Source: Octopus sinensis
Taxonomy: Eukaryota
NCBI RefSeq assembly: GCF_006345805.1
Contig: NC_043006.1
Location: forward strand, 51,584,001-51,648,000
Direction of reading: 5' to 3'
DNA: 64,000 nucleotides
Shown here: positions 1 through 64,000 of the stretch, piece after piece
Numbering within the stretch: the stretch's first letter is position 1
How the letters are laid out: each line of letters starts with the position of its first letter
Program-made: the position numbers and the translations under genes
The notes under the pieces: generated by a model
Seen by the model: only the letters and a program-made list of their open reading frames with translations
What the model was told of the DNA's origin: nothing
Databases searched by the model: none

Positions 1-99
1 ATGCATTCATGCATATATGGGTACAGGACATAAAAAAAAAACGTTGAACACAATGAGAAAAGAAAACAAAAACAATCTTTAAGTTCTCCTGTTTCTCAG

Positions 100-960
100 A
101 CTAATACTCCTGGTTCCTTACCGAAAAGACTTCCACTGATTTTCTGGAATTCTCCTTTCCTCTACTTCTTAGCCACCTGAGTCTGTGAGTAAAACTCAAT
201 TCACTAAAGCCTTCACCCACTATTTGCTTTGCATCTAAGTACATGTTGCATATATAAGGTAAATCTCTAGAGTTATGTTCTTCTAATTCTATCATGCTCC
301 CAACCATGCACATATGTATACTACATAACAAACTAGACACCTCGTGACATATCTGACTTCATGAACTGACTCTATAAACAGGGATCTTAAAAATGTCCCA
401 ATACACTCTTGTTTTCTTCAACAACCAATAAACAAGATTACTGCTAATATTATTGCACATCATATTCCTAACATAAACAAGAGCAGCAAACAACTAGTAT
501 TTATGGCTACTCAAAATGCTAGACCTCATTATTGCTGAGGTGAATACACATGTTTAACATTGCAAAGATAGATTCAGAAAAATTCGACTTTCTCTTCAGA
601 TCAAGAAAATACTTTATTCCATAACAACTACTAACTCCCTATAAAGCTCAGGTAAGAACCGCAGTAGAGTACTACTCCCACAGCTAGAATAGCACTGCTA
701 CTACACAAACTACGTTCAGAAAAAAGGCTGCATGACTGATCAGCATAATACCACTCTGAGACAAGCTTCAGCCTTGTCTTATAGATGTGTTGTTTTCTCT
801 CTCTACTTAATTTATCTACCACTACTACAATGGACTCTGCTCCACCGAGCTAACTGGTCTCAAACCATCCCCTCTCAAGTACACTTGATTCATATGTTTC
901 TCCTATTGATATCATTCATTTTGTTTCTACCTCCATATACTCCACACTAACCTCTTCACT
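100..960 (-). mobile_element. Highly degenerate LINE-like relic (clade uncertain)
   Basis: Coding-like composition broken by many stops; no gene structure. Assignment is by impression only. Confidence 0.3.
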
Positions 961-1242
961 CAGTCCTTCCTTCTCAGAACTTCATCTTTCTAGAGATATC
1001 AGGCTACACATAACTGAAAGAAACCTGTTGTATATGTATATGTGTGTGTGTCTTTCTGTCTATGTTTGTTCCTTGACAAGCAGTGTTGGTGTGTTTACAT
1101 CCCTGTAACTTAGGGGTTTGGCAAAAGAGATTGATAGAATAAAAACCAGTGTTATAAAAGAAGTACTGGAGTCGATTCATTTGACTTTAAAAAAATTAAA
1201 GTTGGTGCCACAGTCTAATGATTGAAACAAATCGAAGATAAA

Positions 1243-1288
<46 letters not shown>

Positions 1289-1739
1289 GAGTGTATTTTT
1301 ACCTTGTTAACAATTGACACGGAAAAAATAAATAAATAGTTACCAGGCAGCAAAAATCTCACAAGTAAAGGTGTTGTAACTCCTTGTTTATAAAGGTAGA
1401 AACTTCGTGTTTACGTTGAATATTTTGAATAATATGAATAAAAAAATGGAGTTAACGCAGGTGTAATCAAATATTTTTACTTTTGACACATGTTTCGAAA
1501 ATTCCACTGATACTATTCAAAAGAATAAATGGTATAAACAATGCAATCTTATATATCAGTGGTTCTGTAGTGCTCCTTTTAAGTGGTTATAATTCCTGAC
1601 ACCCACCTAAGTGGCAATTGAAGTATCTTGACTAAACTACCTTAACATGGATGATACCTTATAAATTTTACTCTAAAAATGGATTGTATAAGCTTTTAAC
1701 AATGAAACAATGAAAACAATTAATACAGGCAAAAGTTGT

Positions 1740-2850
1740 AAATTTACTTTATACATTGCAAATTAACGACTTCCCTGTGACCCTCTCTGTAACTGTTATC
1801 ACCTGATCCAACAATTTGATACCTCTGTAATTATTTTTATCTAAGGCATCACCTTTACTTTTGTAGCAGTTGATTATGGTGCTGTTACATCAGTCATTGG
1901 ATATGAATCCTTTGTGAACCACCTGATTTACAGTACAAGTAACTAGATGAATATCCACCACCAGATATTTTAACCATCTCAGCGGTGATTCCTGATGGGC
2001 TGGGAGATTTCCCTGTTTTCATAATCTTAATTGCTTTATCTACCAAAGTACTGTTGATTTGGATAGCTGGTCTCTCAATTGGGTCAACATTTGGCAGACT
2101 CTCCTCCTCTCATTCACTCTCCATGTTCAGCAGTCTTTCATAATGGCATTTCCAAGCCTCTTTTTTTACAGAATCATTAAATGCAAATGTGCCATCATCT
2201 ATGTGAACACATTTCTCTCCTATGACATCACAATTTTCTCTCACATACAGTCTTGCAATCTGAAACATTTCAAGTCTTTGGTTCTCATGTCACTGAACAT
2301 AGGCAAACGTCTTTTCTGCTTGTCCCTTGGCTAAACATACCTGTCTCCTAGCTTTCTTTCTGGTTATCTGATACAGTTCCCTGCTACCCCCACTCTTCCA
2401 GGCCTGTTTCTTTGCTTTAATGGCCCTGTCTACCACATCGTTTCACCACCACGTCACCCTAGGTCTGGATGGGAATTTGCACCAGTTGCAGATTTGGTGT
2501 GTGGCACTCAGCAAGCTGTTCCACAGGAATTCCCAGTTGCCCTCTATGTCACAAGTCTGTAACTCCTCCTCCCTCTCATCAAATTTCTCAATTAGGATGT
2601 CCCCAAATCTCTGACCATATGAAGGGTCCTTAAGCTTCCAAGTCTTTCTTTTCCAGATTGTCTTTCGATATTAAACCTCCTCATCTAGTTGACACAGCTG
2701 GTTTCGATCATCAAGTCCCAGCTTGCACCCAACAACAGAAAACTACTGGTCTGCCCTCTTTATCTAATGCCTTCTAGTGGCTTTGTCTGCAACTTCAGTA
2801 ATAGAATTTATGGTCTTCCTCTTTGCTGCACCAGTAACTCCAAGCCCAGT
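1740..2850 (-). mobile_element. RTE-clade LINE ORF fragment (linker + RT N-terminus), pseudogenised
   Basis: Minus translation includes PRVTWW.NDVVDRAIKAKKQAWK, WKCHYERLLN and KAIKIMKTGKSPSPSGITAEMVK, with stops and frameshifts. Confidence 0.8.
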
Positions 2851-3207
2851 CAGAGTTTCACAGAGTGAATGCTGCACAGAACATCAGCAATCCACCTCAG
2901 TTGCCTTGTAAAGTGTCTATCTGCTCTGGTTTCTGCATTGTTTTACCAGCCAATGGTAAAAAGCCTTCTTGACATGTTCTTCCCAGAGTACAGTCAGTTT
3001 CTACATGATTATCTGCTGAGAGAAATTTGAGATCACTATGTCAAGGCAGAGTGTTGTTGGTATGATGTGGTCAACACTGGATTAACCATTAAGCAAAATA
3101 AGCATGTCTCTTGGACACCAAGGGAAGGAGAAGCACCACAGAAATGGTAAATGGTTTATGGGACAAAATAAATCATTTTGAACTTGCTAAACTAAATATT
3201 GAGTGAG

Positions 3208-3430
3208 ACTTTCCAAATGTAGACGTTGCCATTCGTAAATTAACATTAATGGTCACAAATTACTCAGCTGAGCATTCATTTTCTCCACTGAAGTACATTA
3301 TGAATCCCATCAGAGCAATTATGCAACAAAGTAGGCTGAATGCTTTAACTCTACTAAGTATAGAAACAGATGAGTTACATAAGATTGATTTTGAGAATCT
3401 GATCAAAGACTGTGGTTTAAAGAAGTAGAA
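3208..3430 (+). mobile_element. hAT transposase C-terminal dimerisation-domain fragment
   Basis: FPNVDVAIRKLTLMVTNYSAEHSFSPLKYIMNPIRAIMQQSRLNALTLLSIETDELHKIDFENLIKD resembles the hAT consensus FPN..LT..VT.CS.ERSFS.LK..K..LR..M.Q.RLN.L.LLSIE. Confidence 0.85.
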
Positions 3431-3792
3431 AACTTTTCAAATCTTATATTATAACAGAAAAGCCGGTCTCCTGTTTGTCTGCCCATCACAACATCTATTA
3501 GAGAGAGGGAGTGAAAGACAGATACTTAGGTAGGGTTGTCACCATAGCAACTAACAAGTGGAGATTAAAAACATGTGAAGTATTAAAAGTGCAAATCTGT
3601 CAACACAACACAATACAACACAACAACACATACTTCAAAAAAGACAAAAGCGACTGTATATTCACATAGTTATTTTTTGGTTGTTTGCATGTGTGTTTAT
3701 GTGTCTTACAACATAAAGGGAAGGCAACACAGACTTTTAAAAAGGCTTTCACTTTGCATAGAGAGGGAGGAGAAAAAGTTGTTGAGAGAAAT

Positions 3793-3870
<78 letters not shown>

Positions 3871-4660
3871 TGAGTGAAAGATAAATAAGTAGTGCTGGAG
3901 GGAGAAAGAGAGAAAAAGAAAGAGGGAGGGAGAAAGAAAGAAAGGATGAAAGAAGGAAACAACGAAAGAAAGAAAGAGGGAAGAAGAAAGAAGGAAAGAA
4001 GACAGACTAAAAGAGAGGCACTATTACAGAGGGTGAGAGAGAATATAAGCAAGAGAAATAGAGAATGAGAAAAGGGAGAGAATCAGTTGAAAACGGTTGT
4101 TTTTAGAGAAAAACCCATGTAAAACACCTTTTTACTTGATTTCTTGCTTTCTGGGCAAAAAATTATAGTACATGATCATCCTTGTCACATAAGTAATATG
4201 CGTGTACAGTTTGGGGAAAATCAGTTGAAAACTGTAGAAATGCATACATATTACACACACCGGCATCCTGTCTTTTATATATAGATAAAATAACCAATTT
4301 CTTTATTTTAAAAAACTATCTTCTAGAAGATGATAATGGTAAATAGTTGTAGTGGCAGTGGTGATGTTTATACTGAAACATCAAGGAGTACAAGTGAAAA
4401 GTATTCTTCTGGAACATGGACATGTTAAGAAAGAGTACCATGAAAAAAAATCTGTCTTTAGTGATAGTGTTGAGAAATATATGTATGTGTCTGTGTAAAT
4501 TCATATATACATTTATACAAAGTGAGAGAGAGAGAGACAAAAAGAGAGAAAACAGAGTGAGAGAGAGAGAGAGAGAGAAAGGGAAGATAAGAGAGTGGGG
4601 GAGTTGTGAATTAAACCAGAAGTTATGTTACAGAGTTCACAGAAATTATAATAATAATTA

Positions 4661-5172
4661 CTGTAAATCCTCGAGTATAGTCTGCCCTTGAGTATAATAC
4701 GCAGAGGATTTTTAAGGGGCTGTACCTCTGAAAAACCTAAACCTTGTGTATAATACACACCTCTTCTCTAACTTGAGTCAAGGAGGTCTATATAATGTCC
4801 TTGATTTGTAAAAACGTATACGCTAATGTTCTTTATTATTACTGTATATATAACATAATGCAAACGTGTAGCTTTTTTGTGCATTTTGTTTGCAGAAAAT
4901 AAAGAAATAACAGTAATAACGTTTAATAAATGTTGCTTACTGCAAGTTATGGATGATCATTTTATGACTTCATTTCTTTCAGGCTTAGCTTAAGGTATTT
5001 TTGCGCCCCACATCACAAAATGCATCTGAATACACATAGCGAGACAGCAAGTAGAGACTCAGACATTGCTTAGAAAATAATTTTCATTTTTAACCTCATA
5101 TATGGTACGCACTAGGGATTTTGACCTTTAAATTTTGGGAAAAAAATGTGGATTATACTCGAGGATTTACAG
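4661..5172. mobile_element. pogo/Tc1-type MITE, 512 bp
   Basis: Perfect 19-bp TIR CTGTAAATCCTCGAGTATA / TATACTCGAGGATTTACAG with TA on both sides. Confidence 0.9.
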
Positions 5173-5183
5173 TACTTTTTGCC

Positions 5184-5575
5184 TTTACTCTTTTACTTGT
5201 TTCAGTCATTTAACTGTTGCCATGTTTGAGCACCGCCATTAACCGAGCAAATCAACCCCAGGACTTATTCTTTGGAAGCCTAGTACTTATCTTATCAGTC
5301 TCATTTGCCAAACCGCTAAGTCACGGGGACATAAACACACCAGCATCGGTTGTCAAGCGATGTTGGGGGGCAAGCACAGACACACAAATATATACACACA
5401 TACATATATACGACGGGCTTCTTTCAGTTTCCGTCTACCAAATCCACTCACAAGGCTTTGGTCGGCCTGAGGCTATAGTAGAAGACACTTGCTCACAGTG
5501 CCATGCAGTGGGAATGAACCCGGAACCATGTGGTTGGTAAGCAAGCTACTTACTACACAGCCACTCCTGCACCTA
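5184..5575 (-). mobile_element. tRNA-derived CORE-type SINE (family A)
   Basis: A/B-box head, CCTTGGGCAAGT-like core, internal microsatellite, (AAAGAGT)n tail; more than 10 copies in the window. Confidence 0.9.
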
Positions 5576-6379
5576 TGTAAATATCTATATAGAACTTCAT
5601 ACACATGCTTTCAAGTTTATGCACTGTACTGAAGAACTGAGCCCCACTTCCATCAATATGTAATTAGATCATATTAAGGGGCCTTTATGCCTTCTGAGTC
5701 CTGGCGCTGCAGTGCCTTTAGCACCCACTTTAAGATAGTACTCAGCATGACATATAGTATCTCATAGTATTCTAAAACTGGTGGAGTCCACCCTTTTCCA
5801 GTTCTAACAACAGTTAATTTTTTTCTGGGAGAGAGTGAGAGAGAGAGAGTGAGAGTGAGAGAGAGTGAGAGAGAGAGAGAGAGAGAGTGGAGATATATAA
5901 TGGTATTAGAAATATGTAAAATCTAAGGAAGTTAAGTTCAATACATGGTTTGCATAAATAATGGAAACTGATTTAACCAAAGATTCAAAAGTTGATGACT
6001 TTGGGAAAACATGAATTCATAAATTCCCAGTAATGATATTTAACATGAAGTTAGTATCAGTGTAATAAATCATTTTATTATTGATATATTCATCATGAAA
6101 CTAAACATAAAAAATGTAAATTTATTTTATTTATTTCTCTTACATTATATATTCTAACTTCCATCAGAGTCAATTTTGTATTTCATCTTTCTAGGGTTGA
6201 TAAACTAAGTTCACATCATTCATTGATGTTGGCAAATACCATGGAACAGAAGCTAAATTTCTAGGAAACTGAATTTCCATTGTTTGTTCTCACTATTTCT
6301 CTTATCATTTTATATAATTAATGGCAGTAAAAAATAAATGTTGTCTTGTTGTATGAGTATATTTCTATGTTTGGTCTCA

Positions 6380-6567
6380 TTATTTCCTGTGGTGTTTATT
6401 CATTTTTAATGACTTTTTCCTATCGTCACGATAGCCAGCACTCCCCAGTTTATTATTCACCATCTCTTCAGATTGTTTCAGCTTTTCTTTAACTGACAAT
6501 TTTATTTCCCTGATTTTTTCTTGTAACACGTTTATGATAATCTTTCTCAAGTATTTCTTAGCTTCCT
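6380..6567 (-). CDS. CFAP119: CFAP119 copy A exon 9 (terminal, coiled coil)
   Basis: ttgcag acceptor; [10 protein letters not shown]...KHHRK*. Confidence 0.9.
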
Positions 6568-9500
6568 CTGCAATATGTGAGAGAAATTAAATGATGAAAC
6601 AGTAATAAAAGAAATAATTAATTAGTTAACTGTGAGAGGTTATTGTAGGTATGGTGAACAAGGTATGAAATTAATTGATTATAATCAATTAATTTCATAC
6701 ATTGTTCACAATAGCCACATAAAATTTCCTACAGGTATTTAAACTGATATCAGCTGTATCAATTTGTCCAGTTTCAGAGTTTATGGGAGCACTGCCCCTC
6801 CATCTTGGCAAAAACATAATAGTTAAAAGATACCATATTCAATAAATAGATGCTCAAATGATCTTAGTATTCTGACCAGTATGATATAATAAGTGGTTAA
6901 GTAATATCAGTATCCTAACCAATAAAACACAGTCAATAAATTGTCAAACATTCTCAGTAATAAATCACAGACAAAATAAGTAAGAAATTCTTCTATTGAT
7001 ACAAAGCCTTGTGTTTAAATTCAATTACTCCCAGTAAATCTAGTTAATCTCAGTACATCGCTATTACAGAGGTGAGATGGCTGAGTGAATGGACTATTGG
7101 CTTATCTATTCCTGCTCATAGATGAGGAGTTCAAATCCAAGTTGATGTTTCATGTGCAGAACATTCCTTCAGAGTATTTGGCTGATAGAAGAAATAGGTA
7201 AGATATCAACTAGGAGTGTTACCTAAAATAGGCTGCCATCCTATCCAGGTGGATAGAAATCTCTGAAGCACAATAATGCCATAAAATCACAGATGAACTG
7301 CTTTATTCCTGTTTCCGAGGAAATCTATATACACAATACATAACATTATTCACTTTTCTGTTTTACACTGTATAATATAAGTAAAACATCATATTTTTTA
7401 ATTTACTAGGGTTGAAGGAAGAACGGTGCCCATAACCTTTGGAAGCTTTCACAGACTGTGAGACCAATGTCGTTAATGGTCCATACAGAAGCTCCCTTGT
7501 TGACTTATAGTGAAAGTATTAATACCAGTGTCAGTTTCTTAACTATATACTAACATGGTAGAAGATAAAAATATAATTTCTAATGGAAACACAAAGGGAA
7601 TGTATGGTACTTATGCCTTTTCCAAAACCATTACTACCAAAATAAAAAAAAAATAAAAAACAATTTCAAATTGGAAGCAAATCCAGATGGCAAAGAACTT
7701 TCCACAACATTACTGTCTTTTTAAGAGCAGCACGTTGAAGACTGGTAGGGAAACTGTGCAAGAATCTGTTACATATATCATATGCAACAATCTATACACA
7801 CTCTGAAAATTTACACCTTGATGTTAACCTTTTAGAGTGTGTAGTTACATTATGTTTATATATGCTATGTTAGCAGTGGCTTAGTGGGTATGAACATTAC
7901 TATCCTTAGTTTAGAAATAAAAATTTCTACTTCAAAACTAGTTTGGGACACTGAACATATCTCAGGATTATCAAGACACTTGACTGGAGATTAAACTAAC
8001 CAAAATACTGTGTAGATATGATTATTGTAAATATACAGTGTAAATATGAGGTTAATAGTCTGGAAAATTATCTTCTGAATCTACTTAAGATGTTGCTAAC
8101 AAACCTTTTTCAGTAATCTTGACCAGCTCATTTTCTTTGTCAATGCATTCATCTGTTACTTGGGAACCTTTAGTTTCAGATATCCGAGGATCAACTTTGA
8201 AAAATAAAAATAAAAATACATATTGAAGTTGTTGATGTTATTAGAATTTATAAACTTCAAGATAACATGAAATAATTCATTTTAGAGCAGTGAAAATCAA
8301 AGCAGATAAATCTATAAATAATAGTGTGTAAATACTGGATTAAACAAAAAACAAAAAAGAACATTTGGATAGGAAAAGTCAAAGACAACGTTTGGCCTTT
8401 TAACCCAATATTTATACACTATTATTTATAGCTTTAGATGGGTCAAGTTTCACCATTGAAGCAGTGGTGGAATTCTGCTTTACACAAAGCATATAACCCC
8501 TCATAACTTTTTGATTTTTTTGAATTTTTGGAAAACTTTTGCAAATTTGTGTTCTGCACGTGAGAAATCATACAATTATGCAAAAATTTTTATTTTGATT
8601 TTTTTCTTAATTAAAAAAAATTTTTTTTTAATTTTTCAAACATTTCTTTAAAATCACAGTTTAATATATGGGCAGTCTGAATTTTTGGCTAAATCCCAAC
8701 AATAAACCATTAAATGTATTTATGGGGAGAAAGCTATTATAAAACATCAATATGCCAGAGTATCAAACAAACAAGGACAGTATGAGGCGGCTGTGATATG
8801 CTAAAAATAACAGCTGAAATCACAAAAAAATTTTATTTTGTTTTTCTATAGTATCGAACACAAATTTGCAAAAAATTTTCTGAAAATTTCTAAAGTAGTG
8901 TTATATGCTGTGTGTAAAGCAGTATTCTATTGAAGTATTTTCCAAAATGAATTTTTTGGGGAAGCATCTGCTTTATATCTATTTCACACCTATTTTCTCC
9001 AAAGATATGCTTTACAAACAAATATTTAACCTTAACCTAACCTCATTTTAGCTTTCAAACTATTTATTTTTTTTTGTTTCTTATAACCTATCATCCTCAT
9101 TATGTGCCAGAAGATATAACTTAACATTGTAGATGTTATAATAATATTATTATTACTGGCTTATATAAGCATGAAATAATGAAATGTGAAATTTCTGAGC
9201 ATGTGTAGTAATTTGGGCAAATGTCTTCTACTATAGCCTCATGTTAACCAAAGCTTTGTGAGTGAACTTGGCAGGCAGAAACTGAAAGAAGTCTGTCATA
9301 CATATTTGGGTCATCCCATAAATAATGCATTTTTTTATACTAATTTATTTTTCAAAATTAAGATAAACAAAGTTTTTTCTTAATCTAAAATATACTCTCC
9401 TTCATTTTCTACAATGCTCTTCCATCTATCTGGTAGACTTCCAAGGCCCCTCTTCCAAAATTCACCTGTCTGTGATGAAAACTGCTCCTCCAGTACTATT

Positions 9501-12500
9501 CTGACCTCATCTACAGAATTCATATTTTTTCATCCAAATGATTTCAAAGACTGCAGAATGAATGATAATTAGATGGGGCAATGCCTGGCAAATATGGTGG
9601 ATGGGGCATCATTTCCCATTCAAATTACTCTAGCCTTTGGAATGTCATTCTCGCTGTATGTGGCTGAGCATTATCCTGATGAAAGATCACCTTTCATCTT
9701 GAAACCAAAGATGGTCATTTTTCTTCTAGTGTTGTCTTAAGCCACTGAAGCTACTCACAGTAGATCTCCTCTGTTATCATTTGGTTTGGGTTTAAAAGTT
9801 CAAAGTGGACTAAAACTTTCATATCCCACCAAACAGATAACAACATCTTACATGGGTGAAGACCTTCTTTAGCCTGGAGTGGCGGTATTTCTTCTTTCCC
9901 TACCAACTTCTACGGTGCTTGACATTTTTATAGAGAACCCATTTCTTGTCATTAGTCAATATTTGGTCCAAAAAAGGTTCATATGTGAGACATGACAGCA
10001 GAGAAGAGCACACATTCACTCGCTGTATGCAATTAGACTAGGAAAGTTTGTGAGGAACCCATTGACCCAATTTGCTGACTTTTCCAATGGCATGCAGATA
10101 TCGATGAATGGTTGAATGACCAAATCCAAGCTTTTTCAACAGTTACAATGGGATTTTGTGCCACCTGGGTGTGCAAGATGTCCTTGTTGAGCTCTACAGA
10201 TCTTCTAGGATGAGGCTCATCTTCTAGTCTGTAGTTTCTGGCTTGGAATTTCTGGAATCGCTGTTGACACTGGCTTACACTTATTTTCCGATCCTCATAT
10301 ACTGCATTAATATTTCTCGCACTTTCTGTTGTGCTGTTGCCTTTATTGAACTCATAAAGCAAAATTTGCCAAATCTGCTCCTTTGTCACATCCATTATAG
10401 CTTTGAAAAAGTAACTACTAAAATCGACCTACACTCTTCAAAACTTGCACTAAGAACAAGGACATGGTAAAATTACTACCTGCTTTTATAGAAAGTTGAT
10501 GCAGGTAGTTTATCCTGTCCCCCTCTGACTTATAATTCATGCAATTAAAAAGTCTGCATTATTTATGGGATGACCCAATATATATATATATATATAGTTA
10601 TATTTCGGAATGGTCATATTGCCAGTTTAGCCAATAAAAACACACGCACTATATATTTGGTGTTATTTTGCTTCAGTGATATTTATTTTTTACATTAATC
10701 TTAATCTTATTTCGGCCAAAGTTCTTTCGTCACACTCCTGTGACCGCATCAGTGGTCCTTTGTTTTCTTCTCACTTACTTGTGTCTCTCCTTACTAACCG
10801 TCAGCCATTTTGTATTTCTATTGTATGTCTTCATTTGCGCATGCTTATATCTCTATGTGCGTCTATGTTTATTTAGTGTGTGTGTGGGGGGGATGCCTGT
10901 AATATTTGTATCTTCTGGTTATATACATTCTTGTAATTTGTATTTTGTTTTTGTTGTTGTTGCTTTTGTTCTAATTTTGTTCATGTGTTTACATCCACCC
11001 ATTATTATCATTACATATGCTTGTATGTATGTATAACAACAATATTAGTAATAATAATAATAAATCTAATTGAAAAAAAAAGGCCACACATTTAAATTTA
11101 AATTTAATAATAAAATTTAATAATAAAATATATGCCCAGGACGAGGGGGCAGCCATCGGTGTTAGTATCGCTGGTGATGTGGCCAACCTCTTCATGGTAT
11201 GGTGGGACAGAAGGCTTAAAGAATGCCTACTGCAGAAATCCATACTCGTAAACATGTACTCTCGCTATGTTGATGATATCAATATAGTAGTAAAGGCACC
11301 CCCACAAGAGAGTACTGTTGATATAGTAATAGAAACTAATACTATGGAGAGCATCCAGCAAATAGCTAACTCCATCCACCAGAGTATTAAGGTCACAATA
11401 GACTACCCCACTAAACACCCCAACCATAGACTACCAGTACTAGACACTGAACTCTGGCTAGAAATTGTGAAAAATAAAACCCAAACCCAAACCCAAATCC
11501 TTCATTCATACTATGCAAAACCTATGGCCTCAAAATACCTGATCCACCGGAACTCAGCCATTGCGGGCAATGCCAAATTCAATATTTTGATGGCAGACCT
11601 CGTCAGAATAATGAGAAATGTGTCACGCATGTGCGAGCCTACAGAATTAAAGAGACACATACAGTATTTCATTCACCGCATGCAGTTCTCAGGTTACAGC
11701 CATAAAGAAAGGATCAGAGTATACAAAGGAGCCATGAAGAAATTTGATAATATATTATGTAATGATAGGAATGGGATTTGCCCACTCTATAGGAACAAGT
11801 CATGGAACACTATAGAAAGGACAAAAAAGAAAATAAGGAAGGCCAACTCTTGGTATGATAGCCATAAATACCAAAGTGTCATGTTCGTTGACACCACCCC
11901 TGGAGGTGAACTAGCGTACCGCTTTAGAAGGACCCTAGATAAACTTAAACTAAGAATTAAGGTTGTTGAAAAGCCAGGCAACCCTATCAGATCTATAATT
12001 GGTAGAACCTATCCTTTTAGTAGAACTCTCTGTACGGATAACTATTGCACTGTATGTAGATTTAGCCCACAAACGAACTGTAAGCCAGAAATGTGGTCTA
12101 TAGTATAAGATATAGAGGGACGATGCAGTAACAAGACAGTAACATACGTAGGGGAAACTGCAAGAAGCATTGGTGAGCGGGTGAATGAACATTGGAGACA
12201 ACTCAAGGAAGGTAAAAGCTCATCGATTCTGTACCAACACGCCAAACAAGAACACGGGGGATCAATCAATAACATAGAGATTAAGATATTGTCCACACAT
12301 AGAACAGATGCAACAATTAGACAAATTACAGAAGCTACACATATAATAGAAAATAAACCTAGCCTGAATAGAAAACTAGAATGGAGCAATAGCGCACACC
12401 ACAACATATGACAATAGTGGATCCTGCAAACATAATAAATACACAGGTAATTAAAGAAATAGAAATGAATATCTATATATATGTATATGTGTATATATAT

Positions 12501-13148
12501 GTATATGTATATGTGTATATATGTGTGTATATATGTATATATATATATATGTATATGTATATGTATGTATATATATATATGTATATGTATATTCTTTTTT
12601 TTTTTTTTTTTTTCGATTAGATTTATTATTATTATTACTAATATTGTTGTTATACATACATACAAGCATATGTAATGATAATAATGGGTGGATGTAAACA
12701 CATGAACAAAATTAGAACAAAAGCAACAACAACAAAAACAAAATACAAATTACAAGAATGTATATAACCAGAAGATACAAATATTACAGGCATCCCCCCC
12801 CCACACACACTAAATAAACATAGACGCACATAGAGATATAAGCATGCGCAAATGAAGACATACAATAGAAATACAAAATGGCTGACGGTTAGTAAGGAGA
12901 GACACAAGTAAGTGAGAAGAAAACAAAGGACCACTGATGCGGTCACAGGAGTGTGACGAAAGAACTTTGGCCGAAATAAGATTAAGATTAATGTAAAAAA
13001 TAAATATCACCGAAGCAAAATAACACCAAATATATAGTGCGTGTGTTTTTTATTGGCTAAACTGGCAATATGACCATTCCGAAATATAACAATATCTGTT
13101 TCAACACACGACTTCACATAAAAAATCTTGCACAACAAATATTTAAAC

Positions 13149-13190
<42 letters not shown>

Positions 13191-14224
13191 ATATATATAT
13201 ATATATATATATAATACACACACACACATATATATATATACATATATGATATGTACATATACATATATATATATAATATATATACACGAACATATATATC
13301 GCAAATAAGAAAATGGAAGAGAACAATAGGTGGTTCATTAACTTTTGGACATTAAAATGTTAACTTATTTATTTATTAAACTGATAGTATTATATATATA
13401 TATAATATATATATATATATAATATATATCTATATCATCGTCATCATCATCATCATCATTGTTTAGCATCCTCTTTCCATGCTGCCATGGGTTGGATGGT
13501 TTGACATGGAGCTGGCTATCAGGGAGCTGTCCAGAGTCTAACTGTCCATTGTGGCGTAGTTTCTATGTGTGTGCGTGTGTGTGTGTCTTTGCTTGTCCTC
13601 CTTGCTACTTGACAACTGGTGCTGGTTTGTTTACATCCTTGCAACTTAATAGTTCAGTAAAATGATACCAATAGAATAAGTACTAGGCTTCAAAAAAATA
13701 AGTCTTGGGGGTCGATTTGTTTGGCTAAAACCCTTCAAGGCAGTGCCCCTGTCAAAGGACTGAAACAAATACAAGGTAAAAAAGGTAGACGGTAATTGTA
13801 ATATTAACAAAATAAATTGAAGGGGTTCTAACTTTATATCCTAACCAACAGTTAGCTGATGGTAAATATAATGTTTATTTCAAATTTTGGCATAAGGCCA
13901 GCAATTTCGGGAAGGGGGTCAGTTGATTACTTCGACCCCATCATCATCATCATCATCATCATCGTTTAACGTCTGTTCTCCATGCTAGCATGGGTTGGAC
14001 GGTTCGACCGGGGATCTGGGAAGCCAGAAGGCTGCACCAGGCTCCAGTCTGCTCTGGCAATGTTTCTACAGCTGGATGCCCTTCCTAACGCCAACCACTC
14101 CATGAGTGTAGTGGGTGCTTTTTACGTGCCACCTGCACAGGTGCCAGGCAAGGCTGGCAACGGCCACGGTCAGATTGGTGTATTTTACGTGCCACCGGCA
14201 CGGAAGCCAGTCAAGGCGGCGCTT

Positions 14225-14279
<55 letters not shown>

Positions 14280-17200
14280 TTCTGAATTTAGTTCATGGAC
14301 TCTCAATACGACCTTTACAGACGAACAGTGGTCTGCAGACCCCAGGTTAGGAACCCCTGCGCTGGAATATCATCATCATCATCATCATCATCATTTAGCG
14401 TCCGTTCTCCATGCTAGCATGGGTTGGACGGTTCAACTGGGGTCTGTGAAGCTGGAAGGCTTCATCAGGCCCAGTCAGTGATACTTATTTTATTGACCCT
14501 GAAAGGATGAAAGGTGAAGTTGACCTAGGTGGAACTTGAACTCAGAAAATGAAGATGGATGAAATGCCACTATGCATTTTACCTGGTGAGCTAACAACTC
14601 TACCAGTGCACTGCCCTTCAGTTTCAAATTTCAGCACAAGTTCTGCAATTTTGGAGGAGCAACCTTAGTGCTCAACTGCTACTTTTTTTGCTGGCTCCAA
14701 AAGGATGACAGACAAAGTTAACTTTGGCAGAATTTGAACTCAGAATGTAAAGACAGAGAAAATGCTGCTAAGCATTTCACACGGACTGCTAACAATTCTG
14801 CTGGCTTGCCGCCTTAAAGGTAAATATAATAATAAATTGCAAAATCATTAAGGCAAATACCATAAGTCAAATTTGTGTATCTTCTTTTACTCTTTTACTT
14901 GTTTCAGTCATTTGACTGTGGCCATGTTGGAGCACTGCCTTTAGTTGAACAAATTGACTCCAGGACGTATTCTTTGTAAGCCTGGTACTTATTCTATCGG
15001 TCTCTTTTGCTGAACCGCTCAGTTACAAGGATGTAAACACACCAGCATCAGTTGTTAAGTGATGTTGGGGGGACAAACACAGACACATAAACATATATAC
15101 ACACATACATATATACAACAGGCTTCTTTCAGTTTCTGTCAACCAATCCACTCACAAGGCTTTGGTCGGCCTGAGGCTACAGTAGAAGACACTTGCCCAA
15201 GGTACCACGCAGTGGGACTGAACCCGGAACCATGTGGTTGGTAAGCAAGCTACTTACCACACAGCCACTCCTATGCCTATTATACACAAATTTGTGGTAA
15301 TGTGTTTAAGAAGTTCACTTCTCAATCATTTGGTTGGCTATAAGTTTAATTTCAGGGTACAGCACCTTAGTCAAGTGTCTTCTACCATAGCATCAGGATG
15401 TTCCAGTTTTTGAGAAAGAAACTGTGGAGAAGCTTTCAAACAGGATTTATTCAGTATCTAGTCCATCACCCAGTTTAATATCCCCATCTAGCCCCTGGAT
15501 ATTTTAGCAGAGTTCACTCTGCTATAGATATGAGTTTAGCAGTGTTCGTACTGTTGTAAACATTTAGAAGAGATCTCAGTGTATTGTGATTCTTGCTACT
15601 AGAGCAACCCATGAATCATGGTTTCTTCCTCTTCTTTCTTAGAGGCCATACAATTAGTCATGTGTGCTGGCTTTCATCTTTTGATGAAGCTATAATGAAG
15701 GAACCATCACATTGACCATTCTTACAACTCTGATATATTTTACAAATACAACATATAGAGTAGCATGCTTACTAACCACATGGTTCTGGGTTCAGTTCCA
15801 CTGCATGGCACCTTGGGCAAGTGTCTTCTACTATAGCCTCGGGCCAACCAAAGCCTTGTGAGTGGATTTGGTAGATGGAAACTGAAAGAAGCCCGTTGTA
15901 TATATGTATATATATATATATATGTGTGTGTGTGTATGTGTTTATGTTTGTTCCCCCAACATTACTTGACAACCGATGTTGGTGTGTTTGTGTCCCTGTA
16001 ACTTAGCAGTTCGGCAAAAGAGACCGATAGAATAAGTACTAGGCTTACAAAGAATACGTCCTGGGGTCGATTTGCTCGACTAAAGGCGGTGCTCCAGCAT
16101 GGCTGCAGTCAAATGACTGAAATAAGTAAAAGAGTAAAGACCATATAGAAAGTTCCTCATTGGTTCCAGCAATTATACCGAGACTCTTTTATTTGTGATT
16201 GCCATCATATAGAGACTTGTTCACAATTTTATCATTTTATTGATAAAACTCTTTTTATCATTTAATTGAAAGAAAAACTAATAAAAAATTAAATAAAAAT
16301 GAACTAGAATCTGAGGAAATTAACAAAGTTTGTATTGACAAAATCAAAGTCAACAGAATTTACAAAAGAACATAAATCTGTGTTGTGTGATGAGAGTTCT
16401 GAGATTTCTGCTAGAGTCACTGAATAAAGAAAAAATATGCATGAGTTCTATTGATTTGCTTGTTAACTACAAAGCAGTATAAAGGTTTATGATTTGTGCA
16501 AATGAACCAATTTTAAGAATCAGCCAATACATATAACTACGGTGTAAGCATAAATAATAGGTACTACTTACCTAGGTCTGTCATGGATTCAGGTTCTCCA
16601 ATGTAGTCTAAAACTAAATCAAGTTGCACCTGGTATTGGTAAAGTGATTAATATTATGCAACATAAAAATAACTATTTTAGAATATAAAAAAATGTTTTA
16701 AAAACTGTGTTTATTTAAGAAACAGAAAATATTACTGTATTTTTTTTTTAATGCTACATCAACTCTTACACAAATCAAGTACTATGGCCTGTTCATAAAG
16801 CAGCTACGTAAGAAACCTTCCCTCAACACTAAATGAACAGACAAAATATTTGGTCTTAAGGCCTATCAAAATTATAAGAAATAAAATATAAATGGGAGAA
16901 TTTTGTAACATGAGTAAATCCAGGAGAGAGTAAAGAAAAAATAATAATATATCTCTGCCCAACAGAAAGGCAGAAGCAAATTAAATTTCTCCTCATGCCA
17001 AGTAGTGCAACAAATGCTCTGAGACAGATTGGGACAAATTGTCTAAAATGAACAAGGCACTATTTCCTGTATTTTTAAAACTGGGAACACAGCCAAAACA
17101 CAGACTGAAATACCCAGACATACTTCTGACTAAACATTTCTACTATAGAAAAGGGACAAAGAAATATAGTCACTATAAGGGACATTGGACACAATGTAGA

Positions 17201-18067
17201 CCCTTGGCTGGTAATGACATTTGTGTTGCAGTATGAGAGGGTAGTCAAAGTAGGCTTAATGAAAAGTGAACTGTTGTCAGAAGATGTTAAAAAGGACTTG
17301 AGAGTCCAAATGACATCCAAAGGCCACAGAGCAATACCAAAACTGCAACCAATTAAAGGTGCCAGGACAAAGGGTATGACTTTGATGATACCAAGTGGAA
17401 AACCTAGTTTATATATTTGTTGTAGTAAAACACACCTCAGAGCTGAATGCCTTGAAAAATTAAGAAGATTAGGCAAAAACAAGGAGAGAAAAAGTAATGA
17501 AGAGCAACAGCAAAAAGAACCACAAACACCACTTTCCAGAGCAGCATCAGCTAAATTTCTGGAGATGGCAGTGGAAATATCTTTAAGTCCAGTATTACAC
17601 AGATGAGTGAGTAGCTCATTGCTTAACAGTATTAATCTGTAGTACTACACTTTCATTATGTGATGAGGAAGAAATTATTACAGAAGGAAGTATGAAAGGA
17701 AAAAAGATGATAAAAATCACAGAATAAAAGACAATATGAAACAAGGGAAACAAGTGAGAAAGAATAGTTTCTTCTGAATGACAAAATTTCTCAAATAGTT
17801 GATAGTCAAAATTACGCATTAACTGGTGTAATTGATTCTCTGAAGAAATATGAATGTCACAAGTTCAGAATAGAAACAATATGTAAAAGATAGACTACTG
17901 CACTAAAAATAGAATATCCTTGGGTGTGGGTATGTTCCAACATTAAATACCTAAAAAACTACAAAAGCAATAACAAAAATGCTTAGTAGTGCATTTGGTT
18001 CTACTCAGTCACAGTTTGAAAAGTAATTAAGTGAACAAGGTGATGGAATACTCAACTCAGAAAATCT

Positions 18068-18107
<40 letters not shown>

Positions 18108-19987
18108 GCGTGTGTGTGTGTGTGTGTACTCACCTTCAAAATTCTTAATACTTCCTTTCAAATATTGTATAACATCTCTTACCCACCCCCTTTGTATCTT
18201 GTAAATGTGTTTATTTCATGCTCCACATTATCCTTTCTTTTTGGTAACCCCTGGTAAAACTTTCTTAGTTTTTGTAACTCTTAGATCTCTTGTGGTTAAT
18301 AAAGAAAAGATGATTACAATTGTTTTTATCATGATATGGTAGGAAGCATATTTAATGGACTTAGCATTTAAAGAGAAAGATTAAATATGGATAATGAAAT
18401 AGACTTACCTGTGGAGTAAATGCATACTTGTAGAGTTTAAAGTGTCTAAAATATGTATTAATCATATGGAAAGACATCTTCCTTACTTCATTCAGTGTAA
18501 ACAATTCTGCACTATGTGGGGGACACTAAAAATATGAACAAATAAATATGTCATGGCCAGTTGTTGTTTAGCAAACCAATAATCAGAGGCATTCTAGCTA
18601 TGACCACTCTAATTATTATTTTAGTGAGAGTGCATTTAGGGGTACATTACACTGTGTAACACGATTTTTGTCCTTGAGTATCAACTGTTATTTCCTATTT
18701 GCTTACCCCTAGAAAGTATGCAAAAGATTACTAATATTTCCTTCAAACTTGGCTTTTCTTACATTTATTCAAACCAGAGAATCCCTCCGAAGACATGACT
18801 ATGATACTCCCCTACTACTCCTGTTCATGATCAGAGATGCACATATTACCAGCCACTACGGGACATGCTCAAGTGGTTATGGTCAAGCAACTGATAAGCA
18901 AATCTGTGGTATTGAGCAGAATATTTACTATAGTGAAATTTCTGCTTCAGCAGCCCAGCACTGAATCTGCCTGAGATGTAATGGAATATAGGTCAGTTTC
19001 AAAACATTGCTGTTCAGGACACAAAAGCAAGGGAGTAGTAGTCATTTCCTTTGATTTCTAGATAGAAACAAATAGGAAATAACACTTACTGACCAAAAAC
19101 CAAAAACCATTAAAAATTTTGTTATACAGTGTTATCCAATGTGTTCAGTTTTCTTTAAAATGGTAAGGGAAGTCTTTATAGTGTCACAAAAATTACTAGA
19201 AATAGTTGCCAAATATTCCTCAGATTCCATACTACCATCTTAGAAAATGGATTCATTGGAAAAATTGCCATTGAAACACTACATCTAAATAACTGGAACA
19301 TTGGTTACATCAATGGATCAATGTTTACATGAGTTTAAACAACAACTACAACAATTGCATGAATTACTCAGTATCACAACTAAATTGTAACAGAACAACG
19401 GTCAACATTTTGAAACATCAATCTTATCTAGTTGACCCTATTTTCCAGTTTAGAAATAAGGAAAATTGAGGAACTTTCCCCATCCTTTGACTAAATTATA
19501 ATCACTGTGAAGGTGCATGGCTCAGTGGTTAGAGCATCAGACTTGCAATCATGAGGCAGTGAGTTTGCTTCCTGGACTGGGCTGTGTAATGTGTTCTTGA
19601 GCACGTCACATTATTTTGTGTTGCTCCAATTCACTCAGCTGTAGAAATGAGTTGCGACATCACTGGTGCCAAGCTGTATAGGGCTTTACTTATCCCTTGA
19701 ACAACATCGATGGATTGGAGAGGGGGAAGCTGGGTATGTATGGGCAACAGCTGGTCTTCTATAGGTAGCCCTGCCCAGAGTGTGCTTTAGAGGGGAACTT
19801 TCTGGATAAAAAGACACCCTTCGGTCATTCATGACCGAAGGGTGTCTTTTTATCCTTTTTAATCACTGAAAGTAACCTGATGACTCGTGTGGGATTCAAA
19901 ATGAAGTAAATATAAGATTCCTACATACTCATACATCCACTAAGATATATGCACATAAATACATAGTGGTGTAAATACATACATATT

Positions 19988-20031
<44 letters not shown>

Positions 20032-21643
20032 TATATATATAATTAATCCAAACATGAAAACACAAAGAGAAAACACAACGCGAGGATGTAGAACAAATAT
20101 AGTATTATTGGACGCTCAGTAAGGAAGGGAAGAAGGAGGGTTTTACGTTTCAAGCAGAGCTCTTTGTCAGAAACATAGGAAAAGGAAAGATCCAGAGAAG
20201 GGAAGATGGAGGAAAAAAAATCGCCAATGGTACACATGCGGTCACATTTTGAATCATATATATATATATGAGGTCTGATCAATAAGTATCCAGACTGTTG
20301 CCATTGTAACAAAGCTAAAGCACACAGTGTGAAACTGCTTGGCACAGATTAGATTAACCTTGACCTCTGCTGTGCATGCACACTAAGTTTTAACATTCTA
20401 GCTCACTTCTCCTGTTTACAGCAGTGCTTGGAAGTAATGTGTGTAATGTGTGATTGTCGCATTGACCATGACAGAAAAAGTTGTCATGGCGATATCTGCT
20501 CAGAGGCCTATGCAAAGTTGCAGAAAATGTATGAGTCACACACAAGTGTACAAGTGGTTCAGACATTTCCAAGATAGCTGAAAAATAATAATAGCAACGA
20601 ATGTTCTGGGACACCTGCAACCAGCAGAACTGAGAAAAACATTGCAGATGTGCTTGCAGCTGTGAGGGGAAATCATTGAATCACCATATGTGAGTTATCA
20701 GAGGATGTGCAGATTAGTTACAGTTCAGTTCAGTCCATCATCACTGACGATTTGGGTATGATACGTGTGTCTGCCAAGTTTGTGCCAAAACTGCTTTCAG
20801 CTGACCAAAAAAGCACTTGGATTTCAGTTGCACAAGATCTCCTTGATTGTATCAAGAACGATGAAAACTTTTTGAAAACTATGTGTAGGCATCTCAGCAG
20901 ATATTGCCAAGCTTTTGGCAAACTTTGATGCAGATTCTCTGCTCAGCTTTCTTTGTCATGTTCAATGCAATGGTCACACATTACATATGTTACTTCCAAG
21001 CACTGCTGTAAACAGTTGAAGTGAGCTAGAACATTAAAACTTAGTGCACATGCACAGCAGAGTTCAAGGTCAATCTGTGCCAAGCAGCTTCACTCTGTAT
21101 GCTTTAGCTTCGTTACTATGGCAATAGTTCTGATACTAATTAATCAGACCACATATATGTGTGCGTGCGTGCATGCGTGTGTGTGTGTATGTGTGTGTGT
21201 ATGTATATTTATATATGACACCCAAAATAAGACTCCTCAACTGAGATGGGGAGTAGTACTGAGGGATATGGATTTATTCTAGGTAATGAGAGATTAAAAT
21301 TTGTGTGTGTGTGTATGTATGTATGCATATATATCTATATCTATATCTATATCTATCTATATATATATTGATAAAAATGGTAAGATAACAAAAGAATGAA
21401 AGAGACCTCGATATTATATAAATAGAGGAATTTATCTGTAAATGTAATATGTGACAATTATTAGGTAGCCATGATAAAATTCCGAGTTTCGGATGCCAAG
21501 GTGGAAATCCGCGCCGCCATCTCTTCAGTTATCCGGCTATTGGAAAAAGATTTTTCCGATGGCGGCGTGGATTTCCACCTCGGCATCCGAAACTTGGAGT
21601 TTTGCCATGGCTACCGAATGATTGTCAAATATTACATTTACAG

Positions 21644-21699
<56 letters not shown>

Positions 21700-22984
21700 T
21701 ACACACACAGACATGCAGGAAATGAATAGACACCTTTAATTTTCAAAATTTATGATCTAAGCGTCTTAATATGTTTTCATCAGTGTAGAATTTACAATGT
21801 AATTATTCTTTTTCAATCCAGGTGCTATTATATTAAACATTTGCAAAGAGTAACCATGCCACATACAAAAAATTCAGCAGAATTGTCAGATTTTCAAAGT
21901 GGTCATATTGTTGGGCAATCTGAGGCTGATATTAGCCAGTGAAAAATTGCTAAAAATCTTCAGATTCCCCTTGCTGCTGTTAATAGAATCATAGTGCAAT
22001 TCAAAAGCCAAGGAAAAGAATCAACAGATTCTCGTCCTGGCTGATCTGGGCCCTTGGAAAGGAAGCTTTGCTAGTTTGAAGAGAATTCTGGAAAACGAAT
22101 CCCGTTTGAAGACTTCTGACATTGCAAAACAGCTAGAAGTTAGTCCAAGAATGTGTGTTACATATCTGCATAAGCTTGGGTATTATGGACGAGCAGCTAG
22201 AAGAAAACCTCTCCTTCAACCAATTAATATCATGTAAAGAAAGAAATAGGCTAAGGAGATGTCAGAAAAATCCAGTTCATTTTGGGACAGAGTGATTTTC
22301 TCAGATGAATCCAGATTTGCATTATTTTCAGACAGTGGATGTGTTTGGGTCTGGAGGCTTCCCAATCAAGAATTTGATTTGAAATGACTCCAACCAACTG
22401 TGAAACATGGCAGTATCTTTGTCATGGTATGGGGAACTGTCACCAGCAATGGTCGTTCTGAGCTGATCGAATGTGTTGGAACCATAAACTCTGAAAAATA
22501 CATCGAAATACTTAAGCAAGGACTAATTCCGATGTATTCACATGATAATATAATGAAAAATGAGGTTTTATTCATGGAAGATGGGGCTCCATGCCACACA
22601 GCGAAAAGGAATCAACAATGGCTGACTGAAAATAGGATCAGAAAAAGCTTCCTTGGCTGAGCCAATCTCCTGACAAGAACCCAATTGAAAATCTTTAGAG
22701 CATACTAGATAGAGCTATAAGAAAAACTCGACAGAAACCTAAATCTAAAGATGAATTGTTTCGACTGTTACATGAAAAGTGGACAGAAATTCCACAAGAG
22801 ACAATTACAAAGCTCATCAGTTCAATGCCAAAAAGAGTTTCTGAATTAAAAACTGCAAAGGGAATGTCAACTAAATACTAAACTATGCAGTCCTACTTAT
22901 CGATTATATTTCAATTGCTCCACTTTGCGTATTAAATAAAAGATTTTGAAAATTAAAGGTGTCGACTTACTTCCTGCATGTCAG

Positions 22985-23015
<31 letters not shown>

Positions 23016-23036
23016 ATATGTATATATATATATATA

Positions 23037-23072
<36 letters not shown>

Positions 23073-26000
23073 CTTATACATACATAAATACATATATATA
23101 TACATATTCCCATGCACACACATGGTGTTCAGGCTAAAGTTGAAAATATTTTATATCTCCTTTTTATAAAAACAGTTTGATGCATTGGTGAACAGTTATT
23201 GGAGAGCATAATGATCAAAGTTGTAGCAGAGAAAAGCTTAGCCGACATGGAGAACTGGAAACCATTTGAATATTGGAAAAGAGTTATTTGTATCATGACT
23301 GCTGCTTGATGTTCTGTGAACACTGTAAAGACTAAAATGTGACATGGACAGCTGCAACAGAGACTATGAAGTCATAGCCAGCAAGTATTCTGACTGAGTG
23401 TGCATGCTGGAATTCATCCAACAACTGATGAATAGGGCTTTAGGTTCAATTCAGATGGCTATGTTTAGCTGTTGGGGACTGTGGTCAAACCTTGGCTGGA
23501 GAGGGTTGCTGCTGGAAGGCCATATGTGTGGCAGCAGGATTCAGCTTCTTGCCATATATCTGGAAAGATTCAGAATTTCTATGACTTCACTAGCCCCAAT
23601 TTCTAGTCTCTTAATTCTGCTAATTATAATCCCATGGATTACTATATGAGGAGCATGGTTGAGAAAGACGCCAACTATTCTGCCAACAACACCAAGGCCA
23701 AGCTGGTGGCTAAGATCAAGGAGGTGCTTGAGCTTCTCCCCAATGTCACAGTGAGGAATGAATGTGCCAGGTTCCAGAGCCATCTTGAGGCTGTAGTAGA
23801 AGCTGAGGGTAGCTACTTTGAATAAGCTGGTTTTTAATTTATTAAAATACTTTTATTTTCTGATGGAATATTGTTATTTTCTTTTCCTTTTATGCAAACT
23901 GTTAAATTTCACTTGACCGCCCTGTAATATGGTCACTCTGAGATATATTAGATTTTGAGTAAATTACGTAGGGAGTATATCATATATTAAAGGGACTGTT
24001 ATAGTGATGTAACATGAAATAGAGAGTGTCATGTACAGTATGACATGCATTAGTGGGAGCTTCTTTGACAGTGCAACAAATATTTGAGGTACTGTAACTT
24101 ACATAGACACTATGACACAAGAGTAGATCCTTGAAAAATGCAAATGTTTCGTCTAAGTTCATAAAAGAGGTTTCTGAAAAGGATAAAATAGACTTTGTAT
24201 GAAATATCATGTGTTGGCTGAGAAAAAAAGACATATTTACTTCGGTGTATTGAATAATAAATGTTGTTACTATTGTATTACTAATATTGTTAATGCAAAG
24301 GTGGGATTGATGCTGGGTTATCTCTTGTCAAATGAATCATTAGTGAGGAAAAATTACAAATTTAGGTTGGAACCATAAACTAGACATTGTTAGTGAAAAT
24401 GTTTTGCTTTGCATTGGCTGTTTTTCTCTAAACTAGACTGTGTGCTTAGCCCTTAGATAGCCCAAGGTCTGTGACCAAAGACATTCCAAAAGTGGTCAGC
24501 CCATTTTCTTTTTAAACAGTAGGGTGTTGAAGTAGATTTGGCTGCTATTTCCAGCTGACCAAGTGACTGTATAGTGGCTTCCTTGTCTCATACCAGACCA
24601 GATCAGGATATTCTAGCCATGATCATCCGTCCTTTTTCCTTGACACAGAGTGTATGTAAGTTCACATTATTCAATGTATCCAATTGTGAGATGCTGGGGT
24701 GCAGTTGGAGGAAGAACTGGTTTCTAGTTATTGCAAACCCAAGTAACTGCATAAAAGATCCCTTGTTGGCTTGCTTACCTGACAGTTTGTCTTTGAGAGC
24801 TATTTGTATAAAAAGATATTGGCACTATCAAATATTGAATGATTAACTAATTCACAAACTTATACTGTATTTGAAACTATTTGGTCTGACAGTTTCTGGA
24901 GATTTATATCCTGTCAGAAGAGTGTGATATGATATTAAAAGTAAGGCATGACACAGAAGAAATTTAATGCAAAGATTGTTTACAAATAAAACCAATGTGG
25001 AAGAGTCAGAAGAGAGGTAAAGTGTTTCACAAAAAACACAATGTACATCAGGAGATAAACCGATGTATGGCATGTGGTGGTAGGCACCTGAGAAAAGAGT
25101 GTCCATTCAAAAAAGCAAATTGTTTTTATTGTGAGAACACAGGACACATTAAATAGCACTGCAGAACTAAAATAATGAAAATTTGAACTAAACAAGAAAA
25201 AATAAATTGTCATCAGAGAAAAAAGTTTGTACAATGAACAGAAAATTCATCAAGGTGAGAATTGAAACTTCTAATCTCAGGTTTGCATCTGTCGTGTGTG
25301 ACAAAATAGTTGAAAAAATTGGAATCAACAACAAGGAATATGATTGGACATTTATTTTTTAATCACTACAATTATTTCCATGCGACATAGTTCTCCAGCT
25401 GTGCAGGTACTTGATTATGCAACCGCTTCTCTGCATTATGAAATTGAATTGCACTTCCTCAGGCTGAATGTAAATATTATCTTTATAAGTTCAAAATCTT
25501 GGCTTCAAGATCATTCTTTCTGTCTGTCATGGCCTGAATTTAGTAGTAGTGACTGGGTTTATTTTAGGGTGTGTTGTTGCTGAAGAACCATTGGCAAACT
25601 GCTTTGAATGTGTAGATGCAGTGGGATAGTGATTCTACTACTGTTAAAGTGGATGCCGTTTTATAGGGATTGGCATTTGATTTCTTTGTACTGTTGATTT
25701 GTTCTTCATGGTTGGTTACCCATGCGAGTGTCCCTAGCTGACCTTTAAGATTCGGCCTAAACATACACATACATGTTGGTTCACATATACATCTATATAT
25801 GTACTAATGCACAGACACATACACACACACATGTGCACACACACATACACATATGTGCACACACATACATATATATATATTCATATATATATACATATAT
25901 ATGCATATATGCACTTACACACATACATATACAGATATGTATGTGCACTCACATAATACACATATACAAATATATGTACATACATACACACACATGCATA

Positions 26001-26730
26001 TGCATACAAAGATACTGGTATGTATACACACACACTTATGTAAATACATACATTCATGCATACTAAACACACGGACAGGCACATGTACATATATTAAGAA
26101 ATACAACCCTACAGTGAAAGTATCAAACGCCACATCCAACGACATGGAGTACTACATATACAAATACAACAATAAAAAAAGCTAAGATTTTGAACTTATG
26201 GAGACAATATCTACATATCACCTGAGAAAACACAACTAGATCTCATAATGCAGGGAAGCGGTTGCATAATCAAGTACCTGCACACCTGGAGAACTACATT
26301 GTGTGGAAACAATTTTAGTGATTAAAAAATAAATGTCCAACTGTACTCCTTGTAGACCCCAAGTTTTTCAACTATATATATCATCATCATCATCATCGTT
26401 TACCGTCCGTTTTCCATGCTAGCATGGGTTGGATGGTTCGACAAGGGTCTGGGAAGCCAGGAGACTGCACCAGGCTCCAGTCTGATCTGGCAGTGTTTCT
26501 ACAGCTGGATGCCCTTTCTAACACCAACCACTGTGAGTGTAGTGGGTGCTTTTTACATGCCACCAGCACAGGTGCCAGGGGAGGCTGGCAGTGGCCACAT
26601 TGGTTGGTGCTTTTCACGTGCCACCGGCATGGAAGCCAGTCATGGAGGCTCTGGCCTCGGCCATGTTCGGGTGGTGCTTTTTACGTGCCACCAGCACAGG
26701 TATCACAACTACAATTTCCATATTTATATA

Positions 26731-26800
<70 letters not shown>

Positions 26801-29800
26801 GTCTGGTATTGGGATTTATGGTACTGGTCACTATGTGTGTTTGTGTGATGGTCCCAAATGCATCTTTGATATTGGGACTGTGTGTGTCTGGAACACTGTG
26901 AATATATCTGGAGTATCTGGTATTTATAAGACTATTTTAAGTGTGTGATCATCCCAAATAGTCATGTGATCCTGGGGCCATATGTGTATATAGTTGTCAT
27001 TAATATATCTGTAGTACTGGAACTGTATATGTGTAGTGTTTGTCTCCAGTGCTGGGACTGTAATATATATTACTGTCCAACCTTGTCCATTTTGATGTTT
27101 GACCAAGAATAATTAACAACAAAAATAATATCATAAACAAAATCTATAAAAAAGATACAAGTTGTTAAAAATCAAAGGTGAATCTGTCTATATCTTGAAT
27201 ACTGATTATTTAGCCAGGATCATGCACGGTAGACTTACCTGTACAGTATTCGTGAGAGTCTTTCACAATGGAAAAGTAGGCAGACAACTTTTCAATTGTG
27301 AAGTCTTCATCCCTTGCATATTGTAGTGTATATGTATATAAGCTGAGCAGAATTGCTTCTCTGAGATCTTCTACATTGGTAAGATTGAAGATTTCAGCAA
27401 GGATACTAAAACCACACAGAAAGCAGAATTGAAGAAGAAAATATTATTAAAATAACTTTGAAAAGAAATTTTATAATCTCAAAAATATATCTCTAGTTCT
27501 ATTTGGAGTTTACTAACTAACAGCGTTATGAAGTCTCTTGCAGAGTAACATTATTTTATTTTATTCAGATGCATTTATGATCTAAGAGTCTTAAGAGAAT
27601 TTTCTAGAAATGGTATAAAATGTAAACAATGTATGGTTGGGTATAGAAATTATGTCAGACTCAGTTTATGAAGGAAAGTTTTTTGGAACAATTTAGGATT
27701 GAAAGAATTTCAACTGTTTAAACCTTTTGATACAAACCCATTTGTGCCTGTTGTTGGTGCAATGATACTATATGGTCTGTTTAACACTGTTTATATCTAA
27801 ATTAAATTCTTCTGTCATAATTTTATGTAATAAGCTTTTGTTATGTTTCAAATATCAGTTTAATAATGGAGAAATTAGTTAAGTTCAACAAAAGAAACAG
27901 TAAGTTCAACAGATAACATGAATGTGTATACAACTTGGTGTAGTTCACTGGTTCATGAAAAGTAGAGTTACTGTTGTTTAGCCTCAACTCAGAGTTTATC
28001 AAACAGACATATGTTCACAAATGTTCCAGTTATGAACATCCTGCCTTTTATTCAGACAGTGTATCTAGGATTACATTACCCAATGTGCCTCCTCATTATT
28101 TCAGACTTGAGGCATGATTTGAGAAAGATTTGGTTACTATTTAAAGCAAGTCAGTGAGTGTATAAAGGCTCCTTCATCAGCTTACACACAGATGTTCCTT
28201 TGTTGGCCCATGTAAATTACAGTTTATTATAGCATAATTATAATTAGATAGCAATGATGGAAGTAGAAATATTTTGTATAATTCAGAAAGGCTCACATTA
28301 TTTAGATGAGCTTAAGGTGGAAAGTTTGTGGAATTGTTAGCAGACCAGGCAAAATGCTTAGCAGCATTTTGTGTGTCTTCACATTCTGAGTTTAAATTCC
28401 ATTGAGGTTGACTTTATCTTTCATTCTTTCAGGTTGATAAAATAATTACCAGTCAAGTAGTTAGGTCAATGTAATTGAATAGGCCCCTCCTACAAAATTT
28501 AAGGCCTTGTGCCTATAGTAGAAAGGATTATTTAGGTGAGCTGGCAGAATTGTTGTAAAATAGAACAAAATGCTTAGAGGAGTATCTTCCAGCTCTTTAT
28601 GTTCTGAGTTCAAATCCAGCAGAGGTGAACTTCGCCTTTCATCCTATCAAGGTTGATAAAATAAGTACCAGTCAAGTACTGGAGCCCATTAATTGGCTTG
28701 CCCCTTCTCAAAATTGTTGTTCTTGTGGCAAAACTTGAAACCATTGTTTATAGATACTAAAGCAACCCCATCTTGTTACACTAGGATTACACAACGTAAC
28801 AATTTTCAAAAAAAAAATGTTTATTATATCTTTTTATTGTTTATCAATCCATTTTTCCTGCTGATTCCAAAAATGAAATTATTTTTTGTGTATCATCAAC
28901 AGTTAAGAAAATATGTCGACTTTCAATATTATTATGTATTTAGTATTGTTATAATGTTCCGCTACTAAATGTATGTCTAATTTTCTCTTTCAGACCAATT
29001 ACTAAGTTCTGCTGCTTTCAGGATGGCTACTAGAGTATGTAAAAATTCTCCAGATATATTTTGCTATGTGTGTAGTTATTATATTGGAAAAAAGCAGGTA
29101 TTACATAAGATTGTGAAAGGTGCCAAATTGTGGATAGGGTACAGACTATTTCAGAATGCCCATGGGTGACTAGGACAAACCATGGGCCCCACATGTGATA
29201 TGTGGAAACTGTCAGTGGGACTGAACCTGGAACCATGTGGTTCGCAAGCAAGTTACTTACCACACAGCCACAAGAGTTAGAGAGCAATGATGGAAACAGA
29301 AATATTCTCATGTAGAAATGACTTGTTTAAAGGAATGAATAAAAGAAATCCTTATTACTAAAAAAGGAATCATTAGTACTGACACTAATAAGGAAGTGAG
29401 GTAGCAGAATCAGTAGTAAGCTGAACAAAATGCTTAGTGGCATTTCTTCTAGCACTTTATGTTCTGAGTTCAAATACTGCTGAGGTTGACTTTATCTTTC
29501 AGCCTTTTGAGGTTGAGAAAGGAAGTACCAGTTGAGTGCTGGGGTTGATGCAATTTACTAGCTCCAATCACTGCAAAGTTGCTGGCCTTGTGCCTATAGT
29601 AGAAAGAATTATTATGGATATCAAAGCAGCTCCTCTTTAAACTGAAAACTATGAAATACTGAGATGAAACAATATGCCAAGATGAATCTGCAGAAATGCC
29701 AATATGATGAGATATAATTTTCAACAGTGGCTCTGTGGTAAGTAGCTTGCTTGCGAACCACATGGTTCTGGGTTCAGTCCCACTGTGTGACACCTTGGGC

Positions 29801-29882
29801 AAGTGTCTTCTACTATAGCCTCAGGCCGACCAAAGCCTTGTGAGTGGATTTGGTAGACGGAAACTGAAAGAAGCCCATTGTA

Positions 29883-29963
<81 letters not shown>

Positions 29964-32900
29964 GTGTGTGTATATGTTTGTGTGTCTGTGTTTGTCCTCC
30001 CAACATCGCTTGACAACCGATGCTGGTGTGTTTACATTCCCCCGTAACTTAGCGGTTCGGCAAAAGAGGCCAATAGAATAAGTACTAGGCTTACAAAGAA
30101 TAAGTCCTGGAGTTGATTTGCTCGATCAACTAAAGGGGGTGCTCCAGCATGGCCACAGTCAAATGACTGAAACAAGTAAAAGAGTAACAGATACTTACAC
30201 TTTCACATTTTGCAGTGTTAGGGCATCCTTAAGTGCTTGTGATTGGTCTGGGTCCAAGTGTTTCCTGTAGTTATTTCATTATAAACAACAAAAGACAAAT
30301 ATATTATTCAACAATCTTCAAACCATTTCACTTTCATATGAATTTTTTTCTATAAAACTAAATTCTCTATTTAAATATTATTTGAATAAATTTTGAAGGT
30401 AATATATTTTTTTTATATAAATTACTTCTAAATCTTTAAGTATGACAACTTATTTCTTCTGAATTGTAGTGGCATAAAGGGAGTCAAATCAGAAGGTGTT
30501 GTGGTGTTCATTCACATACCAAGATTATCAACAGAAATTTATTCGTCAAATCTATTTCAGATACATACTTAATGCTGTCCTGTTAAATGTAGAGGTAGAT
30601 TTTGTAGGATGTATGTTCAGAGATATTCTAAACACTTAACATTAATTTTAATTATAGAAAAAAAATTGCAACTTAACTTAATGGAAGTTAAATGTAACAA
30701 AAGTTAATTAGTCCAATAATGATTTCCAAAGTTAACTTAAAAGTTAAATCATTAACGAATGTTAACTTCATTAATTAATGATTAACAGATTAACAGTTTG
30801 GTACCCAGGTTTGTTTTTAAAGGTGTTTTTAGGTGGTTTTAGAGCAAAAACTTATTTTTTGTTTTTTTTTATTATAAAAATTAATGTTAAGGGTTTATTG
30901 ATAACTTACGTTACATTTCTAAAGAATTAACTGATTAACGGTTATCAAAATTAACTTTTTGGTTAATGGATTAATGGTTAATGAAGTTAATGTTTTGATT
31001 AACGGTGCCCACCTTTGTAAATAAATACATATGAACATACATGTATACATACATATGTACATCCATCCATACATAGATGACTTGAAGATTTATGCTAGAA
31101 TCTTTTACAATGCCAAAAAGAAAAACAGCATGACTTAACATTTTCAGCTGACATAGGAATGAGTGTGGACTTGTAGGTGTTAGTGATGATGCTTAGTATG
31201 ATGGTGATAATAGATTGGCGATAGGTACCTCCGTAGAAAGACAAATGACCAACTGTCAGAAAGATGATGAGGAAGCTTCAAAGGGAAAGACATCACAAAC
31301 GTGCCTGTGCATGCAACCTTCACCCTTCTCACATGCACAAAAGTACTGATGATAAATAAATACATACCAACCACATGGTTCTGGGCTCAGTCCCACTGCG
31401 TGGTACCTTAGGCAAGTGTCTGCTACTATAGCCTCGGGCCGACCAAAGCCTTGTGAGTATATTTGGTAAACGGAAACTAAAAGAAGCCCGTTGTATATAT
31501 ATGTATATGTATGTGTGTGTATATGTTTGTGTGTCTGTGTTTGTCTCCCCAACATCGCTTGACAACCGATGCTGGTGTGTTTACATCCCCATAACTTAGC
31601 GGTTTCAGCAAAAAAGACTGATAGCATAAGTACTAGGCTTACAAAGAATAAGTCCTGGGGTTGATTAGCGCGAGTAAAGGTGGTGTTCCATAATGGCCGC
31701 AATCAAATGACTGAAACAAGTAAAAGAGAGTAAAGGTTGGTAATAGTATCAATTGTGATGGTAATAACTAATGGCAGGAGTGAAAAATAGCGGTTATGTT
31801 GGTGGTGATGATACTGAAAATAAAATAATAAAAATATGTGTATGCATTTGTGAATATAATTTTTAAAAAAATTTTCATCTAAAAATGTTTCTCATTTGCA
31901 TCACATGGATCCCACAAGAGGCTGAACCTAATGAATTTGTCCCCACTACCACTGGTTACACTTGTGGGTGTTGTGACAGTGTGTATTGGCATTTTAGTGT
32001 CTGTGTGTTTTGTTGTAGCGAGAGTGTGTTTTGTCGTATGTATTACTGTTGTTGTGATGTATGTACTGGTGGATGTTGTATTTTGTTGGTGTAATATCTG
32101 TCTATTGGTCTTGGTCAAGTAATGACTGTGTGCATTAGTGATGTAGGGGCTGTTTATGAGTGTTGTAGTGGATGCGTGTATTGTTGCTATAGTTGTGCTC
32201 CGGTTAGTATATAGGTGATGTGTATGGGTAGTTGGTGTGGTAGCTATGTTTTCCTGCATTGTTGATGTCTTTAGATGTAACTGAGGTGTTACTATGACAG
32301 TCTGTTTGGTTAGAGTAATAGAACCTTTTTAGAATTAGATGCTGATATCATCTTACTTACCAAAGTACTATCTTGATCCCCAGTTTTGGAGGCTAGAGAA
32401 AAAGAAATAATTAATGTATTATTTTAATTATTTGAGTATCTAAGAATAACGTTTCAGAGATGACATTTATAAATAACATGCATATGGATGAAGACGGCTG
32501 AATAAAGAAGCTCTAATTGTGGAGGGTACCTGTGGAAGGGGTAGATCCAGAAAGACATGGGATGAAGTGGTGAGAAAGGATCTTCAGATGCTGGGCCTCA
32601 CAGAGGAAATGACAAGGGACCGGGAAATGTAGTGATTTGCTGTACTTGATAAGACACCTCAAGCTAAGTAAAATTGTTGTCTTACACACATACAAGCTTG
32701 TCCTTTCAGATACTGGTGCCACATAAAAAGCATCTGTGCTGGTGCTGCATAAATGTACCTGTGCTGGTGCTGCATAAATGCCCCCATACTGCTGACACAT
32801 AAACAGCATCCAGCGCACTGTTGAGTGGTTGGCATTAGGAAGGGCATCCAGTCACAGGAACTGTGGTACAACAGACAATTGGAGTCTGGGCAGCTCCCAG

Positions 32901-35576
32901 TTGGCCAGCTTCATGACAAACCATCCAACCCATGCCAGCATGGATAGTGGATGTTAAACAAAGATGATGATGATGATGATGATTTTAATAATGTATTTAG
33001 AGGAAGAATGACAACATTCATCCATGTACCTTCTCATTGATACAATAAACATCTGCATGTTGATAAAGAAAATATAGGTTTGTAGTAGAAGGATTGACTG
33101 AAATTATCTAGTGTGATTAGTATTAGTGGAGAGAAATGTAATATGAATAATGACAGACGGATGATCATTGCTACATAATCTGTCAGTTCAGAGACATAAA
33201 CTATATCCTGATGGAGGACAGAAATGGAACAGTTATCACATCTAAGGTCTGTTAGCTGTAACCTACTGGTAAGTGAATCTTTCTTAATCTGTCTGATGAA
33301 CTAATATGATGAAAATACGGGGGGGGGGCTGAAAAGTTCCGGGCTTTGGATTGTTAACTATGATTTTATTCGACATATTCCCCTCTCAAATTCACACAGT
33401 TATTGCAGCAGTCCTTCAATTTTTCTAAGCCCTCTAGAAGAACTCAGATGGTTGGGCCTCCAATCAGGCCTTTTGCAATACTCATAAGGTCAGAAACTTT
33501 TCAGCAACCCCTCATATGTGCATGCTTGTAGACACAAATACATATACCATTTATATGAATCTCAATATCAGCAGTAATATTATGACATTCATGCTTTCTT
33601 AGTCATCAGCAAAGTTAACCATTATTATCAAGAATCACAATGTATCATTCATAATACCAATATTCCAAGAATTAACAAATATTCTAATATAGTTGACAGC
33701 AACAAAGGTGAAACAGCTATCAGTCTGAGGGAAATTCATTCATTGCAATAGATTTTTACATTGGCATAATGCCAAAATTTTATAAAGAGTGAGCTGAATA
33801 CTTAAATGATTGATAAACAATACACTATTGGTGTTTAACTTGTTGACTCCTGGATTGATGAAGATGGATGAATGTAATGAGACAAAACTAGACACTACAG
33901 GGCTGGCAAAGACTCTGGTGAATTTTTACCTACACTGTGTTATGAAGGAATAATAATAATACTTTCTAATATAGGCACAAGGTCTGAAATGTTGGGGAAG
34001 GGTATACTCAATTACATCAACCACAGTGCTCAACTGGTACTTATTTTATCGACCACAAAAAGAAAGAAAGACGAAATAAACCTTGGTGGAATTTGAACTC
34101 AAAAGAAAGATGCCACTGGGCATTTTATCCAGTGTGCTAATGATTCTGCCAGCTTGCTGCTTTAATATTAATAATTCTTTCTACAATGGGCTCAAAGCAT
34201 GAAATTTTTTGGGGGAGGGGGCTAGTCAGTTATTTTGACCTTGGTGCTCAATTGGTACTTGTTTTATTGACCCTGAAAGGAGAAATGACAAAGTGGATCT
34301 CAGAGGAATTTGAACTCAGAATGTAAAGATGGACAAAATGCTGCTAAGCATTCTGCCTGCTTCTTCTTCTTAATAATAATAATAATAATAATGGTATAAA
34401 AGATGGGCTACAGTAAATATTCTGCTCAATATCACAGATTTGCTTGTCAGTTGTTAGACCTTAATCAGCTGAGCATGTCCCTTAGTGGCTGACGATATGT
34501 GTATCTCTGATCATGAACAGTAGTAGTGGGTGGGGGAGGGCATCATAGCCGTGTGTTGAAAGGAATTTTTGGAGGTTTGGATAATTCACCTTTGGAAACA
34601 TGGGTGGTTCGTTCAACATCCTTAAACAACCCTTATTCAAGGACCTTTTGAGCGGGATGGGCTACTCGACCAGAAGAAAATTCTAACAGGGCCCCACCTG
34701 CAAGGTCATGTGCCTGTTTATCTCGATATGAGATCACCATGTCGCACACATATGGTTGTGATGCATGTGCCTGGTGTACCCTTATCAGACGGGTAGTCAT
34801 GATGGGTATACTGCGCTTTGTATATTTTACCCCAGTGTCACTTTGATGGCATGCACTGCTCTCTCACTCAATAATAATAATCCTTTCTACTCATGGCTCA
34901 AGGCCTGAAAACCTGAAGGAGGGTTAGTTGATTACACTGACCCCAGTGTTCAAATGGCACATATTTTATTGACCCTGAAAGGATGAAAGGCAAATTCAAC
35001 CTCAGTGGTGGGGGGGGGGGTAAGTTAAAATAAATCAAATCTTCAAATTTATTTTTCATAAGAATGACGTCTACCGTCATTTCCGAGTCCGTGGTCAAAA
35101 AGAATTGCGAAAATTCCCGTCAAAACGGAGAAAATCCAACTTTTGTGGGGTAGGCTTCCTAATCTGAAATTCCACTCTTTTGACTTTTGACTAGAAATTG
35201 TGCATATGAAGACGACGATGACGATGATGATTTCAAACTATGAAAATTGTTTTGTTCTTAAACTAAATGTTACCTTGCTCCTATTTTTAGAAGGAGACCT
35301 GTTTACTGTGTCGAGAACTATGAATGGTAACCGGCACCTGTACACGTCGTTGCTATATACGCATCACTCTCAGAACTGGTGGTAATGGAAAGATCTGTGT
35401 AAAGATAATTGCTGTTCTTGTTTATCACCTGATCGGGTAGGCCTATATACCTCAAGTTCTTTCAATATCAATTAATCTTTTTGTATTCCTCACAGCAACT
35501 AACTTATGACACCTGATGAAATTTTTGTACTTACGAATATTCGTTGCAAAGTCGCAAGTTTTTTCCAGCGAATCAT
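6380..35576 (-). CDS. CFAP119: CFAP119/CCDC189-family (CLAMP / C1a-32 domain) axonemal protein, copy A, complete; join(35576..35535, 32392..32361, 30264..30199, 27405..27239, 24173..24103, 18525..18409, 16629..16572, 8194..8105, 6567..6380)
   Basis: Nine GT-AG exons with compatible phases sum to 831 nt (276 aa + TAA). The translation [14 protein letters not shown]|[11 protein letters not shown]|KHLDPDQ...ILAEIF...AILLSLYTY...[24 protein letters not shown]|CPPHSAELF...[17 protein letters not shown]|VQLDL...[13 protein letters not shown] matches the CFAP119 motifs I recall (PRICxWKxLD, [28 protein letters not shown]-terminal coiled coil). Confidence 0.92.
8105..8194 (-). CDS. CFAP119: CFAP119 copy A exon 8
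   Basis: 90 nt, ttttcaaag/GTTTGT; phase 1-1; acidic linker. Confidence 0.85.
8470..8928. mobile_element. Degenerate MITE with imperfect long TIRs
   Basis: GAATTCTGCTTTACACAAAGCATATAAC...TTTGCAAATTTGTGTTC is mirrored at 8857-8928. Confidence 0.7.
9305..10578 (-). mobile_element. Full-length decayed mariner element (Mos1/Hsmar-like)
   Basis: TIR TTGGGTCATCCCATAAATAATGCA at both ends, TA flanks, about 1.27 kb; ORF 10033..10395 encodes the HTH N-terminus ([16 protein letters not shown]). Confidence 0.93.
10714..10758 (-). ncRNA. Identical hammerhead motif in the inverted PLE copy
   Basis: Exact reverse complement of 12928-12972. Confidence 0.7.
12928..12972 (+). ncRNA. Minimal type-I hammerhead motif (A9C variant) in the PLE terminal repeat
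   Basis: GGACCA-CTGATGC-G-GTCACA(GGAG)TGTGAC-GAAA-G(AA)C-T-T-TGGCC. Confidence 0.7.
13940..14225 (-). mobile_element. RTE-LINE 3'-tail family B with (ATG)n tail
   Basis: (CAT)n + TTAACGTC..CCATGCTAGCATGGGTTGG... Same family at 13437, 14370, 26380, 32490, 53545, 55830 and 59130. Confidence 0.8.
14885..15280 (-). mobile_element. SINE family A
   Basis: Full head-to-tail match to the other copies. Confidence 0.9.
15762..16140 (+). mobile_element. SINE family A
   Basis: Inverted relative to 14885-15280, about 480 bp away. Confidence 0.9.
16572..16629 (-). CDS. CFAP119: CFAP119 copy A exon 7
   Basis: 58 nt, cag/GTAAGT; [19 protein letters not shown]. Confidence 0.93.
17039..17606 (+). mobile_element. 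Retroelement ORF1/gag-like relic with decayed CCHC knuckle
   Basis: [14 protein letters not shown] resembles C-x2-C-x4-H-x4-C followed by a charged tail; absent from the paralogous intron of copy B. Confidence 0.5.
18409..18525 (-). CDS. CFAP119: CFAP119 copy A exon 6
   Basis: 117 nt; contains the signature [17 protein letters not shown]. Confidence 0.95.
19511..19855 (+). mobile_element. tRNA-derived SINE (second family) with an altered 3' end
   Basis: TGGCTCAGTGG A-box, decayed B-box, TTGCTCCAATTCACTCAGCTG core; a related partial copy lies near 61850-62160. Confidence 0.8.
20040..20255 (-). mobile_element. Penelope-type terminal fragment between (TA)n tracts, with hammerhead motif at 20140-20174
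   Basis: Minus: GTTT-CTGACAA-A-GAGC(TCT)GCTT-GAAA-CG-TA-AAAC (G8A substitution). Confidence 0.7.
20269..21153 (+). mobile_element. Internally deleted mariner with about 150-bp TIRs
   Basis: TA-TGAGGTCTGATCAATAAGTATC...GATACTAATTAATCAGACCACA-TA; transposase piece [22 protein letters not shown]. Confidence 0.88.
21434..21645. repeat. Fold-back Penelope-type fragment (88-bp arms, about 90% identical) with hammerhead motif at 21473-21533 (-)
   Basis: Arms 21434-21521 and 21558-21645. Minus: GATAA-CTGAAGA-[GATG...CATCC]-GAAA-CTCGGAA-T-T-TTATC. Confidence 0.8.
21708..22984 (+). mobile_element. Full-length decayed Tc1-like transposon
   Basis: TIR C(A/T)GACATGCAGGAA...GACACCTTTAATTTTCAAAAT; transposase [44 protein letters not shown] with stops. 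Confidence 0.92.
23440..23926 (+). mobile_element. IS630-Tc1-mariner transposase C-terminal fragment (maT/DD37D-like)
   Basis: [53 protein letters not shown]. Confidence 0.8.
24103..24173 (-). CDS. CFAP119: CFAP119 copy A exon 5
   Basis: 71 nt, ttttcag/GTAAGT; (E)[23 protein letters not shown]. Confidence 0.93.
24850..25280 (+). mobile_element. Ty3/gypsy gag relic (double zinc knuckle)
   Basis: 25061-25170 reads [34 protein letters not shown]. Confidence 0.75.
25344..26340. repeat. About 1-kb element bounded by about 160-bp inverted repeats
   Basis: 25344-25503 is the reverse complement of about 26181-26340 (outer 100 bp about 90% identical); microsatellite-rich interior. Confidence 0.75.
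27239..27405 (-). CDS. CFAP119: CFAP119 copy A exon 4
   Basis: 167 nt, tag/GTAAGT; [10 protein letters not shown]...HEYCT. Confidence 0.93.
29726..30187 (+). mobile_element. SINE family A inserted about 12 nt from the exon-3 donor of copy A
   Basis: Absent at the paralogous site (63500-63519); AACAG flanks both sides. Confidence 0.9.
30199..30264 (-). CDS. CFAP119: CFAP119 copy A exon 3
   Basis: 66 nt, cag/GTAAGT; paralogous to 63520..63585. Confidence 0.92.
31365..31732 (+). mobile_element. SINE family A (5' truncated)
   Basis: Matches the family consensus. Confidence 0.88.
32361..32392 (-). CDS. CFAP119: CFAP119 copy A exon 2 ([10 protein letters not shown]+W)
   Basis: tttctttttctctag acceptor and GTAAGT donor; TG|G completes the conserved W before KHLD. 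Confidence 0.85.
32490..32985 (+). mobile_element. RTE LINE 3' end (ORF end, 3' UTR, (GAT)n tail)
   Basis: [30 protein letters not shown] followed by the family-B UTR. Confidence 0.88.
33318..33514. mobile_element. Mariner-derived MITE
   Basis: TA-CGGGGG..GCTGAAAAGTTCC ... AACTTTTCAGCAACCCCTCA-TA. Confidence 0.8.
34393..34880. mobile_element. About 480-bp interspersed retro-repeat flanked by (AAT)n
   Basis: A homologous fragment lies at 18850-18950 in the opposite orientation. Confidence 0.6.
35535..35576 (-). CDS. CFAP119: CFAP119 copy A exon 1 ([14 protein letters not shown])
   Basis: ATG preceded by an in-frame TAA; GTAAGT donor; phase 0 fits exon 2; lies in a CpG-retaining region. Homology support is weak. 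Confidence 0.62.
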
Positions 35577-35599
35577 CGTTTACACTTTAAAACGAACAA

Positions 35600-35656
35600 C
35601 GCTTTTATATATTGGGTTACAAAGTTATTTCCCTTACATTTGTTGCTATTAACAAC
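35600..35656 (-). promoter_or_regulatory. Candidate TATA box and RFX X-box upstream of CFAP119 copy A
   Basis: Minus strand reads GTTGTTAATAGCAAC (35656-35642; one perfect RGYAAC half-site) and TATATAAAAG (about 35612-35603), 27-80 nt upstream of the ATG. RFX X-boxes are typical of ciliary genes. Confidence 0.4.
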
Positions 35657-35675
35657 AAAGCGTTCCACATACCAA

Positions 35676-35885
35676 CCCTTTCGTTACCAACCCGGCTCTG
35701 GCTCTGAGTTCAAATATCTTATTTTCATAAGTTTTGACTTAAAATCTTCCATCAAACCTTAGTCACAATTTATGTTTGTAACACTCGCTTAATGATAACT
35801 AAGTTATTTTACTAAATTCTTTATTATATTTAAAGTAATTGAAAGAAACACAGAGCATCTCAAAATAAATACAGTAACGAAAGGG
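35676..35885. mobile_element. piggyBac-like MITE
   Basis: TIR CCCTTTCGTTAC / GTAACGAAAGGG; a second copy at 36361-37034 has TTAA flanks. Confidence 0.8.
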
Positions 35886-36360
35886 TTGCAATTAGAACCA
35901 TTTTAAGTCGTCGTCCTCGTGGTCGTCATTGTTGTCGCTGCCGCCGCCACCACCACGGTGATGAACGGAACAACTTTCACTAGCTGTAAAATGGCTGAGG
36001 CAGCGACTGATCCATCGTATGCAGCAGTAACGAGGACTGGGAATGGCGAGCGGCAGCTATACATGTCACCGTCTCTCTGAGAGACAGTGGATATGAAAAC
36101 AATTTGGACAAAGATAGTTTTCTTGTCTAGCCTCTCTGATATGGCAGACCTATGATGAAAGACATTCCAGACATGACCATACAGTCTTTTCTTACGTATA
36201 GAGAAGCCAGGGCAACATTGTTCATCATGCCCTTCTTTTTTCAAGATAGTAGGGTGTGACTTGAAGAAGATTTGGCTACTGTTTCTAAAAACAAAACAAA
36301 ACAAAAACAAAAACGAACGACTAAGTAGAGACTCCCTTGTAGACTGGTGAAGTGTCCTTT

Positions 36361-37034
36361 AACCCTTTTGTTACCGTATTTATTTTGAGATGCTCTGTGT
36401 TTCTTTGAATTACTTTAAATATATATGGCTGAAGTGGGAAGACCAAAAATAACATCACTAGGTGAGACAAGCTGACACTGAATTAGATTCGCTGATTGAC
36501 AGGTGACGGTCTCGGTTAGAGAACGCTTGGGCTAAGACTACACGCCTTCATTGGTCAGTTAAAGTTGAGACAATGTCACGTGACAACTTGCTGGGGCTGC
36601 CTGCTGGAGCCTAACAGCAGGTATTTAAAGGGAACAAAATTTGACAAGGCAGTCAGTCGCCCGCTGACACTCGTTGACGCTACATTGAAGAAGCCAGGAA
36701 ACAGAAGGAAGAAGACATGCACCCAACACCAGAGCTGAAGGCACCTCCGAAAGGGGGTGCTCTGCCACGTCAAAATGGTAGAGGAGTAGGGGCCGAAACC
36801 GGATGTGGTTCCTCCTGATGATGTTTTGAGCTATCTGGATCCTATAAAGGAGCTGTTGTGGTAGCAGACCACGAAACACAGTTGAAATTCCCCCACTCGG
36901 TTATCATTTAGCTAGAGTTAGGAACAAATTGTGACTATGGTTTGGTGGAAGATTTTAATTCAAAACTTATGAAAACAGGACATTTGTACTCAGAGCCAGA
37001 ACCAGTTTCAGCTGGGTTCGTAATGAAAGGGTTA
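36361..37034. mobile_element. piggyBac-like MITE interrupted by a 470-bp LTR-like insert (about 36422-36890)
   Basis: TTAA-CCCTT...AAGGG-TTAA; both halves align to 35676-35885 in reverse. Confidence 0.75.
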
Positions 37035-37721
37035 AGCCTGTGACAATGAATTTGTCTGGTAAACCTTAATGGTATTACTTTGCATGTCAAGTTTCACCCT
37101 CTCCTTTTGTATATATGAAGAAAAAAACAAAAACCGAAACAGACTTCAACTCATATAAGAAGGTAATAAAAGATGTTACAGTATACCATCGGTTTGTCTA
37201 TTGAATATATTTCTTTCTTTTGATACCATATTTCTGTTGAATATACTACATTGGTTTCAATTAATTTTTTTGAAATGATGACTTTAGTAAAATAACTGCC
37301 ATTATTAAACTGGAGTTGGGGGGGGGGGAATTTTGGAGGAAAGTTTTAATTTAGATAATATTAAAACAGGAAATTAGACCCATGGAACAAGGGGCCAGTT
37401 ACATGTAGGATGGTATCAAAAGGATTTCAAAAATTTCTTAGAAACCACAAAGAAACAACACAGAAGTCACATGGAAAATCATACAAAACCATTACATAAA
37501 GAGAGAAAAAAGAACTATTGACCAGTACTATATTTATTGGGCCTAAAGAGATGAAAAACAAAAAATTGAACACAATTTGATTTTAGCTTAAGAGTATAGA
37601 TTATCCAATGATATTTTGGTGGAGTGATATACTGTTTTATTACAGCTGAAAGAATCTTCAAACAGACAGTTGTGATAATATTGAGTCTCTCTGTCTGTCT
37701 GTCTGTCTCTCTCTCTATATA

Positions 37722-38480
37722 TAGTTAAAATTTACAGAAAACAAAAGATGAAGACAGGTATAGGAACAATATGTAGGTGTATTAGTTTAACACTCAAGAA
37801 AAATGGAAAAGTCTTTTGTTTCAAGCCTATACTCTTCGATAGAAAGGGTTAATAGGTAAAAAAAAAATGGAGAAAGAATGAAAAAATGGAGAGAGAAAAA
37901 ATGTGCAGAATTCTATGGTCCAACATGGTGAGATGATTGGAACAAAAAAGGCTGAATGAAAGGGAGATAATAATAACAGTAATAGTGACACCAATGAACT
38001 AAGGTGCACAAGTGTGTGTGTATGTGAGAATGGTGTGTGTGAGTGTATGTGCGAATGGGAGCAAGTGAGTCTACCATGTGTGTGTGTGTCATTGACCAAA
38101 TAGTGTGTGTGTGTGTAGTGTATGTTTGTGAGCTAAAGTTATCTTTGTGTGTGTTGGATGTGTTTATGTGTTGCATGTTGTGTATATATTGTCTGTGTTC
38201 AGGTATTATGTGCTTGTGTGGGTGTGGAAGTGTGCATGATGGTGCGTGGTGTGTATACTGAGTTAAACAGTGTGTATGGCTGGTCATATAGTAGCATGTG
38301 TAGTGATACTATTGAAGATTGTGTGTAGGTGTGAGGTGTAGGTGCTCTGAAGTAGTCGGTGCTAGTGTGTATAGAGTGGGAAGGTGTTTGTGGGTGTATG
38401 TAATGGTGTGTGAAGTGAGTAATGAGTTGAACAGTGTGTATGGGCATTTGTATAGTGGTATGTGTGGTGAGGGTATCGAG
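37722..38480 (-). mobile_element. Penelope-like 3' UTR/terminal repeat relic with decayed hammerhead (37812-37846)
   Basis: Homologous to 39740-40522 in reverse orientation; CA-rich UTR also at about 31900-32280. Confidence 0.7.
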
Positions 38481-38485
38481 GTATA

Positions 38486-38549
<64 letters not shown>

Positions 38550-39011
38550 TATATATGTGTATGCGCCTATGTATATGTGTAAGTAAGCATGTATGTTTAT
38601 ACTTATGCACATACATACATGGATGTATTTGTATGCATGTATTCACTTGAATTTGTGTGGATGTGTATTTACGTACTTATCTCTATATATTTATATATGT
38701 GTTCTTATATGTGTATTTACTGCTAATATACACTTTTTTATACACATGTATAGGTAATTTTATTTTATTTTGTGTACGTTCATTACGCATATTCAGACTT
38801 CTTTCTTTCTTCCTTTCTTTCGTTACGGAAAAATATTTTTTCTCCCCCTATTCGTTACTTACTATTCCTTCTCTTACTCACTTCTTTAGTTAACTGTTGC
38901 TTATAAGATCGTTACCTTTTCTTTTTCTTTTTCTTCCCCCTCTCTGCATTTTACTTCTAGTCTATATGTATATATTAAGTGATTTTTGAATGCGGGCAAG
39001 ATTGCGTATAC

Positions 39012-39074
<63 letters not shown>

Positions 39075-39505
39075 GTGCATATTTACGTCTTACATATACA
39101 TGTCTGCATATATATGTGGTCTGTGTATATCCATCTGTGTATTTTGATGTATATATGTATATTGATGGTTTAGTATGCGTATACACTATTGTGAAATATT
39201 TTAATTTTGAATGCATTAATTGTATTAATCGAATTATATTTCATATATAATTAATGACAATATGTATTTTGAATCTGCTCTTCGATTTAAGGATTTTCCT
39301 CAATTTTTTATAATAGGATGAATTTATATTGAATTCATTGATTTTGTTTATTTTATTTATTTTGTTTATCACATGATTAAGACTGTTATTTGAAAGGACC
39401 AATGAAACAAATCCATATTTAAAGGTGTATCCTTTAACAAGTTTTGATCATATTGTTATTTCTGTTCTATTTTAACAAAACTGTCCAACGAATGGGAACG
39501 TGAAA

Positions 39506-39534
<29 letters not shown>

Positions 39535-39543
<9 letters not shown>

Positions 39544-40522
39544 GGGAAAATGGGATGCTGCTTGGCTGACCAGTTCGCAGAACATGCCCGAGACATCCAA
39601 CTTGGCAATGACACCCCGATCTTGTGCCGTTTCCACTCTACTGGTCACTCTCTGCAACACCTGTCCATGCTTGGATTGTCCTTGCACAGGGGCCATCTGG
39701 ACTCCCATTTGTGCCGTGAACAGGGATTAATCTTCTCTCTTCGCTCCTTTGCGCTACATGGGCTCAACTCTTCTCCCCTCGCCTCCCACCCCTCACATCT
39801 ACTTCCTTCCACCCACCTCTCCTCTCTTGCTCCGACTCCTACTTCTTCTCTTAACTCCTATTCTCCTTCTCTCTTCTCTTCACTCCTACCCACCTTCTCC
39901 TTCCCCCTTCATCGTCAGCCCTCCCTCGTAACACCAGCCCACCCCTACACATTCCAACCCCACCTTCCCTATCCTTCCCATCCAACCCCACCCCATACTT
40001 TACACCCCACCCTCATACCCAACCCTCAGCCTAACCCACACCCCACCTTTGCTTTCCACACTCTTGCCTCCACCACTTCCCAACACCATCATACCACTAC
40101 ACCATCATATCACACAACACCACATCACATTACATCACACCACCACGTACACACTAACACTGACCACTTCCCAGCCCCACATCTTCATACCTACACATAC
40201 ACATGTCAAAGTCACCAGCCCTCTTCCACACACACATACATACTCTCTTATACACATGCACACGCACCTTCATTTTGAGATAACCACTTCTTTATTATCT
40301 CCCCTTTTTCCTAGGTCTCCTGTGTGACCCTTCTGTCTGGTATTTGCCATGATAGATCGCTAGCCACTACGCATTCTTTATTTCCTTTCTTTGTTTCTTT
40401 CTGTGGATGCGCGTAGGCTTGAAACATTAAAGACTTTTTCACTTCCCAAGTGTTAAACTAATACATCTGCTTTTTGTCTACACCACCTGTCTTCATCTTT
40501 TGTTTTTTAGTGAATTCTCCCT
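39535..40522 (+). mobile_element. Penelope-like element 3' end: GIY-YIG C-half, UTR and decayed hammerhead (40396-40433)
   Basis: YIGKMGCCLADQFAEH..DI..HS..HLSMLGL..REQGLIFSL....GLN; TCTTT-CTGTGGA-T-GCGC(GTAG)GCTT-GAAA-CA-TT-AAAGA. Confidence 0.85.
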
Positions 40523-42442
40523 ATATATATATAGCCATGAGGTCTTTTTTTCCTCCATTTTGAAGAGTGGTTATAGGTCACTGGCCATTAGGATATGAAG
40601 AGATGCTATAAAGCTAAGTGGCTTATGGACATTAAACCTAGGGTAACCCCATAGACCAGCGATAACTATCTTTATCTACTTACTCTACTGCTCTATAACT
40701 CAGAGTGTGCTTCTCTTTCGGATTTATGATTTACTGACAATTACACACACACACACACATATCAAATTCACAATTAAAGACTGAAGGTTTAGAAAGTAGG
40801 AATTAAATGCAGTATCCAAACTTTGTTTCAGGGTAAATCCCAGGTAGTGTACCTATAGAGCATGTTCACCACTTATGGCTACCAAGCATCATCAGCGATA
40901 CTATGGATTCGTTGTTAGATCTATGCCTGAAATTCTGAGGTGCATGTCGGGTATATTTTAAAAGATTAATACAGAAGATGGAGTGTAACAAGAAACATTT
41001 ATTAGCACAATAATCATTTTGGCTTCATTTTGCTCTGCTCCCTAGTGGGCATGGAATGATGTCATAACACCAGATGAAACACACAGTGCAAAAGAGCCTC
41101 GTCAGGTGATGTAAGAGGGTCCACAAGTTCTCAGATTTAAATTTTATTTTCACTTCAAGTTATATGCTGATGGTGTGATTCTAGCAATTCAGACCCATTT
41201 GGTATATATACATAGAAGGACCAGTCGGTTTTGCAAACAAAAAAGTAATCAGTGCTGCAGATGGGACAGGGTTACATTAAATCTAGCAATGGTGATATTC
41301 GGAGGAGTTGTGGAAGGACTATTCAACAAATGGGGAATTCCAAGTTGAAGCAGGAAATGTTTTTTTAATAAGGTCATTGATGAAGTAGGGTAACACTGTC
41401 ATGCCTGCAGTATGGACAATTATTTTTTGCTTACAAAACCGACTGACTGTTATGCATTTCTTCCATCAGCTGCAGAGAGGTTATGCACCTTCAGCCATTT
41501 GAGTTTGATGTGTTGCCTTTACTGCTAAGCATTTTATAGGTGCAAAATTAATGGTCACTCTATGACTGGCCATAACTCTTAACTTCTTAAACAAAAGTAC
41601 ATTACAGCTCTAATGCTTTAGAGAGTGTTTCTTTTTCAGAGACAAAATGCAGAGAGAGAGAGAGAGAGAGAAAGGGGATGGACGAAGTTAGGCAATTAGG
41701 TGATGTTTCATATAAATTTGTTCTATATTTCTCTCTTCTACTCATAACCACAGAAGCTGTTCTGCCCAGCCATTACCTGAAAAGAACTTCCTGTATTGGA
41801 CTATCACATCCAATATAGTCTTTTAACAGTCAACACATGATGAATCAAAGATAACTACCTTTTTATTCCTCTCATTGTTAATGTGGGAACATGTTCATTT
41901 CCCATCATTAACGTAGTGATGATGTCATTTTCAGATTAAATTAATGACCCTTGAAGATGAAACAAGCCTATGCAGCCTTACTCTGCCATTACTTGGAACA
42001 GAAAAAATATACAGCGTATAAATATTTTAAATGGTGACAATCAACAAACACATTTACAGCATGTGCCCCTCATTTTTTCAAACACTGCAAGTTTATGATT
42101 GTGCCAAAGTCCTGCAATGAATTGTTTTCATTCATAAGGATTACACTGCCAAAAATATGGAAACCTGACATGGAAAACTATTGAAAATTAGGCGCACAAA
42201 GTGCACCTCCTGCCGAAAAGCACATAATCAGCTTTCCATGCTTGGATTCCACACAGACACTTGCTTATCTGGCTTCCATACACTTTTTATAACCTTTTCA
42301 CATATCTTTCAGGACAAGCTTCCAACAAACTATGCATATAAGGAAAATTTTGTCTTTCTTATTTCATTTGTTTAGATTGCTTGCATTTTCATTTTGCATT
42401 ATAATATTTTGTTTTACTTGGGCATGCAACACTTTAATTTTG

Positions 42443-42837
42443 TTCTGTGTGGTAAGTAGCTTGCTTACCAACCACATGGTTCTGGGTTCAGTCCCACTGC
42501 GTGGTACCTTGGGCAAGTGTCTTCTACTATAGCCTCGGACCGACCAAAGCCTTGTGAGTGGATTTGGTAGACGGAAACTGAAAGAAGCCCATCGTATATA
42601 TGTATATATGTATGAGTGTGTATATGTTTGTGTGTCTGTGTCTGTGCCCCTAACATTGCTTGACAACCGATGCTGGTGTGTTTACATCCCCGTAACTTAG
42701 TGGTTCGGCAAAAGAGACCAATAGAATAAGTACTAGGCTTACAAAGAATAAGTCCTGGGGTCAATTTGCTCGACTAAAGGCGGTGACCCAGTATGGCCGC
42801 AGTCAAATGACTGAAACAAGTAAAAGAGTAAAGAGTA
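42443..42837 (+). mobile_element. SINE family A
   Basis: Matches the family consensus. Confidence 0.9.
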
Positions 42838-43135
42838 TAAATACTCTTTTTCACATACATATTAACATGTCCTCTCTGCTTTTTATCTCATATGCATTCA
42901 CATGCACACTTCAAATGCTTGTATATAATACCAGCTTGTTTTTTCATTCATACTGACGACAGCAATTTTCTCTCTGCAAATTTCATGTTGACCACTTGGA
43001 GCAACTTACTGCACAGCAATTTTCAACTTTTTGCAGTCCACCTTGTGCATAAACTCATTCATAACCTGCAGTTTCACATGCACCTGATGTTTGATCTATG
43101 TGCATACACATTTTCATGCTGCTCTTTTCTCTTTT

Positions 43136-43508
43136 TGCTCTTTTACTTGTTTCAGTCATGTGACTGTGGCCGTGCTGGAGCACCACCTTTAGTCGAGCAA
43201 ATCGACCCCAGGACTTATTCTTTGTAAGCCTAGTACTTATTCTATCGGTCTCGTTTGCTGAACCGCTAAGTTACGGGGATGTAAACCTACTAGCATCGGT
43301 TGTCAAGCGATGTTGGGGGGGGGACAAACACAAGCACACAAACGCACACACATATATATATATATAAATACATATATATGACGGGCTTCTTTCAGTTTCC
43401 GTCTACCAAATCCACTCACAAGGCTTTGGTCAGCCTGAGGCTATAGCAGAAGACACTTGCCCATGTGGTTGGTAAGCAAGCTACTTACCACACAGCCACT
43501 CCTATGCC
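43136..43508 (-). mobile_element. SINE family A (internal deletion in the head)
   Basis: Inverted partner of 42443-42837. Confidence 0.88.
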
Positions 43509-44599
43509 TTTTACATACAATCCATAATGTCATCACATTACACTTTGTTTTTCATTGCATGTATTTCATGTTAATGTTTTCCTTTTCTTGGAGCACTCAA
43601 CTTTTCCTACATTTTCCTACATGTTGCAACTTACATAGACATCCATTCAATACTACAATACGGTTTTTTGAATTCGATAATTATCACTTCAACTCATAAC
43701 TTCAACAACTTAGAATGCTGGCCACATCTTTAAATATCCTCCATCTCCATCACACATCCACATCAGTGCAGTCTTCTTCATGCATACTACATCTGACTCC
43801 TCTTATATCCACCTTTTCTATCAGTTCATTTATTCACTTTGTTTCTGCACACCAGCATTACACATTCAGCCTCGGTTATTCTCAGCTTGTGCAAATCCTG
43901 CAAATTCAGGACCCACATTTATTGATCATGCAATATCATACTTCATACACAAGTACTATACAACATGCACTTCACTAAAAGAGAGAAATCTTTTGTTGCT
44001 AGAAGAGGTAATAGCTCTCCAAGTTTTTTCCAACTCATTCTTACTTAGGCTATTATACTTTCAGAACACCTATCTCCACTGCTAATTAGGGCACTAAGGC
44101 AACAAAGGCTATCAGCTATACCTACAAATTGATCTGCATATTGTGGTTGGACCATATAAGAAATTGTTGTAATTGGTTGACAAATGGGAATATTGAAAAT
44201 AGATATATAAAAGATTCTAAAAATATGCACATAATGGAGTTAATCTATATTTATAGCTGAAGCATAAAATTACAAATTTAAATTCAGTTTAAGATGTTAT
44301 ATCTAATTAATAATGTCCTTGGAACAGTAAAAAATGATCAAGTAATTTGAGAACAATTAGCCTCATTTAAAAATAAATACTTCAACTGCATTTAAGACAA
44401 AGGAGTTTAAAGCACAAGCTTGCTGAAATTGAAAATATAAAATTATTATTGAAACTGAGGTCTGTTTGGTGAACCATAATATCACCAATAATTAAGAAAA
44501 GATAATGAAAATATAAAGATCATCATTTGAGAACAGAGTGAAGGAAGATTAACAAACAAGCTTTGAATGGGAAATATATGGAAGAAGGAAAAGACAGCC

Positions 44600-44643
44600 T
44601 CATAGCAAATTTAAACATAGAGAGAGTTAGAAGAATAGAAAGG

Positions 44644-44680
<37 letters not shown>

Positions 44681-44713
44681 GGATAGATGGATGGATGGAT
44701 GGATGGATGGATG

Positions 44714-44754
<41 letters not shown>

Positions 44755-44760
44755 TGAAAG
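44600..44760. repeat. Compound (GATA)n(GGAT)n(GA)n microsatellite
   Basis: Read directly. Confidence 0.95.
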
Positions 44761-45258
44761 AGACAGAAATGACAGGTCATATCTGATGGCACTAGAAAAA
44801 TGTATTATCTATGAAATATAAGTTCAATATATAGTTTTTGTAAATAATGGAAACAGATTTAACCATAGATTTAAAAGCTGAAGACTTTTCATAATTTTGT
44901 TTAAATTTTATTTTACATAAAGTTAGTATCAAAAAAGTAAATCATTATAATCTTTTCATTTTTGTCATAAAACTAAACCTTTATTTTTATTGTGTTGCAT
45001 GATGCATTATTTTCCCCCTGTAATAATTCTACCAAGGTCAATTTTGTATTTCATCTTTCCAGGGTCAATAGATACCTTCTAGTCATTGACTGATGCTGAT
45101 TCTATTCGCCATCACCCCTTGTTACAATGTTAGAAATTGGAGTATATTAGTAAATATTTTTGAACAGAAAATAAGTTTCTTTCCTTGTTAATTTTTTTCT
45201 CATTACTATTCTTTTTCTTATATATTTAACTGTCACAAACAAAAAATATCCTGTCACC

Positions 45259-45509
45259 TTAGTAGTATGAACTTTTGTCTTTGTCTTTTGTTTTGATACA
45301 TCCTTCAATGGTTGTTATTCTTCTCCCTAATTTGAGAAATTTTCTTGATGTATGTCTTTTAAGATATTCATTGTAGCCAGCAATTTCCAGTTTATTATTC
45401 AACATCACTTCAGATTCCTTTAACTTTGTGTTTACTGTAATTTTCAGCTCATTGATTTTAGCTTGTAAGAATTCTGTGATGATTTTTCTCAAGTATTTTT
45501 TAGCTTCCT
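45259..45509 (-). CDS. CFAP119: CFAP119 copy B exon 9 (terminal)
   Basis: tcctag acceptor; corresponds to ORF-track 45259..45531 from EAKKYLRK onward. Confidence 0.9.
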
Positions 45510-47082
45510 CTAGGATATGTGAAAGAGACAATTAAATGATAGAACGGTAAGAAAAGAAATAATTATTTAGTTGTCCTTGAGAAGTTAGAAATCAATTGAT
45601 CTTACATTTAGACCATCACACAAACAATTTTTACCACATACATTGATTTACACATATTTAAACAGATTACCAAATATGTCAGTCTCTCTGGTCTCAGGTG
45701 TCACATTCAATAAATAAATGATCTTAGTATTCTGACCAGTATGACATAATCAATAAGTGGTTAAATAATTTCAGTATTCTGGCCAATAAAAACAGTCAAC
45801 AAGTTCTCAAACATTCTCAGTATTTTGACTAATAAATCACAGACAAAATATGTAAGAAATTCTTCTGTTGATATTTAAATTCAATTAATCCTAGTAAATC
45901 TAGTTAATCACTACCTAACTGGGACAGAGGTGAGCTAGCTGAGTGGATGAACTATTGGCTCATCTATTCCCGGTTGATGTTTCAAGTACAGAACACTTCT
46001 TACATCCCTTCAGAGTATTTGGCTGATAGAAGAAATAGATAAGAAATCAGCTGGGAGTATTACCTAAAATAGATTGCCATCCTGTCCAGGTGGATAAATA
46101 TCTCTGAAATGCATATAGCACTATAAAACCACAGCTAAACAAAATTTCGTAAAAGTTGCTTCGTTTCTGTTGCCTAGTAAATATATATACCCAGTACATA
46201 ACAATATTCACTTTTCTATTTTACACTGTATAATATTTACAAAACATCATAATTTTTAATTTAGTAGGTCTGAAGGAAGGACAGTGCCCATAGCCATTGC
46301 AAGCTCTCACAGAGTGGTAGGGCCAATGCCTTTAATGTTCCTCTTGAGCCTTTGCAAGTCATGCAGAAGCTTCTTTGTTGACTTGTAGTAGAAGTTTCCT
46401 ATTACAGTAACAAGATAAAAAAAAGTACAATATCTAATGCAAACACAAAAGGAATATGTGATATTTATGTTTTTCCCCAAGCCATTAGTACCATAAAAGG
46501 AAACCATTTTCAAATAGGAAATAATGTAACAAAATATAGAAAAAGAAAACTCATGAAAAGGCACAGGGAATATATCATGTTTATACCTTTCTGTCAAAGA
46601 AGCTCCCTTCTTCCCTCCAATAGTCTCATACAAGCTCCCTTGTTGAATCCATTGACAATGAAAAGGCTCCAGTGACCATAAAGAGATTTCCTAGCTTAGT
46701 CGCAGTGGTTACATTGACTCCCTGGTTGGCTCCTGTAACTACATAGAAACTCCCTTGTTCGATCTAATGACACTGGTAGACCTTGTTAGGTCTCCCAGTC
46801 ACTAAACTGAAACTCACCCATTGTTCTCAATGACCATACAATAACTCCAAAGTTGGCTCCAGCTATTCTATATAGGACCTTACTGGGTAGTGGTCTAAGG
46901 GAGATAATCCTTTGCACTGCGCTTGATCTTTTTTGTGTGTACAAAAACTAGCCATGAGACCGTTTCTCCTCCATTTAGGAGAGAGGTTATAGGCCACTGC
47001 CCATTAGGGTCTAACGAGATGTATGTGAATGGACGCTTAATGAATACGAAATCTTGGGTAACCTTACGAACAGGCCATAACG

Positions 47083-47150
<68 letters not shown>

Positions 47151-47859
47151 GAAAAAGCAAGTCAGGATAGAAAATGCTAAAATAATTTTATAAAGAACAT
47201 TTCAGTACCGGTTTCAGTCATTGAGACTTTTTCAATTGTAACAATTAAATAATTAAATTTAGAAAAATTCAAAGAAAAGTTTTTTAAAAGGATATTTGTA
47301 TAGTGTTCAAATACAAGTGGTATTTTCCTTGTTTCTGCCTGTCTCTGTCTCTCTTGTTTACTCTTGTGGGTTAAATTATTAATTTATAATTAATAAATTT
47401 CACCAAGTAGTTTCGGTATGGAAAGGAACCATATTCGGTAAAAACTTATACAAAAAGTTTTATATATAATTATAACAATAATTAAGGGTTTAGCAACAAG
47501 TTGCTTGACCACATACTGAAAAATTTAGAAATAGCAGCCAAAAGACCGTTATTTCTTTTCGCTACAAAATATGACTCCACAGACAACCCTCTCTGTAACT
47601 CACACAGGCAAAAAAAGAAGGAAAATAATGAAATCAAACAGTCTTCGGTTAATTATATATATATATATATATAACAGTTGCAGTGTGGAAGGTGTTTATA
47701 AGCCATTTAAGAAACACACAAAAACCGTTAGATTCACTTCAACATTTAACGGTTTTTGTGTGTTTTTTAAATGGCTTATAAACATCTTCCACGTTGCAAT
47801 TGTTTTTGTTCCAGCACACGATCTCAGATCAAGTCACTCGCTATGCAAGTACATCTCTG

Positions 47860-47893
<34 letters not shown>

Positions 47894-48144
47894 CATTAAA
47901 TTTAGGGTAAAAATTGATATTTATCAATTAGAACCAGTGGTCTAGCATATTAAAGAAAGAATCCGAAGATTAAAATATTTATATATACCAATTAAGGACT
48001 GAACACGAAAAAGTGGACAGTCAACATGCTAGATATAGACGTCAAATCGCCATTCTCCACATAGACTTTTTGTGGAGAATGGCGATTTGACGTCTATATC
48101 TAGCATGTTGACTGTCCACTTTTTCGTGTTCAGTCCTTAATTGG

Positions 48145-48176
<32 letters not shown>

Positions 48177-51100
48177 GAAAACTAAAAGAAATCAGTCTTT
48201 CTAGACTTTACATGAAACATCTATTTTATAGATTTAATGTTTAAATACGTGACATGGGTTGTTATTAAGATTATAATGCACCAGAGTATTAACCTTTTAG
48301 AATGTGTAGTTACAATTTTAATAATATGTTATGTTTTCATTGATAAACTAACAGTAGTGGCTTAGTGAATATGAACATTACTATCCTTACTGTAGAAATA
48401 ACTTTCTTGTTCAAATTTAGTTTGGGGGTCATGTACATATCTCAAGATTAAGACACTTGATAATGACAGGAAATGAAACCAATCAAAATGTAGTTTAAAT
48501 ATAATAATAATGATAATAATAATGAAATTATTGAATACAGTGCTCAGGTGCACCACAACTTGTCAAAAGTGTGTATAAGGCATATGCAGTAATGTACAAA
48601 CGTCTGGGAAGTGAACAGTGTATGAGTCAGATACATGTTTGCATGTGTATGGAGGGGAGAAAATCAGGTGTAGTGTTGGCGAATCTCAGGAAGCATGGAA
48701 GTTTTGAAGGATGCAGTGCTCCGACAACTAACAACTGATGCCGGTAGTTTGTTCCATACTTCAGCAACTCATAGCATGAAAAAATATTTCCTGAAGTCAT
48801 GGGAGCTGTGCTGTTTTCTGACTTTGTAAACATGTTCACGGGTGTTAGACAGGTGGAGTTTGAAAAGATGCTCAGAGTTATTGTTAGTAAGATGGTTAAT
48901 AATTTTATGGGTATCTACCAAGTCAGCTGCCAGATGTTGGAGTTTCAATGTATCCATGCCCAAGGAAGTAAGGCATTCAGAATATGGCAAATGCCTGATG
49001 GAGGGTATTCTCTTGGTTGCATGTTGCTGAACGGTTTCCAGACAATTAATATCTTGGGCAGGATAGGGGTTCCAGACCGGTGATGCAAATTCCAGGTGAG
49101 GCTGCACCATAGCTATATAAAGCCTCAGATACATATGAATAATATAATTATATATAATTTAAATATAGGGTCAACAGTCAGAAAAATTACTTCTGAATCT
49201 ATTCAAGGTGTTGATAACATACCTTTCTCAGAAATCAAGGCCATCTCCTTTTCGTCAATGCTTTCAGCCACTGACAGTGCAGTTTCAGTTTCACTTTTCA
49301 CTTTCTTCTCTTTTAGCGAATCAACTTGTATTTCTTCATTTGAAAAAGAAAAAGGAACATGGTAAAAATTGTCATGAAGACAGTTGGCTTACATCTCATT
49401 TACATCTGTTTTCTCCAAGTGAACAACTTTCAAATGAATATTATTAATAATAATAATGAACTTATTGTATACAGTGCTCAAATGCACTACAACTCACCAG
49501 AAAAAGTAACCAAAACTGCATGAACAGTACATAGAATATGCACAAGAAGTGAACAGTAAATAAATCTTAACAGAAAAAAAAATAATCGGGCTCAGTGGGC
49601 ATCAGGTGTACTGTTGGTGAATTTCAGGAATCATGGAAGTTTTGAAGGATGCAATATCCTGACAGATAACTGATGCAGGTAGTTTATTCCAGGCTTCAGC
49701 AAAATTTAACCTAGTCTCAATTTCGTTTTCATTTATTTATGCCTGTTTTTGTGTTCTTATAAACTGACACCATTGTCATGTGCTAGAAGGAATAACTTGA
49801 CATTGTATAATGGCAGTATTACTGTATATAAAGGTTCAAAGTAGTAAATTATGAAATTTGTGAACGATTGTAATGAAGGGTTTTCTTCTAACTTCATGTC
49901 CTAGTCAATAGTTGGAATGAGTACAACTCAGCTATCAATTACCTGAAGGTTAATACCATATTAAATCACAAAAATCATAAAGTCAGATATCACTAGTCAA
50001 ATCTACATAGGCGCAGGAGTGGCTGTGTGGTAAGTAGCTTGCTTACCAACCACATGGTTCCGGGTTCAGTCCCACTGCGTGGCATCTTGGGCAAGTGTCT
50101 TCTGCTATAGCCCCGGGCCAACCAATGCCTTGTGAGTGGATTTGGTAGATGGAAACTGAAAGAAGCCTGTCGTATATATGTATATATATATATGTATGTA
50201 TGTGTGTGTATATGTTTGTGTGTCTGTGTTTGTCCCCCTCGCATTGCTTGACAACCGATGCTGGTGTGTTTACGTCCCCGTCACTTAGCGGTTCGGCAAA
50301 AGAGACCGATAGAATAAGTACTGGGCTTACAAAGAATAAGTTCCGGGGTCGATTTGCTTGACTAAAGGCGGTGCTCCAGCATGGCCGCAGTCAAATGACT
50401 GAAACAAGTAAAAGAGTAAAAGATAAAGAGATACAAACTTGGCTGCACTTCCTCATCACTTTGATACAGATTTCTATCTCAGCACAGAACACACTGGTCA
50501 TGTGATTCTACCATAACATCAAAATAACACAGTGTTTTTGAGATAAACTGGACAGAAACTGTGGAATTTTGTCAAAAAAAACTACTTGTTCTTATTCCGT
50601 ACACTTAACCCATTAACCAGTTTGATATCACTACCATAACCTTGGATATTGTAGCAGAGTTCATACTGTTGTAAATGTTTAGAGCAGATCTCAGTATGAT
50701 ATTTAGTCCTTCCTGCAGTAGCAATACATGTGTCATATTTTAGCAGAGTCCATATTGTTGTAAACATTCGGTCAATCTCAATATACTGTTGTGATCCTTC
50801 TTACTGTCACAACCTGTAAGTCATATTTTGATAGAGTCTACTCTGTTATAAACATTTAGAGCAGGTCTCTCTATATTATGCACCTTCCTATAATAGTGAC
50901 TGTGTGTCATGATTTCTTCCACCCTTACCTAACATTCTTAGAAGCCATATAACTGTTATGTGTTCTGCCCTTCATCTCTCTATATTATGCTCTTTCCTAA
51001 AATAGTGAATGTGACATGGTTTCTTTTATCATGATCCAATGTTCTTAGAAGCCCTATTACTGTTATATGTGCTACTCTTCATCCTCTGATTAAATCATAA

Positions 51101-51586
51101 AAAAAACAGAAGCATTCCATTGATCAATCTTGAATACACAAAGACACTGACCCTTAAAATATCTTTGATAAAAAAATGTATCTGAGGAAACTAATGATGG
51201 TTTGTATTTGCTAAAACAAAATTGATAAAATTTATAAAATGACATAAATCTATGTATCATGAGGAGCGGTGAGTTCTAAGTTGTATAAGAGAGGCCTTGT
51301 ATAAAGAAAAAATACTCATGAATCACTATCATTTCATAGTCAACTACAAAGTTAACTATAAAGGTTGTAACAATTTTTGCAATTTTTAGAATCAGCCAAT
51401 ACATATTTACTATGGTGGAAACATAAACAATTGCTCCTTACCTTGGCTTGTCATGGATTCAGATTCTCCAATGTAGTTTAAAGCTAAATCAAGCTGCACC
51501 TGACATTGGTAAAATGATTAATAGTTCACAGTAAAATAAATAAATTTTATTTATGTTTATGTTTATTTATTATGTTTGTGTGTCCA

Positions 51587-51670
<84 letters not shown>

Positions 51671-52911
51671 TGTGTGTATGGATAATAAACTACTATGGCT
51701 GTCACTCACAACTGAGAATGACTGGGTAGCATGTAGGTTTTTCCCTAATTCTTTTTGGTTCCTTTATAGTTATGAGTAGATACAGATGCACCTTCTCATC
51801 TCTCAAGCTTATCCCTAGTTGTCATATCCTGCAAAGGCTGCAATGGTACTTTTTTTACCAGCCTTGAAAAGATGAAATGCAAAGTTAACCTTGGTGGGAT
51901 TGGAATTCAGACTGCAGAGAGCTAGACTAGTACCATGCTGCATTTTGTCTGATGCTCTAATGAATCTGTCAATTGACACACACACGCATGCACGCACACA
52001 AATATATACATCATACACCTACCTAACAAGCATTTACTCTCATAAGGTGTTTTGTTGTTGTAGCCACATGAAATTCTCTATATAAATTAACAAGAGACAT
52101 AAATGACCATTCACAGACGAGTTATAAGACTTAACAGGAGTTACTTAGAAATGGTTAATTTGTAATCTTGAAACTTAAAAAGAATCATTAAAAGAAAATA
52201 AAGACAAAATAAGGTGGAATTTTCATTTATATACTGCTGTAAATAAACAAAGCGCATTACTACTGTTTCTTACCCAGAACAACATTGAATTGTTTCCACA
52301 CCTGCCCTATTTGCCAGATTTATCACCTACAGACTTCCAGCTTTTCCTCAAGATGAAAAGGCAGCTCAAAGGTCACCGTTTTAACACCATTGTCGAGATC
52401 AACAGCAAATTGCAGAAGGTAAACAATGTCCAGGCCAAATTCTAAAAGTTGCAGAAACACTGAGACCAATGCATTGTTGCACAAGGTGACTATTTCAAAG
52501 GAGATGATGTTAAAATCTTAGGTAAATAAGTTATTTTTTATTAAACATAACAAGTCTGGGAACTTTTTGATACCACCTTGTAGTTACATTAAAGATTTTG
52601 ATGTCAAATGAATCAGGTGGGATGAAGAAGGTATATAGCAAGCTCATTCATATCATCTTTCATGTTGCATTCCTTTTATTTCTTTCATTTTCTTCCATTT
52701 AAATCAAGAAGTGACGTTCAATTTGATCTACCAAATAAAATCTCATTACTTTTATAAAAATCTTACTTGATCTCATAGTTGTCAGGTCAAATGATGCTCA
52801 GATGGTTACAAAATGCTTTCTTTATTACTGAATATACACTACCCTGTAAATATCTAATATAGCACATATCTGTTGCTGTGTACAACTAATGTAGAGTGTA
52901 TATTTGGTGCA

Positions 52912-52981
<70 letters not shown>

Positions 52982-55900
52982 AAAGTCGAAGTGCGATAAA
53001 ATAAAATTAATTATTATCGCTGGTGTTTCTAGCACAGGCCATATATTATTCATATATAAGTACATTAAAAGGCGAAGTATGTACTAGAAACACAGAAGCT
53101 TGATAAATTTAGTGAAATGAAAATAAAAACGTTTACTAACTCGGTTCCTCTTAGACTGCAGTTTCGTTCTTTTCAGTAATAAAAATAATTTAATTACTCA
53201 GGGAGAATTCATCGGTAAGAGCCCTGTTATTGTGAAATCGCACCTCACTAGAAACATGTGCGTCTAATAATTTGCTCTCTCTAACTAATCAAATCACTGC
53301 GCAGACGCAGAACGTACCCGACAAACTAGGGATTTCTGGTATATTGTCTAACGCTCAAAATTTATCGAGAAATATGTAAACAAAGTCGAAGTGCGATAAA
53401 ATAAAATTAATTATTATCGCTGGTGTTTCTAGCACAGGCCATATATTATTCATATATAAGTACATCAAAAGGCGAAGTATGTACTAGAAACACAGAAGCT
53501 TTATATATATATAAATCTCTCTCTATATATATGTATATATCTATTATCATCATCATCACCATTGTTTAACATCCATCTTCCATGCATGCATGAGTAGGAC
53601 AGTTGTTGACAGGAGCTAGCCAGGTAGAAAAACTACCCTAGGCTACTGTGTTTGCTTTGATTTTACAGCTGGATACCCTTCCTAACACTAACCACTCCGT
53701 AGAGTGGACTCAATACTTTTTATGTGGTACTAGCACAGGCAAGGTTAGTTTTGGCATGACTTTTACAGCTGGATGTTTCTAAACGCCAGCCATGTTACAG
53801 TATGGACTGGATGCTTTTAACGTGGCACCACACACACACACACATACACATCCCCATACGCACTCTCCAGATATACATTACTCTTAATATATACTTTATC
53901 AAACATAATACTAGATTTGACTTAAACCTTCCACTAGAGAGATGCTTCATAAAACAGAATGCTTCAGTAGTGAGCCAACTAACCTAATGACTAACAGAAA
54001 AAGGAAAAACTATACATTAAAGAAAAACAGAATGGACTAAACAGAACAGGAGGAGACATGTGGGATAGAGAGTCACTGAAGAAGTCACAGGATGTATGAC
54101 GAAAGATTTCAGACAAAGAACACTAAAATAAGAATAATAATAAAGCTGAAGTAAAAACCAAGTATATAAGGTGTGCAGTTAATTGGCAAAAAATATGACC
54201 ATCCCCAAGTATAACATAAAAGTAAAAATTACTAGGAATGTCACAAGAGTAAATCTTTTTACCCAGTCTTACAGATATGTTAACACTAATTAAATACTGT
54301 CTGTAGAATTCAACACTGCCATGGAGCTCTTACATAGTCACTCATTCTATTACAGGCAACAACCAAATATCCCCTAAATTATACCCAACTTTTAAAAGAT
54401 GAAAGATACAATCACAGTAAATAATGTAATACTATGTAGACTATATCACATAAAAAATAAGAGTTGGTTACATTTAATTAAAAATATGTGGGATTAGGGC
54501 TGACCTAGAGCCAAAAAAGAATAACAGACTAATTTCCTGGACACTATCAAAGCTGATTTCTCTTGCAGACCTTTGCATTGTCATTGATGGTCAAGCTGTT
54601 ACATTTATCATCCTAAAGGCCAACTGGACAACTGTTCATATCTTGCCATGGTATTGAACATATATGAGGGCTTCATATAGGAGCAGAATGTAAAGAACAT
54701 ACATAGATAAAGAAGAGCTTACATATAGATAAAGCAATAGATTTACCTGTGGAGTGAATGCATACTTGTATAGTTTAAAGTGTCTAAAATATGTGTTAAT
54801 CATATGATAGGATATCTTCCTTACTTCACTTATTGAAAACAGTTCAGTGCTGTATGGTGGACGCTAGAAAGAGAAAGTAATAAATGAGTGGTGGCCACTC
54901 ATTTGTTGTTGTTGTTTAGTTCAGGTTAGATCTAATTCAGCAGACATATACACTTTTACTCTTTTACTTGTTTCAGTCATTTGACTGTGGCCATGCTGGA
55001 GCACCGCCTTTTGTCTAGCAAATTGACCCCAGGACTTATTCTTTGTAAGCCTAGTACTTATTCTATTGGTCTCTTTTGCCAAACCGCTAAGTTACAGGGA
55101 CGTAAACACACCAGCATTAGTTGTCAAGCGATGTTAGGAGGACAAACACAAACACACACACACACACATACGACGGGCTTCTTTCAGTTTCCTTCTACCA
55201 AATCCACACACAAGGCTTTGGTCGCTCCGAGGCTATAGTAGAAGACACTTGCCCAAGGTGCCACGCAGTGGGACTGAACCTGGAACCATGTGGTTGGTAA
55301 GCAAGCTACTTACCAAACAACCACTCCTATGCCTATGATTAAAGATATTTCATCTGCAACCATCTTGTCTATTACTATTGGGTCACATTATCCAATATGC
55401 ATTTCTTTTATTAAAACAAGGAAGTTTCCACAGAAACTAAATGCTCCTCATATTCTACTCCACCATCTTAGCAAGTGAAGAACACACTGGATAATATAGT
55501 TATAGATACATTGATTAAATAATTAATACACCTTTGATCAAGTGTCTACTGGAGCAATGTTTACCTGGGGTTAAACAACAACCATCATAACAATTGCATA
55601 CATTACTCAGCATAAGAATCAAACAGTAACAGAGCAAAAGTATTTATATCAAGCATTTTCCAGTTTGGGAATAGGAAAAACTGGAGTGCCTTACTGATAC
55701 TTTGACTTAATATTGATCACAGAAAGGAACTTCATGATTTGTGTGGAGGCTAATAATAATAATAGTAATAGTAATAGTAATAGTAGTAGTAGTAGTAGTA
55801 GTAGTAATAGTCATTGTAGTAGTCGTCGTCGACGTCGTTTAATATCCATTTTTCATGCTGGCATGGGTTGGACGGTTCAACTGGGATCTGGGAAGCCAGG

Positions 55901-58900
55901 AGGCTGCACTAGGCCCCAGTCTGATCTGGCAGTGTTTCTACAGCTGGATGCCCTTCCTAATGCCAACTCTGTGAGTGTAGTGGGTGCTTTTTATGTGCTT
56001 CTGTCACAGGTGCCGGGGGAGGCTGGCAATGGCCATGATCGGTTGGTGCTTTTTACATGCCACTGGCACGGAAGCCAGTCAGGGCAGGGCTAGCATTGGC
56101 CACGTTTGGATGGTGCTTTTTATATGCCACCAGCACGGGTGTCACAACTATAATTTCCATTTGATTTTTATTTTGATGTTGATGTAGTTGACTCAGTAGG
56201 TCTCCTCAAGAACAACACGTTGCCCTACGATCCAAGGTAAGCACAGCAGGCCGTCCTGAGATCCAAGGTACTTTGGATGGGCTGGGGCTGCTATGTGAAG
56301 CTGGTGCAGGAAACAACCATGAACTCACGTTATTTGTCGGGTCTTCGCAGTCACAGCATATCTCCAGAGATCTCGGTCTTTCGTCATTGCCTCTAATATG
56401 TAGTATAAATATGACCATGCATACATACACACAGAAGTGTAAATAAATGCACATACTTACAAACATTGAAGAAATATAAAGGACTTGTACTGTTGTAGAC
56501 AATGTGACATTAACAAAGGGAACCGGCAGAGTGAGAGACAGTGTGATACATGTAAGGAAAATTACATACGGAAAAATTAATGTAGATACTGTTTCATTTA
56601 ATGGAAGAACAAGACAGTGACACATCTTAGAGGGATATGTGTCATAAAGTAATTGAGACAGGTGGTGAGATATAGGTTACCAGAACTAATACAGACAGTA
56701 AGACATATATTAGTGGGACTGCAATACACAAAGTAATTTATTGGGTCATCCCATAAATGATGCAGTTTTTTCAATTGCATTAACTAAAAGTCAGAGGGGG
56801 ATGGGATAAACTATCTGCATCAACTTGTTATAAAAGCAGGTAGTCATTTTACCTTGTCCTTATTCTTAGTGAAAGTTTTGAAGAGTGCAGTTCGATTTTA
56901 AGAGTTATTTTTTCAAAGCTATAATGGAAGTGACAAAGGAGCATATTCAGCATATTTTGCTTTATGAGTTCAATAAAGACAACAATGCAATGGAATGTGT
57001 GAGGAATATTAATGCAGTATATGGGGATCAGATAATAAATGCAAGCCAGTGTCAATGGTGGTTCTAGAAATTCCCAGCTTAGAAACTACAGCTTAGAAGA
57101 TGAGCCTTGTCTCGGAAAATCTGTAGAGCTTGACAAGGATGTCCTGCAAACCTTGGTGGAACGAAATCCCATCGTAACTGTTGAGGAACTAGCAGAGAAG
57201 GTTGGATTTGGTCATTCAACCATTTATCAACACCTGCGTGCAATCAGAAAAGTCAGCAAATTGGGTCAATGGGTTCCTCACAAACTTTCCGAGTCTAATC
57301 ATGTGAACGTGTGCTCTTTTTTGTAGCCACGTCTCATGAATGAACCTTTTTTTGGAATAGTGACTGGTGATGAGAAATGGGTTCTCCATAAAAATGTCAA
57401 GTGCTAAAGACAGTGGGTAGGGAAAGGAAAAATACCAGCACCCCAGGCTAAAGAAGGTTTTCATCCATGTAAGGTGTTGTTATCTGTTTGGTGGGATATG
57501 AAAGGTTTAGTCCACTTTGAACTTTTAAACCCAAACCAAATGATAACAAAGGAGATCTACTGTGAGCAGCTTAAGTCAATGCTATAAGAAAAATGACTCT
57601 TTGATTTTAAGACAAAAGGTGTTCTTCCATAAGGATGACGTTCAGCCACATACAGTGAGGATAACATTCCAAAGGCTGGAGTAATTTGAATGGGAAATGA
57701 TGCCCCACTCACCATATTAGCCAAACATTGCTTCATCTGATTATCATTTACTCTGCTTAGTCTTCAAAATCATTTGGATGGAAAAAATATGAATTCTATA
57801 GACGAGGTCAGACTAGTACTGGAGGAGTATTTTTCATCACAGACAAGTGAATTTTGGAAGAGGGGCCTTGCAAGTCTACCAGATAGATGGAAGAGCATGG
57901 TAGAAAAATATTATTTATGGGATGACCCAATATAAGAGCATTGTAACATATATGTGAAAATTACAGAAACAGTATGTCATAAAGGGAGTGTTACAGTCAC
58001 TATGACATGTATTTGTGTGTGTGCCATAAACAGTGCAAGAAATATTCAAGGTATGTCATGACATGTATTAGAGAAAACGTCACAGTATGACAAACGTAAG
58101 GGTGAGTTTAACTTACACTGACGCTATGATGTAGGAGTATATCTTTGAAAAAGTTAAATGTGTCATCCAAGTTACCAAAGGGACTTTCTGAAAAGCATAA
58201 AAATAGAGTTTGCATCAAACACAATCTTTTGGGAAAGTAATAAAAAAAACCTCAAAAAACAAAAAAACAAATTTATATAGGTATACTGAAAAATAAATGT
58301 GGTTTCTACTATTATTGTTGTGAATGTTGTTGATAATGTGAAAGTTGGATTGATGTTGGGATATCTCTGGATAAATAGACAATTAGTAAGGAAAAAGTCA
58401 CTAAACATTGTTAATGAAATTGTTCAATTTAGAATTTAAGTATTGGTTGTTTTGTCTGATATAGACATTGTTAAAGAAACTGTATTGTTTAGTTTAAATT
58501 TTAAGTGTTCACTGTAGTTGTCTCAACTAGATCAGTTGCTTTTGTTGTTTAGCCCAAAGACAGCCCTGATCAAGAAGGTCTGTGACCAAAGGTGTTTCAA
58601 TCATAACCCACCAATCTTTTGTCTATACAGATTCATATTATTTAATATGTTCTCTTCTCAAATGGTAATGTGCAATTTGAGAGATATTGGTTTCAGTTTC
58701 TAGCATGCCAAGTAACTATATAAATGATTCCTTGCAGGTTTACTTACCAGATTAGTTGTCTTTGGTGATAACACTGTTGTTGTAAGAGAGTAATGCATGT
58801 TAGAGGAATAGATATTATTTCACAGACCACTATGGCCAACAGGTTCTCATGATGCTACGCAGATGAAAAATAAATCATCACCTGGATAGCATACTAGTCT

Positions 58901-59052
58901 AATGCATGTGTCTTTATTTTTACATAAAATTAACACTGGAAGTTAATTAGACACCCATCAAATTTATAGTACTCTGCAGCTTGCAGTATGTATCTATAAT
59001 CAATGCTTTTAAAGGAATTTTGGAGATGAAAACTATAGTAAGCCTTTGTGTG

Positions 59053-59088
<36 letters not shown>

Positions 59089-62000
59089 TGTGAGAATGTT
59101 GACATTCCATAGTTTTGCTTGTGTGAAATCATCATCATCATCATCATCATTTAACGTCCGCTTTCCATGCTAGCATGGGTTGGACGGTTCAACTGGGGTC
59201 TGGGGAGCCCGAAAGCTGCACCAGTCCAGTCAGATCTGGCAGTGTTTCTACAGCTGGATGCCCTTCCTAACGCCAACCACTCCGAGAGTGTAGTGGGTGA
59301 TTTTATGTGCCACCGACACAGGTGCCAGACGAGGCTGACAAACGGCCACGCTCGGATGGTGTTTTTATGTGCCACCGACACAGGTGCCAGACGAGGCTGG
59401 CAGACGGCCACGCTCGGATGGTGTTTTTATGTGCCACCGACACAGGTGCCAGACGAGGCTGGCAGACGGCCACGCTCGGATGGTGTTTTTATGTGCCACC
59501 GACACAGGTGCCAGATGAGGCTGGCAGACGACCACGCTCGGATGGTGTTTTTTATGTGACACCGACACAGGTGCCAGATGAGGCTGGCAAACGGCCACGA
59601 TCGGATGGTGCTTGTTACGTGCCCACAGCACGGAGGCCAGTCGATGCGGTACTGGCTACGGCCACGTTCGGATGGTTTTCTTATGTGCCACGTGCCACCG
59701 GCACTGGTACCACAAAGATACAAATTCCATTGATGTTCATCTATTTTGATTTGTTTTGATTTGATTTGATTTGATTTTCACTTGCCTCAACAGGTCTTCA
59801 CAAGTGTCACAAGAAGGAAGGTATGCACAGGTGGACTGACTACGTCCCAGGTAGGGGCCATGGGTTATGGCCTGACTAGTCTTGCCGGGTCTTCGGATGG
59901 TGTTTTTATGTGCCACCGACACAGGTGCTAGATGAGGCTGGCGAATGGCCACGATCGGATGGTGTTTGTCATGTGCCCACCGCACTGACTACGGCACTGA
60001 TGGATTCTTGTGTGCCACAGGCACTGGTACCACAAGATACAAATTCCATTGATGTTCATCTATTTTGTCTATTTTGATTTGATTTGATTTGATTTTCACT
60101 TGCCTCAACCGGTCTTCACAAGTGTCACAAGAAGGAAGGAAGGTATGCACAGGTGGACTGACTAGTCTTGCCGGGTCTTCGGAAGGTGTTTTTATGTGCC
60201 ACCGACACAGGTGCCAGATGAGGCTGGCGAACGGCCATGATCGGATGGTGTTTGTTACGTGCCCACAGCACGGAGGCCGGTCGATGCGGAACTGGCTACG
60301 GCCACGTTCGGATGGTTCTCATGTGTGCCACCGGCACTGGTACCACAAAGTGTGTGCCACCGGCACTGGTACCACAAAGATACAGATTCCATTGATGTTC
60401 ATCTATTTTGATTTGTTTTGATTTGATTTTCACTTGCCTCAACAGGTCTTCACAAGTGTCACAAGAAGGAGGTATGCACAGGTGGACTGACTACGTCCCA
60501 GGTAGGGGCCATGGGTTATGGCCTGACTAGTCTTGCCGGGTCTTCGGATGGTGTTTTTATGTGCCACCGACACAGGTGCTAGATGAGGCTGGCGAACGGC
60601 CACGATCGGATGGCCAGTGATGCGGTACTGACTACGGCCACGTTCGGATGGATTCTTGTGTGCCACCGGCACTGGTACCACAAGCGGTACTGACTACGGC
60701 CACGTTCGGATGGATTCTTGTGTGCCACCGGCACTGGTACCACAAGCGGTACTGACTACGGCCACGTTCGGATGGATTCTTGTGTGCCACTGGCACTGGT
60801 ACCACAAGGATACAAATTTCATTGATGTTCATCTATTTTGATTGGTGAATAATATTACATTCTTCATTGACATTATGACCAGTTGCTCTGAAGTTTTAAA
60901 GATATATGGAATAAGGTAAAATCTCTTACCTGAAAAACAAGTGGAAGTAATAGGAAGAGCATGGAACTATAAAATTCTTCCCCAAATACATCCCTGTCTA
61001 ACTCATGCCAACATGGAAAAACAAATGTTAAATGAATGAAAAACCAAATAACCACACCTTCAAAGACTTACCAGTACAGACTTCATGAACTCTTTTTACA
61101 ATTGAAAAATAGGCAGATAACTGCTCAGATTTGAATTTTTCTTCCTTTGCAAATTGTATAGAATATGTGTAAAGGTTGAGTAGAATCTTTTCTTTATATA
61201 CTGTTGCATAATTAGTGAGTTTAAAGATTTCAGCAAGAATACTAAAAAACAGGTAGAAAGTAGAATTGAAAAAAAATATATAATATACACTATCAGATTA
61301 TTTTTCAAAATGAAATTTTATAATCTTAAAAATGTATCTCAAATTTTATTTGAGGTTTGTTAAAACTGCTGAAAAGTCTCCAGGAAAGTACCTTGGTATG
61401 GTTGTTTATAATCTAATCCATGTAGGTACAGTGTGGCTGAATGGTTAAGAATGACAAAGTCCTGGGTTCTATCTCACAGAATGGAATCCTGGGCAAATGT
61501 CATTTTCTATAGCCTTGAGTAAACCCATGCCTTGTGAGTGAAATTTGGTAGATGGAAACTGCACAAAAGCCTGTCAGATGAATTGTATCTGAAATTTAGA
61601 AGGTACAACCTTGTAACATATCGTGTCACACTGACTCTGCCTGAGAATTATATTAAAGGGCACACGTGTTTGAGGAATGCTCAGATGCTTACATGTTAAT
61701 TCAGTTGATCAAATAACTGAATCGTCATCATCAGATGGTGGAGATCCACCACCCTATTCAGACATATACAACCAAAGAATTTTAAGGGAAGGAGAACATT
61801 TTATGAAAATGATGTAAAATGTAAACACAGTAGGAATGGATGAAGGTGTGTGGTTCAGTACTTAGGGTATTCAGCTCACAACTGTAAGGTCATGAGTTTG
61901 ATTCCCAGTGGTGCATTGAGCAAGACACTTTACTTCACGTTGCTCCAGTCCACTCAGCTGGCAAAAATGAGTAATACTTGTATTTCAAAGGGCTAGCCTT

Positions 62001-63585
62001 GTCACATTCTATGACATGCTGAATCTCCCTAAGAACTACGTTAAGGGTACGCGTGTTTGTGGAGCACTCAGCCATTTGCACATTAATTTCATGAGCAGGC
62101 TGTTCCATTGATCGGATCAACTGGAACCCTTGTTGTTGTAACTGATGGAATGCCAGTTACCAGTTGGGTAACTTAAATATATTACAGCCTCAGTTTATCA
62201 GGAACAAGTTTTGGGAACAGTTTGGGACCAAAATAAGCTCAATTATTTAAAACTTTTAATACCGACCCACCTGTGTTTGTCATTGGAGGTATGATACAAA
62301 ACTGTCAATTTTAAAATATTTATATTTAAATTGAATCTTCTTAGTTTAATCTAAGAACCTTTTGCTATGTCGAAATACCAACCTAATAATGGATTATTCA
62401 GAAATATTTTTTTTATTTGCCAAGTCTGGGAAGAAAGTGTCATGCCCATAACTCTTCCATGTGTTCTGAGATGTATAAGATTAATAACATTGATGACTGT
62501 AGGGAAGATATGCACAAGGAGAGAATTCCAAAGAGCTGACATTCTGGGAAAGAAGGACTGGACATAATAGTTTGTACAGGACTTAGGGGATGGACACATT
62601 ATGGGGATGGTCTCATCTGTTCAAAACTGAGTGTTGCTAGACATGATGTGCAAGAGAAAAAGTGTGAGGGCATTGGTGAAGTGTGGGTTAAAGAGAAGGT
62701 TCTTTAGAATAAAAATTAAAATGTTCTCAGATTACTTCTTGCTGAAGTTTACTATGACAGAGTTAAGATGACCAGGTAACAGAACTGTTTGTGTGCTAAG
62801 TGCCCTTAAGCCAAAGTATGATGCAGCTAACTGGTTCATGAAAAGCAGTGCTATGGTTGTTGTTTAACCTCAGTTCAGCTTTCCCCAAGCAGATAGATTA
62901 TCAAATACTCAGACATATGATTAAATGCTCATTATTTAAACATAGTCTGTCTAGGATCACATTTTCCATTATGTTTGTCATTATCTAAGATTTTGTAATA
63001 TGATTTAATGAATATTTGGCTACTATTTCTAGCAAGACATGTAAGCATACAAGGGATCTGTACTTGGATTATGTGTAGAAGTTTCTGTGTTGGCTTAAAT
63101 AGAGTTTGTTACAGTAAGATTAAAAGAAGCAGAGGATAGAGTTAGATGGAAGTGGAAATATTATCTAATACAGAAGAGATTCCATTATTTATAGAGGCAC
63201 AAGGTGGCAAAATAGTTAAAGCATCAGAAAATAAAAATACACAGTGATATTTTTTATGGCTGTTCACATTCTGAGTTCAAATCCTGCCATGGTCAGCTCT
63301 GTCTTTTATCTTTCCAGGGTTGATAAAACTAGGGTTGATTTAATCAAACCCTCCCCACAAATTTCTGGCATTGTTCATTTATAGATGCTAAAGCAACTCT
63401 CCTTTAAACTGAAAACTATGAAGGACAGAAAATAAACACTATACCTGGTTCCACTGCAAAGGGTGAATCTGCAGAAATGCTAGTATGATGAATTCCAGTT
63501 TTCAACAAAAGATACTTACTCTTTTACTTTTTTCAGTGTTGGAGCTTTCATAAGTGATTCTGATTGTTCTGGGTCCAAGTCATTC
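45259..63585 (-). CDS. CFAP119: CFAP119/CCDC189-family protein, copy B, 5'-partial (exons 3-9); join(63585..63520, 61241..61072, 58187..58117, 54863..54747, 51499..51442, 49324..49223, 45509..45259)
   Basis: Seven GT-AG exons with the same phases as copy A and an open frame: (W)NDLDPEQ...ILAEIFKLTN...ESPFGNLDDTFNFFKDILLHHSVS|RPPYSTELF...[17 protein letters not shown]|VQLDLALNY...[22 protein letters not shown]...SSYY*. Confidence 0.92.
47150..48170. repeat. Cluster of Penelope-type terminal fragments separated by (TA)n; includes two hairpins and decayed hammerheads (47200-47240, about 47399-47445)
   Basis: Minus 47240-47200 reads ..TTGAAAA-AGTC(TCAAT)GACT-GAAA-CCGG-TA-CTGAA. Hairpins at 47673-47804 and 47980-48152. 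Confidence 0.75.
48530..49134 (-). mobile_element. CR1/L2-group LINE 3' end
   Basis: LYIAMVQPHLEFASPVWNPY..DINCLETVQ..ATKRIP..LPYSECL..LG; a second tail at 49445-49700 and a related fragment at 62350-62660. Confidence 0.88.
49223..49324 (-). CDS. CFAP119: CFAP119 copy B exon 8
   Basis: 102 nt, aag/GTATGT; an in-frame alternative acceptor 9 nt upstream (exon start 49333) is possible. Confidence 0.83.
50010..50422 (+). mobile_element. SINE family A, full length
   Basis: GGCGCAGGAGTGGCTGTGTGG A-box, GGTTCAGTCC B-box, CORE-like TTGGGCAAGT, (AAAGAGT) tail. Confidence 0.93.
51442..51499 (-). CDS. CFAP119: CFAP119 copy B exon 7
   Basis: 58 nt, cag/GTAAGG; VQLDLALNYIGESESMTSQ. Confidence 0.93.
52265..52580 (+). 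mobile_element. Mariner transposase C-terminal fragment plus right TIR
   Basis: FPHLPYLPDLSPTDFQLFLKMKRQLKGHRF resembles HPPYSPDLAPxDF; ends GAACTTTTTGATACCACCTTGTA. Confidence 0.82.
52915..52977. repeat. (TA)n microsatellite; other long tracts at about 1246, 3810, 13150, 14229, 26740, 29890, 38495, 39020 and 48145
   Basis: Read directly. Confidence 0.95.
52977..53501 (-). mobile_element. 400-bp retrozyme/pLTR-like unit with 125-bp direct terminal repeats
   Basis: 52977-53101 equals 53377-53501 (1 mismatch); bounded by (TA)n on both sides; contains a hammerhead. Confidence 0.8.
53148..53221 (-). ncRNA. Type-I hammerhead motif with long stem II (U4C; A at 10.1)
   Basis: CTCTTA-CCGATGA-[ATTC..AGTAAT..ATTACT..GAAC]-GAAA-CTGCAG-TC-TAAGAG: 6-bp stem I, palindromic stem III, GUC site. 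Confidence 0.72.
54072..54114 (+). ncRNA. Minimal hammerhead motif in an older copy of the 12890-13090 terminal repeat
   Basis: GTCA-CTGAAGA-A-GTCACA(GGATG)TATGAC-GAAA-G(AT)T-TC-AGAC; intact core. Confidence 0.68.
54747..54863 (-). CDS. CFAP119: CFAP119 copy B exon 6
   Basis: 117 nt; RPPYS...[17 protein letters not shown]. Confidence 0.95.
54951..55334 (-). mobile_element. SINE family A
   Basis: Matches the family consensus. Confidence 0.9.
56741..57930 (+). mobile_element. Mariner element, same family as 9305-10578, with a 3' internal deletion
   Basis: TA-TTGGGTCATCCCATAAAT...ATTTATGGGATGACCCAA-TA; [18 protein letters not shown].., WVPHKL, IVTGDEKW. Confidence 0.93.
58117..58187 (-). CDS. 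CFAP119: CFAP119 copy B exon 5
   Basis: 71 nt, ttttcag/GTAAGT; (E)SPFGNLDDTFNFFKDILLHHSVS. Confidence 0.93.
59130..60840 (-). repeat. RTE 3'-UTR copy expanded into nested tandem arrays (62-bp units)
   Basis: Units start at 59305, 59367, 59429, 59491 and 59554; a second 62-bp unit starts at 60622, 60684 and 60746; blocks of about 300 bp are re-duplicated between them. Confidence 0.88.
61072..61241 (-). CDS. CFAP119: CFAP119 copy B exon 4
   Basis: 170 nt (one codon longer than copy A), ttttag/GTAAGT. Confidence 0.93.
63520..63585 (-). CDS. CFAP119: CFAP119 copy B exon 3
   Basis: 66 nt, cag/GTAAGT. Confidence 0.92.
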
Positions 63586-64000
63586 CTGTGGTTATTTCAA
63601 CATAGGCAACAAAAGACAAAAGTGAGAAAAATTAAATATATATCTCATGAAGTTTCAAACCATTCCATTCACACATAGAATCATTTATTATAAAAACAAA
63701 TTCTCTCTCCTAAAATATTATTTGAATAAGTTGGACAAGTAAATTTTTTATATCACTAAATGTAGGAGAAATAAAAATAAAGACAGGTTTACATATTAGT
63801 TCTTATGTACATTTCACTATTATGGTTGCTTGGAACCTGCATTCCAAGCACATATGGATGCTTAACCAGAATGGATCATCAAGGAACTTTATTACATTGT
63901 TACAGTGAACTAATGTCAAGAGATGGATAGATGGAGAGGCAGTAATTACCTAACTACCATACTGGTAGCAGACTGGAATATGATAAACTACATGGAACTC

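What the first reader, a model, noticed from the sequence alone, without database searches (positions are those of the whole stretch)
6380..63585. Cryptic tandem duplication of the axonemal gene CFAP119, with both copies apparently intact
Two complete-looking exon chains with identical phases lie head-to-tail about 9.7 kb apart and are almost invisible in the ORF track. A hand count gives 108/161 identical residues over exons 3-7. Introns still align in patches (e.g. 6830-7420 vs 45700-46330; 30270-30450 vs 63590-63760), so this is a lineage-level DNA duplication rather than the old CFAP119/CABCOCO1 split. CFAP119 is an axonemal protein (central-pair C1a in Chlamydomonas, sperm-flagellum function in mammals) that I know as single-copy in mammals. 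A retained duplicate could indicate cilia versus sperm specialisation; that last point is inference.
Basis: partly seen in the sequence, partly recalled or inferred. Interest (0 to 1): 0.75.

Follow-up and report, generated by a model that had tools for sequence, protein, structure and literature searches.

The report
Two of five octopus CFAP119 genes
The window (Octopus sinensis) really does hold two intact head-to-tail copies of the cilia/sperm-tail gene CFAP119, but both are already annotated in RefSeq and belong to an old five-gene cluster shared by several octopus species, so this is a solid but fairly ordinary gene-family expansion.

Summary
On the minus strand lie two CFAP119/CCDC189 genes with identical exon phases and canonical splice sites. 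Copy 1 runs 35576..6380 (9 coding exons, 276 aa). Copy 2 runs 63585..45259 (exons 3-9; exons 1-2 lie beyond the right edge). The gap is 9.7 kb.

Both are CFAP119, not CABCOCO1: Pfam CLAMP E 2e-29 and 7e-34, and mouse CFAP119 structure 9ijj E 1e-43 and 9e-38. But they are not cryptic. Copy 1 is 100% identical to an O. sinensis RefSeq CCDC189-like protein and copy 2 matches another. Nor are they a simple pair. Octopus has five paralogues (A-E) in one cluster, A-> <-C <-B | D-> E->, each with orthologues in O. bimaculoides and O. sinensis/vulgaris. The window holds B and C. Argonauta groups with A (99.8% bootstrap), so the first split predates the Argonauta-Octopus divergence.

Both copies look functional: open frames, CLAMP-core dN/dS 0.27, and most near-invariant residues kept. 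Cilia-versus-sperm specialisation is untested. Squid and Nautilus were not sampled. Interest is modest.

The parts
35642..35656 (-). X-box-like palindrome GTTGTTAATAGCAAC, 66-80 nt upstream of copy 1's ATG. A candidate RFX site in the copy 1 promoter.
   Evidence: The identical 15-mer sits 87 nt upstream of the O. bimaculoides orthologue (L003 31771). The strict motif occurs 8 times in 277 kb against 1.04 expected, and 5 of the 8 lie 66-416 nt upstream of a paralogue's first coding exon. The pattern was defined post hoc.
35535..35576 (-). Copy 1 (paralogue C, RefSeq LOC115216215), coding exon 1: [17 protein letters not shown], donor gtaagt, phase 0.
   Evidence: 100% match to the N-terminus of P0019.
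32361..32392 (-). Copy 1 exon 2: [10 protein letters not shown](W), acceptor ctctag, donor gtaagt, ends in phase 2.
30199..30264 (-). Copy 1 exon 3 (66 nt).
27239..27405 (-). Copy 1 exon 4 (167 nt), where the CLAMP domain starts.
24103..24173 (-). Copy 1 exon 5 (71 nt).
18409..18525 (-). Copy 1 exon 6 (117 nt). Carries the [17 protein letters not shown] motif. Skipped in RefSeq isoform X3 (P0019).
16572..16629 (-). Copy 1 exon 7 (58 nt): [19 protein letters not shown].
8105..8194 (-). Copy 1 exon 8 (90 nt), an acidic linker.
6380..6567 (-). Copy 1 exon 9 (188 nt), the C-terminal coiled coil. Stop codon TAA at 6380-6382.
   Evidence: The full CDS is 831 nt and translates to 276 aa. Residues from W25 onward are 100% identical to P0018.
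35577..45258 (.). 9.7-kb spacer between copy 2's stop codon and copy 1's first coding exon. It is repeat- and microsatellite-rich.
63520..63585 (-). Copy 2 (paralogue B) exon 3 (66 nt). It contains the internal ATG used by RefSeq isoform X2 (MKAPTLKK). Exons 1-2 lie beyond the window's right edge.
61072..61241 (-). Copy 2 exon 4 (170 nt).
58117..58187 (-). Copy 2 exon 5 (71 nt).
54747..54863 (-). Copy 2 exon 6 (117 nt).
51442..51499 (-). Copy 2 exon 7 (58 nt).
49223..49333 (-). Copy 2 exon 8 (111 nt with the RefSeq acceptor aatgaag|AAATAC). An alternative acceptor 9 nt downstream aligns with copy 1's.
45259..45509 (-). Copy 2 exon 9 (251 nt), coiled coil plus a longer basic tail. Stop codon at 45259-45261.
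5833..6379 (-). Copy 1's 3' flank, still alignable with copy 2's 3' flank (44718-45098). This shows the duplicated unit extended past the stop codon.

Best explanation
The window is a piece of an Octopus sinensis chromosome. It carries two adjacent, same-strand members (B upstream, C downstream) of a five-gene cluster of CFAP119/CCDC189 paralogues.

Origin. The cluster arose by repeated whole-gene tandem duplication in the octopod lineage, presumably by unequal crossing-over (inferred). At least one inversion then produced the present layout A-> <-C <-B | D-> E->. The first split (A versus the ancestor of B-E) predates the Argonauta-Octopus divergence. All five genes predate the O. bimaculoides / O. 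sinensis-vulgaris split.

State of the two copies. Each window copy keeps the ancestral exon-intron structure and an intact reading frame. In each, the CLAMP domain is under purifying selection while the N- and C-terminal parts diverge fast.

Function (inferred by homology, not shown here). The proteins are subunits of the C1a/C1e projections of the axonemal central apparatus, where mouse CFAP119 pairs with MORN2. Having several paralogues most likely allows different copies to be used in different projection positions or in different ciliated cell types, including sperm.
For: Shown here:
- Identity of the genes: copy 1 is 100% identical to P0018 and copy 2 matches P0026, both O. sinensis RefSeq proteins.
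- Gene structure: canonical splice sites and identical phases at every junction.
- Family: Pfam CLAMP at E 2e-29 and 7e-34. Near-full-length matches to mouse CFAP119 (9ijj), then to Chlamydomonas FAP119 and FAP114.
- Five orthogroups, each with 100% bootstrap support. The octopod clade has 100%, Argonauta+A 99.8%, and the B-E clade 88%.
- Cluster order and orientation, from O. bimaculoides loci L001 and L003 and O. vulgaris locus L002.
- Age: paralogue introns are 74% identical over 4.7 kb, while orthologous B-gene DNA is 91% identical over 11.1 kb.
- Selection: paralogue dS 0.70 with omega 0.40 overall and 0.27 in the CLAMP core; B-orthologue omega 0.63 overall and 0.42 in the core.
- Conserved residues: copy 1 keeps 40 of 45 near-invariant metazoan positions, copy 2 keeps 37 of the 42 covered.
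- A neutral CDS stays stop-free in only 0.2-0.5% of simulations at 0.13-0.16 substitutions per site.
- X-box-like motifs lie just upstream of several paralogues' first exons.

From the literature:
- CFAP119 is in C1a and C1e and is modelled as a complex with MORN2; FAP114 and FAP119 are its algal homologues (PMC12297659).
- Ccdc189 knockout mice are male-infertile with flagellar defects (PMC10437088).
Against: - RefSeq models are predictions.
- The tree is neighbour-joining on 268 columns, and relations among B-E are weak (35-59%).
- No squid, cuttlefish or Nautilus sequence was recovered, so 'octopod-specific' really means 'absent from sampled bivalves and gastropods and present in Octopus'.
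- Only one Argonauta gene was seen, and only 10 kb on each side of it was inspected.
- B-orthologue omega of 0.63 is only weakly below 1 (about 73 substitutions).
- The small C-orthologue sample (82 codons, 12 non-synonymous to 1 synonymous change) does not itself show constraint.
- The X-box pattern was tightened after seeing the first site.
- Copy 2's 5' exons are outside the window.
Confidence: 0.88

Rival explanations
1. A simple, recent, species- or genus-level two-copy tandem duplication: the reader's picture of one ancestral gene and one retained duplicate.
For: The two genes are adjacent, on the same strand, share the same structure, and have more alignable intron DNA with each other (4.7 kb) than either has with E (1.9-2.9 kb).
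Against: Five orthogroups exist, each shared by O. bimaculoides and O. sinensis/vulgaris with 100% support. The B-then-C order is conserved in O. bimaculoides. Paralogue dS is 0.70 against orthologue dS of 0.13. B+C sister support is only 21%.
Confidence: 0.03
2. One of the two copies is an unprocessed pseudogene, or is on its way to becoming one.
For: Evolution is fast outside the CLAMP core (B-orthologue C-terminal omega 0.72). The small C-orthologue sample shows 12 non-synonymous to 1 synonymous change. RefSeq lists an exon-6-skipping isoform of copy 1 that removes the most conserved motif (P0019).
Against: Both frames are open across all exons in the window, and all splice sites are canonical. 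The orthologues in O. bimaculoides are also open. CLAMP-core omega is 0.27 between paralogues. Copy 1 keeps 40 of 45 and copy 2 keeps 37 of 42 near-invariant residues. The neutral survival probability is 0.5% or less.
Confidence: 0.05
3. An assembly artefact: uncollapsed haplotypes or a mis-join creating an apparent duplicate.
For: None specific.
Against: The copies are only 62% identical in protein and about 74% in alignable DNA. They carry different transposon insertions. The same B-then-C arrangement is present in the independent O. bimaculoides assembly.
Confidence: 0.01
4. One copy is really the CABCOCO1 orthologue, the other CLAMP-domain protein of animals.
For: CABCOCO1 also carries a CLAMP domain (from established knowledge). 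No CABCOCO1 sequence was compared directly.
Against: Both copies align over nearly their full length, including the C-terminal coiled coil, with proteins named CFAP119/CCDC189 from cnidarians to mammals at 35-46% identity. No hit is named CABCOCO1. Both sit inside one octopod clade with 100% support. The intron DNA of the two still aligns.
Confidence: 0.01

Closest known systems
Mammalian CFAP119 (CCDC189 / C16orf93), single-copy central-apparatus protein
   Same: It has the same domain (Pfam CLAMP PF14769) and the same overall layout: short N-terminal segment, CLAMP core with [17 protein letters not shown], acidic linker, C-terminal coiled coil. The match to the mouse chain in 9ijj has E 1e-43 and 9e-38 over about 240 residues.
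   Different: Octopus has five clustered paralogues rather than one gene. The octopod clade sits on a long stem branch, and the terminal regions evolve fast. Location in the axoneme and the MORN2 partnership are not shown for octopus.
Chlamydomonas FAP119 (C1a-34) and FAP114 (C1a-32)
   Same: These are an independent case in which the CFAP119 family exists as more than one paralogue within one central apparatus. Both are homologous to mouse CFAP119 (PMC12297659). Both window copies hit FAP119 (E 2e-23 and 6e-28) and FAP114 (E 4e-7 and 3e-9).
   Different: The algal pair is an unrelated duplication. Whether the octopus paralogues co-assemble in one axoneme, as FAP114 and FAP119 do, is unknown.
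RefSeq annotation of O. sinensis and O. bimaculoides 'CCDC189-like' / 'CFAP119' loci
   Same: The two window genes correspond to annotated products P0018/P0019 (LOC115216215) and P0026. The O. bimaculoides orthologues are P0020/P0021 (LOC106881705) and P0022.
   Different: The annotation lists them as separate loci without describing the cluster, its orthology groups or its age. No paper in the searched library mentions them.
CABCOCO1 (C10orf107), the other animal CLAMP-domain protein and a CCDC189 interactor
   Same: It shares the CLAMP domain family (from established knowledge) and interacts with CCDC189 in mouse (PMC10437088).
   Different: Neither copy resembles it more than it resembles CFAP119. 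No CABCOCO1-named protein appears among the hits.

Membership tests
CFAP119 / CCDC189 (CLAMP-domain central-apparatus protein) | Pfam CLAMP domain (PF14769) above the gathering score | tested here: met
   Copy 1 scores 102.3 bits (E 2e-29) and copy 2 scores 116.7 bits (E 7e-34), against a cut-off of 22.7. Profile positions 2-94 of 99 are matched.
CFAP119 / CCDC189 (CLAMP-domain central-apparatus protein) | Full-length collinear similarity to bona fide CFAP119, including the C-terminal coiled coil | tested here: met
   Mouse CFAP119 chain 9ijj_3K aligns with query residues 3-245 (copy 1) and 2-228 (copy 2). There are 108 hits, and the named ones are CFAP119/CCDC189.
CFAP119 / CCDC189 (CLAMP-domain central-apparatus protein) | Retention of residues near-invariant across non-octopod animals | tested here: met
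   Copy 1 keeps 40 of 45. Copy 2 keeps 37 of 45, with 3 positions not covered by the truncated model.
CFAP119 / CCDC189 (CLAMP-domain central-apparatus protein) | Groups with CFAP119 rather than CABCOCO1 in a tree containing both | not tested
   No CABCOCO1 sequence was obtained. There is only indirect evidence: no CABCOCO1-named protein appears among the hits.
CFAP119 / CCDC189 (CLAMP-domain central-apparatus protein) | Localisation to the C1a/C1e projections and pairing with MORN2 | not testable with these tools
   Known for mouse from PMC12297659. No octopus data.
Ciliary (RFX-regulated) gene | X-box motif in the proximal promoter | tested here: inconclusive
   GTTGTTAATAGCAAC lies 66-80 nt upstream of copy 1's ATG and is conserved in O. 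bimaculoides. The strict motif is enriched (8 observed against 1.04 expected), and 5 of the 8 lie near paralogue 5' ends. However, the pattern was refined post hoc, transcription start sites are unknown, and copy 2's promoter is off-window.
Tandem segmental (whole-gene) duplication | Same orientation, collinear homology extending into introns and flanks, identical exon phases | tested here: met
Unprocessed pseudogene | Premature stops, frameshifts or lost splice sites; omega near 1 | tested here: not met
   There are no stops or frameshifts, and all junctions are ag/gt. Paralogue CLAMP-core omega is 0.27.

The most novel reading that the evidence does not exclude
Octopods independently turned a normally single-copy central-apparatus subunit into a five-paralogue set. 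The members are sub-functionalised, either by position within the C1a/C1e projections (as Chlamydomonas did with FAP114 and FAP119) or by cell type (sperm flagellum versus epithelial or sensory motile cilia). The fast-evolving termini would reflect sperm-related selection.
Probability: 0.25. Interest if true: 0.5.

Novelty: new member of a known kind. Interest (0 to 1): 0.3.

Why it matters
CFAP119 is needed for sperm flagellum formation and male fertility in mouse, cattle and man. It sits in the C1a/C1e projections that regulate ciliary beating. A conserved five-gene cluster in octopuses would be a natural experiment in how a central-apparatus subunit can diversify, and it gives a concrete set of loci to examine in octopus testis and ciliated tissues.

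As a genomic feature, though, it is an ordinary tandem gene-family expansion. Its members are already in RefSeq, so its value is as a lead for cilia and sperm biologists rather than as a new kind of element.

Tried and rejected
- The first tblastx screens were swamped by SINE and microsatellite matches and had to be filtered by collinearity, strand and complexity.
- A 56-aa single-exon query found nothing in the word-indexed protein search.
- The 141-aa copy 2 query failed to return the identical RefSeq protein P0026, which only surfaced with the copy 1 query. I had briefly thought copy 2 was unannotated and dropped that idea.
- A scan for short ATG...TG|gt first exons near exon 3 gave only implausible candidates. 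The real upstream exons were found from the RefSeq N-termini.
- The look-up of encoding contigs had no record for P0018 or P0026, because they are not the longest isoforms. I could therefore not read the O. sinensis sequence beyond the window.
As a result, C-orthologue dN/dS rests on only 82 codons.
- The exhaustive HMMER search and two name look-ups gave no squid, cuttlefish or Nautilus sequence.
- A third family member inside the window was looked for and not found.
- The loose X-box pattern is at chance level (24 observed against 18.8 expected). Only the strict palindromic form is enriched.
- ARAGORN found no tRNA-like heads in the SINE family.
- Pfam gave nothing for the RT-like ORF at 11179-12108.
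Full report
WHAT IS THERE

The window is AT-rich eukaryotic DNA full of microsatellites and interspersed repeats, with no long ORFs. A blastn comparison of its two halves gives many repeat hits. It also gives one same-orientation collinear chain running from 5833-30416 to 44718-63753 at 65-82% identity. Chained, this amounts to about 4.7 kb at a mean of 74%. After filtering tblastx hits for collinearity and complexity, the conserved stop-free blocks turned out to lie on the minus strand. Reading each pair showed clean ag|exon|gt boundaries with matching phases.

The exact exon tables are as follows.
- Copy 1: 35576..35535, 32392..32361, 30264..30199, 27405..27239, 24173..24103, 18525..18409, 16629..16572, 8194..8105, 6567..6380. 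This is nine coding exons, 831 nt and 276 codons, with the stop codon TAA at 6380-6382.
- Copy 2: 63585..63520, 61241..61072, 58187..58117, 54863..54747, 51499..51442, 49333..49223, 45509..45259.

Full-length identity is 156 of 251 ungapped positions. The one caveat is that copy 2's exons 1-2 are outside the window: in the O. bimaculoides orthologue they lie 2.2 and 4.9 kb upstream of exon 3, and only 415 nt are available here.

WHAT THE GENES ARE

Both partial proteins hit Pfam PF14769 (CLAMP, 'Flagellar C1a complex subunit C1a-32') at E 2e-29 and 7e-34. Against solved structures, both match mouse CFAP119 from the in-situ sperm central-apparatus model 9ijj over nearly their full length (E 1e-43 and 9e-38). 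They then match Chlamydomonas FAP119 and, more weakly, FAP114.

The copy 1 model is 100% identical over 100% of its length to P0018, 'coiled-coil domain-containing protein 189-like isoform X2 [Octopus sinensis]'. So the window is O. sinensis. P0026, another O. sinensis CCDC189-like product, matches my copy 2 model except for an exon-8 acceptor 9 nt further upstream. Both genes are therefore already annotated. The word-indexed search with copy 2 had simply failed to return P0026.

All other named hits, from cnidarians to mammals, are CFAP119/CCDC189. None is CABCOCO1.

NOT A PAIR BUT A CLUSTER

The Octopus hits fall into five groups:
- A: P0028 (O. vulgaris) and P0001 (O. bimaculoides).
- B: P0026 (copy 2) and P0022.
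- C: P0018/P0019 (copy 1) and P0020/P0021.
- D: P0024 and P0023.
- E: P0027, P0002 and P0025.

I built a neighbour-joining tree of 24 sequences on 268 columns with 500 bootstraps. It gives:
- 100% support for an octopod clade that excludes Pecten, Mytilus, Lottia, Physella and all non-molluscs.
- 100% support for each of the five groups.
- 99.8% support for Argonauta hians (P0118) grouping with A.
- 88% support for a B-E clade.
- 0.2% support for an Octopus-only clade.

Distances from each paralogue to Pecten are similar (0.97-1.19), so the Argonauta+A grouping is not simply a rate effect. Relations among B-E are weak (B+C 21%, C+E 59%).

Genomic loci show the layout.
- In O. bimaculoides, A is on the + strand at 16.922-16.934 Mb. 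C is on the - strand (its last exon is at L001 32316..32129, 94% identical in DNA to copy 1's). B is on the - strand at 16.9696-16.9868 Mb, directly upstream of C. D is on the + strand, divergent from B.
- In O. vulgaris, D is followed by E on the same strand.
- The cluster is therefore A-> <-C <-B | D-> E->, and the window contains B->C.
- No third member lies in the window.

AGE

Orthologous B-gene DNA (O. sinensis window against O. bimaculoides L003) aligns over 11.1 kb at 91.0% identity. The B and C paralogues align over only about 4.7 kb at about 74%.

Nei-Gojobori estimates:
- Paralogues: dS 0.70, dN 0.28.
- B orthologues: dS 0.13, dN 0.084.

The B/C split is thus several-fold older than the species split. 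If the tree is right, the A versus B-E split is older than the Argonauta-Octopus divergence. Only an A-type gene was seen within 10 kb either side in Argonauta. The rest of that genome could not be searched. No decapodiform or Nautilus sequence was recovered. How deep the expansion goes within cephalopods is therefore open.

ARE BOTH COPIES FUNCTIONAL?

This part is inference from sequence.
- All junctions are canonical and the frames are open in both species.
- Paralogue omega is 0.40 overall and 0.27 in the CLAMP core.
- B-orthologue omega is 0.63 overall, 0.42 in the core and 0.72 in the C-terminus.
- For C, only 82 orthologous codons were available, with 12 non-synonymous and 1 synonymous change. 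That is too few to interpret.
- Copy 1 keeps 40 of 45 positions that are near-invariant in non-octopod animals. Copy 2 keeps 37 of the 42 covered.
- In simulations, a neutrally evolving copy 1 CDS remains stop-free in only 0.2-0.5% of cases at 0.13-0.16 substitutions per site, roughly half the paralogue intron divergence and ignoring indels.

Both genes have therefore been kept by selection, with a conserved core and fast-evolving ends.

PROMOTER HINT

A palindrome, GTTGTTAATAGCAAC, lies 66-80 nt upstream of copy 1's ATG. It resembles the RFX X-box of ciliary genes (consensus recalled from memory). The identical 15-mer precedes the O. bimaculoides C gene. A strict form of the motif occurs 8 times in the 277 kb held, against 1.04 expected from shuffles. 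Five of those lie 66-416 nt upstream of the first coding exon of a paralogue: C in two species, the B/D divergent promoter, and A in O. bimaculoides and Argonauta. The looser pattern is at chance level, and the strict pattern was chosen after seeing the first site, so this is suggestive only.

HOW IT MOST LIKELY WORKS

By homology, the products are subunits of the C1a/C1e projections of the central pair. In mouse sperm these projections share CFAP119, which is modelled as a complex with MORN2. Chlamydomonas uses two homologues, FAP114 and FAP119 (PMC12297659). Loss of Ccdc189 in mouse causes flagellar malformation and male infertility (PMC10437088), and there are bovine and human variants (PMC6460654, PMC12805148).

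The most likely reading is that octopods multiplied this gene by tandem duplication and kept the copies for position-specific or cell-type-specific use. Which of these applies, and whether sperm is involved, was not testable here. No paper in the searched library links the gene or these LOC identifiers with cephalopods.

VERDICT

- Right: the gene family, tandem DNA-level duplication, lineage-specific relative to other molluscs, both copies intact.
- Wrong or incomplete: it is not cryptic, because it is annotated in RefSeq. It is not a single duplicate, because it is two of five. It is much older than implied.

It is a new, undescribed example of a very familiar kind of thing, a lineage-specific tandem gene cluster. 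Interest is modest.

Noticed in passing
window 5183-5582, 14865-15289, 15759-16140, 29726-30193, 31365-31735, 42445-42843, 43131-43520, 50001-50444, 54953-55339: A SINE-like element of about 400 bp is present in at least nine copies in both orientations at 79-94% identity. The copies lie in introns of both CFAP119 genes and in the spacer. ARAGORN finds no tRNA-like part.
   Followed up: partly
window 29726-30193: One SINE copy is inserted only about 10 nt downstream of the donor site of copy 1's exon 3. It leaves gtaagtatct intact. Copy 2 has the empty site at 63507.
   Followed up: partly
window 9405-10583 and 56736-57907: There are two decayed mariner/Mos1-type transposon copies, 84% identical and in opposite orientation. 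One is in an intron of copy 1 and one in an intron of copy 2, at non-homologous positions. The HTH_48 domain hits at E 5e-15. Further Tc1/mariner fragments lie at about 20.7-23.8 kb (weak DDE_3 hit).
   Followed up: partly
window 10676-13010: A 309-aa ORF (11179-12108, + strand) contains a YVDD motif typical of reverse transcriptases. It is flanked by inverted repeats of about 360 bp, which encode near-identical 98-aa ORFs at 10740-11036 (+) and 12650-12946 (-). This is probably a retroelement with inverted termini. There is no Pfam hit.
   Followed up: partly
window 59128-59730, 60185-60350; related copies at 13943-14217, 26379-26737, 55835-56179: A repeat family with an internal tandem array of about 62 bp. 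The offsets 59358, 59420, 59482 and 59544 all match the same segment.
   Followed up: no
window 36000-40300: The spacer between the genes has strong strand-compositional shifts (AT skew -0.24 at 38-40 kb). It also has long low-complexity CA/TA-rich tracts that read as His/Thr/Pro-rich pseudo-ORFs of up to 242 aa, with no Pfam hit.
   Followed up: no
L003 7548-10042 (O. bimaculoides): Paralogues B and D are head-to-head, with first coding exons less than 2.5 kb apart. An X-box-like palindrome (GTTGCTATTGACAAC at 9585) lies between them, which suggests a shared bidirectional promoter.
   Followed up: partly
window 18409-18525 (copy 1 exon 6): RefSeq isoform X3 of copy 1 (P0019), and the matching O. 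bimaculoides isoform X4 (P0021), skip this in-frame 117-nt exon. It encodes the most conserved motif of the family ([17 protein letters not shown]). The same skip is predicted in two species.
   Followed up: no
L001 10001-22343 (O. bimaculoides A gene, P0001): The annotated A-type protein of O. bimaculoides (224 aa) ends after exon 8 and lacks the coiled-coil last exon, which the O. vulgaris (P0028) and Argonauta (P0118) A-type proteins have. No A-type last exon was detected by tblastn with the window's B and C proteins in the 10 kb between this gene and the convergent C gene. I did not search this stretch with an A-type query.
   Followed up: no
tool behaviour: The word-indexed protein search with 141 aa of copy 2 did not list P0026, although the two sequences are identical over about 130 residues. 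P0026 appeared only with the copy 1 query. The absence of an exact hit in that tool is not evidence that a gene is unannotated.
   Followed up: yes
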